Below are positions 1 through 64,000 of a stretch of DNA of 64,000 nucleotides, piece after piece. This DNA is from Deltaproteobacteria bacterium. Lineage in GTDB: Bacteria; Myxococcota_A; Polyangia; Fen-1088. Position 1 is the stretch's first letter; each line of letters begins with the position of its first letter. A program made the translations under genes and the position numbers. The notes below the pieces were generated by a model. That model did not search any database. It was not told where the DNA came from and worked only from the letters and a program-made list of their open reading frames with translations. The DNA lies in assembly GCA_033763315.1 (NCBI GenBank), contig JANRKS010000032.1, positions 448,001 through 512,000 of the forward strand, given 5' to 3'.

Positions 1-753
1 TTGTTCAACGGCGGCAAGGCCTTGGACCGCGTGCCGGGCGATTCGGCTGAGAAGCAAGCACGCGCAGGCTTGGCCACGTCGGCCGCCGCCGGGTCGGCTT
101 TCTATCAAGCGGAAGAGGTTTACGAAGAGTTCTTGCGCACCAAGTTCCCCGAGGGCCTGGACTTCCAAACGCCGCAGTCCTACTACGGCAAAGCTAAGAA
201 CGACAAGATCAAGAAGACGCTTGAGGACTCCACCAAGCGGTTCGGCAAGTACTTGGACGACAAGGGCAAGATCACCATCAAGTTGGTGGGTGATCCGGGC
301 AAGAGCCAAGGTCTTTACGAGAAGGTGTTTGCGTTCAAGGTGGCCAACTGGACCATCGCCGCTGCCGCCCGCATCGGGCAGGTTTGGCAGAATTTCACGG
401 ATCAGCTGTACACCGCTGAGATCCCCAAGAACCTCAAGGAAGTGGACGAATACGGCAACCGGCCGCGCGAGATCTACTGCGACGCCTTGGTGGATAAAGC
501 CGAGCCAATCGAATCCAAGGCCGTGGTTGGTTTCCAGGTTTGCTTGGAAGGCGCCACGCGTGAGAGCTGGTTCAACGATTGGTCGCGTTTGTGCGAAGTT
601 GAACTGAACCAAATGCAGCCTTCGGAGTACCCGTTGGCGGCCGAAGCAAAACCCGAAGCCGGCTACACCCCCACGGTTGTGAAGCCTGCGCCCGTCGTCA
701 CGGATCTGCCTGACGCGAAGAAGGGCCTGTCTCTGAGCGGCGGTGACGAATGA
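1..753 (+). CDS. gltD: 3' part of gliding-motility TPR protein GltD/AgmU (truncated by window start)
   Basis: Open frame from base 1. C-terminal WTIAAAARIGQ...YCDALVDKAEPIESKAV..F..CL..A...SWFNDWSRLCEVELNQMQPSEYP resembles the GltD C-terminus; lies directly upstream of gltE-gltF-gltG; stop overlaps next ATG (ATGA). Confidence 0.75.
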   Translation: MFNGGKALDRVPGDSAEKQARAGLATSAAAGSAFYQAEEVYEEFLRTKFPEGLDFQTPQSYYGKAKNDKIKKTLEDSTKRFGKYLDDKGKITIKLVGDPGKSQGLYEKVFAFKVANWTIAAAARIGQVWQNFTDQLYTAEIPKNLKEVDEYGNRPREIYCDALVDKAEPIESKAVVGFQVCLEGATRESWFNDWSRLCEVELNQMQPSEYPLAAEAKPEAGYTPTVVKPAPVVTDLPDAKKGLSLSGGDE

Positions 754-2411
754 GCCTCGCCATCCTACGGAAAATCGCAACCACTTACGGCCATGACGGT
801 ATTGACGGCAGGAACAGCCAAGTGAAGCCAACGAAGTTCAGCATGAAACTGTTTGCGGGCCGGGGCGCGTGCGCTTTGGCCTTGGGCGCGCTGTTTGGCG
901 CGGGCTGTGGTGGCCCTCAAAAAACAGGCGGTGGCGGTGTCAGCGGTGGCGGTGGCCCGGCGTCAGAGCAAGGCGCGGATTCGATCATTGAAGGCACGGC
1001 CAAAACAGCGCCCGCTCGTGAAGTGTCCGCCGAAGAGCGCGAGGACTTTACGAAGGCGATGGCCAAGTATCTCGACCTCAAGGCCGACGGTACGCTGTCG
1101 AGCGGCGAGTGCGATATGGCCGCGTCTGGGTTCAAGAAGGCTGCGGATGCGAATCCGAAGCTGCGCGAGGCGCGCTACAACCAAGGCGCTGTGCTGATGG
1201 AGTGTAGCCACGACAACGAGGCACAAACCATTTTTGCGCAGATGGCGACAGGCAAAGACGCATTTGCTCCTGCCGTCACGCAGCTGGGTGTGGCCGCGTA
1301 TCGCAAAAACGATCGCGCCGAAGCCGAACGTCAGTTCACACGCGCGATCGAGATCGATCAGAATCTGAATTCGGTCGCCGCTCGCAACAACTTGGCACAG
1401 CTGCTTCGCGACCGAATGTTGGGCCAGCAAGGCGACGAACGGAAGCGGACGGCCAACCGAGCGATCCAGCACCTGCGAGCGGTGTTGGCAATCGATGGCA
1501 CGAACATTCAGGCCTACGCCACTTTGTGCCACATCTATCAGCTGCTCGGTTACCCCGACATGGCAAAACTGGTGGGCAACCAAGCCATCCGTCGCGCCGC
1601 TGAAATTGCCACGGGTTCCGTCGAAGAAGAACAAGGCGGTCCTGCCGAAGACGCCGAAACAGCAAACGCGGGCAAGACGAAGGGCAAAGCCAAAAAGAAG
1701 GAAGACGCTCCGGCAGCCAGCAAGAAGACCAAGGGCACGGGTTACACCCGGGAGATGAACCAGCAGCTGGGCCTGGTCTACAACACGTTGGCGCTTATCG
1801 ACCTGGACAAGAAGAACGTCACGGGCGCGATCGGCAATTTCAAGTCGGCCATCCAGCGAGATCCCGACCTGATGGAAGCGCGTATGAACCTGGCAGCGAT
1901 CGCGTTGAACTTCCGCGACTACACAACGGCTGAGGAGAACTTCCGCCTGGTGTGGAAGGCGCAGCCTGCGAATTACGAAGCCGTCATTGGCTTGGGTGTG
2001 GCACAGCGAGGCAACAAGAAGGCTGACGACGCTGAACAGACCTACTTGGCGGCGCAGAAGATCGACGCCAACAACCCCAAGAGCTACTACAACCTGGGTC
2101 TGCTTTACCAAGACTACAAGGGTGGTCAGAAGCCCGAGCTGCAAAAGGCGCAGGGCTACTTCCGTGACTTCATCGCTAAATCAAGCGGCGGCGAATTGAA
2201 GAAGGACGCCCAAAAGCGCATCAAGGACATCGACGAGATGTTCGTGGCGTTGGAAGAGGCAGCGAAGCTCCAGGCCGAATACGAGAAGATGCTCAAAGAG
2301 GCCGAGGAGATGGAAAAGAAGCAGAAGGCCGAAGAAGAGAAGGCCGGTGCGGCTGCCCCCGCGGGCGACGCGACCGCTCCCGGCGCCGCTGCGCCTCCGG
2401 CCACAAAGTAA
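750..2411 (+). CDS. gltE: Gliding-motility TPR lipoprotein GltE/AglT (alternative start ATG 843)
   Basis: Lipobox-like LFGAG-C, many TPRs (EARYNQG, AARNNLA, EARMNLA, SYYNLG), C-terminal coiled coil; position between gltD and gltF. Confidence 0.8.
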   Translation: MSLAILRKIATTYGHDGIDGRNSQVKPTKFSMKLFAGRGACALALGALFGAGCGGPQKTGGGGVSGGGGPASEQGADSIIEGTAKTAPAREVSAEEREDFTKAMAKYLDLKADGTLSSGECDMAASGFKKAADANPKLREARYNQGAVLMECSHDNEAQTIFAQMATGKDAFAPAVTQLGVAAYRKNDRAEAERQFTRAIEIDQNLNSVAARNNLAQLLRDRMLGQQGDERKRTANRAIQHLRAVLAIDGTNIQAYATLCHIYQLLGYPDMAKLVGNQAIRRAAEIATGSVEEEQGGPAEDAETANAGKTKGKAKKKEDAPAASKKTKGTGYTREMNQQLGLVYNTLALIDLDKKNVTGAIGNFKSAIQRDPDLMEARMNLAAIALNFRDYTTAEENFRLVWKAQPANYEAVIGLGVAQRGNKKADDAEQTYLAAQKIDANNPKSYYNLGLLYQDYKGGQKPELQKAQGYFRDFIAKSSGGELKKDAQKRIKDIDEMFVALEEAAKLQAEYEKMLKEAEEMEKKQKAEEEKAGAAAPAGDATAPGAAAPPATK

Positions 2412-2499
2412 TTTCCGATTAAAATCAAGCCGTTGCGACTTTGCGGGAACTTTGTTCGCAAACGGTTGTCTAAAACCGACACTAGGCGAGGAGAACGAC

Positions 2500-2787
2500 A
2501 TGAAGACGCGTACCGGAATAACCATGGCTGCTCTGTCTGCATCGCTGTTGACCTGCACGCTGGCTTTTGCCCAGGCAAAACCTCCGGGTGGCGAAACGAC
2601 CTCTGAGGACGGAGCCACCTACAAAGCCAAAACGGTATACGACTTCGATGACGACAATGTTGAGGGTGATCTGCAGCGTCCGGACGGTGAGTTGATCAAC
2701 TCCCTCAACAACGTGAAGCACGACAGCCTGATTGAGATCCGCAAGGACTTCATCCCCGAGATGTTGAAGTCGCTCGAGGACATGTAA
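2500..2787 (+). CDS. gltF: Gliding-motility protein GltF/CglF
   Basis: ATG 2500 after GAGGAG RBS; signal peptide; YKAKTVYDFDDDNVEGDLQRPDGE...SLIEIRKDFIPEMLKS is the characteristic CglF motif. Confidence 0.88.
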   Translation: MKTRTGITMAALSASLLTCTLAFAQAKPPGGETTSEDGATYKAKTVYDFDDDNVEGDLQRPDGELINSLNNVKHDSLIEIRKDFIPEMLKSLEDM

Positions 2788-2872
2788 AAAAAATTTTTAG
2801 AGCCGGTTTCCGTTCGCCTCCGCCCGCCTGTCTCTGATTCGGTTTTAGCCGCTGTTCAAGGAGTTCCCGTCA

Positions 2873-5152
2873 ATGACCACGTTTAAGGTGCCTCTTCGCT
2901 TTCAGATCTTCCACGGCGACGAACTATTGCGGGAGGAAGTGATCAGCGAGCCGGTGATCAAGGTCGGCAAATTGCCCTCTTCGCACTTGCGCCTCGATGA
3001 CGAATCGGTGTCGCGCATGCACGCGGTGATTGAGGTCAATGGTCCCGACGACATTCAAGTCATCGACCTTGGCTCAACCCACGGCACGCTTGTAAACGGC
3101 GACAAAGTGGCCCGCACACGCATCAAGCCCGGCGACGAGATCGCGTTTGGCCATCTGCGTGTGATCGTTTCTTACGCGGATGATGAAGCCACCAAAGTGG
3201 CGGCGCCCGCCTACGCCGAAAACGTGGTGCCCCAATCCGCCACGCCGCCGCCCGCTTACGTGGCACCGCCCGCGCCAGCTCCTGTGGCACCACCTTCGCC
3301 CGTGGCCGCGCCCCCGCGCATGGTGGCTCCCACGGCTCCGATCCCGCAATCCGCTGGCGGCGCGCCCCCGCGTCCTCCCGCGCCGCAGTACCCATCTCCT
3401 CCCATGATGCAGCCTCCGCCCGGTTTTCCTGGCGCCGGAGCGCCAACAGGTATGTCGCAGATGGCCGCGGCGGCCTCCGCTGCTGAAATTGAAGAAGTGG
3501 GCAGCCAGGCGGTCGAGGTTCAGTCCTTGTTCCGCGGCGTTGTGGTGAACACCCGCCACCTCACGGATCCCTCGGGCAAAGCCCACAATGGCACCGGCAA
3601 GATCATGACGATCGCGGGTGCGGTGTTGGCCGTGATCGCCTTGTTGACCTTGGCCGGTGCTTCGGTGCAAGAAGGCCACGAAAAAGACGCCTTCGAGAAG
3701 CACATGTCCGAGGGCAAAGATCCCGCGAAGTTCGTGCACAGCCGCGGCAACCCCGCGTTGGACGTGTTGTTCTTCGGCGGCATCCTCGTCGGCGTGTCCC
3801 TTTCGTACATGGGCCTCAAGCGCTGGAGCCGCATCGAAAAGGATTACGTGGTTGGTTCGTCCACCGGCGCGGATGCGCCCTTGGCGCCTGAGTTCGCAGG
3901 TGGTGAGCGCCTGGCGTTGGTCACGGCCAGTGGCAGCGACTTCGTTGTCCACACCACGCCGTCAATGCAGGGTGAAGTTTACATCGGCGGCCAGGCGATG
4001 CCGTTGGCCAACTACGTTCAGCAGCGCGGCCAATCTTTCCCGCTGACCGACGGGGCACGCATCCGTCTGGACGCGGGCGAAACACGCTTTTTGATTTCGT
4101 CGGTGGCAAAGCCCCGCACGCTACCCGTTCCCTTCTTGCTGTGGAGCTGGGCCGAACAAAAGTTCACCCTGGCCGCCGCGGGCGTGTTGTTGCTGTTCTT
4201 GGTGATCATCTTCTCGGTGCCACCTGATCCAAAGTCATTGTCCTTGGATCTTTTGAACACCGACAACCGCTTCGTGAACTTCCTCATCAAGCCACCCGAG
4301 GAAAAAGAGGAAGAAATTCCCGAGTGGCTCAAGAGCAACAAGAACGACGACCAGGGTGGCAAAGGCAAGGCTCACAAGGGCGAGCAAGGCAAGATGGGCA
4401 AAGAGTCGTCCAAGAACAAGCAAGGCTTGTACGGACTTAAGGGCCCACAAGACAACCCCGATCCACACTTGGCCAAGAAGCTGGCCGAAGAAGAAGCGAA
4501 GAACGCGGGTATCTTGGGCCTGATCAAGGCCGACGAAGGTTCGCATTTGGCTTCGTTGTTCGGCCGCGATACAGCTTTGGGCAGCGACGCCGAGAACGTT
4601 TTGGGCGGCTTGTTGGGCAACCAAATCGGCGAGGCCTACGGCGTCGGCGGCTTGGGCATGACCGGCACCGGCTCGGGCGGCGGCGGCACCGGCGAAGGCA
4701 CGATTGGCCTCGGCAACCTGGGCACCATCGGCAAAGGTGGCGGCGGAGGCAATGGTTCCGGCTACGGCCGTGGCGCCGGCGGTTTGCGCGGTCGCCGCGC
4801 TCGCGCCCCCGACGTTATCCCTGGCCAGGCGGCTGTGCGCGGTTCGTTGGACAAGGAAATCATCCGCCGCATCATTCGTCGCCACATCAATGAAGTGAAG
4901 TATTGCTACGAGCAAGAGCTCGTGAAGAAACCAGACCTGCAAGGCCGCATCGCCGTCCAGTTCACCATCGCGGCCACGGGCCAAGTGGTGACCTCGGTTA
5001 TGCAAACCTCTTCAGTGGGCAGCCCCAAGGTTGAGAACTGCGTGGTGCAGGCGGTTCGTCGTTGGGAGTTCCCAAAGCCCAAGGGTGGCGGTATCGTCAT
5101 CGTTTCATACCCGTTCGTGTTCAATCCTGCCGGTGGCGGGGACGAGCAATAG
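2873..5152 (+). CDS. gltG: Gliding-motility protein GltG/PglI: FHA, Pro-rich linker, TM segments, Gly-rich region, TonB-C-like domain
   Basis: FHA motifs (KVGK, VSRMHA, DLGSTHGT); Gly-rich GLGNLGTIGKGGG; C-terminal GSLDKEIIRRIIRRHINEVKYCYE...FPKPKGGGIVIVSYPFVF; AAGGAG RBS. Confidence 0.88.
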   Translation: MTTFKVPLRFQIFHGDELLREEVISEPVIKVGKLPSSHLRLDDESVSRMHAVIEVNGPDDIQVIDLGSTHGTLVNGDKVARTRIKPGDEIAFGHLRVIVSYADDEATKVAAPAYAENVVPQSATPPPAYVAPPAPAPVAPPSPVAAPPRMVAPTAPIPQSAGGAPPRPPAPQYPSPPMMQPPPGFPGAGAPTGMSQMAAAASAAEIEEVGSQAVEVQSLFRGVVVNTRHLTDPSGKAHNGTGKIMTIAGAVLAVIALLTLAGASVQEGHEKDAFEKHMSEGKDPAKFVHSRGNPALDVLFFGGILVGVSLSYMGLKRWSRIEKDYVVGSSTGADAPLAPEFAGGERLALVTASGSDFVVHTTPSMQGEVYIGGQAMPLANYVQQRGQSFPLTDGARIRLDAGETRFLISSVAKPRTLPVPFLLWSWAEQKFTLAAAGVLLLFLVIIFSVPPDPKSLSLDLLNTDNRFVNFLIKPPEEKEEEIPEWLKSNKNDDQGGKGKAHKGEQGKMGKESSKNKQGLYGLKGPQDNPDPHLAKKLAEEEAKNAGILGLIKADEGSHLASLFGRDTALGSDAENVLGGLLGNQIGEAYGVGGLGMTGTGSGGGGTGEGTIGLGNLGTIGKGGGGGNGSGYGRGAGGLRGRRARAPDVIPGQAAVRGSLDKEIIRRIIRRHINEVKYCYEQELVKKPDLQGRIAVQFTIAATGQVVTSVMQTSSVGSPKVENCVVQAVRRWEFPKPKGGGIVIVSYPFVFNPAGGGDEQ

Positions 5153-5156
5153 GCGT

Positions 5157-5185
5157 CTCGTTCAGCTTAAGTTCTGAACGAGTTT
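5157..5185 (+). terminator. Stem-loop after gltG (possible terminator or mRNA-stability hairpin)
   Basis: CTCGTTCAG-cttaagtt-CTGAACGAG, a 9-bp perfect stem followed by TTT. Confidence 0.45.
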
Positions 5186-5207
5186 GAAGAAATCAGGAGA
5201 ACGCGAG

Positions 5208-6092
5208 ATGCAACGCCACCTTAAGGTTGTGCTGGTGCTGGGCCTTATCATTCCGGCCTGTGACGCCTTCGTTTGCAGCCAGCAACGGAAGAAAGCCATG
5301 GAGCTTTCAAATGAAGGCGTGACGGCCTTCAAAAATAACCTCTACGATCGCGCTGAACGGGAGCTCAAGCTCGCCATCCAGACCGATCCCACGTACGCCC
5401 TGGCCCACTACAACTTGGGCAAGGTCTACCAAAAACAACGCAAGTGGGACAAAGCGGTGGAGTCGTTCGAGGCCGCGGCCGAGGGCGATTCGGGCAACGC
5501 CAACTATCAATACGATCTGGGCGAGGCTTACCTTGAAATGAAGCGGCTCGACAAGGCGCGCGACGCCTTAAAGAAGTCGACCGACCTCAACAACAAGGAT
5601 TATCGTGTTCACTGGCGCTTGGGCATCGTCTACAAGTTGCTCGAAGAGCCCAAGCTGGCCGACGTTTCCTACCGCGCCGCGATCAACGCCAACCCACGCT
5701 TCGATAAGGCGTTCCGGGATTTGGGCTACTTGTACATGGAGTACGAGTACACCAAGGAGGCGGCGACCGTGTTTTCGGAATGCGCCCGGATCAACAAGTT
5801 CGCGGCTGAATGCTTCAATGGCCAGGGCTTGGCGCAAAAGGATTTGCACGAGTACGGGGACGCCACCAGCGCCTTCAAAAAGGCGATTGAGCTTGAGCCC
5901 ACACTGTTCGAGGCCGTTTACAACATCGGCATGACCTACGCCGATTGGTACGAGCAATCGCACGCCGAAGACCACAAGGCGATGGCACGCGACTTCTTGC
6001 AGAAGTTCGTGGCCTCGGGTGGCGCCAAGGACGGTGGCGTTGGCTACGTCAAAGCCGCCAACGACAAGCTCTACGCGCTTTCAGGAACGTAA
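5208..6092 (+). CDS. Exported TPR protein, probable lipoprotein
   Basis: ATG 5208 after AGGAGA; hydrophobic N-terminus ending IIPA-C; consecutive TPRs (AHYNLG, YQYDLG, VHWRLG, AFRDLG, CFNGQG, AVYNIG). Confidence 0.85.
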   Translation: MQRHLKVVLVLGLIIPACDAFVCSQQRKKAMELSNEGVTAFKNNLYDRAERELKLAIQTDPTYALAHYNLGKVYQKQRKWDKAVESFEAAAEGDSGNANYQYDLGEAYLEMKRLDKARDALKKSTDLNNKDYRVHWRLGIVYKLLEEPKLADVSYRAAINANPRFDKAFRDLGYLYMEYEYTKEAATVFSECARINKFAAECFNGQGLAQKDLHEYGDATSAFKKAIELEPTLFEAVYNIGMTYADWYEQSHAEDHKAMARDFLQKFVASGGAKDGGVGYVKAANDKLYALSGT

Positions 6093-6141
6093 TCGCGCTT
6101 GCCGTTCACAACCGGCGGTTGTGTGTCAGCGTGCTCGGTGG

Positions 6142-6165
6142 GGGCCTTCGGTCGGAAGGCCCTTT
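6142..6165 (+). terminator. Putative intrinsic terminator
   Basis: GGGCCTTC-ggtcg-GAAGGCCC followed by TTT, ~50 nt after the stop at 6092. Confidence 0.5.
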
Positions 6166-6286
6166 GCCGTTTCTGATCGCAACCGCCGCGAAACCTCGCT
6201 CGGCCTGTCGGTGCAAGTGCTCTGGCGGCGCACACGGCCGGAAGTTCAACTGCCCGTTTTCTCTCTAGAAAACACAGGGGTTCCGA

Positions 6287-6316
6287 TTGTGGCCGTGTTT
6301 TACAGCGTGGTATAAG
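6287..6316 (+). promoter_or_regulatory. Putative sigma70-type promoter for gltI
   Basis: TTGTGG-N18-TATAAG with extended -10 (TGnTATAAG), ~60 nt before the gltI start. Confidence 0.4.
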
Positions 6317-6377
6317 AATCCCTCTTTTCGACCCCGACCCTCGCTAAACAGATCGCCCCTTCATACGGAGGACCAAC

Positions 6378-9300
6378 GTGGGGAAGTCCAAGGTGCCAAA
6401 ACAGCCCGAATCCGCTCAAATGAGCCAGCAGACAGAACCACCTCAGCAGGATTTCCCCGCCGAACTTAAAGAGCAAGTGGCCGCCGCCCTTGCTGCTGAA
6501 GGCGAATCGGTCGACAAGGGCATCGATGCTTGGAAAAAAATCGTACAGGCCGCTCCGGAGGCGTGGGCGCCCCGGCGGGAGCTTGCGCGCGTTTATAAGC
6601 AAGCCGAGCGGTGGAAGAACTACGTAGATATCCTCAGCGAAGGCGTAGACAAAGCGTCGTGGTCGTCTGACGCCGACAAGGTGCCGCTCTTGTGGGAGAT
6701 GGTGGAGGTTTACCGCGATCGTTTGAAGCTGAACCAGAAGGTGATCTCCAGCTTCACGCAGTTGCTGACCATCGCGCCCGACAACCTCGAGGCCGTCGAT
6801 GCCCTGGCGGAACAATACGAGGCCATGAACCGCTGGCCCGACGTGATCTCGTTGCTGCGCAAGAAGGTCGAGGTCGTTGCGACCGTGCCTGAAAAGATCG
6901 CGTTGCACCTGCGCATCGCCAACCTTTACATCGAAAAGTTCTCAAACCAGGCCGAAGCCATCAAGGCGTTCGAAGCCGTACTGGATCTTGATTCGTCGAA
7001 TGCGTCTGCGCTCGATTACCTCAAGCAGATGTACGAGAAGCGCCGCGATTGGGACAAGCTGCTGAAAATCCAGCTTGCCGAGATCGAGCGCCTCACCAAC
7101 CCGAGCGAGCGCGCCGCGCGTTTGCTCGAGGTGGCCAAACTTGCGTCCGAACGCCTTAAACGCGCGCCTGTTTCGATTGATCTGTGGGAACGCGTGCTGG
7201 CCGAATCGCCCGCCAGCGCCGAAGCGCTGACCGAGCTTGAGAAGCTTTACGAACGCGAAAAGAACTACGATCGCTTGGCCGCCGTGCTCGAGCAGCGCGT
7301 GGCCGTGGGTGCGATCGACGCTGACCCCGTGGTTGTTTTGGTGAAGCTGGCGACGCTTTACAACGACCGCCTGGAGAACAACAGCAAGGCCATCGAAACG
7401 TGGCAAAAGCTGCTCACGATCGATCCCGAAAACCGTCGGGCGCAAGACGCGGTTAAGAAGCTTTACGTCACGCTCAAAGATTGGGATGCACTTGAAAAGT
7501 TCTATGCGGGCCAAAACCGCTGGGACGAATTCGTGCGCGTGCTTGAGCGCCAGGCAGACACTGAAGAAGGCGAAGGCCGGGTGTCGCTGGCGTTGAAGAT
7601 CGGTTCGCTCTACCGCGATCGGTTGGAGCGTGCCGACCGAGCGACGCGCGCGTTCGAGAAGGCCCTCGAAGCTGACGCCAACAATTTGGCCGCGGCCGAG
7701 GCTCTGGTTCCGCTTTATGAGCAATCCAACGATGCCGCCAAACTGGCTGGCGTCCTAAAGGTAGTGCTCGCGCATACGAAAGATCCGGCTGAACGCCAAG
7801 AGCGCATGCTGAAGATCGTCGAGTTGCTCGACGGTCCCGGCCGCGATAAACCGGGCGCCGCCGATATGGCGTTGCGTGCGTTCGCCGAAGCGCCCGAACA
7901 AGCGTGGCCGCGACAATGGGCAGAGCGTTTGGCCGCCGAAGTAGGCAACTGGGAAGCCCTGGCCGCCGCGTACGAGCAAGGTCTGAACTCCGTCAAAGGC
8001 GAAGCAAAGCTTGGCCTGCTGCGCACCTTGGCTCGCGTTTATGAACGCGAATTGATGGACGCTGAAACCGCGATCGCTTGCAACCGCCGCGTGCTGGAGG
8101 CTTCCGCCGACGATGCAGAAGCCGTGGATGCCTTGCAGCGCTTGTTCATCGCCACCGAGCGATACGAAGATCTGCTGGCGATTTATGACAAGAAGCTGGC
8201 CATGGCCACCACCGATGACGAACGCCGTGACGTTCGCTTCAAGTTGGCCAGCCTTTACGAAGAAGAGGTGAAGGACGCTGACAAAGCCATCGAGGCTTAC
8301 AGCGCCATCCTGAAAGAAGCGCCTGAAGAGACGGCCGCGCTGCAAGCGCTTGATCGCCTCTACAGCGCCACCAGCAATTGGAAAGAGCTGGCCAAGACGC
8401 TTGAGCGTGAATTGGCCCTGGCCCTCGACGAGGTGGCGTCGGCTGACCTTATCTATCGCCTCGGCAAGATCAAAGAAGATCACCTGGGCAACCCCGAAGG
8501 CGCGGTGGAGGCTTACACGCGGGCCCTGGGGCTTTACCCGGCGCACGAAGAAGCCCGCCACGCTCTGGAGGCCCATCTAGCGAAGTCGCCGCACCAGATG
8601 GCGGCGGTGGCGGCGCTTGAACCGATCTATGAACAGCTACAAGACCTTCCCCGGTTGGTGGAAGTGCAGCGAATCAAGCTTGCAAACGAAAAAGACAAGC
8701 AAGCGCGGGTGAATTTGTTGCTGCGCGTGGGCGCCCTTGAGGCCGCGCTTGAGCACAACGTGCCTGCGTTCGAGGCCTACGCGGCCGCGTTCAAAGAAAG
8801 CCCTGCGTCTGGAAAGGCGCGCGCGGCTTTGCAAGATCTGGCCGCCACGCTTGAACGCTGGGACGGCCTTGCCGCGCTTTATGAAGAGGCGTTGACGGCG
8901 GGTGGCCTTGAGCCCTCGCTTGAGCGTGAGCTGTTGACGGTGCTGGCCGAGGTCTACGACACGCGGCTGGGTCGATCCGATAAAGCCGTCGCGTGTTTGC
9001 AACGGGCGCAAGAAATCGCTCCTGAAGACGCGTCCGCGCTTGATTCGTTGGTGAATCTTTACACCCGCACCGAGCGTTGGCCCGAACTGGTGGAGACGCT
9101 TAAGCGCAAGGCTGAGCTTGTGACCGATGGCGAAGTTCGCCAAGAGATCTACGAGCGCATCGCCACCATCGCCGAGGAGATGACCGGCAACAACGCCGAC
9201 GCCATCGCGGCCTGGAAAGAGGTTCTTTCCGAGAACGCGAGCAGCGTACGCGCGCTGCGCGCCCTCGATCGCCTTTACGCCCATGAAGGGCTTGACACCG

Positions 9301-12300
9301 AGCTGGCAGACAACCTTCAGCGTCAGCTTGAACTCACGGCTGATCCCGAAGACGTGGTGACCTTGCTGTCACGCTTGGGCTTGCTGCGCGAACAACGCCT
9401 GGGCCAAGTCGCCGCGGCGGTGGAAACCTATCGCCGCTTACTTGAGATTGAGCCTGAGCATGCCGCCACCATCACGGCGCTTGAGCGCATTTTGCCGAAT
9501 CCGGCACACGAACAAGCGCTGGCCGAACTGCTCGAGCCGGTTTACCGGGCGCGTGGCGATTTCGCTTCGTTGATCCGCGTGATCGAGATCCAAATCAAAC
9601 ACATCGAAGAGCCGCAACGAAGGTTGCAGCGCTTGCACGAGATCGCCACCTGTTACGAAGACGGGCTGGACGATCCCGTTCGTGCTTACGAAGCGTTGGC
9701 GCGTGGTTTGGTTGAAGATGCATTGGATGCGGAAACGCACCGTCGCATCGAGCGTCTCGCTCGCGTGCTGGGCCGGTTCGAAGACTTGATCGAGCGTTAC
9801 CGCACGATCGTAAAATCGGTTGCCGAACCTGAACTTAAGCGCGCCTTGTTCCACAAGATCGCGCAACTGGCGTCCCAAGAAGTGGGCCGTGATGACGTGG
9901 CGGCAGAGGCCTATCTGCAAGCCATTGAAGTGGCGCCCAACGATCTGGAAGCGGCCGACGCTCTGCAGGCCATCTACACCCGCAGCGGCGATTACAAGCA
10001 GCTGGTCTCGCTTTACCGCAAGAAGATGGACATGGTGTCGGACCCCGGCGTTCGTAAGGATTTGGGCTTTAAAGCCGCTCAGATCTACGAAGAGATCCTG
10101 GAAACGCCCGATGAGGCCATTGGTGCGTTTAAGCAAATTTTGGCCACGGACGACGCCGATCGCGCCGCGCTTGAAAACCTGGAACGCCTGTATGTGCGGC
10201 TGGGCCGTTGGAGCGATCTAAAGGACGTTTACAGCCGCAAGGCGGAACTGGCGCAAGATCCGGCTGAACGCAAACGCAGCCTGTATGTGTTGGGCCAGGT
10301 TTACGATCGCGAACTCGCGGATCCCGCGCGCGCCATCGAGACGTATAGCTCCGTTTTAGACATCGATCCCAACGACATGGAGGCATTGCAGGCGTTGGAT
10401 CGCCTGTACGCGCAAACCGAACGTTGGTACGACCTGCTGGCGATCTTGGAGCGCCAAACCGAGCTTTCGCCTTCAAGCGCCGAAGTGGTTTCGTTGCGCT
10501 TCCGCGTGGGTGATTTGTGGCGCGAGAAGTTGGGCGACTTGGCCCGTGCGTGTGAGGCCTATGGGCAAGTTCTGTCCATCGATCCGACGCACGAACAAAC
10601 GTTGGCGGCGCTTGAAGACATGATGGCGCGCGGCCAAGAGCCGATCACCGCCGCCCGCGTGCTTGAGCCGATCTACGAAGTGGCGAGCGACTGGGACAAG
10701 GTTGTTCGCGTTTACGAAGTGATGGTCGCCCACACGGCAGACGCCGCCACGAAGCTTGAGTTGCTGTGGCAAATCGCTCAAATCCAAGAGCGCCGCCTGG
10801 GCAATTTCGACGACGCCTTTGGCGCTTATGGGCGGGCGTTGGCCGTGGATCCCACGAACAACGATACCATCGCTCACTTGGATCGTTTGGCTCAGGTCAC
10901 AGGACGCTGGGCCGATATGGCGCAGTTGCTTGAATCGCAGCTGGGTAAGATCGAGGACGCACGCCTGCAGGTGGAACTGCTGCTGCGTGTGGCGCGCATC
11001 TATGAAGGCGAGACGCGCGAAGATGATAAGGCCATCGCCGCTTACAAGCGCGTGGCCGACATCGAACCAGAACGTCGCGAAGGCCTTGATGCGCTCGACC
11101 GCCTCTACACCAAGGCAAGCCGCTGGGAAGAGTTGGCAGAGGTGCTTCGCAAAGAAGTCCGTCTGGCAGGCTCTGAAGAAGAGATCATCTCGTTTACCTT
11201 CCGGTTGGCGCAGGTGTTGGAACTGGCGCTTGGCGACGTGGCCGGCGCGGTTGATTGCTACCAAGACATCCTGAACGCGGATCCGGCGCATCCGGAGACG
11301 CGCGCGTCGCTTGAGAACCTGTTGCGGGCCGGCACGATGCAGGCCGAAATCGCTCAGATCCTTGAGCCGCTTTACCGCTTGGGCGAAGAGTGGGAAAAGC
11401 TGGTTGACCTTTACCAGACTGAGCTCACCCGCCTTACGGACAAAGAAGAGCGCGTGAACCTGGTCCGGCGCTTGGCCGACATCGCGGAGAACAAGCTTTA
11501 CGATCAAGTGGGCGCGTTCGAGTGGTGGTGCCGCCTGGTGCTCGAAGATCCTTCGAGCGAAGCGGCCTACGAAGATTTAGTACGCTTGGCAAAGGCCACG
11601 CACCAGTGGGAGCTCTACGTTGGCACGCTGACCGAAGCCGCCCAGCAGGCGACAGATCCCGTCATCAAACGCACCGCTTTGTTGCGTTTGGCCAGCACCT
11701 ACGAGCACGAGCTGCGCAATTTGGCTTCGGCCGAACAAGTGTTGCAGGTGGTGCTGCAAACCAACGCTCAGGATCCGCAAGCGCTTGAATCGCTGGATCG
11801 GATCTACAACGCCCAAGGACAGCACGAAAAACTGGCAGACGTTCTGCGCCGTCGCATCGCTGTGACGGACGACGGCCGCGATCTTGTGCAGCTGAACCTG
11901 CGCTTGGGCCGCGTGGTGGGTGAAGTTTTGGGCGACACTGAAGCCGCCATTCGCGCCTACGATCAAGTGTTGGAGGCGGAGTCGCGTTCGCCTGAAGCGC
12001 TCGAGGCCTTGGAGCGTTTGTTCCTGCGCGCTGAACGCTGGCAAGATCTGTTCGGTGTGTATGAGAAGATGGTGGACATCGCCCGCGGCGATGCGGCGCT
12101 GTCTGACTGCTACGCCCGCATGGCGACGTTGACCGCGCAGGTGTTTGACGATCGCGAAAAGGCGATCGATCTGTGGAAGCGCGTGTTGGATTTGCGCGGC
12201 CCGGATTTGGTGGCGCTCACCAACTTGGCTGATCTTTACGAGGTGGCTGGCGAATGGCGCGAGCTCACCGACATTCTGGACAGCCAGATTCGCGTCACCG

Positions 12301-15300
12301 ACGATCCGAACGTCAAGATCCCGCTTTACAAGCGCTTGGGTCGCATCTGGGGCGAGCAGCTTTCACGTGAGCGCAACGCGCTTGAGTGTTGGCTGGCGGT
12401 GCTTGAGCTTGATCCCTCGGATGTTGAGGCGCTCAAGGCGTTGGCCGTCAACTACCGCGCCACCGGCGCTTGGGAAGAGCTGGCGGATGCGCTTCGCCGT
12501 TTGATCTACTTGGGCCCAGGCGTGTTGCCATCCGAGGAACTCAAAGAGCTTTACGCTCAATTGGGTGAACTTGAGGGGCAGACGCTTATGCGCACCGACG
12601 CCGCGATCGAAGCGTGGCGTGAGGTGTTGAACCTCGATCCCGAAGACTTCCGAGCCATGGCGGCGTTGGAAGGCTTGTTTACGCAAGAGGCGCGCTGGGA
12701 AGAGTGCGTCGAGATCTTAGAGCGCCGCGCGAATGCGCTGACCGATCACGCCGACAAGGTCGACGTGATGATGCAGGCGGCAAGCATCTGGGCTGACAAG
12801 ATCGGCAACACCGCGCAGGCGGCAGGCGTTTACGAGCGCCTGATGGAGATCGATCCGAACAACCAAGTTGCCTCGGTCGAACTCGAACAGATTTACCGCC
12901 AACAAGAGAACTGGGAGCCGTTGATTGGCTTGCTGGTCGGTCGCGCCGAAGACGTAAACGCGGCGCCTCGGCAACGGCAAGAGAGCCTGTGCGCCGTGGC
13001 GGAGATCTACGAACGCCAACTGGGCGACGCAGACAACGCGTTCACCGTGTTGGGGGCAGCGTTTGAGATTGATTTCTCAAACGATCACGTCGCGGCCGAG
13101 CTTGAACGCTTGGCCACGCAAGCGGGCAAGTGGAACGAGCTTGTGGGTCAATGGACCCAAGTGGCCCAGGCCGAGCAGGATCCAAAGGTCGCCGCGGATC
13201 TGTGGGTCAAGATCGCTCGTTGGGGCGATTCCGCTCTGCAAAACACGGACTACGCCATTCAAACGGCTACGTACGCTTTGCAACTCGACGCGAACAACGC
13301 GGGCGCCATGCAGGCGTTGTCTGACTTCTACCGCAAGAAGCAGATGTGGCCTGACTTGGTGGCCATTCTCGCGCGCCACGCCGACGTCGAGGAGGATCAG
13401 GACAAGCGCGTCGCGACGCTGCTGTCGCTCGCCGAGACCTACGAGAATCAAATGGGCGACGTGGCCTCCGCCACGGACGCTTACGAACGAGCCTTAAGCG
13501 CGGATCCGCGTTCGATGGCGGCCATTGATGCGCTCGAACGCTTGTATCGTCGCACCAGCGCCTGGGATCGCTTGGTGGATGTGCTGGCCAAAAAGTCGCA
13601 CTCGGTGGACGACAGCGATGAATCAATTCGCTTGTCGCTGCAGGTGGGCCAGATCTGGGAAGAGCGCTTGGGCGACGATCGTCGTGCCATCGACGCTTAC
13701 AAAGAGGTGTTGATCGCGGACGCGCGCAACACCAACGCGCTGGATGCGTTGGAACGCCTTTACGGCAAGACCAACCAGCTTGAAGCGCAGATGGACATCG
13801 TCGAGCAGAAGCTCGAGGTGGCCGACGTGGGCGCCGACCGCATTCGGTTGCTGCAGCGCCAAGCCAAAATGTGGGAAGAAACCTTCCGCAAGCCTGACCG
13901 CGCGATTGAATCGCTGCAAACGGCGCTCATGCAGGACGAAGGCTTCATCCAGGCCTACCGCGATCTGGAGCGCCTCTACCGCGTTGAAAAGCGTTGGGAA
14001 GATCTGGTCGAGAACTACCGTCGCCACATCCTGGTGACGAACGATCCGGCCGAGCGCACCGCCCTTTATTACCAAATGGGCTTGGTCTACGAAAAAGAGA
14101 TCAAGGACTACGACCGCGCCATCGAAGCTTACGACGATGTCGTTTCGTTCCAACCCGATCACGTCGAAGCGCTCTCCGCTCTGTCACGCCTTTACGAACT
14201 GACGGAAAACTGGGATCGCGCCGTGGACGTGATGACCCGCATCGCGGGCTCTGTGGAAGGCCCTCAGCGCGTCGAGCTCAACTACCGTTTGGGCAAGATC
14301 TACGACGAACAAATGCGCATGCCTGATCAGGCGGAGCAGTGGTTGTCGGAGGCCTTGGCCCTCGATCCCGGCCACTTGCCCAGCATGATGGCGTTGCTGA
14401 ACCTGTACAAATCACGCGGCGACAGCCTCAAGGCCGCCACGTTGATGGAGCGGGCCGAAGGCCAAACGCGCAACACGCTTGAGAAGACGCGCCTGCTTTA
14501 CGACGCCGGCCGTTTGTACCTCGACGATTTGGGCGACGAAGATCGCGCCATGGCGATGTTCGCCCGCGTGGTTGAGCTGGATCCGGAGCACGCCGAAGCT
14601 GGCGAGCCGTTGGCCGAGCTTTATTTCCAGCGCGAGCAATGGGCGCCTTTGGTGCCGGTGCTTGAGATGTTGGCGCGCAAAAAAGATCGCAAGAGCGCGC
14701 GCGAACTGCATCCCACCTACTTCCGTTTGGCGAAAGCCTGCGCGGCGCTTGGGTTGGATGAAAAGGCGCTTAAATACTACAAGCAAGCCTTTGATCTTGA
14801 TTCAACCCACCTGCCCACCTTGATGGGGCGCGCGGATCTGCTGTATCGCAAAGAGCAGTGGGACGACGCCTTCAAGCTGTACCAAACGATTTTGGTGCAC
14901 CACCGCGAGGCCCAGGGTGACGATCAGATCGTCGAGATCTTCTACCGCATTGGCCGCATCAAGTTGAAGGTGGGCGAGAAGCCCAAGGCCATCAACATGT
15001 TTGAGAAGGCGCTTGAGGTACAGCCCGGCCACAAGCCGACGCTCGAAGCGCTCTCGGAGATCTACGCCGCCGCCGGTGACTGGGAAGCCGTCATCAAGCA
15101 AAAGCGCGTTCTGCTGGCCAACGCCCGCACCGACGAAGAGCGGATGGAGCTGCTGCAGCAGATCATCGACATCTACCTCGGCAAGGTGAACGATAAGCAA
15201 AAGGCAATTGCCGCTTACCTTGAGATGCTGGACATCGAGCCAAGCTCGATGAGCCTGCTGCACAAGGTTTTGGCGTTGTTCTCTGAAACCAGGCAATGGA

Positions 15301-16805
15301 AGAAGGCCGTGGAAACGGCGCTGCGCTTGGCCGAGGTGGACACCGACAAGATTCGCCGCGCGAAGTACTTCGAGGCCGCAGGTAACTTCACCAATTCCGA
15401 GCTCAACTCACCTGACGAAGCGATCGAATTTTACAACCAGGCGTTGGATGAGAATCCCGACGATCTGAAGGTGTTCGAACGCATCGACAAGATCCTGACC
15501 AAGAAGAAGGATTGGAAGAACCAAGAGCGCGCGTACCGCCGCATGATCAAGCGCTTGGGCACCGATGTGCCGGAAGACAAGCGCCCCACGCAGGTGGCTT
15601 TGTGGCGCGGCTTGGGTGAAATCTATCGTTCGCGTCTCAAAGATCTGAACGCCGCCATTCAAACGTTTGAAGTGTGCGTGGGCCTTGAACCGGGCAACTT
15701 CAAAACGCGTGAGATTTTGGCCGAGCTTTACTCTGTCTCGGGCCCCGAGCATGCGGAGAAGGCGTCACGCGAATACCGTGTGCTGATCAATAAGGCGCCG
15801 GATCTGCCGCAGATGGTGCCTTACATCCACCTGCTGTGGAACTCGTTCAAAGAAACCAACAACTACGACCGCGCTTGGTGCGTGGCCCACGTGTTGACGT
15901 TCTTGCGCCAAGCCAATGAGGAGCAAGCGCGCTTTTACGAGCAGTACAAGATCAAGGGCATGCAGAAGACGCGGCTGCGCCTCACCGAGGAAATGTGGCG
16001 TCGCTTCGTGTTCCACAAGGACGAGGATTGGTTCTTGTCGCAAATCATGGCCACGATCAGCGAGGCCGTGGTGCAGCACACGCTGGTGGACATGAAGACC
16101 ACCGGCGTGCGTCGCAAAGACGCGCGCGACATCACGAGCGATCCGCTGCTGTTCAGCAAGATCTTCAGCTCGGTGACCTTGGCCTTGAACGTGCCGCCGC
16201 CCGCGGTGTTCTTGCGCGAAGAGAACCCTGGCGACATGGCGTTCTATTCGCTGTTCGACAAGCAGGGGCCGTTGCCCGCGGTTGTCGTGGGCAATGCGCT
16301 TTTGCAAGGACGCACGGAAAAGGACCTGGCGTACTTGCTGGGACGCAAGGTGGCCTTGTTGCGCGCCGATCACTTGGTGCGTTGGCCAACCATGGTGGAA
16401 CAGGTGGCGCAGCTCAAGGCGTTCGTCATTGCCGCGATCAAACGTGTGCAACCGAACATCCCTGTGCCGCCCGATATGGCGCCGGCTTTGCCGAGCTACA
16501 TGGCCATCCTTGAACGTATGTCGGGCCGATCGCTTGAACATCTGGCAGCGGTTGTGAACCAACTGATGCAATTCAAGGGCGATCTGAACACCAACAAGTG
16601 GGTCAAAGGTGTGGACTTCACCGCCACCCGCGCCGGCTTCTTGATGTGCAGCGACTTGGAGGTGGCGTCTCGCCTGATTCAGGCCGAACCCATGACCGTG
16701 GGGATGGCGGATCCGCGCGAGAAGATCCGTGACCTCATCGAGTGGGCGATCTCTGACGAGTACTTTACGTTGCGCCAACAGGTCGGCATCAGCATCGGAA
16801 GCTGA
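6378..16805 (+). CDS. gltI: Giant TPR-repeat gliding-motility protein GltI/AgmK (3475 aa)
   Basis: GTG start after GGAGGA; dozens of repeats of the type xxALxALxRLYxxxxRWxxLxxxL; no signal peptide; downstream of gltD-G as in myxobacterial glt clusters. Confidence 0.8.
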   Translation: MGKSKVPKQPESAQMSQQTEPPQQDFPAELKEQVAAALAAEGESVDKGIDAWKKIVQAAPEAWAPRRELARVYKQAERWKNYVDILSEGVDKASWSSDADKVPLLWEMVEVYRDRLKLNQKVISSFTQLLTIAPDNLEAVDALAEQYEAMNRWPDVISLLRKKVEVVATVPEKIALHLRIANLYIEKFSNQAEAIKAFEAVLDLDSSNASALDYLKQMYEKRRDWDKLLKIQLAEIERLTNPSERAARLLEVAKLASERLKRAPVSIDLWERVLAESPASAEALTELEKLYEREKNYDRLAAVLEQRVAVGAIDADPVVVLVKLATLYNDRLENNSKAIETWQKLLTIDPENRRAQDAVKKLYVTLKDWDALEKFYAGQNRWDEFVRVLERQADTEEGEGRVSLALKIGSLYRDRLERADRATRAFEKALEADANNLAAAEALVPLYEQSNDAAKLAGVLKVVLAHTKDPAERQERMLKIVELLDGPGRDKPGAADMALRAFAEAPEQAWPRQWAERLAAEVGNWEALAAAYEQGLNSVKGEAKLGLLRTLARVYERELMDAETAIACNRRVLEASADDAEAVDALQRLFIATERYEDLLAIYDKKLAMATTDDERRDVRFKLASLYEEEVKDADKAIEAYSAILKEAPEETAALQALDRLYSATSNWKELAKTLERELALALDEVASADLIYRLGKIKEDHLGNPEGAVEAYTRALGLYPAHEEARHALEAHLAKSPHQMAAVAALEPIYEQLQDLPRLVEVQRIKLANEKDKQARVNLLLRVGALEAALEHNVPAFEAYAAAFKESPASGKARAALQDLAATLERWDGLAALYEEALTAGGLEPSLERELLTVLAEVYDTRLGRSDKAVACLQRAQEIAPEDASALDSLVNLYTRTERWPELVETLKRKAELVTDGEVRQEIYERIATIAEEMTGNNADAIAAWKEVLSENASSVRALRALDRLYAHEGLDTELADNLQRQLELTADPEDVVTLLSRLGLLREQRLGQVAAAVETYRRLLEIEPEHAATITALERILPNPAHEQALAELLEPVYRARGDFASLIRVIEIQIKHIEEPQRRLQRLHEIATCYEDGLDDPVRAYEALARGLVEDALDAETHRRIERLARVLGRFEDLIERYRTIVKSVAEPELKRALFHKIAQLASQEVGRDDVAAEAYLQAIEVAPNDLEAADALQAIYTRSGDYKQLVSLYRKKMDMVSDPGVRKDLGFKAAQIYEEILETPDEAIGAFKQILATDDADRAALENLERLYVRLGRWSDLKDVYSRKAELAQDPAERKRSLYVLGQVYDRELADPARAIETYSSVLDIDPNDMEALQALDRLYAQTERWYDLLAILERQTELSPSSAEVVSLRFRVGDLWREKLGDLARACEAYGQVLSIDPTHEQTLAALEDMMARGQEPITAARVLEPIYEVASDWDKVVRVYEVMVAHTADAATKLELLWQIAQIQERRLGNFDDAFGAYGRALAVDPTNNDTIAHLDRLAQVTGRWADMAQLLESQLGKIEDARLQVELLLRVARIYEGETREDDKAIAAYKRVADIEPERREGLDALDRLYTKASRWEELAEVLRKEVRLAGSEEEIISFTFRLAQVLELALGDVAGAVDCYQDILNADPAHPETRASLENLLRAGTMQAEIAQILEPLYRLGEEWEKLVDLYQTELTRLTDKEERVNLVRRLADIAENKLYDQVGAFEWWCRLVLEDPSSEAAYEDLVRLAKATHQWELYVGTLTEAAQQATDPVIKRTALLRLASTYEHELRNLASAEQVLQVVLQTNAQDPQALESLDRIYNAQGQHEKLADVLRRRIAVTDDGRDLVQLNLRLGRVVGEVLGDTEAAIRAYDQVLEAESRSPEALEALERLFLRAERWQDLFGVYEKMVDIARGDAALSDCYARMATLTAQVFDDREKAIDLWKRVLDLRGPDLVALTNLADLYEVAGEWRELTDILDSQIRVTDDPNVKIPLYKRLGRIWGEQLSRERNALECWLAVLELDPSDVEALKALAVNYRATGAWEELADALRRLIYLGPGVLPSEELKELYAQLGELEGQTLMRTDAAIEAWREVLNLDPEDFRAMAALEGLFTQEARWEECVEILERRANALTDHADKVDVMMQAASIWADKIGNTAQAAGVYERLMEIDPNNQVASVELEQIYRQQENWEPLIGLLVGRAEDVNAAPRQRQESLCAVAEIYERQLGDADNAFTVLGAAFEIDFSNDHVAAELERLATQAGKWNELVGQWTQVAQAEQDPKVAADLWVKIARWGDSALQNTDYAIQTATYALQLDANNAGAMQALSDFYRKKQMWPDLVAILARHADVEEDQDKRVATLLSLAETYENQMGDVASATDAYERALSADPRSMAAIDALERLYRRTSAWDRLVDVLAKKSHSVDDSDESIRLSLQVGQIWEERLGDDRRAIDAYKEVLIADARNTNALDALERLYGKTNQLEAQMDIVEQKLEVADVGADRIRLLQRQAKMWEETFRKPDRAIESLQTALMQDEGFIQAYRDLERLYRVEKRWEDLVENYRRHILVTNDPAERTALYYQMGLVYEKEIKDYDRAIEAYDDVVSFQPDHVEALSALSRLYELTENWDRAVDVMTRIAGSVEGPQRVELNYRLGKIYDEQMRMPDQAEQWLSEALALDPGHLPSMMALLNLYKSRGDSLKAATLMERAEGQTRNTLEKTRLLYDAGRLYLDDLGDEDRAMAMFARVVELDPEHAEAGEPLAELYFQREQWAPLVPVLEMLARKKDRKSARELHPTYFRLAKACAALGLDEKALKYYKQAFDLDSTHLPTLMGRADLLYRKEQWDDAFKLYQTILVHHREAQGDDQIVEIFYRIGRIKLKVGEKPKAINMFEKALEVQPGHKPTLEALSEIYAAAGDWEAVIKQKRVLLANARTDEERMELLQQIIDIYLGKVNDKQKAIAAYLEMLDIEPSSMSLLHKVLALFSETRQWKKAVETALRLAEVDTDKIRRAKYFEAAGNFTNSELNSPDEAIEFYNQALDENPDDLKVFERIDKILTKKKDWKNQERAYRRMIKRLGTDVPEDKRPTQVALWRGLGEIYRSRLKDLNAAIQTFEVCVGLEPGNFKTREILAELYSVSGPEHAEKASREYRVLINKAPDLPQMVPYIHLLWNSFKETNNYDRAWCVAHVLTFLRQANEEQARFYEQYKIKGMQKTRLRLTEEMWRRFVFHKDEDWFLSQIMATISEAVVQHTLVDMKTTGVRRKDARDITSDPLLFSKIFSSVTLALNVPPPAVFLREENPGDMAFYSLFDKQGPLPAVVVGNALLQGRTEKDLAYLLGRKVALLRADHLVRWPTMVEQVAQLKAFVIAAIKRVQPNIPVPPDMAPALPSYMAILERMSGRSLEHLAAVVNQLMQFKGDLNTNKWVKGVDFTATRAGFLMCSDLEVASRLIQAEPMTVGMADPREKIRDLIEWAISDEYFTLRQQVGISIGS

Positions 16806-16808
16806 TCC

Positions 16809-18380
16809 ATGTCGGCCACTGTTTCCCTCGTCGCGTTTGCCACAGCCACCATCGGTGCTGTGGTGGGCGCGGCTGTGGGGCGCTGGCGGCGTCGCCTTGA
16901 ACATGAGCAAGCCGCGCGGCACGCGTTGTTGAGCGAGTCCGAGTCCGTGAAACGCCAAGCGATCGACGAAGCGCGCGCGTTTGTTCTTAACGCGGACGTG
17001 TTGGCGCGCGAAGAGGGCCTGTCGCGGCGGCAGGCGGCCGAGGAGCGACTGACGTCGATGTCACGCCGGCTGGAGCGGTTGGTGTTACGCAACGCCAAGC
17101 TTGAGGCCGAAGTGACCGTGCGAAAGGGCGAGCTGGCGCGCACGAAGGCGCAGCTTGAAAAGCGCGAGCAAACCGTTCGCGTGTTCGAGAAAGACGTCAG
17201 CGCCATTCGGAGCGAGGTGCGCAAGGCCGAATCAGACGCCCTTAAGCGCTTAGAGGAAACGAGCGGCATCACGGCGGCCGAGCTGCAGCAACAGCTTGTG
17301 GCGCGCGCCTTGGAAGCGGCCCAGGCCGAGGCGGCCAATGTGGTTCGTCAAGCCGAACAGCAAACGGCGGGCGCCGAACAGATCCGGATGTCGAAGCGCA
17401 TCTTGGGGCTTTCGATCGGGCGGTTCTCGGGGCACTACTTAACCGAACGGCACTTGTCTTTGGTGCCGCTCGGCGAGCCCCGCCGTGGGCGCCCCGCCGT
17501 GGGTGAAGAGCAGCTGGCCATCATCGCTGAGGTTGCCGGTGTGCAATTAACGCTCAACGAAGAGCTCGACGCCGTTCGCCTCGAAGGTCTGGATGGCGTG
17601 GGCCGCGAAGTGGCGCGCCGCTGTTTGAACCGCTGCCTGAAGCGTCCCGTCCGCAACGCGGAAGAGCTCAAGCGCGTGGCGCTGAATCAAAAAGATCAGT
17701 TGGCCAAAGAGCTGCTGGACCTGGGGCGCAAGGCCTTCGCGGCGTTGCGCATCCCGCGCGCGCATCCGGAGATTGTGGATCTGGTGGGCCGTTTGAACTA
17801 CCGCACGAGTTTCACGCAGAACCAATGGAAACACGCCGTCGAGGCGGCGTTTTTGTGCGGCATGATGGCCGAAGAGTTGAAGCTGGACGCGAAGGTGGCC
17901 CGCCGCGCGGCGCTCATGCACGACATCGGCAAGGCGCTCACGCACGAGATCGATGGTTCACACGCCGTGATCGGCGCCGACATTGCGCGCCGGCTGGGCG
18001 AGGCGGAAATTGTGGCCAACGCGATCGGCGCCCACCACACCGACGAGCCGTTCAACAGCCCGTATGCCTTCTTGGTGGCGGCGGCGGACGCGATGTCCGG
18101 CGCGCGGCCCGGCGCCCGTCGCCAAACCGAAGACAATTACGTGGGTAAGATTTCTGATCTCGAGCGCATCACGCGGGGATTCCGGGAAGTGCAGGAAGCG
18201 TTTGCTGTGCAGGGCGGCCGCGAAGTGCGCGTGTACGTTAAAGAAGATCGTGTGGATGATTTAGGCGCCATTGATCTTTCGAGCCGTCTGGCGCAAACCA
18301 TTTCAGACGAGATGACGTTTCCGGGCCAAATTCGCGTCACTGTGATTCGCGAATTCCGTGCGGAAGAAAACGCGGGTTAA
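16809..18380 (+). CDS. rny: Ribonuclease Y-family HD-domain protein (divergent KH domain)
   Basis: N-terminal TM and coiled coil; LNYRTSFTQNQWKH, LMHDIGKA, SHAVIGA, AIGAHH, AADAMSGARPGARR, FAVQGGREVRV, FPGQIRVTVIRE match the RNase Y HD and C-terminal domains. Confidence 0.85.
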   Translation: MSATVSLVAFATATIGAVVGAAVGRWRRRLEHEQAARHALLSESESVKRQAIDEARAFVLNADVLAREEGLSRRQAAEERLTSMSRRLERLVLRNAKLEAEVTVRKGELARTKAQLEKREQTVRVFEKDVSAIRSEVRKAESDALKRLEETSGITAAELQQQLVARALEAAQAEAANVVRQAEQQTAGAEQIRMSKRILGLSIGRFSGHYLTERHLSLVPLGEPRRGRPAVGEEQLAIIAEVAGVQLTLNEELDAVRLEGLDGVGREVARRCLNRCLKRPVRNAEELKRVALNQKDQLAKELLDLGRKAFAALRIPRAHPEIVDLVGRLNYRTSFTQNQWKHAVEAAFLCGMMAEELKLDAKVARRAALMHDIGKALTHEIDGSHAVIGADIARRLGEAEIVANAIGAHHTDEPFNSPYAFLVAAADAMSGARPGARRQTEDNYVGKISDLERITRGFREVQEAFAVQGGREVRVYVKEDRVDDLGAIDLSSRLAQTISDEMTFPGQIRVTVIREFRAEENAG

Positions 18381-18386
18381 TCGATC

Positions 18387-18920
18387 ATGTTGCCACCAGC
18401 TTTGTTTTACGGGCTCGCAGGAGCCCTGATTTTTTTCGGCCTCCTGCGCCTTGTGTATCTGGGTGTGTTCGCAGACAAGCGCAGCCCCGCCAAGCCCAAA
18501 GAACCGGCCGGTGGCGTTGGTACCGACGAACGCGGGGACGCGGATGACGATGGCGAAACCATCGACGATGAAACGCGCAGCGAGCGCTACCGTCAGCCGC
18601 CGCGTATGGGCTTCGGCCTCATCAGCTTAATGGGCCTGGGGCGCATGGCGCCCGCGAAACGTCACACAGTGATGGGCGCGTTGTGGATCGTGCTGGGGCT
18701 TTACATGGCGTGGACGGCGTTCAACTTGTCACGCCAGCAGCAAGCGGCGGCCGAGTCCGTCGAAGATCCGGCGCCGATGCGTGTGATTCGTGCACGGGTG
18801 GGAGAACCGGGGCCAGCCGCCGCGCCGCCCGCGGAAGCGAAACCTGCCCCCTCGCAATTAAACGCGGCGCCTGCCGAGATCAAGCCCGCGCCATCTGAGA
18901 CACCACCCACCGCGAAATAA
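18387..18920 (+). CDS. Hypothetical membrane protein (2 TM, Pro/Ala-rich tail)
   Basis: Starts 6 nt after rny; two hydrophobic segments flanking an acidic loop. Confidence 0.7.
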   Translation: MLPPALFYGLAGALIFFGLLRLVYLGVFADKRSPAKPKEPAGGVGTDERGDADDDGETIDDETRSERYRQPPRMGFGLISLMGLGRMAPAKRHTVMGALWIVLGLYMAWTAFNLSRQQQAAAESVEDPAPMRVIRARVGEPGPAAAPPAEAKPAPSQLNAAPAEIKPAPSETPPTAK

Positions 18921-18921
18921 C

Positions 18922-19725
18922 TTACGAACTGGCCGATGTGTAATTGCGGATCGCACGCAGCCACACCAGGCGCGCGGCCACCGCAAACCCAACGCCACCG
19001 GCCGCGCACACGAGCGTGGTCTGCACGCCTAGCCGCCCGAGCAGCGCCATCGCCGGGTACGTGGTCATAAGCGCAATGGGAAACACGATCGTGAAGATCA
19101 CTTGCAGCACAACGTGGAACACGTTGACCGGCCAACGGGCGGCGTCGAACAAGGAACTCAGCAGGTAACTGAGGTTGTCGACGCGCACGACGAAAAACGA
19201 CGCGCTCACAATCAGGATCCACACGGAGTAAAGCAGCACCAGCGCCACCACCAGCAGCAACAACGCTTTGGCCACCGCGGCGAAACTGGGCGGGTGCCCC
19301 ATCTTTGCGAACGCGTAGATGAAGATGCCGAACGCGCCGGCAATGTCCACCGCCCGCCAGGGTTCAAACCGCGCCGTGGAAACCAACACCTGGGCGTCCG
19401 CGGGCTTAAGCAGCGTGAAATCGAATTTGCCGTCGCGAATGCCTTCGGTCACGGTGGCCATGCTGGGGGTGACGCCGCCCTCAAGCACGCCCTTGAGCAA
19501 CACGAACCAACCCACCACCACGAGCGACTCGGGATAGGTCCAGCCCACCATCATGTGCTTTTGGCTAAACACGACCATGAGCGGGATCAGCGTGACCACC
19601 AACCAAAACACAGACATCACACCCTTGAGCACGAAGTCGAAGCGGTACTGCATCGCGAGCGCGGCGGACGTGCGCGCTTGGATGCGCAAGAGGGCCGCGT
19701 ACCGAGCAAACGCCGACGCCATCAT
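18922..19725 (-). CDS. ABC-2 family (DUF990-type) permease
   Basis: Real start at MMASAF (19725), overlapping the upstream TGA; MQYRFDF, IRDGKFDFTLLKPAD, ARWPVNVF motifs; ~6 TM. Confidence 0.85.
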   Translation of the reverse strand: MMASAFARYAALLRIQARTSAALAMQYRFDFVLKGVMSVFWLVVTLIPLMVVFSQKHMMVGWTYPESLVVVGWFVLLKGVLEGGVTPSMATVTEGIRDGKFDFTLLKPADAQVLVSTARFEPWRAVDIAGAFGIFIYAFAKMGHPPSFAAVAKALLLLVVALVLLYSVWILIVSASFFVVRVDNLSYLLSSLFDAARWPVNVFHVVLQVIFTIVFPIALMTTYPAMALLGRLGVQTTLVCAAGGVGFAVAARLVWLRAIRNYTSASS

Positions 19726-20522
19726 CAGCCTCCAAATGCGACAAAGCGCCGCATGCCTTTGCGCCACATGGTGATCGCCGCCATGGCCATGATGGCCACA
19801 AACATCCACTGCACCCGCAACTGGTGCCATGCGTCTGCAATGGACAGTTTGCCAATCCACGTTTCCACGGGAAAGGCCAAAGTGTAACGAAAGGGCGTGG
19901 CCGCGGAGATCGGCGTCACCCACGAGGGCAACAACTCCAGCGGGAACAGATACCCCGAAAGCAGAAAATGAATGGCCAACCACACGTCGAAAACCGACAG
20001 CGCGCTTTCGATAAACAGCGCCAAAGAGCCGATGGTGAGCATCGTGAAGAACAAGATGCACCACGCGCCCACGAGCGACATCAAGAACAAGGCCGCGCGT
20101 TCCAGGCTGCCAAACAGCAACGATTTGCCTCCCACCCACAAAAGCACGGCAATAACAGGCGAGATCATTAGCACGCGCATCGGCACCGCCGCCACGTGCT
20201 CGGCGCTGTATTGCACCAACGGCGAAATGGGCCTCAACAGGCGCGTCACCAACGTTCCTTGGCGAACGTCCATCGTCATCTCCCACACCAACCAGTTGTT
20301 GGTGACGATGCGGACGATGAGAACGGCCAAATAATATGTGATGAAGTCGCGCTTGCCGAAGCGCCCCACAGGACCATCTGCGGCCACGGCGGTCCACAAG
20401 CCCATCATCACCAGCGGCATGTTGGTGGTGAGGATCCACACGAGAAACTCCGCGCGGTAGGCCACCATCTCGGCCAAGCCCACGCGCAGCAGCGCTGGAT
20501 AGGCACGCAACGTTCGCCGCAC
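19725..20522 (-). CDS. ABC-2 family (DUF990-type) permease
   Basis: AYRAEF, DVRQGTLVTRLLRPISP, SGYLFPLELLP, PFRY motifs; multiple TMs. Confidence 0.88.
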   Translation of the reverse strand: MRRTLRAYPALLRVGLAEMVAYRAEFLVWILTTNMPLVMMGLWTAVAADGPVGRFGKRDFITYYLAVLIVRIVTNNWLVWEMTMDVRQGTLVTRLLRPISPLVQYSAEHVAAVPMRVLMISPVIAVLLWVGGKSLLFGSLERAALFLMSLVGAWCILFFTMLTIGSLALFIESALSVFDVWLAIHFLLSGYLFPLELLPSWVTPISAATPFRYTLAFPVETWIGKLSIADAWHQLRVQWMFVAIMAMAAITMWRKGMRRFVAFGG

Positions 20523-21505
20523 TAAATGGCTCCGGCGTTTGTGTGTTGAAACATCTCGCGCATCACGTCTTCAAGCGGTGGATCCTCAATGGTCAGATCC
20601 GCCACGGGCAAGTGCGCGAAGGCGTGTTTGACGGCATCGTTGACCCGATCCGTGGGCACGGAGATCACGCAGCGGCCATCCTCGTGCGTGATGACAGCAC
20701 CCAACGGCGCGACTGCTTCGCTGCTGACGGACGTCGCCAAGCCGATGGTCAAACGGCGCTCGGGGCGAATGCGTTTGACCAACGCTTTGAGATCGCCGTC
20801 ATAGATCAACGCACCCTTGTCAATGATCACCACGCGCGGACACAAGGCGGCCACGTCTTCCATGTAGTGGCTGGTCAAGATCACCGTGGCACCGAATTCT
20901 TCGTTGTAGCGCTTGATGAACTGACGCATGCGCGACTGCATCGAAACGTCGAGACCGATGGTAGGCTCATCTAAGAACAGAACTTTGGGTTTGTGCAGCA
21001 GCGCCGCGCACAGTTCACACTTCATGCGTTCACCCAACGACAGTTGCCGCGTGGGCTTGCGGATCAAATCCCCGATCTCGAGCAAGTCGATCAACGTCGC
21101 CAAGGTCTGATCCGCCTCGGCTTTGGGCAGATCATAAATGGCGCGGTTCATCGCGTAAGTTTCCGCAGGCGGCAGATCCCACAACAGCTGCTGCTTTTGC
21201 CCCATCACCAGCGTGATGCTCTTTAAGAACTCAACCTGCCGCGCTTGCGGCGTAAAGCCGAACACTTTGGCGTAACCCGAAGACGGGTGCAAAAGGCCGG
21301 AGAGGATCTTGAGCGTCGTGGTTTTGCCAGCGCCGTTGGGGCCAAGAAATCCCACGCGCTCGCCGGCGGCGATCTGGAACGACAGGCCCCGCAACGCTTC
21401 CACCGTTTCATAGTTGCGCTTGAAAACGGATCTGAAAGCCGCAAGCACGCCGGGCGGACGTTTGTGAACTCGGTAGTTTTTCTTGAGTTCCGAAACCTCG
21501 ATCAC
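20522..21505 (-). CDS. ABC transporter ATP-binding protein
   Basis: Walker A GPNGAGKTT, signature LSLGERMK, Walker B LFLDEPTIGLD, H-loop TSHYM. Confidence 0.95.
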   Translation of the reverse strand: MIEVSELKKNYRVHKRPPGVLAAFRSVFKRNYETVEALRGLSFQIAAGERVGFLGPNGAGKTTTLKILSGLLHPSSGYAKVFGFTPQARQVEFLKSITLVMGQKQQLLWDLPPAETYAMNRAIYDLPKAEADQTLATLIDLLEIGDLIRKPTRQLSLGERMKCELCAALLHKPKVLFLDEPTIGLDVSMQSRMRQFIKRYNEEFGATVILTSHYMEDVAALCPRVVIIDKGALIYDGDLKALVKRIRPERRLTIGLATSVSSEAVAPLGAVITHEDGRCVISVPTDRVNDAVKHAFAHLPVADLTIEDPPLEDVMREMFQHTNAGAI

Positions 21506-22461
21506 CGCTTGGCCCCAAGCCCCAACTCAGCCGCCGCTCCCACGGGCCACAGCCACGCCGCCCCCCGCACGCCACTTGAATCGCCGTGCTTGGCCTTAAC
21601 CAGACGTGTGCTCACAACGTCCGAGAACGCGTAGGGCTTCCACAACTCGGGCACGTTCGTGTAAAGCCGTTCAACGTTTGAGACGCCACCGCCCAAGACG
21701 ATGACTTGTGGGTTCAGCACATTGATGATCACGGCCAACCCGCGCGCCAAACGATGTTCATAACGGGCCATGGTGGCAAGCGCTGCGGCGCTGCCTGCCG
21801 CCGCCGCTTGGGCCACCTCGGGGCCTGACAGGCTCTCACCCGTCACGCGCTTGTGATCGGCGGCCAGGCCCGTGCCTGACAAAAACAGTTCGACGCAACC
21901 CGATCGGCCGCACCAGCATTTCGGCAGCGGCCATTCGTCTTCTTGCGGCCAGGGCAGGGGCATGTGGCCCCATTCGCCGCCTATGCCGTCGGGACCGTCT
22001 AAGATTTGGCCATCGACCACCACACCACCGCCGGTGCCGGTGCCGATGATCACGCCAAACACCACATGCGGGCTTTGCCCCGGCTGCCGTGGTGAGGTGG
22101 GGGCGCCGGCGCCGTCGGCGGCTTCCGAAAGGGCGAAGCAGTTGGCGTCATTGGCCACGCGGACGCGGTTGCCCAGCCGGGCCGCCAAATCGCGATCGAG
22201 CGGGTGGCCAATCAACGCTGTGGTGTTCGCGTTCTTCACCAGGCCCGTGGCCGGCGAGATCGTGCCCGGAATGCCCAGCCCCACAGTGCCTTGGGCGCCT
22301 ACCTCCGCCTCCACATCGCCCACGAGCGCTACGACGGCGTCGAGGATGCTTTCGTAAGAGTCTCGCGGTGTGGGCCGGCGTTGCCTGCCAAGTTCACGGC
22401 CTTCGTCGTCGATGGCCAGCGCTTCAATTTTCGTTCCGCCTAAGTCGATTCCAATCCGCAT
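21502..22461 (-). CDS. mak: ROK-family sugar kinase (manno/fructokinase-like)
   Basis: IGIDLGGTKIE, ANDANCFALSEA, IIGTGTGGG, GEWGH, CWCGRSGCVE, HGDSSGVRGAAWLW. Confidence 0.88.
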   Translation of the reverse strand: MRIGIDLGGTKIEALAIDDEGRELGRQRRPTPRDSYESILDAVVALVGDVEAEVGAQGTVGLGIPGTISPATGLVKNANTTALIGHPLDRDLAARLGNRVRVANDANCFALSEAADGAGAPTSPRQPGQSPHVVFGVIIGTGTGGGVVVDGQILDGPDGIGGEWGHMPLPWPQEDEWPLPKCWCGRSGCVELFLSGTGLAADHKRVTGESLSGPEVAQAAAAGSAAALATMARYEHRLARGLAVIINVLNPQVIVLGGGVSNVERLYTNVPELWKPYAFSDVVSTRLVKAKHGDSSGVRGAAWLWPVGAAAELGLGAKR

Positions 22462-22498
22462 TGGGGGCTCGTGGTGAGTGGTGGTACTCTTATGACAG

Positions 22499-23017
22499 AT
22501 GGCTGTCTATGTGTCCGAATACGCGGCTGAGCTTCGCAGCCTGGGTTCGGTGGATTTCGCGGTTCGTTATCCCTCACCGGCGTTCATTGTCAAAGGCGTC
22601 ACCGGCAACTTGAAGGATTCAAGTGGCAAGCAGGGCGGCACAATGATCACGGAAGATATTGCTGACCAGATGCGGCAGGCCAGCCTATTGATCGGCCGCG
22701 TGTTCCTAATTCGTAAAGGCCGCGGCGCGAGCCCAGGGCCCATCACGTTGGGGCGCACGGCGGCCAATGACGTGGCCATTCCCGAATACTCAATTTCGCA
22801 GCGTCACTGTCTGCTGAAAATCGAGCCCGGTGGCGTGAGCCTGACGGACGCCGGATCGACCAACGGCACCTTCGTCAACGGCACGCGGTTGGTGCCACAA
22901 AAGGCTTTGCTTCTGGTGGATGGCATCGAAGTGACCTTGGGCCGGTTCGTCTTTACGTTCTACTCGCCGGCGGGCTTTCGCAAGCGGTTGGCGCAAGATC
23001 CGGCTTACACGGAGTAG
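22499..23017 (+). CDS. FHA-domain protein
   Basis: LGRTAANDV, SISQRHC, DAGSTNGTFVNG motifs. Confidence 0.88.
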   Translation: MAVYVSEYAAELRSLGSVDFAVRYPSPAFIVKGVTGNLKDSSGKQGGTMITEDIADQMRQASLLIGRVFLIRKGRGASPGPITLGRTAANDVAIPEYSISQRHCLLKIEPGGVSLTDAGSTNGTFVNGTRLVPQKALLLVDGIEVTLGRFVFTFYSPAGFRKRLAQDPAYTE

Positions 23018-23023
23018 GTCGCT

Positions 23024-24328
23024 CTAACGGTTTAAACGCGCTTTCACCCGGCGTTGGCCAGGGCGTGCCAAAAGCGGCGTGCTCGGTTGCTTGGGGGGCG
23101 CTGTCAGTGCCAGCCAGCCCTTGGGCAGCAGTGCCACGGTCTTCGCCAGCGCCGTTTCTCCATCCCACACCAGGGGGGACCATTGGTTGTTCCAGGCGCC
23201 TTGCCGCGCAGGTTGGCGTGGCACCGCGCCGAAGGTCATGCCGTTCATCGACAGCGGGTTCTCGTACATATGCGCTTGCCCGGCGAACAGATCCAAGCGC
23301 AGCCACGTGAGCTCTGGGTGAAGCCCCACGTCCACGCGTTCAGGTTCAGGCAGCATCACGAGGCTGAAATCTTCGGGACGTATGAAGCGCTCAGGATTCG
23401 AAACATCTTCGCTGGCGCGGAACCCAGTGATGCCACCGCCCACGTTTTCAAACACGCCTGGCAGGGGGTAACTGCCGCCGCTTTGCAATCCTGACCAGCG
23501 CAGGAAATGGCTTTTGCCCCCCGTGTAAACCACCACATGATCTTCACGCGGATCGCTGCCGCCCACGCGCACCACTTGTTTCGGTTCGTATGAGAATTCG
23601 TGGAAGAAGAACTGATAACCCACGGGGTGCCAGGCGTTGTCGTCCGTGAGACGCGAGGGTCCGCGCAGGATCACGTTGATGTGTTCCCAATCGCCCTCGT
23701 GGTGGTTGATCCATTCGTTGTAAGGGAAATAGAACCAGTACTGGATCGCTAACAAACCCTTTTCGCGGTTGAGCCAAAACAGATGTGCGTGCTGCGTGGG
23801 CGCGTATTGCAGGCCTGCGGGCGTGGTGCGATCCAACGGATCGCCGCTCATGATCGCGCGCCAGCGGCGCCGCCACGACGAGACGCCGCGTTCGGTTCGA
23901 TCATCTCCCGGCGCATCGATCGAATAACGAATGGTGTTGCCGTCGGCATCGGTGGTGGGCATGTCACCCCAGTCGTCGTTCGTGAGCCGATCGTTTGAAA
24001 GCGCCTCGTATTGCCTGACGACCTGTCCCTGTTCATCGATAACGCTTGCCATGAGTGACGAGCCATCGGCCCAGGCGTAGCGCAACGACACAGGCCAGAT
24101 GTCGCGGTGGCCGAACGCCATCGCAGGGTTAAACCGTCGGGCTAAAATGGCACCGGCTGGCCCCGCCTCTTCGGCTGGTGTCAATGGCGCGGGTGACGCC
24201 AGATCCCGCCACGAGGACACGGTGTTGCCTTCGGCCCGAGGGAACGCGGCTTGTGCCGGTAGGCCGCCTCGACCTGTGAGGGCGGCGGCAAATACGGCCA
24301 AAAGTACGGAGACTCCGCGTTCGTGCAT
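23024..24328 (-). CDS. Secreted hypothetical protein with Vps62/NPP1-like motif
   Basis: Signal-peptide-like N-terminus (ATG 24328; ORF open to 24361); LARRFNP and IQYWFYFPYN...HEGDWEH motifs. Confidence 0.65.
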   Translation of the reverse strand: MHERGVSVLLAVFAAALTGRGGLPAQAAFPRAEGNTVSSWRDLASPAPLTPAEEAGPAGAILARRFNPAMAFGHRDIWPVSLRYAWADGSSLMASVIDEQGQVVRQYEALSNDRLTNDDWGDMPTTDADGNTIRYSIDAPGDDRTERGVSSWRRRWRAIMSGDPLDRTTPAGLQYAPTQHAHLFWLNREKGLLAIQYWFYFPYNEWINHHEGDWEHINVILRGPSRLTDDNAWHPVGYQFFFHEFSYEPKQVVRVGGSDPREDHVVVYTGGKSHFLRWSGLQSGGSYPLPGVFENVGGGITGFRASEDVSNPERFIRPEDFSLVMLPEPERVDVGLHPELTWLRLDLFAGQAHMYENPLSMNGMTFGAVPRQPARQGAWNNQWSPLVWDGETALAKTVALLPKGWLALTAPPKQPSTPLLARPGQRRVKARLNR

Positions 24329-24485
24329 GTATCCTTGAACATCGCCGCTTCGTGCGTTCACCTTGAAAGCGAAGCGTGGCCTTCCCCCTTATTCCTCCCC
24401 TGCATTCAAGGATGCGGCGTCGAGATACGATAAGTATTACATGAGCAGACCACACCGCGCCGCTGACAATTTCACGCTTCGGCCG

Positions 24486-25085
24486 ATGAACGCGTGCAGC
24501 GTATTGGCGGTGCTGTGGTTATGTGTCGGTTGCAACAAAGAGCTAAAGCAGCCCGTGCTAACCGCTGCGGCGACGCCCGTGTCAAATTCGCTCAAGGCGC
24601 CCGTGTATGAAGCGCCTGGCAAGAACGACAAGGTGGCGTTGACCGAGCGCAAGTGGGGCACGCGATCCATGGGTACCACATCGTCCCCTTTGACAACGGC
24701 GAACAAAGCTGTGGCGGCGGCGCAGGCGAAAAGTTTGAACGATCATCCCCAAGGTTTGCGCCGCGAAGAGCTGCAAAAGGTTCTTGATGAACAGATGGGC
24801 AACCTCGCCAAATGCTTCGACAACGCGGAGGTGACGAGCGTTGGTATCTACTTCGAGGCCGATCCCTCAGGCACCGCCCGCGGCGTACGCGTCAACGGCG
24901 CGCCCGGTGACTCCGAAGCGTGCGCGAAGAACATCATCAGCGCGCTTAAGTTTCCCGAGTTTCAAGGCAGCGCCGTGCCAATCGACTTTCCGATCCGCAT
25001 CTCGCGCACGGTCAAACCCGTGGCTGGCGGCGCGGGCGATCAGGCCAAGCCGCCTTCAAACGCCAATGCGTTCGTGAATCCTTAA
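24486..25085 (+). CDS. Putative lipoprotein with AgmX/PglI-type TonB-C-like domain
   Basis: Lipobox LCVG-C; GLRREELQKVL...LAKCF...ACAKNIISALKFPEFQG..V.IDFP parallels the GltG C-terminal domain. Confidence 0.65.
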   Translation: MNACSVLAVLWLCVGCNKELKQPVLTAAATPVSNSLKAPVYEAPGKNDKVALTERKWGTRSMGTTSSPLTTANKAVAAAQAKSLNDHPQGLRREELQKVLDEQMGNLAKCFDNAEVTSVGIYFEADPSGTARGVRVNGAPGDSEACAKNIISALKFPEFQGSAVPIDFPIRISRTVKPVAGGAGDQAKPPSNANAFVNP

Positions 25086-25276
25086 AAGCGCATGCCGCGC
25101 TTGGCGCGGAACATGAACCACTTGTAGGTGAGGTAGGACGCGCCACCTGCGGCAGCGGCGCCCAAAATCACGGGCGCTCCCGTGGTTAGAAGCAGCGCGG
25201 ATCCTGCCCAAGCCCCCACGGCCCATAGGCCCTTTTTGCGGGCCACATCCTTGTCCCTCAACATCAAGCTGCCCAT
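25082..25276 (-). CDS. Small membrane protein
   Basis: 64 aa, Gly/Ala-rich hydrophobic hairpin, basic C-terminus; co-oriented with upstream genes. Confidence 0.65.
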   Translation of the reverse strand: MGSLMLRDKDVARKKGLWAVGAWAGSALLLTTGAPVILGAAAAGGASYLTYKWFMFRAKRGMRF

Positions 25277-25319
25277 GCATGCTTGTTAGCACGCGCTGAC
25301 GGCGGCGGCCAACCCGACG

Positions 25320-25739
25320 CTAATACGGTGCGTAAGCTTTGACCTCAGCGATGGCCGAGCCCAGCAAGTCGTTGATCTTACGTTTAAGGGCCGCGCGACG
25401 ATCATTGGTGTGATAAACGGCGCGCGCCAAAGCCACGAAACGGTCGCCAAAATCCTGTGCCCGTTCACAATCGCGAATCTGGTCTTCGATGTCCCAGAGC
25501 ACGGCGTTCACCTCGCGCAACTCTTTGGTTACCGCCGCCAGCGCTTCGCTTTGTGCGATGGCGTGGCTGCGGCGATCTTCGAGCAAACGCAGCTCATAGA
25601 GCACAAGGCTGCGTTTGGCCTCTTCAGCCACGCGTTCGGCTTTTATCTCCAGGATTGTGATCTTGTCGATCAGCTCGCCTGGGCTTACGTCGATGGTTAC
25701 CGTCACGCGTCGTTCCCCGAAAACATCTTCCCGGGACAT
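25320..25739 (-). CDS. DUF6165-family protein
   Basis: VSPGELIDKITILEIK...LWDIEDQIRDCE...FVALARAVYHTNDRRAALKRKIN; true start may be a GTG ~30 nt downstream. Confidence 0.85.
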   Translation of the reverse strand: MSREDVFGERRVTVTIDVSPGELIDKITILEIKAERVAEEAKRSLVLYELRLLEDRRSHAIAQSEALAAVTKELREVNAVLWDIEDQIRDCERAQDFGDRFVALARAVYHTNDRRAALKRKINDLLGSAIAEVKAYAPY

Positions 25740-25775
25740 CGACGGATGCGGCGCGTGGGTTAAGGGCCCACAACT

Positions 25776-28205
25776 TCATTTGCGTGCGGGCAGGACCAAG
25801 TGCGTGGTGGCGCCGGCCCGCAGCGGCCACGACCGCCCCGCCCACACAAATTCACCCGGAACGTTGGGGGGCAGTGCCACGTCGGTTGACCAGCCGTTGG
25901 CGTTCTTGCGAAGGCCAACGCTGATTGTGCCAGCCGGGTGAGGCATGGCCGCGGTCAAGCTTTCGAGCGCACCGGGGTTCGGCGCGACGCGCACCTTTGC
26001 GAACCCGGGCGCGGCCGGGCCGATCCCAGCCGCGATGTTGAGCAGATCGAGCGCTGGATGTGCTGTCCATGCGTGCGAATCGGAACGCGTGGGATCACTG
26101 AATTCAGGGAATGTGGTTAGGCCCAAACCCAACATCTGGCGCCACGGATCAAGCAAGGCCAAGAACGCGTCGCCCTTGCCCACGTGGTTAAGCGCACGGT
26201 GCAGGTAGTAGCGAAAATATATGCTGGCGGGGGCCACCTCACCGGGGGTGGCGCGGCGGCCAGGTGCTTGTTGTCCCAACGCCAAAACTTCTCGCTGCAG
26301 GCGTTCGCGCTTGGTGCCGCTCAAAACGTCTTGGTCCAGCGCCAAGATGTTCACGTCGTGGCTAAAAGTCTTCGCTTCGGGGTTGTCTTTGAGGAGGCCG
26401 CGTTGTGGATCCCACAACCTTTGCAGCGCTTGTGCGGTTCGCGCGGCGGCCGCCCTATACACCCCCGCACGGTGCGCATCGCCGAGCGCGGCTTCAAGTT
26501 GCGCAGCCTCCCGCAACGCCATGAGTAGTTGACCCGCCGCCGCGGCCGAGCCGCCTTCTTCCGTTTGCCGCGCGCCACCCGCGGCAGGATCGATGTGCGC
26601 CCACCAAGGAAGGTACGCAGGCAAACCATCCGGGCGCACACGTGCCAAGAACCAATCGATCACTGTGCGTGTGCCCGGCAGCAACGCACGCACAAACTCG
26701 GCATCGCCTCGGTACATCCAAAAGTCATGCACCATGCCCACCCAAAACAAAGAATATGGTGGAATGTATTGCTGGTCCCGCGTTGGATAGCGGCTCATCG
26801 TCAGTCCATCTGAGGTGCGTGATTGATCGAACGCCAACAGCGCCTGCCGCGCCAAGCGATCCTCATTGGCCAATGCGTAAGACAACAACGCCGTGATGCG
26901 CGTGTCGCCGATGTATTGCAGCTGCTCCCAGTATGGTGAATCCATATACGTTTCCCACGCGGAGATGCGCAGCGTGCGAAATGCCATGGCCCACAGCTCC
27001 TGCAGTTGCGGATCGCTGCTTTCAAAGGTGGCCAGCGGCTTGAGCGGAAACAGCGTGGCGCGTGCCGCAAGATTTGTGATCGCCAGCGGCGCTTCCCGCG
27101 TCTCGATCTGCACTTCCAGGTAGCGCCACGATCGCCACCACAACGGTTGATACGTGTGCGTGCGGCCATCGGAGACGAACTCGTCATACAGGCCGATCAT
27201 GTCTTTGCCTTCGATCTCGTTGCGGTTGCCTTTGCGGCCCTGCTTATCGAACAGTGACTCGGCGTATGTGAGGCGCACCACGGCGTCTTTGCCGCCGGCC
27301 AATGTGATCGAGGGGTATGCGTTGATGATCTCCTTGCGATCCAACAAAACCACCGCGCGGCTGCGTGCGGGAACTTGCAAACTGCCCCCTTCGGGAAAAG
27401 GTGCAGCCACGGTTGCGGGGCCGCTTGAGCGTACGATGGAACCAACGCCCACCATCGTTTCTTCCATCGCGGGCAGAGCGTCAGCGACGAGTTCCCAGCC
27501 CGGTGGCGAAAGCTGATGGGGCGAGCCGTCGCGCATGCCGCGCGGCGTGGCGCGTTCGATCGACGCAGCGGCGGGCCACGCTGTGCCCTCGTTCGTGTCC
27601 CACTGCCAATCCCACACATTGCCATCGCGGCGTTCGGGTGTGCCCGCGGCGTAAAAATAATGATGCGCGCGAATGGGCCCCAAGCCAGCAAGGTTGACGG
27701 TGTGGCCGGGTTCCACTTTGGCTTCCCACGTTTTGTCGGTGTTGCACACCGTGGCCACGTCATCTTGCGCTTGCATGAGGAAGCCGGTGCGGCGGCTGAT
27801 CTGAGCGTAAGGCGCGTCCACGCCGAAGTTCCACACCGTGGCCGCCACCACATTGACGCCCGGCTGCAACGCGGGCGATAAGTCGAACGTTTCATAGCGC
27901 CAATGCTCGATGTCACCGCGCGCGGGACCGCGGCCAATGACCTTGCCGTTGACGTGCAACACGAAGCGGTTGTCGGCGCTGACGTGAACAACAAAGCGCT
28001 CGGGCACCTTTGCCAACGTAAAGCGCTTGCGCGCATGAATGACTACGGGATCACGAACGGCCGCACCCTTGGCGGTGATCCACGAAGCGGTCCAGGTGGA
28101 ACGCAACAGCGGATCGGTGGGCACGTGCGGTGTTGCGTGCGCCTCGCCGGTCGCGGCCACGGCGAGCACAACCAAAACGGTAAAGAGCTTCATCGCCGAC
28201 CACAC
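25776..28205 (-). CDS. Secreted alpha-L-rhamnosidase (GH78-like)
   Basis: Signal peptide; VSADNRFVLHVNG, YMDSPYWEQLQYIGD, GLTTFPE...RSDSHAWTAHP, GIGPAAPGF motifs. Confidence 0.88.
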   Translation of the reverse strand: MWSAMKLFTVLVVLAVAATGEAHATPHVPTDPLLRSTWTASWITAKGAAVRDPVVIHARKRFTLAKVPERFVVHVSADNRFVLHVNGKVIGRGPARGDIEHWRYETFDLSPALQPGVNVVAATVWNFGVDAPYAQISRRTGFLMQAQDDVATVCNTDKTWEAKVEPGHTVNLAGLGPIRAHHYFYAAGTPERRDGNVWDWQWDTNEGTAWPAAASIERATPRGMRDGSPHQLSPPGWELVADALPAMEETMVGVGSIVRSSGPATVAAPFPEGGSLQVPARSRAVVLLDRKEIINAYPSITLAGGKDAVVRLTYAESLFDKQGRKGNRNEIEGKDMIGLYDEFVSDGRTHTYQPLWWRSWRYLEVQIETREAPLAITNLAARATLFPLKPLATFESSDPQLQELWAMAFRTLRISAWETYMDSPYWEQLQYIGDTRITALLSYALANEDRLARQALLAFDQSRTSDGLTMSRYPTRDQQYIPPYSLFWVGMVHDFWMYRGDAEFVRALLPGTRTVIDWFLARVRPDGLPAYLPWWAHIDPAAGGARQTEEGGSAAAAGQLLMALREAAQLEAALGDAHRAGVYRAAAARTAQALQRLWDPQRGLLKDNPEAKTFSHDVNILALDQDVLSGTKRERLQREVLALGQQAPGRRATPGEVAPASIYFRYYLHRALNHVGKGDAFLALLDPWRQMLGLGLTTFPEFSDPTRSDSHAWTAHPALDLLNIAAGIGPAAPGFAKVRVAPNPGALESLTAAMPHPAGTISVGLRKNANGWSTDVALPPNVPGEFVWAGRSWPLRAGATTHLVLPARK

Positions 28206-28248
28206 TAGCGCGCCATGCGCTTGCGAAGGAAGCTGGACGTGGGCCCGT

Positions 28249-30000
28249 TCACGTCGAACGCGACAAAAAGCCCGGCAGCTGCGCCATCACCTGCGCCAGG
28301 GGGTGAGCCCACTGGCCCATCTGCTTCTGCCGAAACAGACGCATGCTGGGGTACCAAGGCGAGCGGGGGACGGTGGCTTCCCACCGCCAATCCGGCACCG
28401 CCGAAAGCATCATCCACGTGGGCCGTCCAAGAGCGGCCGCCAAATGAGGCAGTGAGGTGTCGCTCGAAATCAATAGATCCATGTGCTCCAACACCGCGGC
28501 GGTGTCGATGAAACTGTCGGTGCCGTTGTCGAGCTGTTCGGCCAGATTGATCACGGGGGCCGGCGCGTTGGCCGCGTGCCACTCGGCCAGCTGCTCGCTG
28601 CCGAAACCTTTTTGCAGCGAGTACAAAGCGATGGGTGCGCCTTGCCGCTTTGCCTCGAACAGAGGCTCGAACGTCGACAGCGGCATCGAACGCCGCGTGT
28701 CCTGGCGGTATTGCGGGTTGCCCTGCCACGCGATCGCGATGCGTGTGCGTCCATCGCGCGGGCCCAGCGCTTGGCTCCACCGCTGCAAGGCTTGGGGGGC
28801 CGCGTGCAAATAGCGGGTGGGCGCGCTGATGCGGTTGGGCTCGGGGCCGCACAAGTGGGGCAACGAGAACAGTGGCGCAAACAATTCCGCGCGCGGCATC
28901 GGCTCGCCTGGTCGCAGCACATGATCCACGCCGGCTGCCGTTTGCGCCAAGCTGGTTAACCAGGGGCGACCCGCCGGCAACCCAAGCGGGGGCGCCAAGG
29001 TGATGCGACCGACGCGCGGGCGCGCCAACGCCGCAAAACGAATGAGCTGAATGGTGTCGCCGAGGCCTTGCTCAGCCACAAGGATCAAGTGGGAGGCCGG
29101 AGCCGCCTGGCCTTGCCACAGCGACGGAGCCGGCCACTGCGCGGGAGGCACAGTCGCCCATTGCCGCACGCGATCTGCGTGCAGGCCCGCCAGGCCTTCG
29201 CGCCAACGTCCACGAAAGCAACGCAGCTGCGCCAAGTTGAAGGCCGCCACCGCGTGCTCAGGCGCTTCGGCGCACGCGATCTCCAGCTGACGTTCGGCTT
29301 TCTCGGCGCTGCCTGATTCACGCATCGCCGAGGCAAGGCTGACCCGCGCGTCCACGCATCCGGGCCACAACCGCAACGCGTGCGACGCGGCCTCCGCGGC
29401 TTCTGCAAAGCGGCCAATGCGCACGAGGGCGCGCGCGGCCAGATCAAAGAAGTGCGCTTGCTGTGGATGAGCGGCAGCCAAGTGCAAAAACGTGAGCGCC
29501 GCTTCATCCCACGCTTCCATGGTGGCGAGCGTGAGGAACAAGTTGTGCGCGTGGCCTGGCACCGTGGGCTCTAGATTCACGGCGGCTTCATGCAACACGC
29601 GCGCTTCAGCGAAGCGTGCCGCTCGTCGTTCGTCGGCCGTGGCCTGGCCGCGTTGACGCAAAAGATTGCCAAGCGCAGCGTATGCCAACACAAACGATGG
29701 TGCGTCTGTCAGCACGCCACGCAACTCGGATTCAGCCTCATCAAGCTTGCCTTGGCTGCGTAGTGACAACGCCAAGTTCTGCCGCGCTTGCAACAAGGTG
29801 GGTTCAGCCTGCAGCGCGCAGCGGAACGCCTCCACCGCCGTGCTGTGGTCCGCCCTTTGTTGTAGGCAAACGCCCAAGAGAAAATGCGCGGCCGCTTGGT
29901 TTGGAAATTGCGCCACGGCAACGCGCGCTTCCGCCTCCGCGTCTTTCCAACGCCGCTCTGCGAGCGCTGATTCAATGCTGCTTTGCCACGCGGGGACCAT
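28249..30000 (-). CDS. TPR-containing glycosyltransferase (GT-B, GT9-like C-terminus)
   Basis: N-terminal TPRs; AEQGLGDTIQLIRF, IAWQGNP, DTAAVLEHMDLLISSDTSLPHLAAALGRP, DWRW, SPWYPSMRLFRQ. Confidence 0.88.
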   Translation of the reverse strand: MVPAWQSSIESALAERRWKDAEAEARVAVAQFPNQAAAHFLLGVCLQQRADHSTAVEAFRCALQAEPTLLQARQNLALSLRSQGKLDEAESELRGVLTDAPSFVLAYAALGNLLRQRGQATADERRAARFAEARVLHEAAVNLEPTVPGHAHNLFLTLATMEAWDEAALTFLHLAAAHPQQAHFFDLAARALVRIGRFAEAAEAASHALRLWPGCVDARVSLASAMRESGSAEKAERQLEIACAEAPEHAVAAFNLAQLRCFRGRWREGLAGLHADRVRQWATVPPAQWPAPSLWQGQAAPASHLILVAEQGLGDTIQLIRFAALARPRVGRITLAPPLGLPAGRPWLTSLAQTAAGVDHVLRPGEPMPRAELFAPLFSLPHLCGPEPNRISAPTRYLHAAPQALQRWSQALGPRDGRTRIAIAWQGNPQYRQDTRRSMPLSTFEPLFEAKRQGAPIALYSLQKGFGSEQLAEWHAANAPAPVINLAEQLDNGTDSFIDTAAVLEHMDLLISSDTSLPHLAAALGRPTWMMLSAVPDWRWEATVPRSPWYPSMRLFRQKQMGQWAHPLAQVMAQLPGFLSRST

Positions 30001-30018
30001 TGATGAAGCGCTGGCGAA

Positions 30019-30477
30019 CTAACGGCTGGTGAGGGTTGACGTGCAGACCTTCGCACAATTAAGTGGCTGGGTTTCGCTTGAACGCAAATCTATGCATGCG
30101 AGGCGTTGCAGCCCATCTAGACACGAAGACGCTTTGCTCTCTTGAAAGGTTTCATTGGTGCCGCAGGCGAAGGGTTTTTGTGCACAGCCGGCTTTGAGGT
30201 TGGCGGTGCAGGTTGCTTCACTGGTGCCGATGTCGATGCCGCTTGCCAGCAGCGTGGGGCGTTGCGCTTCGCGCGCGGCGGCCTCAGTGCAAACCCAAAA
30301 GACTTTGCAATCAATGGCTGCCAAGCCTTCGCAGTAGGCCACAGCTGAAATGGGTTCCGGCACCGACGTGTCCACGCAGCCGGAACCAAAGCCAACTGTG
30401 GCGGTCAATGCAATGGTGGGCACGAGGACGCGCTGAATGCGGCGAAGAGCGAAGACATGGCGAGCGGTGAGGCGCAT
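30019..30477 (-). CDS. Cys-rich putative lipoprotein
   Basis: Lipobox-like FGSG-C followed by ~10 spaced Cys, typical of myxobacterial exported proteins; start uncertain. Confidence 0.65.
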   Translation of the reverse strand: MRLTARHVFALRRIQRVLVPTIALTATVGFGSGCVDTSVPEPISAVAYCEGLAAIDCKVFWVCTEAAAREAQRPTLLASGIDIGTSEATCTANLKAGCAQKPFACGTNETFQESKASSCLDGLQRLACIDLRSSETQPLNCAKVCTSTLTSR

Positions 30478-30572
30478 AGGAGCCAAGTGTAACCTGCAAA
30501 AGCCCACAATGTGCGCCACGGCAACGGGTGCGCGAGGGTGTGAGGAATTTATCGCGATCCGCCGATGGGGAT

Positions 30573-31979
30573 ATGCTGACGAGGGGGATGGGCTATGGCA
30601 GTACATCGCAGGAGCGGCAGACCTTGACCGGCGGCGGAGGTTTGCGCGTGTTTCGGGTGCAGACAGACTATGCAGAACCCACACAATTGGCCGAGAAACT
30701 CGCACCTTTTTGCGGCGACGACTCGGTGGTTTTGCCCGGCGCGCGCGGTCTGTCTGTGGGGACGGTGACACGTTTTTCGGTTGCGCTGTCGTCTGGGATC
30801 GCGGTGCTTTCGGGCCGCGGCCAGGTGCTCACCGTCAAAGGCGGCACAGACGATGGTGATGGCTCGCACGTGCGCGTGAAGGTGCTGGAGATCGACGACG
30901 AAAGCCTTTCATTTTGGGCCTCTTTGCTTTCACGTCGGCGGTCCGCCAGCCGGCTGCCGGCGCCGCCGCCCACCCCGGGCGCTGTGGGACGTCCACCGGC
31001 CCTGCCCGCGATGGAGCCCGCCGCCCACGCCTTGGCCGGCGTGGCGAAGCACACGTTCTTCGGCGAAGAAGCGCGCGTCTCGCAAGACAACGAGGCAACC
31101 GTTGTCGCCGCGGCTGGCGTTTCGGGGCCAGCGATCGACGAGGCTTCGGGTGGCATCGTGCCTCACTTGGCTGCGCCCGCTCGCATGGCTGGCGGCGTGG
31201 GGCGCGTCACCGGCAAAACACTCGGCTACACCCCTGGCCACACAGGCAAGGTGATGGTGGCGCGCAAATCGAACGTTCCGCCTTGGGCGGCGCCCCTTGT
31301 CACGCGCTTCGCCGCTGTGGCGAAGGCCATCTGGCAGCGGGTTCCGGAGGACGCCCAGCCCGCCGTGGCTCGCTTTGGGCCTTGGGGGGCGTTTTGGATC
31401 TTGGGCCTGTTGTGCGGCTTTTGGTGGGCGCCCAAGCCCACGCCCGTCAAGGATGTCGCCTTGGCCAGCGTGGCGGCTCCCGTGGCCCCGGCCGCGCCCG
31501 TACACGCTGCGCCCGTTCCATCGCGACCCATCTACGACCATTGCAGCGTCAACTTCACCACCACGCCCCCGGGGGCCCTGGTGCAATGGGGTGACCTTTC
31601 GCTTGGGCAAACGCCACTTCTGGGCGTGACTGTGCCGTGCGGTCGCACGCTGGTGTCATTTCGCCTGGCTGGCTTTGAACCGTTGGTGGCCACCATGACC
31701 GCCACGCTTGATGGCCCCGTGGTGTTCACGCAAACCCTAAAGCGCAACGAGGCCACGCTGTACCTCGTTAGCGCGCCCGCTGGGGCCGAGGTGCGTCTTG
31801 ACGGCAAACCGGCGGGCAGCACGCCGCTGTCGTTTGCCGTGCCGCAAGGCCAACCGTTTGAGCTTGAACTTGAGAAACCTGGCTACGTGCCGTTGAAGAA
31901 GACGATGCGCGTGACGGGACAAAAAGCGTTGCAATTAAAGTTGCAGCCGGCAAAAGCAAAACGAGCACACCCGCGTTAA
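30573..31979 (+). CDS. Membrane protein: PilZ-like N-terminal domain, TM, two PEGA domains
   Basis: TTTPPGALVQWG...GQTPL and SAPAGAEVRLDGKPAGSTPL...LEKPGY PEGA repeats; TM WGAFWILGLLCGFWW; N-terminal beta-rich domain resembling myxobacterial PilZ-like domains; start uncertain (30528-30588). Confidence 0.75.
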   Translation: MLTRGMGYGSTSQERQTLTGGGGLRVFRVQTDYAEPTQLAEKLAPFCGDDSVVLPGARGLSVGTVTRFSVALSSGIAVLSGRGQVLTVKGGTDDGDGSHVRVKVLEIDDESLSFWASLLSRRRSASRLPAPPPTPGAVGRPPALPAMEPAAHALAGVAKHTFFGEEARVSQDNEATVVAAAGVSGPAIDEASGGIVPHLAAPARMAGGVGRVTGKTLGYTPGHTGKVMVARKSNVPPWAAPLVTRFAAVAKAIWQRVPEDAQPAVARFGPWGAFWILGLLCGFWWAPKPTPVKDVALASVAAPVAPAAPVHAAPVPSRPIYDHCSVNFTTTPPGALVQWGDLSLGQTPLLGVTVPCGRTLVSFRLAGFEPLVATMTATLDGPVVFTQTLKRNEATLYLVSAPAGAEVRLDGKPAGSTPLSFAVPQGQPFELELEKPGYVPLKKTMRVTGQKALQLKLQPAKAKRAHPR

Positions 31980-31988
31980 GCACGATCA

Positions 31989-32465
31989 ATGTTTCGCCGA
32001 CGGCACATTCTTCTTTCCGCGACCTCTGCGGTGACCTCTTTCGTTTTTGCGATGGGCGGGCGTCGTGCGCGCGCGGCTGACATCGATTTGGATGTCATTA
32101 GCCACAAGGCAACCTCATTCGCGAAGCTATCGCGCCAGGAAGTGGCCGCGATCTTTACGCGCGCGATTCGCACGTGGCGCGGGGGTGAAATGTTGCGGCC
32201 GTTCAATTTTCGCCCCGGCAGCGCCGAACGGTTGACGTTTGATCACGTGGTGCTTGATATGGATCCGGATCAGAGCGCCCAGTTTTGGATCGACAAACTG
32301 GTTCGAGGCGAAGGCGAGCCGCCCCGCAAGGTCGGTGACGCGCGCACCATGCTCAAAGTGGTGGCGTCATTGCCTGGGGGCATCGGTTATGTGCCCGCAG
32401 GCGTCGCCGATGGCACTGTGCGAGTGGTTGCGCGCATCCGCAAAGGCAAGGTGGAGTCGCCATGA
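31989..32465 (+). CDS. Small periplasmic binding protein-like protein (PBP superfamily), probable Tat export
   Basis: FRRRHIL twin-arginine-like signal; LSRQEVAAIFT...W..G, KVVASLPGGIGYV motifs. Confidence 0.75.
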   Translation: MFRRRHILLSATSAVTSFVFAMGGRRARAADIDLDVISHKATSFAKLSRQEVAAIFTRAIRTWRGGEMLRPFNFRPGSAERLTFDHVVLDMDPDQSAQFWIDKLVRGEGEPPRKVGDARTMLKVVASLPGGIGYVPAGVADGTVRVVARIRKGKVESP

Positions 32466-33769
32466 GAACACGCCCGCCATTCATCGTGTTCGCTGCTTTG
32501 TTTGCGGCGCGTGTGGCTCACGCGCAGGATCTCGTGCCCGCTGCCGAGGCTGCGGCCACCACCGACGAAGCTGACAAGATCCTACGCGAAGTTGAGGCCG
32601 AAGCAGACACCACGGCTGCCGACGCGGCCGTTGATTCCAAACTCTTGGTTTACGGGTTTTTAGATGCCGGCGCCCAACGGTATTTCCGAGCCGACCCGCA
32701 AACGCAGGGGCTGCTTGCCACCCAGTCGTCGACGTTTGTCTCGGGCAACACCAACCTTTATTTCGACGCGCGGCCGGTGCGCGGCTGGCGGGGCTTGATA
32801 GAAACGCGCCTGTCGCTGCTGCCCCAGGGCGATTACGATATTAGCCGCCTGGGCGCCGTGCCTCGCACCGATACCCGCAAGGTGGATGCCACGAGCCCAT
32901 CGGGACGCAATAACGTTCAATTGGGCAGCGTGATCGTTGAACGCTCGCAGATCGAATACACGCACAACGACGCCGTGAATCTTCGCGTGGGGTATTTCTT
33001 CACGCCTTGGGGCATTTGGAACGTCGATCATGGCACACCCACGCTGATCTCCCTGATGATGCCGTCGTTCTTGGTGCAAGAGGCGGTGCCCCAGCGACAA
33101 ACAGGCGTGGAGTTCTACGGATCTTGGAACGGGCCGCCGTGGCAGATCGGTTATCACCTATACATATCGAACGGGCGCACGCGTACGTTGTTTGATCTCA
33201 GCGACGACAAGGCCGTGGGGGGCCGGTTGTTGGTGAGCCGGCAAGGCCGCGTTCGTTTCGCGTTGGGCTTTTCAGGTCTTTATGGGACCAGCAGCGACGA
33301 ATCCAAATCGATCACTCTCGATCCCGATGGCTACCCGGTGATCAACGCCAAGAAGCTTTACTCCTTTACGGAAAAGACGGTGGGCGCGGATCTGTCGCTT
33401 GACGCTGGCGGCTTCCGGTTGCGTGCCGAAGTTGTGCATCGACAGCAAATTTACGACAAAGGGTTTCACGAGCCGTCGACTCTGCGGCCGGGCGGCGTGC
33501 TGCCGAATTTCGCGGGGAACTTTGCCTATATCATCGGCGCTTACCGCTTCGCGCGGCACTATGAGCCCTACGTTTATGCGGAATGGGGCGACGGTGGATT
33601 GCGCAACAACATCATTGATTCTGGGTCTGTGTTCTCGGTAGGTCTGAACATCTATTTCACGCCATACACCCAGCTCAAAACGCAGTATGTTGAAAGCGTG
33701 TTCTCGAACTTCAGTGGTAACAATCATCATCTGGGGTTCTGGAGCGCTCGTTTGGTGTTGGCGTTTTGA
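32462..33769 (+). CDS. Outer-membrane porin/beta-barrel
   Basis: Signal peptide, VYGFLD, RVGYFFTPWGIWNVDH, alternating beta-strands, C-terminal Phe (RLVLAF); ATGA coupling to the PBP gene. Confidence 0.8.
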   Translation: MRTRPPFIVFAALFAARVAHAQDLVPAAEAAATTDEADKILREVEAEADTTAADAAVDSKLLVYGFLDAGAQRYFRADPQTQGLLATQSSTFVSGNTNLYFDARPVRGWRGLIETRLSLLPQGDYDISRLGAVPRTDTRKVDATSPSGRNNVQLGSVIVERSQIEYTHNDAVNLRVGYFFTPWGIWNVDHGTPTLISLMMPSFLVQEAVPQRQTGVEFYGSWNGPPWQIGYHLYISNGRTRTLFDLSDDKAVGGRLLVSRQGRVRFALGFSGLYGTSSDESKSITLDPDGYPVINAKKLYSFTEKTVGADLSLDAGGFRLRAEVVHRQQIYDKGFHEPSTLRPGGVLPNFAGNFAYIIGAYRFARHYEPYVYAEWGDGGLRNNIIDSGSVFSVGLNIYFTPYTQLKTQYVESVFSNFSGNNHHLGFWSARLVLAF

Positions 33770-33771
33770 AC

Positions 33772-34140
33772 ATGAGGCGCGCGACGATGAAAGCGATGGT
33801 TGTGATCGGTGTGCTGTTGTCGTTTGCGGCCTGCAAGCCCGAACCTTGCGATCCCGGATACGAGCTGCGCGACGGGGTGTGTTGGTTGCCTGTGCCTGTG
33901 GGTGACGCCGGCACCGACACAGCAGCCGCGGGCCCTACGTTTGGCTCCTCCTGCTCTGACGGTGTGGGGCACAGCGATTGTGCCAGCCCAGCCAACGTGT
34001 GCTTGATCCAGCCAGGTCAGCCCACCGGGTTTTGCAGCGCCGTGGGGTGCGATCAAAACCCCAGCCTGTGCCCGGCCGGGTGGGCGTGTTTTGACCTGTC
34101 CCAGATCCAGCCAGGAGCGCCCTGGGGCTGTGTGCATTAG
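33772..34140 (+). CDS. Cys-rich lipoprotein
   Basis: Lipobox FAA-C; many Cys (FGSSC, DCASPANVC, GFCSAVGC, CPAGWAC). Confidence 0.75.
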   Translation: MRRATMKAMVVIGVLLSFAACKPEPCDPGYELRDGVCWLPVPVGDAGTDTAAAGPTFGSSCSDGVGHSDCASPANVCLIQPGQPTGFCSAVGCDQNPSLCPAGWACFDLSQIQPGAPWGCVH

Positions 34141-34284
34141 CCGCTCGTTCGGAGCACTTTCTGTTGATCTTTCCGTGCCAGCCGCTAAGTTGGTGGCCCT
34201 CGACCGCGATTGCCTCCGAAAGCGCGACCCGAAGTTGGGTCACAAACCTCGAAAGCATCGTAAGTCGCTGAAAAAACAGTGTTT

Positions 34285-34359
<75 letters not shown>

Positions 34360-34587
34360 AATAACTGTTGATTAGAGGGGACGCGCGGGCCCAAAACGGC
34401 CTGCCTCCCTCGACGCTCCACGCTCGGCGCGGCCTGCATCGTTACATCACCGTGGCCTTGCGTGGGGCTTTTGTGACGCCGAGTTCCCCGAAAATCTTCA
34501 GGAATTTCAGTGTTTTATCGGGTACCACCGTTATCCAAAGCCTGTCATTCTTTACGGGTTGGCTTTGCGATTTAAATTGGTGTTCGA

Positions 34588-34977
34588 ATGACGAGCGGTT
34601 CACATGGCTGGCCAGTGCTGGTGGTCGAAGACGACCACGAGATACGTGAGAGCTTGCTGGACATTCTTTTTGACCAGGGCATTGGGGCGGTGGGCGCTGT
34701 GAACGGCCGGGATGGCTTGACAAAGTTGGCGGCCGCCGGTGGTGAGATATCGCTTGTTCTATTGGACATGATGATGCCTGTGCTGGATGGCGACGGCTTC
34801 CGCGAAGAGCAGTTGCGTGAGCCTCGGTTCGCCGACGTGCCCGTGGTGGTGATGTCGGCTTACCGCGATGTGGCCAGCATGGCCGGGCGGTTGGGGGTGG
34901 CCGGTTACATGCGCAAACCGTTCAATGTGGCGGAAGTCTTAAACGTGGTGAACCTGCACCGGCGTCAGGTCCCTTAG
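34588..34977 (+). CDS. Single-domain response regulator (CheY-like)
   Basis: VLVVEDD, LLDMMMPVLDG, VVVMSA, RKPF. Confidence 0.9.
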   Translation: MTSGSHGWPVLVVEDDHEIRESLLDILFDQGIGAVGAVNGRDGLTKLAAAGGEISLVLLDMMMPVLDGDGFREEQLREPRFADVPVVVMSAYRDVASMAGRLGVAGYMRKPFNVAEVLNVVNLHRRQVP

Positions 34978-35270
34978 AGGCTCGCCAGCAGCGTGTGCAG
35001 GGCCGCCAACGTGGCGCCCTTGATGTGAACGGTCTTCTTGCGGCCGGTGAGCCCACGGACGATCGTCACGTGACGTTTGGGCACGCCGAACAGATCCGCC
35101 AACGTCTGCACCAGCTCTTGGTTGGCGGCGCCGTCCACGGGAGGCGCCGCCAAGGCCACTTTCACGCGCTCGCCCAGCACGCCCACGATTGCACTGCGTG
35201 AGGCGCGCGGCTGCACCTGGACGTCCAAGTGCAGCTCGCCCTCATGCTCGCGCGCCGTCAGGGGTGACAC
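34974..35270 (-). CDS. DUF167/YggU-family protein
   Basis: VQPRASR...VALAAPPVDGAANQEL...GLTGRKKTV; directly downstream of leuS. Confidence 0.9.
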   Translation of the reverse strand: MSPLTAREHEGELHLDVQVQPRASRSAIVGVLGERVKVALAAPPVDGAANQELVQTLADLFGVPKRHVTIVRGLTGRKKTVHIKGATLAALHTLLASL

Positions 35271-35271
35271 G

Positions 35272-37815
35272 CTAGGCGACCACGATGTTCACGATCTTGC
35301 CCGGAACGACCACGACCTTGCGCACCTCTTTACCCTCAATGTGCTTTTGCACATTTGGTTGCTGCAGTGCCAAGCGTTCGGCTTCTTCTTTCGCGATGGT
35401 GCGTGGCACATCGATGCTGCCACGCATTTTCCCGTTGACTTGGATCGCCATCGTCACCACATCGTCGATGGTCAAAGCGTCGTCGAACGTTGGCCACGGC
35501 TGTTCGATGAGGAACCCCTTTTCGCCCAACGCTTGCCACGCTTCGTCACCCACGTGAGGCGCGTATGGCCCCACAAGTTTTACCAGCGTGATTAGATCTT
35601 CGCGTGTCGCGCCTTTGCCGGTCAACCCATTGACGTATTCCATCATCGCGGCCACGGCCGTGTTGAATTGCATGCGATCGAGATCCGCCGTCACACGTTT
35701 GATCGTTTTGTGTCGCAAACGCAGATGCGGATCGTCTTGCGGCGCTGTCTCGGGCTTCCATTCTTCCACCAACCGCCACAAGCGACGCAAAAAGCGGCTA
35801 CAGCCCTCGATGGCGCGCGCGTCCCACGGTTTGGGCAGCTCGAACTCGCCCATGAACATCTCGTAAAGGCGCAGAACATCAGCGCCGTATTCGTTGACAA
35901 CGTCGTCTGGATTCACGCCATTGAGACGGCTCTTCGCCATCTTCTCAACCGTGACCTTCACCGCTTCGCCCGTGCTTTTTAGGAAGGCGCCTTCTGGCCG
36001 CAGATCAATGTTTTCGATCGGGTGGTAATGCTCGCCTTGATCTTGGTACGTGAACGCCAAGACGGTGCCTTGGTGGCGCAGCTTTTTGAATGGTTCGAGC
36101 GACGACACCTTGCCCAAATCGTAAAGCACCTTATGCCAAAAACGCGCGTAAAGCAGGTGCAAAACGGCATGTTCAGCGCCTCCCACGTAGAGATCCACGG
36201 GGCCCCAATACTTTTCTTTCTCCGAAGAAAAGATCTCATGGCTGTTCTGCGCGTCGATGTAGCGCAAGTAATACCAGCACGAACCCGCCCATTGCGGCAT
36301 CGTGTTGGTTTCGCGGGCAAACCACTGGCCGTCCTTTTGGAAGAAGCGCCAATCCACCGCTTTGACCAAAGCGCCTTGTGGATCGCCGGGGCGGTAATCA
36401 TCGATCTCAGGCAAACGCAGCGGCAGCTCGGCTTCGTCGACGGCGATCGGTTGGCTGTAATCGATCTCGAAGGCCGCCCCTTGGCGCGGATCACCATCGG
36501 TTTTCACGGGGAAGTAGATCGGAATGGGCTCGCCCCAGTAGCGTTGGCGCGAAAACACCCAATCGCGCAAGCGATACGTGACGGCGCCTTTGCCTTGCCC
36601 TTGCGCTTCGAGGCGTTTGATCATTTCACGCTTCGCCTCCGGGGTGGGCAGGCCGTCGAGCGGCCCAGAATGAACGGCCACGCCTTCGGCTGTGTAAGCC
36701 ACTGACAAGTCAATCGCTTGCCCGTCCGCAGGCGCAACCACTTGCTTGATCGGCAACCCGTACTTTGTGGCAAAGGCGTGATCGCGTTCGTCGTGCGCGG
36801 GCACCGCCATGATGGCGCCGGTGCCATAGCCGGCCAAAACATAATCAGCGATCCAGATGGGAATGCGCTCGCCATTGACCGGATTGATGGCGAACCCACC
36901 GGTGAAGGCGCCCGTCTTGACCTTGGTGAGTTCGGTGCGTTCAAGATCGCTTTTGCTGCGGGCGGCGTCTTGGTAGGCCTGCACTTGCGTGGCTTGTTCG
37001 GGCGTGGTGAGGCGAGCCACCAACGCGTGTTCAGGGGCCAACACCATGTATGTGGCACCGGCCAACGTATCGGGCCGCGTGGTGAACACACGCAATGCTT
37101 CATCAAGGCCATCCACCTTGAACACAACTTCGGCGCCTTCGGAACGGCCGATCCAATTGCGCTGCATGGCGAGCGTTGAGTCGGGCCAATCCACGTGCTC
37201 AAGATCAGACAACAAGCGATCGGCGTAGGCGGTGATCTTCAACATCCACTGGCGCAAGGGCTGGCGCACCACGGGGTGGCCGCCCACTTCGCTTTTGCCG
37301 CCGATGACTTCCTCGTTGGCCAACACTGTGCCCAAGGCAGGGCACCAGTTGACAGCGATCTCAGATTGATAGGCCAAGCCCATCTTGAACAGCTGCAAGA
37401 AGATCCACTGCGTCCACTTGAAGTAGGCTGGATCGGTGGTGTTGACCTCGCGATCCCAATCATACGCGAAGCCGACTGAATCGATCTGACGGCGAAAGTT
37501 CGCAATGGCCGTGTACGTGGTCTCGCGCGGGTGAATGCCCGTTTTGATCGCATAGTTCTCAGCCGGCAGGCCGAACGCGTCCCAACCCATGGGGTGCAGA
37601 ACATTGAAGCCCTGCATCCGCTTCCATCGTGTGATGATGTCTGTGGCGGTATAGCCCTCGCAATGCCCCACGTGCAGCCCGGCCCCCGAGGGGTAGGGGA
37701 ACATATCGAGTGCGTAGAACTTCGGGCGCGTGGGGTCGAAGGGCGTTTTGTGCAAGCCGGCTTCGGTCCAGCGGGCCTGCCATTTGGGTTCAATCGAGCG
37801 GTGGTCGTAGGGCAT
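35272..37815 (-). CDS. leuS: Leucine--tRNA ligase
   Basis: DMFPYPSGAGLHVGH, GWDAFGLPAEN, FTTRPDT, GTGAIMAVPAHD, SRQRYWGEPIP, GGAEHAVLHLLYARF, KMAKS. Confidence 0.97.
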   Translation of the reverse strand: MPYDHRSIEPKWQARWTEAGLHKTPFDPTRPKFYALDMFPYPSGAGLHVGHCEGYTATDIITRWKRMQGFNVLHPMGWDAFGLPAENYAIKTGIHPRETTYTAIANFRRQIDSVGFAYDWDREVNTTDPAYFKWTQWIFLQLFKMGLAYQSEIAVNWCPALGTVLANEEVIGGKSEVGGHPVVRQPLRQWMLKITAYADRLLSDLEHVDWPDSTLAMQRNWIGRSEGAEVVFKVDGLDEALRVFTTRPDTLAGATYMVLAPEHALVARLTTPEQATQVQAYQDAARSKSDLERTELTKVKTGAFTGGFAINPVNGERIPIWIADYVLAGYGTGAIMAVPAHDERDHAFATKYGLPIKQVVAPADGQAIDLSVAYTAEGVAVHSGPLDGLPTPEAKREMIKRLEAQGQGKGAVTYRLRDWVFSRQRYWGEPIPIYFPVKTDGDPRQGAAFEIDYSQPIAVDEAELPLRLPEIDDYRPGDPQGALVKAVDWRFFQKDGQWFARETNTMPQWAGSCWYYLRYIDAQNSHEIFSSEKEKYWGPVDLYVGGAEHAVLHLLYARFWHKVLYDLGKVSSLEPFKKLRHQGTVLAFTYQDQGEHYHPIENIDLRPEGAFLKSTGEAVKVTVEKMAKSRLNGVNPDDVVNEYGADVLRLYEMFMGEFELPKPWDARAIEGCSRFLRRLWRLVEEWKPETAPQDDPHLRLRHKTIKRVTADLDRMQFNTAVAAMMEYVNGLTGKGATREDLITLVKLVGPYAPHVGDEAWQALGEKGFLIEQPWPTFDDALTIDDVVTMAIQVNGKMRGSIDVPRTIAKEEAERLALQQPNVQKHIEGKEVRKVVVVPGKIVNIVVA

Positions 37816-37881
37816 GGAAGGGCGGCATTTTACACGACCACACGCAGGCCGGGTTACGGATTCGCCGTCCCGGGCGCCAGC

Positions 37882-39120
37882 TTAGGATTCGAGGTAATTC
37901 AGGTCTTTTCCATACGTTTCGTGCAGCATCAGCAGGGCCCCCAACGCCAGCGCCAACGTCAAGGCGCCCACGGTGGCCGCGCTGCCCACGATGCCCAAAG
38001 GTTTCTCCAGGCTGCGGAACAGCCACGTCAAAAGGGGCACCGAGCCGCGAACGAAATTAGGCGCGGTGGTTGTGACGGTGGCACGGATGTTGGTGCCAAA
38101 CTGCTCGGCGGCGATGGTCATGAACACCGCCCAATAGCCCGTGGCCACGCCCAGCAGCGCGCAGCAAGCGTAAAAGGCGCCAAGCGACGTGTGGCCCACA
38201 GTGAAGTAGACAACGATGCTCACGGCTGTGAACACGATGAAGGCCGCCACAATCTTCTTGCGGGTCTTGAGCCACTGGCTCAAAAGGCCGCTGCCCAGAT
38301 CGCCGACCACCAAACCAGAATAAGCGAAAAGAATCGCTCGGCCCGCGCTGGGTGCCACCGGCATGCCGAGGGCCGAGCCCAACTCGGGTGACAGCACCAC
38401 CAACAGCGCGATCACGTACCAGATGGGCACGCCGATCAGGATGACCGCGAGGTACCGGCGCAGTTTCTTGCCGTCGCGGAACAGCATGAAGAATTCGCCG
38501 CGGCCGGTGTGGCTGGCTTTCGCGGCCTCAAACATGCCTGACTCCAGCACCCCCACACGCAGCAGCAGCAGAGCCAAGCCAAGGCCACCCCCGATGAAAT
38601 ACGCCACGCGCCAACTCCACAGCTCTCCCACCAGCGAAGCCACGATTGCACCCAAGATTCCCACCGAGGCCACGATGGCGGTGCCATAGCCGCGCGATTC
38701 CTTCTTCATAAGCTCGGCCACCAAAGTGATGCCAGCGCCCAATTCGCCCGCCAGGCCCAGCCCCGCAATGAAGCGGGCCACCGCGTATTGCGGGACCGTG
38801 GTCACAAAACCATTGGCGATGTTGGCCAGCGAATAGCAAATGATGGAGCCGAACAGGACCGAGAGCCGGCCCCGCTTGTCGCCGATGACGCCTGCGACGA
38901 TGCCGCCCACGAGCATCCCGTACATTTGCACGTCCAAAAGGAACAGGCCTGTCGTTTTGAGCGCGGCACCTGTGATGCCCAGGTCAGCCAAGCTCTTCAC
39001 GCGGATGATGCCAAACAACAATAGATCGTAGATGTCGACGAAATATCCGAGGGCGGCCACGAGTACGGCCATGGTTACAGCGGAACTCGCGCGCGTGGTG
39101 GGAGAAGGGGAGGACAACAT
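37882..39120 (-). CDS. MFS transporter
   Basis: Motif A GVIGDKRGR, RFIAGLGLAGE, EQFGTNIRAT; ~12 TMs. Confidence 0.92.
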   Translation of the reverse strand: MLSSPSPTTRASSAVTMAVLVAALGYFVDIYDLLLFGIIRVKSLADLGITGAALKTTGLFLLDVQMYGMLVGGIVAGVIGDKRGRLSVLFGSIICYSLANIANGFVTTVPQYAVARFIAGLGLAGELGAGITLVAELMKKESRGYGTAIVASVGILGAIVASLVGELWSWRVAYFIGGGLGLALLLLRVGVLESGMFEAAKASHTGRGEFFMLFRDGKKLRRYLAVILIGVPIWYVIALLVVLSPELGSALGMPVAPSAGRAILFAYSGLVVGDLGSGLLSQWLKTRKKIVAAFIVFTAVSIVVYFTVGHTSLGAFYACCALLGVATGYWAVFMTIAAEQFGTNIRATVTTTAPNFVRGSVPLLTWLFRSLEKPLGIVGSAATVGALTLALALGALLMLHETYGKDLNYLES

Positions 39121-39260
39121 GGGCGCGCATCATAGGTCACAGGCGCCCAGGCGGGGAGGTTTCGTTGCGCGAAAGTAGCGGCACTTTAGGTGTTGGACCG
39201 CTGCTGTTACGGAGCTTAGCGAAAGCGGTTCAAAGATGACGATGGCCGGCAATCTAGGCG

Positions 39261-39276
39261 TGGCCTGCTCTATGCA
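39261..39276 (+). promoter_or_regulatory. sigma54 -24/-12 promoter motif
   Basis: TGGCCTGCTCTATGCA (GG-N10-GC), upstream of the 39313 ORF and csbD. Confidence 0.6.
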
Positions 39277-39312
39277 TAAGTCACGAGGTGAACCCAATAA
39301 AGCAGGTGCAGG

Positions 39313-39831
39313 ATGGACCTTTTTACGGAATCAGCTCGTGGTGGCAACAACATAACAGGCTTGCGTAACTTCGCGTGCGTGGGTTTGTGCGTGGCCGCCT
39401 TAGGCGCTTGTGGCACAAGTGGAGCCGAACATAAACGCAGCGAATATGGGGCCACGATGTCATCCACCTGCCCGGCACCCATCAAGCGCAGCGTGGTGCG
39501 CGTTGTGTACGGACCACGGCAAGCCACGGCTGTGTGGATGTTGCCCGCAGGCATGCTTGGTTCAAAGTCGCCTCACGATCTTGCGGTGCTGCAACAACAC
39601 GTTGCTGACCTTGCGGAGCGCATGACGGCGGAGTCGGTCGGAACTGCCGATCGCATCGTTCGCTACGAACCCAGCGAATCCGGTGCCGCGATCACTGTTG
39701 AGGATTCGAACGTGGATCGTCTGGATACCACACGCGAAGAATTTGATCGTTACGCAGCTTTATCGAACCAAGGCGAATGCGCTACCACGGCCCTGCTCAA
39801 CGTTGCGGCCTCTGTAGCCTCCGCTGATTAA
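39313..39831 (+). CDS. Hypothetical lipoprotein
   Basis: Lipobox ALGA-C near N-terminus; start uncertain. Confidence 0.65.
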   Translation: MDLFTESARGGNNITGLRNFACVGLCVAALGACGTSGAEHKRSEYGATMSSTCPAPIKRSVVRVVYGPRQATAVWMLPAGMLGSKSPHDLAVLQQHVADLAERMTAESVGTADRIVRYEPSESGAAITVEDSNVDRLDTTREEFDRYAALSNQGECATTALLNVAASVASAD

Positions 39832-39873
39832 CAACCCACGGCCCATAAGCGGCCCCACAGAAAGGTAAACGTC

Positions 39874-40071
39874 ATGAATTGGGACCATGTAGAAGGCAAA
39901 TGGAACGAGTTCAAAGGCCAATTGCGCTCCAAGTGGGCGAAGCTGACCGATGACGATTGGAACCAGATCGGTGGCAAGAAGGACCAACTTTTGGGTCGCT
40001 TGCAACAGCGCTATGGGTATCAGCGTGACGAAGCTGAACGCGAAGTTGATTCATTCATAAAGTCCATCTGA
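39874..40071 (+). CDS. csbD: CsbD/YjbJ-family stress protein
   Basis: MNWDHVEGKWNEFKGQLRSKWAKLTDDD...GRLQQRYG...EAEREVD; AAAGG RBS. Confidence 0.93.
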   Translation: MNWDHVEGKWNEFKGQLRSKWAKLTDDDWNQIGGKKDQLLGRLQQRYGYQRDEAEREVDSFIKSI

Positions 40072-40092
40072 ACAATCAATAACTCAACATTT

Positions 40093-40130
40093 AAACGCCG
40101 GAGGGGATCATGCCTCTTCGGCGTTTTCCA
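40093..40130 (+). terminator. Intrinsic terminator after csbD
   Basis: AAACGCCGGAGGGG...CCTCTTCGGCGTTT stem (with G-U pairs) followed by a T-rich tract. Confidence 0.65.
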
Positions 40131-40274
40131 TTTTCTATTTCTCTCCCGGCATAGTCGCTCCTTTTCGTAGTGATCAAGGAACGCTTGCGCGGGCATGTTT
40201 CCAATATGTCCCGATCACGCGCCTCATACCCGAACAAACCCCAGATTTGTAACGATATCGCTGCGAGTTTCCTT

Positions 40275-40290
40275 CGGCACACTGCTTGCT
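40275..40290 (+). promoter_or_regulatory. sigma54 -24/-12 promoter motif
   Basis: CGGCACACTGCTTGCT, close to consensus YTGGCACGNNNNTTGCW. Confidence 0.75.
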
Positions 40291-40364
40291 GAGGGGGAAG
40301 ACAACAAAACGAGGAGCACAAGGGGTGTTCCGCAATATCGAAAGATAGGGACAGGAGATAAATT

Positions 40365-41084
40365 ATGAAGACCGCAATTTCGACTTTGGGTATGGGCGTT
40401 GTGATGTCGATTCTGGGTTTGCAAACCACGGCACAAGCACAGGTCGTTGTGCCCGATCCAGATCCAAACGGCACTCAGGTGGGAGCGGGTGCACCTTCTG
40501 AGGCATTGCCTCCTCCTCGGTCAGACAACGATGCACAGCCACCGGTGGCTGCACCTATGGCACCTGGCGTGGGTGTAACCAAGCAAGCTGGTGTTGGTGG
40601 GACGCAAGCGTACGGTCGTGCAGGCGTGCTGGAGTTGGGTGGCTCGGGTGGCTTCTCTATCTCTGATCGTTACAACCGCTTCGAATTGGCTCCTTCGGTT
40701 GGTTTGTTCATTGCTGACAACCTGGAGATCTCCGTGATTGGCGCTTACAGCCGGGTTCACGTGGACGGCCAAGGCACCTCGCCCGGTGCCACGGCCTCTG
40801 AGTTCAAGCTCCTTTTGGAGCCAAGCTACCACTTGCCATTCTCTGAGGTGCTCTTCGGGTTTTTCGGCTTGGGCGCGGGTGTGAAATACCTCTCGGGTCA
40901 AGACACTGGTTTCGCCTTGGCTCCTCGCTTGGGCTTAAACATCCTGATCGGTCGCTCAGGCATCCTCTCGCCTTCACTGAACGTCGATTACTCGACTGTT
41001 GACGTGATCAACACGCCAAGCGGAACTGTGGTGGGTGTTCAGACCTCATACGGGATGAACATTGGCTACACCGTGATGTGGTAA
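40365..41084 (+). CDS. Small outer-membrane beta-barrel protein
   Basis: Signal peptide (AQA), Pro-rich linker, ~8 amphipathic strands, C-terminal aromatic (GYTVMW); AGGAGA RBS. Confidence 0.75.
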   Translation: MKTAISTLGMGVVMSILGLQTTAQAQVVVPDPDPNGTQVGAGAPSEALPPPRSDNDAQPPVAAPMAPGVGVTKQAGVGGTQAYGRAGVLELGGSGGFSISDRYNRFELAPSVGLFIADNLEISVIGAYSRVHVDGQGTSPGATASEFKLLLEPSYHLPFSEVLFGFFGLGAGVKYLSGQDTGFALAPRLGLNILIGRSGILSPSLNVDYSTVDVINTPSGTVVGVQTSYGMNIGYTVMW

Positions 41085-41106
41085 CGCGAATCGAAGGGCT
41101 TAAACG

Positions 41107-41748
41107 ATGCGCTTACTTTTAATTTCGACTGTTCTGTGTGTGGGGTTCGGTTTAGGAGCATGCAAACGGCCAGCGGACAAAGATGTTGTTGAGCCAGGCA
41201 TGCAAGGACAACAGAACAGTATGGGCGGCATGGTGGGTGTTGTGGCAGGTGCGGCGGGTATGGGTGGGGCTGCGGCAGCAGCGGCAGGTGGCGAACCTCT
41301 GCATGCCGATGAGGTTCCGCAAGCCGGATCGAATGCGGCTGCCGTTCAAGGGGCGGGTGGGGCTGCGGTGGCAGCCTCAGCAGATGACGCAACACCAATG
41401 ACAGCAGAGGAAAGTGCGACTTACCACAAGCTGTGCCACTTCGTTCTCAAACGGATGGCGGCGTGTGCAAAGGATCCCGGCTTTCTCAAATACCAGGGCC
41501 GCTGGACAAGCAAGGGCGCACCAAAAGCGGGTGGTCCCAGTTTCGAGAAACGAATTATTTCTTGGGGCGCTGAGGGCGAGCGCGCCAACAGCTGTAAGAG
41601 TTGGTCGACACGTCCGGGCACGCGCGCTCACTTCGTAACGAAGGGCAAGCTTTCAAGCTTGAATGAAGACTCGAAGCTGTCGTGCGAAATGTTCGGGCAA
41701 GAGTTAGACGACGACGGTTGGTTCCCGGCGACGTTGAGCGACACATAG
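41107..41748 (+). CDS. Hypothetical lipoprotein
   Basis: Lipobox GLGA-C, Gly/Ala-rich linker, C-terminal domain with 4 Cys. Confidence 0.7.
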   Translation: MRLLLISTVLCVGFGLGACKRPADKDVVEPGMQGQQNSMGGMVGVVAGAAGMGGAAAAAAGGEPLHADEVPQAGSNAAAVQGAGGAAVAASADDATPMTAEESATYHKLCHFVLKRMAACAKDPGFLKYQGRWTSKGAPKAGGPSFEKRIISWGAEGERANSCKSWSTRPGTRAHFVTKGKLSSLNEDSKLSCEMFGQELDDDGWFPATLSDT

Positions 41749-41798
41749 CCCATTCACTAAACTAACCACAGCTTAGACGTCTGCCTTCGGCATAGACG

Positions 41799-41835
41799 CG
41801 CAGAGAGGACGCCTCACAACGGCGTCCTCTCTGCG
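41799..41835. repeat. 15-bp perfect inverted repeat (hairpin/terminator-like)
   Basis: CGCAGAGAGGACGCC-tcacaac-GGCGTCCTCTCTGCG. Confidence 0.85.
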
Positions 41836-41925
41836 TATCGGACTCGTTGTTTCGACGATGTGGCGCTTGTGTGGAAACGGTGTCGAACAAAGCCCGTGAC
41901 ACGACGTGGAGTGGGAGAGTTCATG

Positions 41926-41941
41926 TGGCATGGGAGTTGCT
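41926..41941 (+). promoter_or_regulatory. sigma54 -24/-12 promoter motif
   Basis: TGGCATGGGAGTTGCT, 26 nt before the BON gene ATG. Confidence 0.78.
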
Positions 41942-41966
41942 GGAAATGTCAGGCGGAGGAAACACG

Positions 41967-42449
41967 ATGAATCCAGTGAAACTTGGACTGTTGGTTGGGA
42001 TCTTGGGAATGGGTTCTGTGGGCAACGTAGCGTTGGCTGCAGACAAAGCAGCGCAGAAGGATCGGATCGAGGATCGCGCTGACCAGAAAAAGGATCAGAT
42101 TGATCGCAACGCTGACCGGCAAAAGGCGAAGGTGGATGAGGACGCCGAGCGGGCCAAGGATCGCGTTGACGGCAAGGATCGTGATGGCAAGGTCACCGCA
42201 AACGAAAAGACGAGCGTGGGTGAGGAGGTGACCGACGCATGGATCACCACCAAGGTGAAAAGCAGCTTCATTGGAGAAGACGCTCTCAAGGGATCCGACA
42301 TCAGTGTGGACACGGAGAACAAGGGTGTGGTGGTGCTCACGGGCACGGCTCCCACGGTGGGTGCGCGCTTGCGTGCGGCTTCACTCGCGGCGTCCGTTAA
42401 GGGCGTGCGCAGCGTTCGCAATGACATCCGCATTGCGCCCGCACGTTAA
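41967..42449 (+). CDS. BON-domain (OsmY-like) periplasmic protein
   Basis: GGAGGA RBS; signal peptide; charged repeat linker; DAWITTKVKS...ISVDT..GVVVLTG...VKGVRSVRNDI. Confidence 0.9.
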   Translation: MNPVKLGLLVGILGMGSVGNVALAADKAAQKDRIEDRADQKKDQIDRNADRQKAKVDEDAERAKDRVDGKDRDGKVTANEKTSVGEEVTDAWITTKVKSSFIGEDALKGSDISVDTENKGVVVLTGTAPTVGARLRAASLAASVKGVRSVRNDIRIAPAR

Positions 42450-42470
42450 TCGCTGAATCAACAAACAAGT

Positions 42471-42497
42471 CTCGGCCCTGCGGGGCCGAGGCCTTTT
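42471..42497 (+). terminator. Hairpin/terminator after BON gene
   Basis: CTCGGCCC-tgcg-GGGCCGAG followed by gccTTTT. Confidence 0.55.
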
Positions 42498-42524
42498 GGC
42501 TCGTTCATCAGGAAAGATCCGGCT

Positions 42525-43436
42525 ATGTGGATTGAGAACGTCCATTCGCACCACCAAGAGTCACCCACAGTGGCTCGGAAGCAGACGTTTCGTGCACTCG
42601 GCAAGATGTTGTGGGACGCCGCGAAGATGTGGCTCGACAAGAAATCGCCTCGCTTAGGCGCCTCGTTGTCGTACTACGCCGTGTTTTCAATTGCTCCGAC
42701 GCTGCTGGTGGCCCTTTCAATCGCGGGTCTGGTGCTGGGAAGCGACGCCGCTCAAGGGCGCGTGCTTGATGAATTGAAGACCGTGCTTGGCCCCGACGCC
42801 GCGCAACTGGTTCAAACGATGCTCGCCAAATCGTCCGAGCAAAAATCAGGCATCGTTGGCTCGATCGTGGGGATCGTCACTTTGATTCTAGGCGCCACTG
42901 CCGTGATGGTGGAACTGCAGGCGGCGCTCGACATCCTGTGGGATACGGCGCCGCGGACCTCGGGAATCAAAGCGTTGATCAAAGAGCGAATCCTATCGCT
43001 GGCGCTCGTATTGACTGTGGGCTTTTTGTTGGTGGTGTCGTTGTTGGTCAGTGCGGCCATGGTGGCGGTCTCGAATAGCCTTGGTCGGTACATGCCTGGC
43101 ATGGTGGTGCTGGGAACCATTCTGAACAACGTGGTGTCGTTCGGCGTGCTCACCGTGTTCTTTGCGTTGGTGTTTAAATATCTGCCAAACGCGAAGGTGG
43201 CTTGGAAGGACGTCTGGATGGGCGGTCTGCTCACTTCGGCGCTGTTCCAGTTAGGTCGTGCGCTCATTGCGCTTTACATTGGGCGTGCGGGCGTATCTTC
43301 GACGTTCGGTGCCGCCGGTTCGTTGGCTGTGTTGTTGGTTTGGGTTTACTACTCGTCGCAGATTGTTCTTATGGGGGCCGCTGTGACCCGGCTGTGGGCG
43401 GAGCGATTCGGTGGCGGCGCGCCGCGTGGCACGTAA
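42525..43436 (+). CDS. YihY/BrkB-family inner-membrane protein
   Basis: RLGASLSYYAVFSIAP, FKYLPNAKVAWKDV, FGAAGSLAVLLVWVYYSSQIVLMGA. Confidence 0.92.
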   Translation: MWIENVHSHHQESPTVARKQTFRALGKMLWDAAKMWLDKKSPRLGASLSYYAVFSIAPTLLVALSIAGLVLGSDAAQGRVLDELKTVLGPDAAQLVQTMLAKSSEQKSGIVGSIVGIVTLILGATAVMVELQAALDILWDTAPRTSGIKALIKERILSLALVLTVGFLLVVSLLVSAAMVAVSNSLGRYMPGMVVLGTILNNVVSFGVLTVFFALVFKYLPNAKVAWKDVWMGGLLTSALFQLGRALIALYIGRAGVSSTFGAAGSLAVLLVWVYYSSQIVLMGAAVTRLWAERFGGGAPRGT

Positions 43437-43509
43437 CGCCATCGCACCCCCGGTTACGTCTTTGTGACCGAAATCGTCGTAAATCCTGGGTGCGGAAACA
43501 GGCGTTTTG

Positions 43510-43525
43510 CGGCGTGGGATTTGCA
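43510..43525 (+). promoter_or_regulatory. sigma54 -24/-12 promoter motif
   Basis: CGGCGTGGGATTTGCA (GG-N10-GC), 21 nt before ATG 43546 of the kinase operon. Confidence 0.6.
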
Positions 43526-43545
43526 AGTCGTTGCGAAATACCCTT

Positions 43546-45276
43546 ATGCCTTCTCCAATTCCGGCGGCCACCCAAAGCCCAACTCCGGCCCCAGCGGCCA
43601 AGGCGGCTGTTTTACTGGTGGACGATAACCCGCACAACTTGGCTGCATTCGAGGCGTCGCTCGATGGCATAGACGCGGAGCTCATCAAATCAACCTCCGG
43701 TGAGCATGCGCTTAGGCAACTGTTGTCGCGCAACGACTTTGCGGTGGTGGTGCTCGACGTTCAGATGCCCATGATGGACGGGTTCGAGACGGCGCGCCTG
43801 ATGCGCTCGCGGCAGCGCAACCAGCAAACGCCCATCATCTTCGTGACCGCATACTCCCGCGACGACGTGCAGGTTCTTGAGGCCTATAAAATGGGCGCCG
43901 TCGACTTCTTGTTTAAGCCCATCACGCCCGAGGTTTTGCGCGCGAAAACGTCGGTGTTTATCGATCTGCACAAACGCTCGGAACAAGTGCGGATGCAGTC
44001 TGAGCTGCTGCGGGAGCACGAACGCCGCGAACATGAGCGGCTGTTGGAAGAAGAGAAGCGCGCTTGGGACGAATCAGCCATGCGCGGACGCCTTGAAGAA
44101 CTGGCGCGATCCGATCAACGCAAGGATGAGTTTCTTGCGATGTTGGGACACGAGTTGCGTACGCCTTTGGCGCCCATCGTGACGGCGCTTCATCTGCTCA
44201 AAGAACGGTTGGGCAACGCTGAGGACGTGGGCTCGCCCGAAGGGAAGATCTTGGCGACCGTGGAACGGCAGATGTCGCATCTGCGTCGTTTGGTCGACGA
44301 TCTGCTTGATATTTCGCGGATCAATTCAGGAAAGATCGAACTTAACCTCGTTGAGGTGTGTCTTGCGGCCCTGGTGAACGAGGTCGTGCAGGGGCTCATG
44401 CCCGCCGCGCAAGAAAGACAACACACACTTGAAGTTGAAATGCCGAGTGAACCTTTGGTGGTCAAAGGTGACGCCGTTCGGCTGACTCAGATCGCGACGA
44501 ACCTGCTGCAGAACGCGTTCCGTTATACAGAGCCGGGCGGACGCATCCGGGTGGGCGTGGTCCGACGCGGCAACGCGGTTGAACTTTACGTCACGGACAA
44601 TGGCACAGGCATTGAGCCGCAATTGCTTTCGGGGGTGTTCGACATGTTCGTGCAGCGGCGCTCGGGCGCCAATGGCGGACTTGGCGTGGGATTGACGCTG
44701 GTGCGGCGTTTGGTGGAGTTACACAGCGGCACGGTGCTGGCATCGAGTGAGGGGCTTGGCAAAGGCAGCCAGTTCACAGTGACGCTGCCCCTGCTTTACG
44801 CCGGCATCCGCGCCAAGGAAAACTGCGAGCACGCTGAAGCGCACGGCGTGGCGCAAGAGCCTCCCCAACTGACGAGCAGCGCTGACTTGCCTGTCGTCGC
44901 CGCCGCGGGAGACTCGGGTACGGTGGCGGTGATCGATGACAACGAAGACATTCGCGAAACCTTGCGCGAATTGCTGGAAGCTTGGAACTACAGCGTGCGC
45001 TGTGCAGGCGATGGCATTGAAGGCGTGGCTTTGATCCTTGAACACAAGCCCGTTGTGTCGTTCGTCGACGTTGGCATGCCACGCATGGATGGCTTCGCCT
45101 TGGCGAGGGAAATTCGCGGACGCTTAGGCGCCGCACCCACGCTGGTGGCGATGACAGGTTTTGGCCGGCCAAGCGATTTCGCTGAGGCCGCCGCCTCAGG
45201 TTTCAACGGCTATTTGGTCAAGCCCATCGACGTCAAAGATCTGCGCAAATTTCTGCCGGCCCCACCCAAAACATGA
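43546..45276 (+). CDS. Hybrid histidine kinase REC-HisKA-HATPase-REC, no sensor domain
   Basis: [16 protein letters not shown]; H-box LGHELRTPL; NLLQNA, DNGTGI, GLGVGL; second REC VIDDN..VDVGMP. Confidence 0.92.
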
Positions 45277-48200
45277 CAACCACGTCCACCCCCAAAACCG
45301 CCTCCACAAAAGTACGTTCGGCTTCCAACGGCAACGGCGCCTCGCACGCCTCGCCCGTCTTGGACAAAGCATCAGACAAGGCATTCGAGAAAGCCATTCT
45401 CGCTGGTTTGCGGCGTTTGCAGCGCGGCGAATTCGACGCGCGCTTGCCACTTGACCTTGTGGGTACGCAGGGACAAATCGCCGAATCATTCAACGAGGTG
45501 GCCAGCCTTTTGTCTGCACAGGTGGCAGATATGCGCGCGCTGCGCTCCGAGGTGGCTGAGGAAGGGCGCCTGCACAAACGCATGCAGCGGGGCAGCGCCA
45601 AAGGCGGATGGTTGCAGCTGGCAAGCGACACCAACGCCCTGTTGGAGTCGTTGACAGAGCATACGGCCGACGTCATGCGCGTGGTGACGGCGCTTGGCAA
45701 GGGCGATTTCTCGCAACAAGTCGATCCCGACGGGCGCGACGGACCGCTCAAAGGCGATTTCCTGCGGCACGCCCGCGTGCTCAATGGCTTCACTTTGCAA
45801 CTGGTGAATCTCACCGAGGAGATCACAAAAGCGGCTGACTCGATTGCTGTGGAAGGCAAGCTTGGCACGCGTGTGCATGCACGCGGGGTGGCGGGTGCTT
45901 GGAAGGAATTGACAGCAGGCTTCAACCGCGTGGCCAGCAACCTTTCGGAACAGGTGCGCGAGATCGCTGAAGTCACAACTTTGGTGGCGCAAGGCGATCT
46001 GTCTAAGACAGTGAGCGTTGAAGCCAAGGGCGAGATGCTGGCGCTCAAAAAGACAATCAACACGATGGTGGCGCAGCTGGAAGCTTTTGCGTCCGAGGTG
46101 TCGCGTGTGGCGCGCGAGGTGGGCACCGAAGGCATTCTCGGCGGGCAAGCCCGCGTGCGGGGCGTTTCAGGTATTTGGCAAGAGTTGACCGAGAACGTCA
46201 ATTCGATGGCGCACAACCTGACGTCGCAGGTGCGCAACATCTCTGAAGTTTCAAGCGCCATTGCGCGCGGCGATCTGTCGCGAAAGATCTCGGTTGAAGT
46301 CAAAGGCGAGCTTCTTGACCTCAAGAACACCATCAACACAACGGTGGATCGCTTGGGCGCCTTCGCCGCGGAAGTGACGCGTGTGGCACGCGAGGTGGGC
46401 ACCGAAGGCGTGCTGGGCGGGCAGGCCACAGTTAACGGCGTCTCGGGCGTGTGGCGCGAGCTCACCGAGAGCGTCAATGGCATGGCCAACAACCTGACCA
46501 TGCAGGTGCGCAACATCGCCGAGGTGGTGACGGCGATCGCGCAAGGCGATCTGCGCCACAAGATCACCGTGGAAGCGCGTGGTGAAATCCAAACCTTGAA
46601 GGCAACGATCAACACGACGGTGGATAAGCTCAACCGTTTCGCGGCGCAGGTGTCGCGCGTGGCTCGATTGGTGGGCACCGAAGGCACGCTCGGTGTGCAA
46701 GCCGAAGTGTCGGAAGTCTCGGGCGTGTGGCGTGAACTCACCGACAACGTGAATCAAATGGGCCGCAACCTGACGAACCAGGTGCGCGACATTGCCACGG
46801 TCACAACGGCTGTGGCCAACGGCGATCTGACCAAGAAGATCACAGTGGAGGTTCGTGGTGAGTTGCTGCAGCTGAAAAACACCATCAACACGATGGTGGA
46901 TCAACTGAGCACGTTCGCTGATCAGGTTACGCGGTTGGCCACCGAAGTGGGCACCGAAGGCAAGCTGGGCGGGCAAGCCGACGTGCGCGGCGCTGCCGGC
47001 ACGTGGCGCCACCTGACCGATGCCGTCAACTCGATGGCGAACAATCTGACCCTGCAGGTGCGAAATATCTCGCAAGCCGCCACCGCGATCGCGGCCGGCG
47101 ATCTCACGCGCAAGATTGAGGTCGAAGCGCGTGGCGAAGTGTTGGAAGTGAAGAACACCTTCAATGCGATGCTTGACCAACTGGGTGCGTTCGCGGCGGA
47201 AGTGAGCCGTGTGGCACGCGAGGTGGGGATGGACGGCCGCCTGGGCGCGCAAGCTTCAGTGGCTGGCGTGCGCGGCATCTGGAAGGAGCTCACCGACAAC
47301 GTCAACCTGTTGGCCAGCAACCTCACCAGCCAGGTGCGTGACATCGCGCAGGTGGCCTCGGCCATCGCCCAAGGCGATTTAAGCCGCAAAGTGACCGTGG
47401 AAGTGCGGGGCGAAATTTTTGAACTCAAGAGCACGATCAACACCATGGTGGATCAGCTGAGCAGCTTCGCGGCCGAAGTGACGCGCGTGTCAAGAGACGT
47501 GGGCGTCGAAGGGGTCTTGGGGGGGCAGGCCGCGGTACGGGGCGTCTCCGGCGTGTGGCGTGAGCTCACGGACAACGTGAACTTAATGGCCAGCAACCTA
47601 ACCAATCAGGTGCGCGACATCGCTGAAGTCACGACCGCTGTGGCGAACGGTGATCTGACCCGCAAGATCACGGTGGAGGTGCGCGGCGAATTGGCCGAGC
47701 TGAAGAAGACCATCAACACGATGGTGGATCAGCTCAATGCCTTCGGCGCCGAAGTGAGCCGTGTGGCGCGCGAGGTCGGCACCGAAGGCGTCCTGGGTGG
47801 GCAAGCCAATGTGCCGGGCATTTCCGGGGTCTGGAAAGAGCTCACAGACAACGTGAACTTGATGGCCCGCAACCTGACGGCGCAGGTGGGCGGTATCGCG
47901 CGCGTCGTGACCGCGGTGGCACGCGGGGATCTTACCCAGAAGCTGGCGCTTGAGGCGCGCGGCGAGATTGCGTCTTTGGTCGATACGATCAACGGCATGA
48001 TTGATACGCTTTCGGTGTTTGCACAACAGGTCACCGGCGTGGCCAGGGACGTGGGTGTCGAAGGGCGCTTGGGGGGGCAAGCGGATGTGCCGGGCGCCGC
48101 AGGCCTGTGGCGCGATCTCACCAACAACGTGAACGAACTCGCCGGCAACCTCACGCGACAGGTGCGCGCCATTGGTGACGTGGCTACGGCCGTGACGAAG

Positions 48201-51032
48201 GGCGATTTGACCCAATCCATCACGGTCGACGCCCGCGGCGAAGTTGCGCAGCTCAAGGACAACATCAACCAGATGATCCGCACGCTGGCGGACACCACCA
48301 CCACCAACCAACAACAGGATTGGTTAAAGACCAACCTGGCACGTTTTACCCGCATGCTGCAGGGCCAGCGCGATCTCGGGGCTCTGGCCAACCAAGTGTT
48401 AAGCGAATTGGCGCCCGTTGTGGGCGCGCAGCACGGCACGTTCTTCTTGGCCGAAACGCATGACGGCAAGACGCAGCTCAAACTGTTTGCGTCCTACGCT
48501 TACCGTGAGCGCAAGGGCGTGGCGAACGTTTTTGGCATTGGCGAAGGTGTGGTGGGGCAGGCGGCCCGCGAATTGCGACGCATCACCATCACCGAAGTTC
48601 CTGACGACTACGTCAAGATATCGTCTTCGCTCGGTGAAGCCACGCCACGGTGTGTGGTGGTCGTGCCGATTGTGTTCGAGGGCCTGATCAAGGGCGCGCT
48701 TGAGTTCGCGTCGTTTACGGATTTCACACCCATTCAGCTGGCGCTTTTGGATCAGCTGGTCGAAAGCTTGGGCATCGTGGTGGCCGCCGTGGAAGCCACC
48801 ATGCGTACTGACGATCTGTTGCGCAAGTCGCAAGGTATGGCTGAAGAGCTGCAAACGCAACAGGAAGAGCTGCAGCAAACCAACGAAGAGCTGGAGGAAA
48901 AGGCCAGCCAGTTGACCGAGCAGAAGTCAGAGGTTGAGCGCAAGAACCGAGAAGTGGAGCTGGCCCGCCAAGAGCTGGAGGAGAAGGCGGAACAGCTCAC
49001 CCTGACCTCGCGGTATAAGTCCGAATTCCTTGCCAACATGTCGCACGAGCTGCGAACGCCCCTTAACAGCTTGTTGATACTTTCGCGGCAACTTGCGGAG
49101 AACCGCGCTGGGAACCTATCTGAAAAGCAGGTGGAGTTTGCGCGCACAATCAACCAAGCCGGCGCCGACCTGCTGTCATTGATCAACGAAATCTTGGATC
49201 TCGCCAAGGTTGAGTCGGGAACGCTTGAACTCGATTTTTCGCGTGTTGCGATCAGTGACCTGCAAGACTACGTGCTGCGGACGTTTGAGCCGATGGCCAG
49301 CGAAAAGCACCTGACGTTCAAGGTCAATGTGGCACTTGACGTGCCGTCGCACTTGAACACAGACGACATGCGTCTTAAGCAGATCCTGCGCAATCTTCTG
49401 TCGAACGCACTCAAGTTCACCGAGAAGGGAAGCGTTTCCCTGACGCTCGAAAAGGCCGGGGTCCCGTATGCCGGGGGCGGGGCCGTGGCGTTCCACGTGA
49501 GCGATACAGGCATCGGCATTCCACGCGACAAACAGCGCATCGTCTTCGAGGCCTTCCAACAAGCCGATGGCAGCACCAGTCGCAAATTTGGTGGCACCGG
49601 CCTCGGCTTGGCGATTAGCCGTGAGATCGCCACGCTGCTGGGAGGCGAGATTCGCTTAAGCAGTGAACCAGGTGTGGGCAGCACGTTCTCGCTTTACCTG
49701 CCTGTCGATTCGTCGCAGGTGGCGCGACGTCCAATGCCCGTGGCCCGGCCGTTGGCACCAGATCCACGCCCGTTGCCGCCCGCGGAAGCGCCGGCGTCTG
49801 TCCCCCGCCGCGGGCTCTCGTCCAACGTGCAGGACGATCGACGCGACTTGAGTTCGGGCGATCGCAGCGTGCTCATCGTGGAGGACGATGAAGTGTTCTC
49901 GCAACTCTTGGTTGGCCTCGCGCGCGAGCGTGGCTTCAAAGCCGTGGTTGCCGCTGCAGGGGCAGACGCGTTTGAATTGGCCAAAGAACTGCAACCGGAC
50001 GCGGTGACCCTGGACCTCGGTCTGCCTGACATGGACGGGTGGGTGTTGTTGGATCAGCTCAAGCATCACCCTCAAACGCGGCACATTCCGGTTCACGTGA
50101 TCAGCGGCACTGAGGCATCCAAGCGAGGCCTTGAACAAGGGGCGTTGCAGGTTTTGCAAAAGCCCGTCTCTGCGGACGCCCTCAACGGCCTGTTTTCGAG
50201 CATGCAAACGTTCCTCGAAAAGCGCGTGAAGAACCTTCTGATTGTGGAAGACGATGCCAACCAACGCAGCAGCATCGTTGAACTCATCGGCGAGGGCGAC
50301 GTGAGTACCACCGCGGTGGGGTCGGCCAAAGAAGCCTTGGCGGAGCTAGAAAGCAAGCCCTACGACTGCATGGTTCTGGATCTCCGTCTGCCGGATATGA
50401 CGGGTTTCGAATTGATCCGTGAACTCAAAGAGCGCCCTAACCTGCGCCGCGTGCCGATCGTGGTGTATACAGGGAAAGAACTAACGCGCCCGGAGGAGCT
50501 TGAGCTGCGGCGGCTGGCCGATAGCATCATCGTCAAAGATGCGCGCTCGCCCGAACGCCTGCTTGATGAAACTGCGTTGTTCTTGCACCGGGTGGAGGCA
50601 CAATTGCCGCCGCCCAAGCGCGAAATCTTGCGTCGCTTGGCCGAAACCGATCCGGCTTTGGCGGGCAAACATGTGCTGGTGGTGGACGACGACGCTCGCA
50701 ATCTGTTTGCCATCACCACGCTCCTTGAACAACACGACATGCGCGTGTCGTTCGCAGAAAACGGTAAAGAGGCACTGGCGAAGCTTTCCACTTTGGATGA
50801 CGTCAACGTTGTGTTGATGGACATCATGATGCCTGAAATGAACGGCTATGAAGCCACCCAAGCGATTCGGAAGATGCCCGAGTACGCGAACCTGCCCGTG
50901 ATTGCCCTGACGGCCAAGGCAATGAAGGGCGACCGCGAGAAGTGCTTGGAAGCGGGCGCCTCGGATTACATCACCAAACCCGTGGACCCCGATCAATTGG
51001 TGTCGTTGTTGCGCGTGTGGCTTTACAAGTAA
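45273..51032 (+). CDS. Cytoplasmic poly-HAMP hybrid histidine kinase (about 10 HAMP-type repeats, GAF, HisKA, HATPase, 3 REC)
   Basis: 92-aa repeats EVGTEGxLGGQA..V.GVW.ELT.NVN; GAF; [12 protein letters not shown]; GGTGLGL; three receivers ([21 protein letters not shown]); no TM. Confidence 0.95.
46116..48323 (+). repeat. 276-nt tandem coding repeat (HAMP units)
   Basis: Repeat anchors at 46116, 46392, 46668, 46944, 47220 and onward at an exact 276-nt period. Confidence 0.85.
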
Positions 51033-51050
51033 CCGGAAAGGGGGAGGGCC

Positions 51051-51881
51051 GTGCGGGCTGACGCCAACTTGCGCGAAATCGAAATCGACCTGCTCCTTGA
51101 GGGCATTTTTCGCCTTTACGGTTACGATTTTCGCGACTACGCGCGGCCTTCGTTGTTTCGACGCATCAACCGGACCCTCGAACGCGAGGGACTAGAGCGT
51201 TTTACGCAGCTTTTGGATCGTGTGCTTACCGATCCGATGGCGATGACCCGTCTCATCGAATCCATTTCGGTTCACACCACTTCGATGTTTCGTGACCCAG
51301 AGGTTTATGCGGCCATCCGCGAAAAGGTGGTGCCCATCTTGCGGACGTATCCGTTTGCGCGCATCTGGGTCACGGGCTGCTCCTCGGGCGAAGAAGTCTA
51401 TTCGCTGGCGATCTTGCTTACCGAGGAGGGCGTTTATGATCGGGTGCGCATCTACGCCACGGATATCAGTGACCCCATCTTGGATCGCGCGCGGCAAGGC
51501 ATCATGCCGCTTCATAACATGCGTGAGTATACGCATGCCTACCAGCTGGCAGGAGGCCGCGAGGACTTTTCCCAATACTACCTAACCGATGCGTCACACG
51601 CCATTATGCGCAGTCACCTGAGGCGCAATGTCGTGTTTTCGCAGCACAACTTGGCCAGCGACCAAGCGTTTAATGAATTTCATTTGGTGATGTGTCGCAA
51701 CGTGAACATCTATTTTGCGGAGCCGTTGCAGCGCAAAGTGTTCTCGCTGATACACCAAAGTCTTGCGCCGTTTGGTGTTTTGGTGCTGGGCAAGAAGGAA
51801 AGCCTGCGAGGCAGCCCGAACGCCGCGGAATACGAAGAGCTCGTGCCCAGTCACCGCATCTACAAGAAGAAGGGAAAGTGA
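51051..51881 (+). CDS. cheR: CheR-type protein-glutamate methyltransferase
   Basis: YGYDFRDY, TTSMFRDP, RIWVTGCSSGEEVYS, IYATDIS, MCRNVNIYF. Confidence 0.92.
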   Translation: MRADANLREIEIDLLLEGIFRLYGYDFRDYARPSLFRRINRTLEREGLERFTQLLDRVLTDPMAMTRLIESISVHTTSMFRDPEVYAAIREKVVPILRTYPFARIWVTGCSSGEEVYSLAILLTEEGVYDRVRIYATDISDPILDRARQGIMPLHNMREYTHAYQLAGGREDFSQYYLTDASHAIMRSHLRRNVVFSQHNLASDQAFNEFHLVMCRNVNIYFAEPLQRKVFSLIHQSLAPFGVLVLGKKESLRGSPNAAEYEELVPSHRIYKKKGK

Positions 51882-51882
51882 G

Positions 51883-52482
51883 ATGCGGTTGGTAGCCGTG
51901 GGGGTGTCTCTCGGGGGCTTAGACGCGGTTCGAAGACTGCTGCGGGCGTTGCCTGCACAAGTGCGTGATCCGATCGTATTGGTGCAACACAGGCGCCACG
52001 ATGTGGGGGCCGGCCCTTTGGTTTCGCTGCTGGCTGAGTGCACCAAGCGCGTGGTGGTAGAGCCTGAGGACAAAACGCCATTGCAGGAGTGGCACGTTTT
52101 TGTAGCGCCGGCTGGTTATCACTTGCTTGTGGGCTTAAAGGAGTTGTCGTTGTCTATGGAACCACCCGTGCGGTACGCGCGGCCTTCCATTGACGTGCTG
52201 TTTGAATCGGCGGCGGTCTCGTTTGGAGAAGATCTCACCGCTGTGGTTTTAACGGGCGCCTCGGACGATGGGGCTGCCGGCGCCGCGATGGTTCGAAAAT
52301 GTGGCGGTCGTGTGTTTGTGCAGACGCCTGCGTTGTCAGAAAGCGCTGTGGCACCCTTGGCGACAAAGGCGAGGCTGTTGCCCGACCTGGAGGGTGACAT
52401 CGAAGTCCTTGCGCAGGGCCTGCTTCGCGAGGTGGAGTCTCCGCGCGTACGCCGCGGGCGCCGGATGGCACGAGACTTGTAG
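51883..52482 (+). CDS. cheB: CheB-type methylesterase (catalytic domain only, no REC)
   Basis: GVSLGG (Ser), VQH (His), APAGYHL, RPSIDVLFESAA, LTGASDDGA (Asp). Confidence 0.9.
   Translation: MRLVAVGVSLGGLDAVRRLLRALPAQVRDPIVLVQHRRHDVGAGPLVSLLAECTKRVVVEPEDKTPLQEWHVFVAPAGYHLLVGLKELSLSMEPPVRYARPSIDVLFESAAVSFGEDLTAVVLTGASDDGAAGAAMVRKCGGRVFVQTPALSESAVAPLATKARLLPDLEGDIEVLAQGLLREVESPRVRRGRRMARDL
52466..52481 (+). promoter_or_regulatory. sigma54-like promoter motif (-12 variant TTGTA)
   Basis: TGGCACGAGACTTGTA: consensus -24 box, 24 nt before ATG 52505; overlaps the cheB 3' end. Confidence 0.6.
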
Positions 52483-52504
52483 TGCTTCTGTGCAAGGGCG
52501 GACC

Positions 52505-52825
52505 ATGAAAAGCGATAGACATGACGACGCGGACGCCTTCATTCGTGAGGATGAAGCAGGCAAAGCCGGCGACGATTTGGCCGAGATGTTGGCCGAAGAG
52601 TTCCTAGAGAACGCCACGAGCGGCGAAAGCACGAACAACGATGTTCATGACGAACTCATTACAGAAGAGATGGGCGGACCGTTTGTGATTACGGCCGCAC
52701 GCACTGAATTTGGCGACACCGTGAATCAAGACGACGACGACGAAACGGCAGAGCAGGACGGCATCGAGAAAGAAAGCTTTCCGCAAGCCAACGCGCCGCT
52801 GATCGTGAAGCCACGTCGCAAGTAG
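52505..52825 (+). CDS. Small, highly acidic hypothetical protein
   Basis: 106 aa, Asp/Glu-rich (DDLAEMLAEEFLENATSGE...EEMGGPFVIT), basic tail KPRRK. Confidence 0.75.
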   Translation: MKSDRHDDADAFIREDEAGKAGDDLAEMLAEEFLENATSGESTNNDVHDELITEEMGGPFVITAARTEFGDTVNQDDDDETAEQDGIEKESFPQANAPLIVKPRRK

Positions 52826-52911
52826 CGACGCGGTTGCGTCCTGTTCCATGCGCGGAACCCATGCATGCGTTCTGCCGAAATTGAAGAGCCTCGCACGCAA
52901 AGAGGGGCACT

Positions 52912-52927
52912 TGGCACATCGCTTGAA
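52912..52927 (+). promoter_or_regulatory. sigma54-like promoter motif (-12 variant TTGAA)
   Basis: (T)TGGCACATCGCTTGAA, 24 nt before ATG 52951. Confidence 0.68.
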
Positions 52928-52950
52928 GAACAAAGAATTCGGAGGATCAC

Positions 52951-53403
52951 ATGGAAAACACGAATAGCCGAGACTCGATCGATAAGCTCAATGAGCTTTT
53001 GCGTGGCGAATTGTCCGCGGTTGAAACATACAGCCAGGCCCTGCAAAAAATTGAAGAGCCATTTTCTGCGCGTGAAGAGCTGCAAAGGTGCCACGCCGCC
53101 CATCTTTCACGCGTGAATTTGCTTCGCCAAGCAGTCATCAACCTGGGTGGTGATCCGGCTGCAAGCTCGGGCGCGTGGGGAAGTTTTGCCAAGTTGGTGG
53201 AGGGCACGGCGACCCCGCTTGGCGCCAAGATGGCAATCGCGGCCCTCGAAGAGGGCGAAGATCACGGCCTCAACGAATACAATGAGGCCCTCAATGACCT
53301 GGATGCGGCGAGCCGCGCCTTGGTGGATCGGGATCTGTTGCCTGGGCAACAGGCAACGCATCGTGCGTTGAGTACTTTGAAGCGGCAGATGTCTGCCGCC
53401 TGA
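52951..53403 (+). CDS. PA2169/DUF2383-family four-helix-bundle (ferritin-like) protein
   Basis: LNELLRGELSAVETY.QA, LGGDP..SSGAWG, ALEEGEDHGL.EY; GGAGGA RBS. Confidence 0.85.
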   Translation: MENTNSRDSIDKLNELLRGELSAVETYSQALQKIEEPFSAREELQRCHAAHLSRVNLLRQAVINLGGDPAASSGAWGSFAKLVEGTATPLGAKMAIAALEEGEDHGLNEYNEALNDLDAASRALVDRDLLPGQQATHRALSTLKRQMSAA

Positions 53404-53460
53404 ATTTTGGGTGGGGTAGGGAGGCAAACGCAGACACGTGGGGCTTTCATGGGGCCAGCC

Positions 53461-54861
53461 TCACGTGTCTGCGAGGGGTGGTATGCCAAACGCCCTTTGC
53501 ATTGTGCTGTCGAACTGTTCGGCCGTTAGAAGCCCTTCGCGAAGCACCACATCTCGCAACGTTACGTCTTCAGCCTGAGCGAGCTTGGCAAGGCGCGCGG
53601 CCGCGTCGTATCCGATGAGCGGAGACAACGCCGTGGCGGTCATGAGGGTGCGTTCCACGAAGTGCGCCGTGGCCTGCGCATTCACTTGCAATCCGTCAAC
53701 GCATCGTTGGCGGAACGAATTCATCGCTTGCGCGAGGAGGCCACCAGACTCAAGCAAGCACAGCGCTAGCAATGGCTTGGCCACATTTAACTGCAGCGCC
53801 CCAGACGAAGCGGCGAGATACGCGCAAGCATGATTGCCAGCGACCCGCATACACACCATCACAAGCGCTTCGGCTTGTGATGGGTTGACCTTGCCAGGCA
53901 TAATTGAACTGCCTGGTTCGTTGGCGGGCAATTGCAGCTCACCAAGGCCGCAGCGGGGGCCCGAAGATAGCCAGCGAATGTCGTTCGCCATTTTGGTTAA
54001 TGCCGCCGCCAGCCGGGCGTAGGCACCCATCACAAACAGCAGCCCATCGTGGCTGCTGACCGCGGCAAACTTGTTGCTGGCGCTGGATAGGGGCAGGTTC
54101 AAATCACGTGACAAAGCGGCCGCCATAGCCTCGCCCCAGTGTGCAGGTGCGTTGAGCCCTGTGCCGATGGCTGTCGCGCCGATGGCAAGCTCCGTTAGTC
54201 GCGTCGCTGCCTGTGCAATGTCCTCGGCAGCGGCACTCAGTTGTGCAGCCCACGCGCCCGCTTCCTGGCCCGAGGTCATAGGTGTGGCATCCATGAGATG
54301 CGTGCGTCCGACCTTTGCCATCGATCGCCACCGCTGTTCCAGCTTCTCGAACGCGGCCGCCAACGCTTGCGTGGCTGGAACCACATCCTGCAGCGCCTGT
54401 TGTGCTCCTGCAATGTAGACAGCCGAGGGAAAGGCATCATTGGACGATTGCGCCATGTTGACGTGATCGTTCGGATGCACCGGCTTATGGCTGCCGCGCA
54501 TGCCCCCCAGCAGCTCGCTTGCCCGGTTGGCGATGACTTCATTCACATTCATGTTTGTGTGCGTGCCGCTACCGGTTTGCCAAACACTGAGGGGGAACTC
54601 ATCAGCATGTTGACCCGCCAAGATCTCTTCACACGCAGCGATGATCGCTTTGCTAACCTCGACTGGAAGCGCGCCTCGTTCCGCGTTCAAAATCGCAGCG
54701 GCGCGCTTGATGGACACAAGAGCCAGAATCACCGAGCGTGGCACCGCATGATCGCCGATAGGAAAGTTATGCAATGAGCGCTCGGTCTGGGCGCCCCACA
54801 GACGTTCTGCAGACACCCAAACCTCACCCAGCGAATCACTTTCCTTGCGCCGCTCGGCCAT
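53461..54861 (-). CDS. fumC: Class II fumarate hydratase
   Basis: WGAQTERS, WQTGSGT..NMNVNEV, HPNDHVN..QSSND.FP, GRTHLMDATP, GSSIMPGKVNP. Confidence 0.92.
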   Translation of the reverse strand: MAERRKESDSLGEVWVSAERLWGAQTERSLHNFPIGDHAVPRSVILALVSIKRAAAILNAERGALPVEVSKAIIAACEEILAGQHADEFPLSVWQTGSGTHTNMNVNEVIANRASELLGGMRGSHKPVHPNDHVNMAQSSNDAFPSAVYIAGAQQALQDVVPATQALAAAFEKLEQRWRSMAKVGRTHLMDATPMTSGQEAGAWAAQLSAAAEDIAQAATRLTELAIGATAIGTGLNAPAHWGEAMAAALSRDLNLPLSSASNKFAAVSSHDGLLFVMGAYARLAAALTKMANDIRWLSSGPRCGLGELQLPANEPGSSIMPGKVNPSQAEALVMVCMRVAGNHACAYLAASSGALQLNVAKPLLALCLLESGGLLAQAMNSFRQRCVDGLQVNAQATAHFVERTLMTATALSPLIGYDAAARLAKLAQAEDVTLRDVVLREGLLTAEQFDSTMQRAFGIPPLADT

Positions 54862-54864
54862 ACT

Positions 54865-55359
54865 TCAAAGTTCAGATGTGGCGATGCGGCGGGCGTTGTG
54901 CTTGCGCAGCATCTGGCGGATAAGGTTCTGGCTGGCTTCGTCTTCGACCCCCACATTCAGCACAACCTTTTGTCCGCGCACGCGCGTGGCCAGCACTTGC
55001 AGGTTCCGATCGGGAAACGCGCGACCGATCAGCGCTCCCGCCAGGCCACTCAGAATCGCGCCGCAAACGCCGCCCGTGAGCATCGCGACTCCCACGCTGG
55101 AGCCGGATAGGTGTAAGCCTGCGGTAAAGAGCGCCCCTAAGAGCGCGCCAAGTCCTGCGCCCACCATCATGCCGAACCGACCGGTGGCAAAGACAGAGCG
55201 CTCGCTGCTTTCAGTCTTTTTGTCACCAACGGGCACCCACGGCTCAACACGGATGGCCGCCTGGTACTTACCATCCAATTCTTTGCGTTCGCTCAATCCC
55301 TGCAAGGCACGGCGCGCGTCAGTTTCGGTGGGGAACAATGCAAAAAGGTTCTGTGCCAT
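54865..55359 (-). CDS. General-stress (YflT/17M-like) membrane protein with Gly-zipper hairpin
   Basis: N-terminal FALFPTETDARRAL strand-helix, GxxxGxxxG TM hairpin, C-terminal VLNVGV..E....IRQML; start MAQN at 55359. Confidence 0.6.
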   Translation of the reverse strand: MAQNLFALFPTETDARRALQGLSERKELDGKYQAAIRVEPWVPVGDKKTESSERSVFATGRFGMMVGAGLGALLGALFTAGLHLSGSSVGVAMLTGGVCGAILSGLAGALIGRAFPDRNLQVLATRVRGQKVVLNVGVEDEASQNLIRQMLRKHNARRIATSEL

Positions 55360-55384
55360 GGTTTCATCCTCGCCTTTTTGGATG

Positions 55385-55400
55385 TGCACAAACCGAGCCA
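55385..55400 (-). promoter_or_regulatory. sigma54 -24/-12 promoter motif
   Basis: Minus strand TGGCTCGGTTTGTGCA, 26 nt before ATG 55359. Confidence 0.65.
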
Positions 55401-55534
55401 GCGGGTGGTGTAACGTTTTAGTGACGGTGTCGGCTTGGATGATCTGTTTCAAACCCGCGCCTTGAAAGCTAGTATTTCGGCTTACGGCGCTTGCAGGGCA
55501 TGCTGTAAGTCCAACGCCAAATGCCGACTTCCCT

Positions 55535-56755
55535 ATGAGTCTATTTGAGAGCCTCGACAGTTATTTTTCACAAGCGGCCTTCATGCCGCACGGCCATTGT
55601 TATCTGTGGCGGCCGGCGCTGGTTTGGACCCATGTGATCACCGATCTATTGATCGGTTCAGCCTATGTTGGCATTTCGGTTACTCTCTATGTGTTGATCC
55701 GCAAGATTCGGTTGCCGTTCTCGGCGATGGTCTTGGCCTTCGGCATCTTCATTGCGGCCTGTGGCGCCACACATTTCATGGAAGTGTGGAATTTGTGGCA
55801 AGCCGACTATTGGACGGCGGCCCTTGTTAAGGCTCTCACCGCGGCGGCTTCTGTGGCCACTTGCTTGTGGCTTGTGCAGTTGCGGCCGCAGATATTCGCG
55901 GTGGCAGAATCCGCTCGGCTATCGGAGCAGCGTCGCGAAGCGCTTGAGCTGATCAACCTTGAGCTTGAACGAAGAACCGGCGAATTGCAGCGGACCAACG
56001 AAGCGCTGGCCGAGCAGCAAAAGCTGCTGGCGCATTCGGCGAAGATGTCGGCCCTGGGTGAGATGGCGGGAGGGATCGCCCACGAGATCAATTCGCCACT
56101 GGCGATTATCACGATTCGAGCCAAGGTACTGGCCCGGCTATGCCAAAGGGGTGGGCTTACGCCTCAGGTGGTGGAACGCGAAGCCGAGTTGCTGGCGAAG
56201 ACAGCCATGCGTATTGGCGACATCATAAAAGGGCTTCGCGCGTTTGCGAGAGAGGGCTCGCACGACGCGTTCGAGTTTGCGAGTGTGAAGTCAATGATCG
56301 AAGACGCTTTGGTCTTGTGCCAAACGAGGTTTAAGAACCGCGACGTTCTTCTCGAGGTGGGTGACGTGTCCGATGACGTATCGGCGCATTGCCGACCAGT
56401 GCAAATCACGCAGGTGATTTTGAACCTGCTTAGCAACGCATTCGATGCTGTTGTGGAAGCGAACGGCGAGCGCTGGGTGAAAGTCAGTGTGGAGCAACGG
56501 GACGCCCACATCGAGATAGCGGTGACCGACAGTGGCCTTGGCATACCCCGAGACTTGCAGCAAAAGATAATGCAGCCCTTCTTTACCACCAAAGAGGTGG
56601 GCAAAGGCACGGGTCTAGGGCTGAGCATCTCGAAGGGCATCGCCGAGTCGCACCGCGGAAGCCTAGAGCTGGATACGATGTCGCCACATACGCGTTTTGT
56701 TTTGCGTCTACCCAAGTCGATGGCAATGGAGGGGGCAGATGAAGAATCCAGCTAG
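55535..56755 (+). CDS. Histidine kinase with N-terminal ethylene-receptor (ETR1-like) 3-TM sensor domain
   Basis: MPHGHC..W, TDLLIGSAYVGIS, FGIFIAACGATH, KALTAAAS; H-box GIAHEINSPL; PFFTTKEVGKGTGLGL. Confidence 0.88.
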   Translation: MSLFESLDSYFSQAAFMPHGHCYLWRPALVWTHVITDLLIGSAYVGISVTLYVLIRKIRLPFSAMVLAFGIFIAACGATHFMEVWNLWQADYWTAALVKALTAAASVATCLWLVQLRPQIFAVAESARLSEQRREALELINLELERRTGELQRTNEALAEQQKLLAHSAKMSALGEMAGGIAHEINSPLAIITIRAKVLARLCQRGGLTPQVVEREAELLAKTAMRIGDIIKGLRAFAREGSHDAFEFASVKSMIEDALVLCQTRFKNRDVLLEVGDVSDDVSAHCRPVQITQVILNLLSNAFDAVVEANGERWVKVSVEQRDAHIEIAVTDSGLGIPRDLQQKIMQPFFTTKEVGKGTGLGLSISKGIAESHRGSLELDTMSPHTRFVLRLPKSMAMEGADEESS

Positions 56756-57503
56756 CTTGGTCGGCAAGACCGTCCTGATCGTGGAGGATGAAGACGAGCT
56801 TCGTGAGCCGCTGGCCCTCGAGTTCGAAAGTTTGGGCTCGCACGTGTTTCAAGCGAGCAATGGCGTGCAAGGCTATGACATCATAACCCAGCAAGACATC
56901 GATGTTGTGATCTCAGACATTCGAATGCCCGGCGGCGACGGCATCGAGATGCTGTCGAAGATCAAGGCTTTGCCGCGCCGTACGCCGGTGGTTATGTTGA
57001 TCACCGGCTTCTCGGATGTGTCACTCGAAGAAACCTACGCACGCGGCGCCGAGGCGATTTTGGCCAAGCCTTTTGATCTCGACGACATCGAGACCACCGT
57101 GGAGCGGCTTCTCACGCCGCCTGCGGAACGCTGGGCTGCGCCCTTTGCACCACCAGAGCGCATCAAGCGTCACCTTGAGCGGACCTGTGAGAGTCTTGAG
57201 GCGGCTGCGCGCGAGGGCGTTTTGTCGCTAGGCAAAGGTGGTTTCTTCTTGGGCCGCCCGCAGCCACATGAGAAAACCAACGTTGGCAACCTTGTGTCCT
57301 TTCACGTGACGTTCGAGAAAGGCGAGGCCCTCGTTTTCGAGGGCACGGGAATTTTACGCTGGATGCGGCCTCAAGAGACCGCCGAGCTTCAATCAGGTTG
57401 CGGCATCGAGTTCTGTTCTTTGGCGCCTAACACGCGCGACGCGGTTTTGCGGCTGGTAGAAAAGTTACCTTCGCCTTCCTACCTGCCGCGAAACGCGCCT
57501 TGA
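56739..57503 (+). CDS. Response regulator with C-terminal PilZ-like domain
   Basis: LIVEDE, ISDIRMPGGDG, ITG, AKPF; C-terminal SLGKGGFFL...G.LRW......GCGIEF; overlaps the kinase stop. Confidence 0.82.
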   Translation: MKNPASLVGKTVLIVEDEDELREPLALEFESLGSHVFQASNGVQGYDIITQQDIDVVISDIRMPGGDGIEMLSKIKALPRRTPVVMLITGFSDVSLEETYARGAEAILAKPFDLDDIETTVERLLTPPAERWAAPFAPPERIKRHLERTCESLEAAAREGVLSLGKGGFFLGRPQPHEKTNVGNLVSFHVTFEKGEALVFEGTGILRWMRPQETAELQSGCGIEFCSLAPNTRDAVLRLVEKLPSPSYLPRNAP

Positions 57504-57507
57504 TTGC

Positions 57508-58476
57508 CTATTGCGCTTGTTGCATCGACAATTGATCGCGGTGAGGCACGATCACTTCAACGCGGCGGTTGTTTGCGCGCCCTTCAGGTGAGCTGTTTGC
57601 CGCCACGGGTTCGGATTCGCCCTTGCCCACCGCCACCACGGCCGCTGGTGGCACACCATTTTCGATCAGGTAAACACGCACCGATTCGGCGCGTGCCTGC
57701 GAAAGTTGTTGATTAAACGAGTCACTGCCGCGGTCGTCCGTGTGTCCTTGGATCACCACGGGGTCCCCCGACTTATAGTTCCGCAAGGCTGTGGCCAAAG
57801 GCTGCATCTTTTCTTTGGCTGTGCCAAGCAAGACGCTCTTGCCCGACTCAAACAACACGCTGCCCGCGAAAGTGATGACCAGTCGTTCGCGATCTTGCTT
57901 AACGGCTGCCATCGCTTGCAAGTCTTTGAGCGCCGCGTCCGCGCGCGCTTCGGCTTCTTGCCGCGCCTGCGTCTCTGCAGCCAATGCCTGTTCCTTCTGA
58001 GTCAGCTGTTGGTTCGCTTGGTTAAGCCGCGCCTGATCCTGCTGCGCCGCCGCCTGCGTTGTTTCAAGCTTGCCGGTCGTGCGAACGAGATCCAACTCCT
58101 TCTTGTTGTTCTCCTCTTTCAAATCGGCCGATCGACGTTCAAGCGTGGTCGTGTAGGCCTCCTGGTTCTTTTCGCGTTCAAGGCGTGCCTGCTCGGCTTG
58201 CGCGTGGGCAACCGCTGTCAGCGTCTTGCGGTGTGCGAGGTAGGCATAGTGTGTCTCGTCTCCAGAGCGGGGATCGTCCTTGTGTGCGGCCTCGGCCTTT
58301 GCCAGCAGCTTCTGGGCTTCGTAGAGGTCTTTCGGGGCGTATGTCGACGCGCGTGCCTGGTCGGCGGACTGCATCGCGGTTCGCGCCTGCACGAGTTGGC
58401 TTGACGGCTGGTTGGAGCCGCAACCCAGCATCAACGTGGTCACAGAAATGAAACCAAAACCTAATAGCGTTTTCAT
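57508..58476 (-). CDS. Lipoprotein with DUF4398, coiled coil and OmpA-C peptidoglycan-binding domain
   Basis: Lipobox MLG-C; VLFESGKS.L, IQGHTDDRG....NQQLSQARAESV, GKGESEPVA.N...GRANNRRVEV. Confidence 0.9.
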   Translation of the reverse strand: MKTLLGFGFISVTTLMLGCGSNQPSSQLVQARTAMQSADQARASTYAPKDLYEAQKLLAKAEAAHKDDPRSGDETHYAYLAHRKTLTAVAHAQAEQARLEREKNQEAYTTTLERRSADLKEENNKKELDLVRTTGKLETTQAAAQQDQARLNQANQQLTQKEQALAAETQARQEAEARADAALKDLQAMAAVKQDRERLVITFAGSVLFESGKSVLLGTAKEKMQPLATALRNYKSGDPVVIQGHTDDRGSDSFNQQLSQARAESVRVYLIENGVPPAAVVAVGKGESEPVAANSSPEGRANNRRVEVIVPHRDQLSMQQAQ

Positions 58477-58494
58477 TGGGGTACCCTCCACCGG

Positions 58495-58851
58495 CTAGAA
58501 ACGGCCGTCTTGCAGTTGCTGCACGCGCGCGGCCGCTTGCTGCGCACTTTCCTTTTCGCCTTCAGCTTTCGCCACGGCGATGGCCACTTCAGCGTCGGCT
58601 TTCGCACGCTCAAGCACGCGCGCGGCCTTTTCCTGTTCGCCGTCTTTCATCAGCTTTTCGGCGCTAGCAATCTGTTGCTTGGCCAGATCCAGGTACAGGG
58701 CCGATTGCGGCACACCCTCTGCGCCCACTTCTTCGGCCGCGCGCACCGCGGCTTTGGTGTCGGTTTCTTTCTCCACGGGCCGCGAGGCGCCACAGGCAAG
58801 GATGCCGAGCGGCAAACCCAGCATCAACATTCCAGGGATCGTTCTTCTCAT
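58495..58851 (-). CDS. DUF4398-family lipoprotein
   Basis: Lipobox ILA-C; AVRAAEEVGA...A..YL.LAK.Q...RAKADAEVA; typical partner of the OmpA gene; GGAGG RBS. Confidence 0.85.
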   Translation of the reverse strand: MRRTIPGMLMLGLPLGILACGASRPVEKETDTKAAVRAAEEVGAEGVPQSALYLDLAKQQIASAEKLMKDGEQEKAARVLERAKADAEVAIAVAKAEGEKESAQQAAARVQQLQDGRF

Positions 58852-58884
58852 GTCGTCCTCCAATGGTTTCGACATAAGAAAAGC

Positions 58885-58900
58885 AGCACGAATCGTGCCA
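58885..58900 (-). promoter_or_regulatory. sigma54 -24/-12 promoter motif
   Basis: Minus strand TGGCACGATTCGTGCT, 34 nt before ATG 58851. Confidence 0.75.
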
Positions 58901-58913
58901 CCAAGCGACGGCC

Positions 58914-60359
58914 CTAAGCGGGAAGGTGTGTGCGGGGTAATGTGATCTTAAAGCGCGTGCCGTCTTGTGGGGTGGATGTCAATTCCATTTTGCCGCCGTG
59001 CAAACGGATGATCTCATCCGCGATGAACAACCCCAGGCCCAGGCCCTGGCGCGACGATGAAGCACCCCGTCGAAACGGCTTAAGCAGATCCGGCATCACG
59101 TCTTCGGGGATGGCTCCGCCGTTGCTAACCTCGATCACCACTTGATCGTTCGTTGTGCCGTTGATGGAAACAACAACCGGGGCGGCCGCGTCTCCGTGAA
59201 CCAAAGCGTTTGACAGCAGATTGGAAAACACCTGCCCCAGTCGATCGCGATCCCATGTGCCTACCATGGCGCCATCACGCGAAAAAGTGAGCGTGCGCTG
59301 GCTGTGCGCCGCACGTAACTCCTCAACAAGGTCGGCGATCAGTTCCGCCAGATCAAAGGCCGACGGCCGTACCTCCAATCCCACGCCTAGCCGCACCCGG
59401 GTAAAGTCGAGCAACTGTTCGATCATGCGTGTCATGCGGTCAGCGCTGTTGGCGATGCGTGTGCCTATCTTCTGCACACGATCCGCGGGCGCGTTGGCGG
59501 GCGTCATGGAAAGCATCTGCGCACCCATTTTGATTGCACTGAGTGGATTGCGCAGATCGTGGCCCAAGATGCCGATGAAAACCTGGGCAAAGTGTGCAAC
59601 GCGTTCAGCTTCTATGCGTGCGCCGCGTTCACGTTCAAAAGCGCTTTGCACGCTTTGAATGTTGGTGGCGGTGCCATACCATCGCGAAACCTCTCCCTTG
59701 GTATCGCGTATGCCGACGGCGCGGCTTACGTGCCATTCATACGAGCCATCCGCGCGCAGCAGGCGATGCTTCATTTCATAGACGGAATCTCCGTCGCCCG
59801 GGGTGTTGGCCTGCAGCCAGGCTGCCGATGTTGCGGCGCGATCTTCGGAATGCACAAGAGGCCGCCAGTCCAAAACTTGGCCGTCCGGGTTTGCGTACTC
59901 GCGTCTGCGGTCGTTATAATAGTCAACGTGGCCATCCCCAGTGGCGCTCCAAACCAACTGAGGCATCGTGTTGGCGAGTTCTTTTAGATGTTCTTCGGCC
60001 TGTTTGCGTTCACTGATATCTAAAACCGTGAACCCCACGCATGGCTGTGCGCCGGGAATGGGAAAAACGGAAATATGCCAACACGCAAATTGAAAGCGTC
60101 CCTGCGGCGTAGGCACAGACACCTCTTCGTGAACCACGGTGTTGGTCGCATGAACTTGCTTGATAAGTTCAATCGTCTTCGCGCCGAAGGTGGCTGCCAC
60201 CTCGGCCACGGGCCGTCCCTCGTGTTGGTTCACGGGAACGCCGTCCATCACGGCCAGCGCGGCGTTGACACGCGTAAAGCAAAGATTGGCGTCGACAATC
60301 GCCATCCCGAGGTGCGTGTGATCGAAGAACGCATCTAACAAATGTCGTTCGCTCGTCAA
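58914..60359 (-). CDS. PAS-PAS histidine kinase (cytoplasmic)
   Basis: Two PAS/PAC domains (RVNAALA; MPQLVW..VHSEDR..ADGSYEW); H-box LGHDLRNPL; GLGLGL; TTG start after GGAGG. Confidence 0.9.
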   Translation of the reverse strand: MTSERHLLDAFFDHTHLGMAIVDANLCFTRVNAALAVMDGVPVNQHEGRPVAEVAATFGAKTIELIKQVHATNTVVHEEVSVPTPQGRFQFACWHISVFPIPGAQPCVGFTVLDISERKQAEEHLKELANTMPQLVWSATGDGHVDYYNDRRREYANPDGQVLDWRPLVHSEDRAATSAAWLQANTPGDGDSVYEMKHRLLRADGSYEWHVSRAVGIRDTKGEVSRWYGTATNIQSVQSAFERERGARIEAERVAHFAQVFIGILGHDLRNPLSAIKMGAQMLSMTPANAPADRVQKIGTRIANSADRMTRMIEQLLDFTRVRLGVGLEVRPSAFDLAELIADLVEELRAAHSQRTLTFSRDGAMVGTWDRDRLGQVFSNLLSNALVHGDAAAPVVVSINGTTNDQVVIEVSNGGAIPEDVMPDLLKPFRRGASSSRQGLGLGLFIADEIIRLHGGKMELTSTPQDGTRFKITLPRTHLPA

Positions 60360-60395
60360 AGCTTCGCCTCCAAGTTGCGCGGATTCGCCATTTGT

Positions 60396-60411
60396 CGCAG
60401 AGCTTGTGCCC
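60396..60411 (-). promoter_or_regulatory. Weaker sigma54 -24/-12 motif
   Basis: Minus strand GGGCACAAGCTCTGCG (GG-N10-GC), 37 nt before the kinase start. Confidence 0.45.
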
Positions 60412-60523
60412 TATCGGTCAAGGGGTCAAGCGCCAGCAGAGTGGACAACATGTGTCGCCGGTTACTCGCCTGTAACCGATGGGGAATATTCGCTTTCAAA
60501 GCGTCTGGCTTTGCATCCACTGT

Positions 60524-60539
60524 TGGCATCGCTCTTGAA
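60524..60539 (+). promoter_or_regulatory. sigma54-like promoter motif (-12 variant TTGAA)
   Basis: (T)TGGCATCGCTCTTGAA, 25 nt before ATG 60564. Confidence 0.65.
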
Positions 60540-60563
60540 TGCAACCGCTGCGGAGGCCCGAAG

Positions 60564-61118
60564 ATGAAAAAGGCGAATCGAGAATCCACAGAGGCGGTTG
60601 ACCCGTCTTTGTACAACGCGAAGACCGTGAAAACGAACATCGTTCCCGTGATGACGGAACAGGTGATGGCAAGCGTGAAGGACATAATGACACCCGAGGT
60701 GGTGGCGGTGGAAGGAAGCCTCCCTGTTGCTTTCGCGGCACAGCTCATGCGCGACAACGACGTGGGCATTTTGCCAGTTGTGAATGAAGAAGGTGCCGTG
60801 GTGGGGTGTGTGACGGATCGCGATCTTGCCATCCGCGCTTTGACTCCGGATGTCTCCAGCCCGCAAGCGTTGGTGGTTCGGGACGTCATGTCCGAGAACG
60901 CTTGGTGCGCCAGCAGCGACGACAGCGTGGAAGATGTCTTGAATGCGATGGGTAAGTACCGCGTGCGACGGATACCTGTTGTGGATGAGGGCAAAAAGCT
61001 CATTGGCATTATCTCGATCGGGGATGCGGCGGTGCGGGCCGATAGGGACGAAGCGTTGCAGAGGGTGCTTGAGAAGATTTCGCGACACGAAGGGTTCTGG
61101 CAAACCGCGTGGCGGTAG
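60564..61118 (+). CDS. CBS-domain pair protein
   Basis: VKDIMT, MRDNDVGILPVV...GCVTDRDL.IR, VRDVMS, VRRIPVVD...LIGIISIGD; GGAGG RBS. Confidence 0.9.
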   Translation: MKKANRESTEAVDPSLYNAKTVKTNIVPVMTEQVMASVKDIMTPEVVAVEGSLPVAFAAQLMRDNDVGILPVVNEEGAVVGCVTDRDLAIRALTPDVSSPQALVVRDVMSENAWCASSDDSVEDVLNAMGKYRVRRIPVVDEGKKLIGIISIGDAAVRADRDEALQRVLEKISRHEGFWQTAWR

Positions 61119-61179
61119 CAGGCGTGAAGCGGTGGCGGACGGCCCATATTCGCCGCCCGCCACCGAATGGTGGCCCGCC

Positions 61180-63408
61180 TCACCAGCGGAGCAGGTCGGC
61201 GTTGATTCGTCGCCACACCTGAACCGAACGCCCCGGCAGGTCAAGTTTATCTCCCGGTGCCAGCGTGATGGAAGGCGCGCATTGCCCATCTGCCGTATCG
61301 AAGTCTTTCACGAAAAGTCCGCCGCCGAGCGCCGCGGGTAAAACGAACGGCAGCGGATCCCAGTGCGCGTTGAACAGCAGATAAAAGTCATCGTCCACCA
61401 CCTTGAACCCACGTTCGTCGGTTGATTGAATGCCACGCCCATTCAAAAATACGCCCAGGCTCTTTGCGAAGGACGCGTTCCAGTCGTCCTCGGACATCAA
61501 AGAGCCATCGGCTCTGAACCAGCCGATGTCTTGCAGGCCTGTGCCCCGGATGTTCTTGCCCTCAAACCAACGTCGGCGGGTGAACACGGGATGTTGCTGC
61601 CGATAAGCGATCAGCGCCCGTGTGAAGACCAGCAGGTCTTTGTCGAGCTTTGACCATTGGATCCAAGCCGTCTCGTTGTCTTGGCAGTATACGTTGTTGT
61701 TGCCTCCTTGCGTTCTGCCGAGCTCGTCGCCATGAAGCAACATCGGTACGCCCTGCGAGAGCATGAGCGTTACCAAGAAATTGCGCCTTTGCTGCTGGCG
61801 GAGCTGTTTGACGGCAGCATCGTCAGTGGGACCCTCCACTCCGCAGTTCCACGATCGGTTGTTGCTTTCACCGTCGCGGTTGCCTTCGCCGTTGGCGTCG
61901 TTGTGCTTTTCGTTGTACGAAACCAAATCATTGAGCGTGAAGCCGTCGTGCGCAGTGATGAAGTTGATCGAAGCGTGAGGACGTCGTCCGTTGCTCAGAT
62001 AAAGGTGTGAACTGCCCGTGAAACAACCCGCAAAGTGAGGCAGCGTTTGTTCGTTGCCCTGCCAGAACGAACGCATGCAATCGCGGTAATCGCCATTCCA
62101 CTCGCTCCACACCGGCGGAAACTTGCCGACTTGATAGCCGCCATCACCCACGTCCCATGGCTCCGCGATGAGCTTTGTTTGGCTGATTACAGGATCTTGC
62201 TGAATGAGATGAAAGAAGGTTGAAAGGCGGTCCACCGCGTGAAGCTCTCGGGCCAGCACCGAGGCCAGATCAAAGCGGAACCCATCAACGTGCATCTCAA
62301 GCACCCAATAGCGCAAAGAATCCATGATCATTTGCATCACGTGGGGATGCTTCATGTTCAAGCTATTGCCCGTCCCGGTGTAGTCCATATAGAATTCGGG
62401 CGCTTCGGGCGAAAGCTTGTAATAGGCGGCGTTGTCGATGCCACGCCAGCACAGCGTGGGCCCTTTGTGGTTGCCCTCGCAGGTGTGGTTGTAGACCACG
62501 TCAAGAATGACTTCGATACCCGCTTGGTGCAGAGCCTTCACCATGCTTTTGAATTCTTGCACCTGCTGGCCGCGGGTTCCCGCGCTGCAATACTCTTGAT
62601 GGGGCGCAAAGTAGGAGAGCGTGTTGTACCCCCAATAGTTGCGGAGCCCCTGGTCCAAGAGGTGGCCGTCGTGCAAGAACTCATGCACAGGCATCAGTTC
62701 CACCGCCGTAATGCCCAACCGCATGAGATAATCAATGGATTCCGGATGAGCGACGCCAGCGTAGGTGCCCCGCAGAGCCTCGGGTATGCGAGGGTTCAGC
62801 GCCGTGAAACCTTTGACGTGCATCTCGTAGATCACGGTCTCGTTCATCGGTGTGCGCGCGGCTCGATCGTTGGCCCAATCAAAGTACGGGTTGATCACAA
62901 CCGAGCGCGGCGCGAACGGCGCACTGTCACGTCCCTCCGGTCCGACGGACTGCAACGCTTCGTTGGGGATCACCAAGCCGTCGATGGCCTTGCTGTACGG
63001 ATCCAACAACAGCTTGCTGCTGTCGCAACGTTGACCTTGCACGGGGTTCCACGGGCCGTGAACCCGATAGCCGTATCGCTGGCCTGGTCCCACACGAGGC
63101 AAATACGCGTGCCAACAGTTCGCCGTCATTTCGGGCAGGCGAATGCGGGTTTCCTTGTTGTCTTCATCAAATAGACATAGATCCACCGCTTCGGCTATTT
63201 CCGAGAACAACGAGAAGTTTGTTCCGCTACCGTCGAAGGTGGCGCCCAGCGGAAATGGCTTTCCTGGCCACACTTCACTTGCGGTCTGAGGGCGCAACCG
63301 CGGGGCACGCGCCTCCGTCGGGGCTTTCGAAGTCTTGGGCTGAGCCGAAACCTCGGGTGGGCTCTCTTCGTGAATCTTCTCTTTAATTGGTTTTGTGGGT
63401 GAGTTCAT
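61180..63408 (-). CDS. glgX: Glycogen debranching enzyme (isoamylase, GH13)
   Basis: PGKPFPLGATFDG, YEMHVKG, NYWGYN, DVVYNH, DGFRFDLA, IAEPWD, NFITAHDGFTL, GGNNNVYCQDN; start uncertain. Confidence 0.95.
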   Translation of the reverse strand: MNSPTKPIKEKIHEESPPEVSAQPKTSKAPTEARAPRLRPQTASEVWPGKPFPLGATFDGSGTNFSLFSEIAEAVDLCLFDEDNKETRIRLPEMTANCWHAYLPRVGPGQRYGYRVHGPWNPVQGQRCDSSKLLLDPYSKAIDGLVIPNEALQSVGPEGRDSAPFAPRSVVINPYFDWANDRAARTPMNETVIYEMHVKGFTALNPRIPEALRGTYAGVAHPESIDYLMRLGITAVELMPVHEFLHDGHLLDQGLRNYWGYNTLSYFAPHQEYCSAGTRGQQVQEFKSMVKALHQAGIEVILDVVYNHTCEGNHKGPTLCWRGIDNAAYYKLSPEAPEFYMDYTGTGNSLNMKHPHVMQMIMDSLRYWVLEMHVDGFRFDLASVLARELHAVDRLSTFFHLIQQDPVISQTKLIAEPWDVGDGGYQVGKFPPVWSEWNGDYRDCMRSFWQGNEQTLPHFAGCFTGSSHLYLSNGRRPHASINFITAHDGFTLNDLVSYNEKHNDANGEGNRDGESNNRSWNCGVEGPTDDAAVKQLRQQQRRNFLVTLMLSQGVPMLLHGDELGRTQGGNNNVYCQDNETAWIQWSKLDKDLLVFTRALIAYRQQHPVFTRRRWFEGKNIRGTGLQDIGWFRADGSLMSEDDWNASFAKSLGVFLNGRGIQSTDERGFKVVDDDFYLLFNAHWDPLPFVLPAALGGGLFVKDFDTADGQCAPSITLAPGDKLDLPGRSVQVWRRINADLLRW

Positions 63409-63423
63409 CTCGCGCGTCACAGA

Positions 63424-63439
63424 AGCAAAACGAGTACCA
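63424..63439 (-). promoter_or_regulatory. sigma54 -24/-12 promoter motif
   Basis: Minus strand (T)TGGTACTCGTTTTGCT upstream of glgX. Confidence 0.68.
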
Positions 63440-63588
63440 AACGTGGGGTGCACTTGGGAACTCACCAGCGCCACGCGCAGGGCAAAGATCGTAACCCGCG
63501 TTTCTGTGTCCGCCCGCTGCGATCGCCACAACGTCTCAGCGTCGCGCTGGCGCCAACTCCGACGGCCCGTTTGGTCATCGCAGTTTTC

Positions 63589-63604
63589 CGGCACGACTAT
63601 TGAA
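63589..63604 (+). promoter_or_regulatory. sigma54-like promoter motif (-12 variant TTGAA)
   Basis: CGGCACGACTATTGAA, 48 nt before ATG 63652. Confidence 0.65.
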
Positions 63605-63651
63605 TAGAGACGCTGTGAATTGTTGCGGAATACTTTGCAAGGAGAACACGT

Positions 63652-63915
63652 ATGAAACTGGAAGATCTGAAATCACTTTCTAAAGACGACATCCTCGGCG
63701 CGCTGGGCCTCGAGACCAAGCGCTCCACCTCGGGTGTTGTCGCGAGTAGCCTTGCCGTGTTCGGTATGGGCTTGGTGGTTGGCGCTGCCGCTGCGTTGAT
63801 GATGGCACCCAAGACGGGCCGAGAATTGCGCGACGACGTCAGCTCTCGCTTGCGGTCGTTCACCGGTAAGGAAGGCGCCAAGCCCAATGATGGTGAAGTC
63901 TCGGCGCTAACGTAA
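63652..63915 (+). CDS. YtxH-domain general-stress protein
   Basis: FGMGLVVGAAAALMMAPKTGRELRDD matches YtxH; AAGGAG RBS. Confidence 0.88.
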   Translation: MKLEDLKSLSKDDILGALGLETKRSTSGVVASSLAVFGMGLVVGAAAALMMAPKTGRELRDDVSSRLRSFTGKEGAKPNDGEVSALT

Positions 63916-63954
63916 GCGTTTCCTTTAACTTAATACATCGTAGGAGAGAACAAC

Positions 63955-64000
63955 ATGAAGCGGATGATTCTAGGGTTGTGCGGGCTGTTGGGTGTAGCTG
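63955..64000 (+). CDS. Start of an exported protein (truncated by window end)
   Basis: AGGAGA RBS, MKRMILGLCGLLGVA signal-peptide-like start. Confidence 0.6.
   Translation, partial: MKRMILGLCGLLGVA

Follow-up and report, generated by a model that had tools for sequence, protein, structure and literature searches.

A 25-kb cluster of stress-protein and signaling genes headed by putative sigma-54-type promoters in a Myxococcota-like genome

The window analyzed here, a stretch of 64 kb from a Myxococcota-like genome, carries a 25-kb chromosomal cluster of approximately 14 transcription units. Twelve of the 14 inferred units are headed by a 16-nt motif of −24/−12 form, 11 of them convincingly. 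All 12 motifs listed in a preliminary description of this DNA were located by a string search of the window, each as a single copy and at the position given there. Scores are from a rough sigma-54 matrix with frequencies after a published compilation, which served as a scoring device only; motifs on the minus strand are named by their high end.

Motif 1 (TGGCCTGCTCTATGCA; 39261..39276, plus strand; 12.2 bits) lies 36 nt before a lipoprotein-like gene (39313-39831, plus), which is followed by a CsbD gene (39874-40071, plus). Motif 2 (CGGCACACTGCTTGCT; 40275..40290, plus; 13.7 bits) precedes by 74 nt a signal-peptide gene whose product looks by eye like an outer membrane barrel (40365-41084, plus); a lipoprotein-like gene (41107-41748, plus) belongs to the same unit, and a Pfam search gave no family for either. 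The best site and top match of the window, motif 3 (TGGCATGGGAGTTGCT; 41926..41941, plus; 18.1 bits), is 25 nt from a BON-domain gene (41967-42449, plus; E value, 5e−19). Strong terminator-like hairpins bound the units 3′ of CsbD (40093-40126) and 3′ of BON (42469-42492). The gene for a YihY/BrkB-family membrane protein (42525..43436, plus; Pfam E value, 2e−46) had no convincing sigma-54 motif, its best upstream site in the de novo model described below, TGACATCCGCATTGCG, lacking the GG.

Twenty nucleotides after motif 4 (CGGCGTGGGATTTGCA; 43510..43525, plus; 10.6 bits) begins a plus-strand kinase operon, in which Pfam identified a REC-kinase-REC hybrid kinase (43546-45276), a poly-HAMP/GAF hybrid kinase (45273-51032), CheR (51051-51881), and CheB (51883-52482). 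The poly-HAMP kinase has the Pfam architecture HAMPx9-GAF-HisKA-HATPase-RECx3, with nine tandem 276-nt HAMP units in its gene; such a kinase with CheR and CheB as neighbors is noteworthy in its own right. The gene for an acidic 106-amino-acid protein (52505-52825, plus) is 23 nt from motif 5 (TGGCACGAGACTTGTA; 52466..52481, plus; 13.7 bits), which has GT at −12 and overlaps the stop codon of CheB; Pfam and NCBIfam profile searches found no family for this protein.

Motif 6 (TGGCACATCGCTTGAA; 52912..52927, plus; 12.7 bits), with GA at −12, is 23 nt from a gene of the DUF2383/PA2169-type four-helix-bundle family (52951-53403, plus). On the minus strand, motif 7 (TGGCTCGGTTTGTGCA; 55385..55400; 12.5 bits) stands 25 nt before a Gly-zipper/DUF1269-like gene (54865-55359), followed by a class II fumarase/aspartase-family gene (53461-54861); the evidence for this unit came from Pfam, NCBIfam, and Atlas. 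The second unit without a sigma-54 motif comprises an ETR1_N-type histidine kinase gene (55535-56755, plus) and a REC-domain regulator gene (56772-57503, plus), both assigned by Pfam; its best upstream site scored 7.9 in the de novo model, and the C-terminal part of the regulator matched PilZ with an E value of only 0.097. Motif 8 (TGGCACGATTCGTGCT; 58885..58900, minus; 15.7 bits), which scored in addition as a possible terminator (a hairpin followed by T-rich sequence), is 33 nt from the probable lipoprotein start (58851) of a DUF4398 gene (58495-58851/58875, minus), where GGAGG lies 6 nt 5′ of the ATG; a DUF4398-OmpA gene (57508-58491, minus) follows. Motif 9 (GGGCACAAGCTCTGCG; 60396..60411, minus), upstream of a PAS histidine kinase gene (58914-60359, minus), scored 7.8 bits, under every threshold used, and a promoter role for this weak site is not supported. 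Motif 10 (TGGCATCGCTCTTGAA; 60524..60539, plus; GA at −12; 11.8 bits) lies 24 nt before a CBS-pair gene (60564-61118, plus; E value, 7e−29), motif 11 (TGGTACTCGTTTTGCT; 63424..63439, minus; 13.9 bits) 15 nt from glgX (61180-63408, minus), which encodes a glycogen debranching enzyme (GlgX equivalog match of 971.9 bits against a cutoff of 640.9), and motif 12 (CGGCACGACTATTGAA; 63589..63604, plus; GA at −12; 9.9 bits) 47 nt before a YtxH gene (63652-63915, plus).

Judged by their families, the products would form a protective set for envelope and cytoplasm (CsbD, BON/OsmY-like, YtxH, DUF2383, Gly-zipper/DUF1269-like, DUF4398-OmpA, lipoproteins, the acidic protein, the CBS pair, GlgX, and the fumarase-family protein) beside a signaling set of four histidine kinases, CheR, CheB, and one receiver protein. 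Profile searches confirmed the four kinases, CsbD, BON, YtxH, and GlgX. CsbD, YtxH, and the four sensor kinases of the preliminary description were thereby upheld, whereas YflT is only a lead: Pfam matches of the candidate to Gly-zipper and DUF1269 were subthreshold, and its Atlas look-alikes were DUF1269 (0.90 to 0.91), with a cluster of YflT proteins ranked 15th (0.89). The label "island" was not borne out, as GC content was 0.55 to 0.62 in the cluster versus 0.58 to 0.65 across the remaining window, where neither mobile elements nor repeats were seen to mark a boundary of the cluster.

The 11 unit-heading promoters share a consensus of the −24/−12 type, (T/C)GGCA(C/T)-N5-(T)TG(C/A)(A/T), as shown by sequence statistics and conservation. 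The motifs face start codons at the short distances proposed earlier, 15 to 74 nt with the start codons assigned in this analysis. If transcription started 11 nt after the motif, as we infer, some leaders would be very short: glgX would have one of ∼5 nt and the kinase operon one of ∼10 nt. The −12 C is absent from 4 of the 12 sites, with GA in three and GT in one; the GA sites are a promoter subclass of separate interest.

Enrichment was assessed at a threshold of 9.5 bits in 120-nt zones upstream of 22 cluster genes. GG-N10-GC gave 11 matches in these zones, compared with 0, 1, 0, 0, 1, and 2 at the wrong spacings N7, N8, N9, N11, N12, and N13, and none on the opposite strand; dinucleotide-preserving shuffles of the zones (n = 1,000) averaged 0.58 matches with a maximum of 4, none reaching 11. 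Upstream of 24 genes in the first 39 kb there were no N10 matches of at least 9.5 bits, in keeping with the earlier statement that comparable motifs are lacking there. De novo discovery, as proposed in the preliminary description, was carried out by expectation-maximization without a prior on 14 unit-leading upstream regions; it returned TGGCACGnnnnTTGCA and recovered 11 of the 12 motifs (1, 2, and 5 among them), all at least 9.5 bits; the earlier assignment of 12 sigma-54-type motifs stands for 11 and is not supported for 60411(−), the sole miss. Among 128,000 strand positions scanned with the matrix, 10 of the 14 top matches lay 10 to 75 nt 5′ of a same-strand cluster gene, and ∼20 intragenic sites scored at least 11 bits. 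The loose pattern (two or fewer mismatches) was not enriched window-wide (119 observed versus 105.5 expected; 9 of 100 shuffles reached 119). The enrichment over background proposed earlier thus applies to the upstream zones and not to this window-wide count; placement and quality carry the signal, and the raw count does not.

Conservation was assessed in 80 Myxococcota loci carrying a DUF2383 orthologue (1.14 Mb in total). In this check, which the preliminary description had proposed, the motif recurred: with the canonical spacing, 29 of the 80 DUF2383 orthologue upstream regions had a site scoring 10 bits or more, versus 0 to 5 with six other spacings, and the GG and TG columns were invariant in 32 of 32 orthologue sites. 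Gene-proximal matches of at least 12 bits across the loci numbered 42 at N10 versus 3 to 10 at other spacings. The TTGAA form of motif 6 was also present in L002, L018, L032, L036, and L042, and some orthologue sites read TCGCAC or TTGCAC in place of TGGCAC. Genes behind the motif in relatives included CsbD (L017 and L063), YtxH (L053), BON (L073), GlgX-like (L032, L036, and L042), GH15, DJ-1/PfpI, and DUF4398. The L073 orthologue of the motif 8 unit has CGGCACACCTGATGCA at the same position, CGGCATTCGGATTGCA stands 47 nt 5′ of the start of the YtxH orthologue in L053 (64% identity), and the GlgX-like genes of L036 and L042 carry TGGCAC-N5-GTGAA at the same 15 nt. Locus L017 is a close analogue of the cluster, with DJ-1, DUF2383, DUF4398, DUF4398-OmpA, CsbD, CBS, and six motifs, one of them 5′ of a small open reading frame followed by the CBS gene; at its center are an NtrC-type activator gene (REC, Sigma54_activat with an E value of 1e−73, and HTH_8) and a kinase gene. 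Sigma-54 wiring of DUF2383 orthologues is not universal, and at least 12 of the 80 carry another, sigma-70-family-like promoter motif. Since the enrichment controls coincide with recurrence of the motif before the same families in relatives, the assignment of the motifs to a genuine −24/−12 sigma-54 promoter class (spacing specific, strand specific, found de novo, and conserved) is well supported.

No Sigma54_activat domain was found by Pfam anywhere in the window, which agrees with the preliminary description, and rpoN was not found within it. K-mer and inverted-repeat searches of the 12 upstream regions found no shared activator site; GTAAC/GTTAC was weakly overrepresented (7 in 2,036 nt of cluster noncoding DNA versus 3 in 2,565 nt elsewhere). 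It is therefore quite possible that several activators act rather than one, although enhancer sites are short and degenerate and a common site could easily escape such a search. Activator genes were not enriched near DUF2383 (7 of 80 loci, plus one frameshifted copy), a frequency roughly in line with the genome-wide density implied by the 53 activators reported for Myxococcus xanthus (PMC3162934). Of the earlier proposal of an RpoN-run general stress response, the sigma-54 promoter class is upheld; a single program is not, with neither rpoN in the window nor a common activator site.

Taken as a whole, the locus is probably best explained as a sigma-54-headed cluster with an outside activator, kinase input, and coordinated protective output. 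Sigma-54 RNA polymerase would wait on the cluster promoters as a closed complex and fire only upon activation of an AAA+ enhancer-binding protein, or of several, with genes outside the window. The activating signal would probably come from the co-clustered kinases, and because the kinase operon is itself headed by a sigma-54-type promoter, feedback could result. By analogy with L017, where one is embedded, a likely activator would be an NtrC-like REC-AAA+-HTH protein. The output may be coordinated protection under osmotic stress or desiccation, in stationary phase, or in dormancy. The arrangement suggests that this bacterial group turns on general stress proteins through sigma-54 plus an activator, and a general stress response could accordingly be envisaged as running through RpoN.

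An unlikely but serious alternative is that the promoters are sigma-54 dependent and the cluster is not one regulon, each unit answering to a different enhancer-binding protein, in a program that may be myxobacterial starvation, development, or spore maturation rather than of the RpoS/SigB/EcfG type. The lack of a common site in the upstream regions would fit this, as would the wealth of activators in Myxococcota, their action in starvation and development cascades (PMC9765219, in part), the metabolic nature of GlgX and fumarase, which are not classic stress proteins, and the activators of related loci, which belong to different subfamilies with only 42 to 46% mutual identity. However, CsbD, BON, YtxH, DUF2383, Gly-zipper, and DUF4398-OmpA occur together behind the motif in the unrelated loci L017, L053, L063, and L073, which suggests coregulation, and 11 such promoters within 25 kb are hard to explain without shared logic; the degeneracy of enhancer sites also weakens the argument from their absence.

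It is very unlikely that the 16-nt element is another regulator's binding site or a structural element resembling −24/−12, with unrecognized sigma-70-family promoters starting transcription. The four sites without the −12 C, the hairpin fold of motif 8, and the TCGCAC/TTGCAC variants could be read in this way. A scan for competing sigma-70-consensus promoters argues for the sigma-54 reading, as it found none in 39100-45400 and 4 versus 3.9 expected in 51000-64000, although this E. coli-type scan may overlook myxobacterial promoters. Against this reading, the de novo motif matches the universal sigma-54 consensus, for which PMC9765219 gives the M. xanthus form TGGCACG-N4-TTGC(T/A), and exact spacing is required in the cluster, the 80 loci, and the DUF2383 orthologues. 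Orientation is fixed, at a short fixed distance to ribosome-binding sites, so that a −35/−10 promoter would have no room downstream; flanks are unconserved and no dispersed repeat was found. Chance matching in GC-rich DNA, with which the unenriched loose pattern and the intragenic sites would agree, is refuted for the motif set as a whole by spacing, shuffles, and conservation and is extremely improbable, being possible for single weak sites, 60411(−) foremost.

Among known systems, the sigma-54 regulons of M. xanthus come from the same phylum and promoter class, and in them each NtrC-like activator has a histidine kinase as its partner. Activators governing stress-associated genes are already described there in the portions of the literature consulted: the likely targets of Nla28 number well over 100 genes, some of which are required for stress-resistant spores (PMC9765219), and PexR is an enhancer-binding protein for peroxide stress that controls ahpC and katB (PMC12754779). 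Upstream of the cluster promoters, the Nla28 half-site CT(C/G)CG(C/G)AG shows no enrichment (6 versus 8.4 expected at one mismatch). In the excerpts of the Nla28 and PexR literature, CsbD, BON, YtxH, DUF2383, DUF4398-OmpA, and GlgX are not named as targets, and the term "CsbD" had no occurrences in the Myxococcus sigma-54 literature searched. None of three promoters in the excerpted Nla28 table has A/T at −12, whereas three to four cluster promoters do. In Desulfovibrio vulgaris, a former deltaproteobacterium, the sigma-54 response-regulator-type activator DVU3305 is likewise tied to a stress label, its targets being described as "General stress response, transmembrane transport" in the part of PMC4641369 consulted; it controls two small operons there, in a different phylum, and "CsbD" and "BON" do not occur in the main text.

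The CsbD and YtxH families (by Pfam), with YflT/DUF1269 as a lead, are common to the cluster and the Bacillus SigB regulon. CsbD, YtxH, and YflT are members of that regulon. The cluster's poly-HAMP/GAF hybrid kinase, adjoining CheR/CheB, recalls the RsbK-RsbM-RsbY module of Bacillus cereus, in which RsbK, a CHASE3-HAMP-GAF-S-helix-kinase-REC hybrid kinase, is methylated by RsbM (PMC4574943, in part). STAS and REC-PP2C genes in L017 are a further likeness to SigB; no CHASE3 domain, RsbY-type phosphatase, or sigma/anti-sigma gene was found by Pfam within the window. The SigB output is a sigma-70-family factor released through partner switching, whereas the cluster promoters are of the sigma-54 type, for which an AAA+ activator is needed.

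OsmY and YjbJ are members of the E. coli RpoS regulon. The cluster BON protein resembles OsmY/DolP at 42 to 51 bits, far below family cutoffs, and the cluster CsbD resembles PRK10428, a model of YjbJ type, with 81 bits (cutoff, 113). As with RpoS and alphaproteobacterial EcfG, an alternative sigma factor would switch clustered small protective proteins; those factors, however, are of the sigma-70 family and are governed by proteolysis or anti-sigma factors. With sigma-54, ATP-driven activation at each promoter gives near-zero basal expression.

The 12 sigma-54-type (−24/−12) motifs of the preliminary description lie in a ~25-kb segment of stress genes and sensor kinases, here called the cluster (~39200 to 64000 of the window). 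All 12 of the 16-nt strings were recovered where they had been placed, in one copy each, with the coordinate of the five minus-strand sites marking the high end of the motif. Every site faces a gene, as described, and ends 15 to 74 nt before its start codon. All positions on both strands were scored with a rough sigma-54 matrix, whose frequencies approximate those of a published promoter compilation and served as a scoring device only. Eleven of the 12 sites reached at least 9.5 bits, and enrichment was confined to the 10-nt distance between GG and GC that defines a sigma-54 promoter, TGGCAC-N5-TTGC(A/T). The remaining site at 60411 (−) (GGGCACAAGCTCTGCG) scored 7.8 bits and was left unsupported. 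As the DNA is 60% GC, raw motif counts were uninformative, and a loose consensus gave 119 matches across the whole window against 105 expected, without enrichment. Placement and quality were informative: with both strands scanned, 10 of the 14 top-scoring matches lay 10 to 75 nt upstream of a same-strand cluster gene, and none of the best 45 fell within the 2,565 nt of noncoding DNA in the first 39 kb.

The 120-nt zones upstream of the 22 cluster genes held 11 matches of ≥9.5 bits at the canonical GG-N10-GC spacing (N10), compared with 0, 1, 0, 0, 1, and 2 for the wrong-spacing controls N7, N8, N9, N11, N12, and N13, respectively. The opposite strand of these zones held none, and across 1,000 dinucleotide-preserving shuffles the count averaged 0.58 and never exceeded 4. 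The earlier impression that the first 39 kb carried no comparable motif held at this threshold, as the 24 genes outside the cluster had no N10 match. De novo discovery by expectation maximization, applied with no prior to 14 unit-leading upstream regions, converged on TGGCACGnnnnTTGCA and recovered 11 of the 12 sites; run in the same way on 14 upstream regions from the first 39 kb, it returned nothing comparable. No mobile element or dispersed repeat carrying the motif was found, and the sole large repeat family was a HAMP array within a kinase gene. Sigma-70 promoters were considered as an alternative using the E. coli consensus, which had no match in 39100 to 45400 and matched at chance level in 51000 to 64000.

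Gene order was established from an ORF listing together with Pfam and NCBIfam scans, which found the preliminary inventory essentially right, its "YflT" being a look-alike lead only. On the plus strand, the cluster opens with a 172-aa lipoprotein-like protein (39313 to 39831), for which Atlas look-alikes were uninformative (best score, 0.82), followed by CsbD (39874 to 40071; E value, 4e−17), two secreted or lipoproteins of no family (40365 to 41084 and 41107 to 41748), a BON-domain protein (41967 to 42449; E value, 5e−19), and a YihY/BrkB membrane protein (42525 to 43436). These are followed on the same strand by a REC-kinase-REC hybrid (43546 to 45276), a 1,919-aa kinase (45273 to 51032), CheR (51051 to 51881), a receiver-less CheB with the methylesterase domain only (51883 to 52482), an acidic 106-aa protein (52505 to 52825), and a DUF2383/PA2169-type four-helix bundle (52951 to 53403). 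A class II fumarase/aspartase-family enzyme (53461 to 54861) and a Gly-zipper/DUF1269-like protein known from Atlas look-alikes and below Pfam cutoffs (54865 to 55359) are encoded on the minus strand, and an ETR1_N kinase (55535 to 56755) and a REC protein (56772 to 57503) on the plus strand. The remainder comprises DUF4398-OmpA (57508 to 58491), a DUF4398 lipoprotein (58495 to 58851/58875), and a PAS kinase (58914 to 60359), all on the minus strand, then a CBS pair (60564 to 61118, +), GlgX (61180 to 63408, −; 972 bits against a cutoff of 641), and YtxH (63652 to 63915, +; E value, 7.5e−10). Three families that are hallmarks of general stress responses of the SigB, RpoS, or EcfG type, CsbD, BON, and YtxH, were thus present above Pfam cutoffs; of the further hallmarks YflT/DUF1269 and Gly-zipper, the DUF1269 and Gly-zipper matches fell below them. 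The 106-aa protein is highly acidic, low in complexity, and without a family match; its gene follows one of the stronger motifs, and a hydrophilin-like protective role is possible. Elsewhere in the window, a 3,475-aa protein consisting almost entirely of TPR repeats (6378 to 16805, +) is encoded alongside FHA/TonB_C and TPR proteins and RNase Y in what looks like an operon.

Gene spacing and strong hairpins 3′ of CsbD and BON divide the cluster into approximately 14 transcription units, of which 12 are headed by a candidate motif and 11 by a convincing one. No motif was found upstream of the YihY/BrkB gene or the ETR1_N kinase-REC pair. If transcription starts 11 nt past the motif, leaders would mostly be 13 to 26 nt, just fitting a ribosome-binding site. 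The glgX gene has only 15 nt between motif and start codon (63409 to 63439, −), and the start site predicted in this way implies a leader of ~5 nt and a nearly leaderless mRNA; the same 15-nt gap precedes GlgX-like genes in two related loci (L036, ~1388 to 1418, −; L042, ~3118 to 3148, −). For the DUF4398 gene, the true start is probably the ATG at 58851, judged by a GGAGG box and a signal peptide of the lipoprotein type, and the leader would then be of normal length. The motif before this gene (motif 8, at 58900, −) coincides with a 9-pair hairpin followed by TTTCTT (58882 to 58902, −), immediately 3′ of the PAS kinase gene, and could be a terminator, a promoter, or both. The promoter reading is favored, since the orthologue in locus L073 has a sigma-54-type motif at the same position. 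Motif 5 overlaps the stop codon of CheB.

The DUF2383 protein has many relatives, and the closest named ones are from Myxococcota metagenome-assembled genomes. Eighty loci in other genomes, each with a DUF2383 orthologue (48 to 62% identity), were retrieved with an alignment built from 16 proteins out of 120 listed; the genome of the window itself is absent from this set. Record titles assign 69 of these loci to Myxococcota, and the other 11 bear the broader labels "Deltaproteobacteria," "Proteobacteria," or uncultured proteobacterium or bacterium. Genes in the loci were called with a looser finder, as a strict GC3-based one missed most genes in some of them. Within 150 nt of the predicted start, an N10 site of ≥10 bits preceded 29 of the 80 DUF2383 orthologues, compared with 0 to 5 at six other spacings. 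GG and TG never varied among the 32 DUF2383 sites that reached at least 8 bits, and the spacer was free. Across all 1.14 Mb of the loci, gene-proximal sites of ≥12 bits numbered 42 at N10 and 3 to 10 at each other spacing. Genes preceded by N10 sites included CsbD (L017 and L063), YtxH (L053), BON and DUF4398 (both L073), GlgX-like genes (L032, L036, and L042), GH15, DJ-1/PfpI, DUF1508, and many small proteins without a family, and for YtxH the motif-to-start distance was 47 nt in both L053 and the window. Some motif-less orthologues sit inside same-strand gene rows headed by a motif. Examples are the row DUF4398, DUF4398-OmpA, YtxH, DUF948, DUF4142, and DUF2383 in L073, and DUF2383 followed by BON in L053. 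Gene order was not conserved between the window and the loci, and tblastn with each cluster protein other than DUF2383 found matches in 1 to 10 loci only.

The C of the −12 dinucleotide is normally near-invariant, whereas the 12 window sites have GC in eight cases, GA in three, and GT in one. The non-C sites, at 52466 to 52481 (T), 52912 to 52927, 60524 to 60539, and 63589 to 63604, take the TTGAA or TGAA form. Of the YGGCAY-N5-NTGNW sites that lie close to a gene with canonical spacing, in the window and the 80 loci, 37 had C at −12, 14 had A, and G and T occurred in 2 each. Approximately 10 of the 14 A sites are independent, since three of the loci have nearly the same sequence around these promoters. 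Besides the window, A-type sites were present in nine loci (L002, L011, L018, L032, L033, L036, L042, L048, and L080). Two spacing controls gave 1 and 2 A sites; given this enrichment at N10, the GA form appears to be a tolerated variant and not noise. Judged on these counts, TTGAA/TGAA appears to define a genuine subclass of promoters in this phylum, which bears on how strictly sigma-54 reads the −12 element.

A second element, GTTGCC-N17-CTAnnTT, was found 21 to 32 nt before the start (about 20 to 60 nt overall) in at least 12 of the 80 DUF2383 orthologues. Its bearers without a sigma-54 motif were L001, L004, L006, L007, L008, L013, L015, L019, L040, L046, L056, and L064. Reverse-strand and shuffled controls gave 0 and 0.1 matches, respectively, and within the loci the element was nearly confined to DUF2383 (12 of 13 gene-proximal matches); it was not present in the window. 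It looks like a promoter of the sigma-70 family. As some DUF2383 orthologues carry this other conserved element, the same gene appears to be wired differently between lineages. Yet another upstream pattern is common to four further loci (L047, L049, L054, and L060).

Sigma-54 promoters depend on an enhancer-binding protein (activator), and the preliminary description correctly reported none in the window: no Sigma54_activat domain was present in 62 scanned ORFs, and tblastn with the activator of locus L017 returned receiver-domain similarity only. Within these 64 kb, neither rpoN nor an activator with upstream sites was found, which says little about the genome, given that the contig is 655,588 bases long. 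A GAFTGA-type search proposed seven ORFs of the loci as candidates and a single ORF of the window. The latter, a leucyl-tRNA synthetase gene, is no activator, nor are two of the seven, and the search missed the L017 activator, which reads GAFTDA. With tblastn, activator genes were identified in 7 of the 80 loci, and L073 had an additional, frameshifted copy. Seven in 80 is no enrichment near DUF2383 and is about the density expected for the phylum. These activators share only 42 to 46% identity between lineages, too little for an orthologous "stress activator" to be named. The L073 copy (8871 to 10791, −) is apparently split over two frames, through either an assembly error or a pseudogene, and lies beside five sigma-54-type motifs.

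The regions upstream of the 12 motifs were searched for a shared enhancer site. No 7-mer was common to more than 5 of the 12, a count inflated by two divergent pairs, and inverted-repeat half-sites reached at most 3 of 12, giving nothing usable. Half-sites of the Nla28 type, CT(C/G)CG(C/G)AG, were not enriched in zones 20 to 250 nt upstream: exact matches amounted to one palindromic site counted on both strands, with 6 at one mismatch (8.4 expected) and 70 at two (79 expected). The words GTAAC/GTTAC numbered 11 in the upstream zones, where length alone predicts 1.5, and recurred before 7 of the 12 motifs; set against other noncoding DNA (7 in 2,036 nt versus 3 in 2,565 nt), they were only weakly overrepresented. 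A perfect palindrome, CGGTTAC-N6-GTAACCG, lies at ~60459 to 60478 between the divergent PAS-kinase and CBS genes (promoters 9 and 10) and is a candidate regulator site.

The best analogue of the cluster is locus L017, which has six motifs and encodes a STAS protein, a REC-PP2C protein, a PAS hybrid kinase, DnaJ, DJ-1, DUF2383, DUF4398, DUF4398-OmpA, two Ser/Thr kinases, CsbD, an iron permease, and a CBS pair. Its middle part holds an NtrC-type activator (REC, Sigma54_activat, and HTH_8 domains; GAFTDA loop) with its own motif, together with a kinase and a receiver. Partner-switching parts (STAS and REC-PP2C) are thereby combined with a sigma-54 activator, kinase, and receiver (3774 to 5446, −, and 13748 to 16249, +).

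The interpretation offered in the preliminary description stands as far as sigma-54-type promoters that are spacing and strand specific and conserved in relatives; no common upstream site was found. On the sequence evidence, the window motifs are probably functional sigma-54 promoters. That the cluster promoters form one coordinated stress regulon is a tentative proposal and somewhat doubtful. The joint reading, that in part of the Myxococcota the general stress response came to rest on sigma-54 in place of a sigma-70-family factor, is unlikely as a whole. Under that joint reading, a poly-HAMP hybrid kinase tuned by methylation, an input like that of RsbK/RsbM, would charge a dedicated NtrC-type activator, and this activator would open dispersed, zero-background promoters of CsbD, BON, YtxH, DUF2383, DUF4398-OmpA, GlgX, and similar genes. 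The relaxed −12 element (TTGAA) would be typical of the lineage and constitute a distinct promoter subclass, and sister lineages would have moved the same genes to a sigma-70-family promoter, amounting to promoter-class turnover in one regulon. Promoters wired in this way would be silent until fired by an ATPase, with signals integrated at activators and kinases instead of anti-sigma factors. If true, some of the numerous orphan activators and kinases in myxobacteria would also gain a function, and the motif would enable regulon prediction across many uncultured Myxococcota genomes.

Sigma-54 promoters and their activators are well established, and general stress responses are classically under sigma-70-family control by RpoS, SigB, or EcfG; model myxobacteria are not known to have RpoS. 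Published work reports 53 activators for M. xanthus (PMC3162934), sigma-54 promoters preceded by tandem CT(C/G)CG(C/G)AG half-sites for the Nla28 regulon (PMC9765219), control of peroxide-stress genes by PexR (PMC12754779), and a D. vulgaris activator labeled "general stress response" (PMC4641369). The window differs from the Nla28 regulon in that such half-sites are not enriched upstream of its motifs. A 2025 cross-phylum comparison of sigma-54 regulons refers to Myxococcia and Polyangia in connection with cell-wall, secretion, and other functions (PMC12316311); its main text and eight supplementary files mention neither CsbD nor general stress, nor the COG numbers used for CsbD, OsmY, and YtxH. 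A full-text search of one literature collection found no description of sigma-54 promoters before CsbD, BON, YtxH, or DUF2383 genes. The promoter class and the reliance of the phylum on it were thus already known; the literature searched contains no account of the regulon content, of the GA subclass, or of the possible kinase input.

The 1,919-aa kinase contains nine tandem HAMP/HAMP_2 units of 276 nt (45931 to 48284), GAF (GAF_2), HisKA, and HATPase_c domains, and three REC domains, with CheR and then CheB following. In B. cereus, the RsbK/RsbM input to the SigB stress response likewise has a HAMP-GAF-kinase-REC hybrid kinase with a CheR-type methyltransferase (PMC4574943), and the kinase-CheR-CheB set of the window resembles it in architecture, at the level of domain order. 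Unlike the RsbK/RsbY module, the window has no CHASE3 and no SpoIIE/PP2C domain by domain scan; L017 has a REC-SpoIIE gene and a STAS gene. Since Myxococcus sigma-54 activators have already been tied to starvation, peroxide, and stress-associated genes, a general stress response built on sigma-54 would extend a known theme without being a new principle, and, if real, would add one more independent solution to those based on RpoS, SigB, and EcfG.
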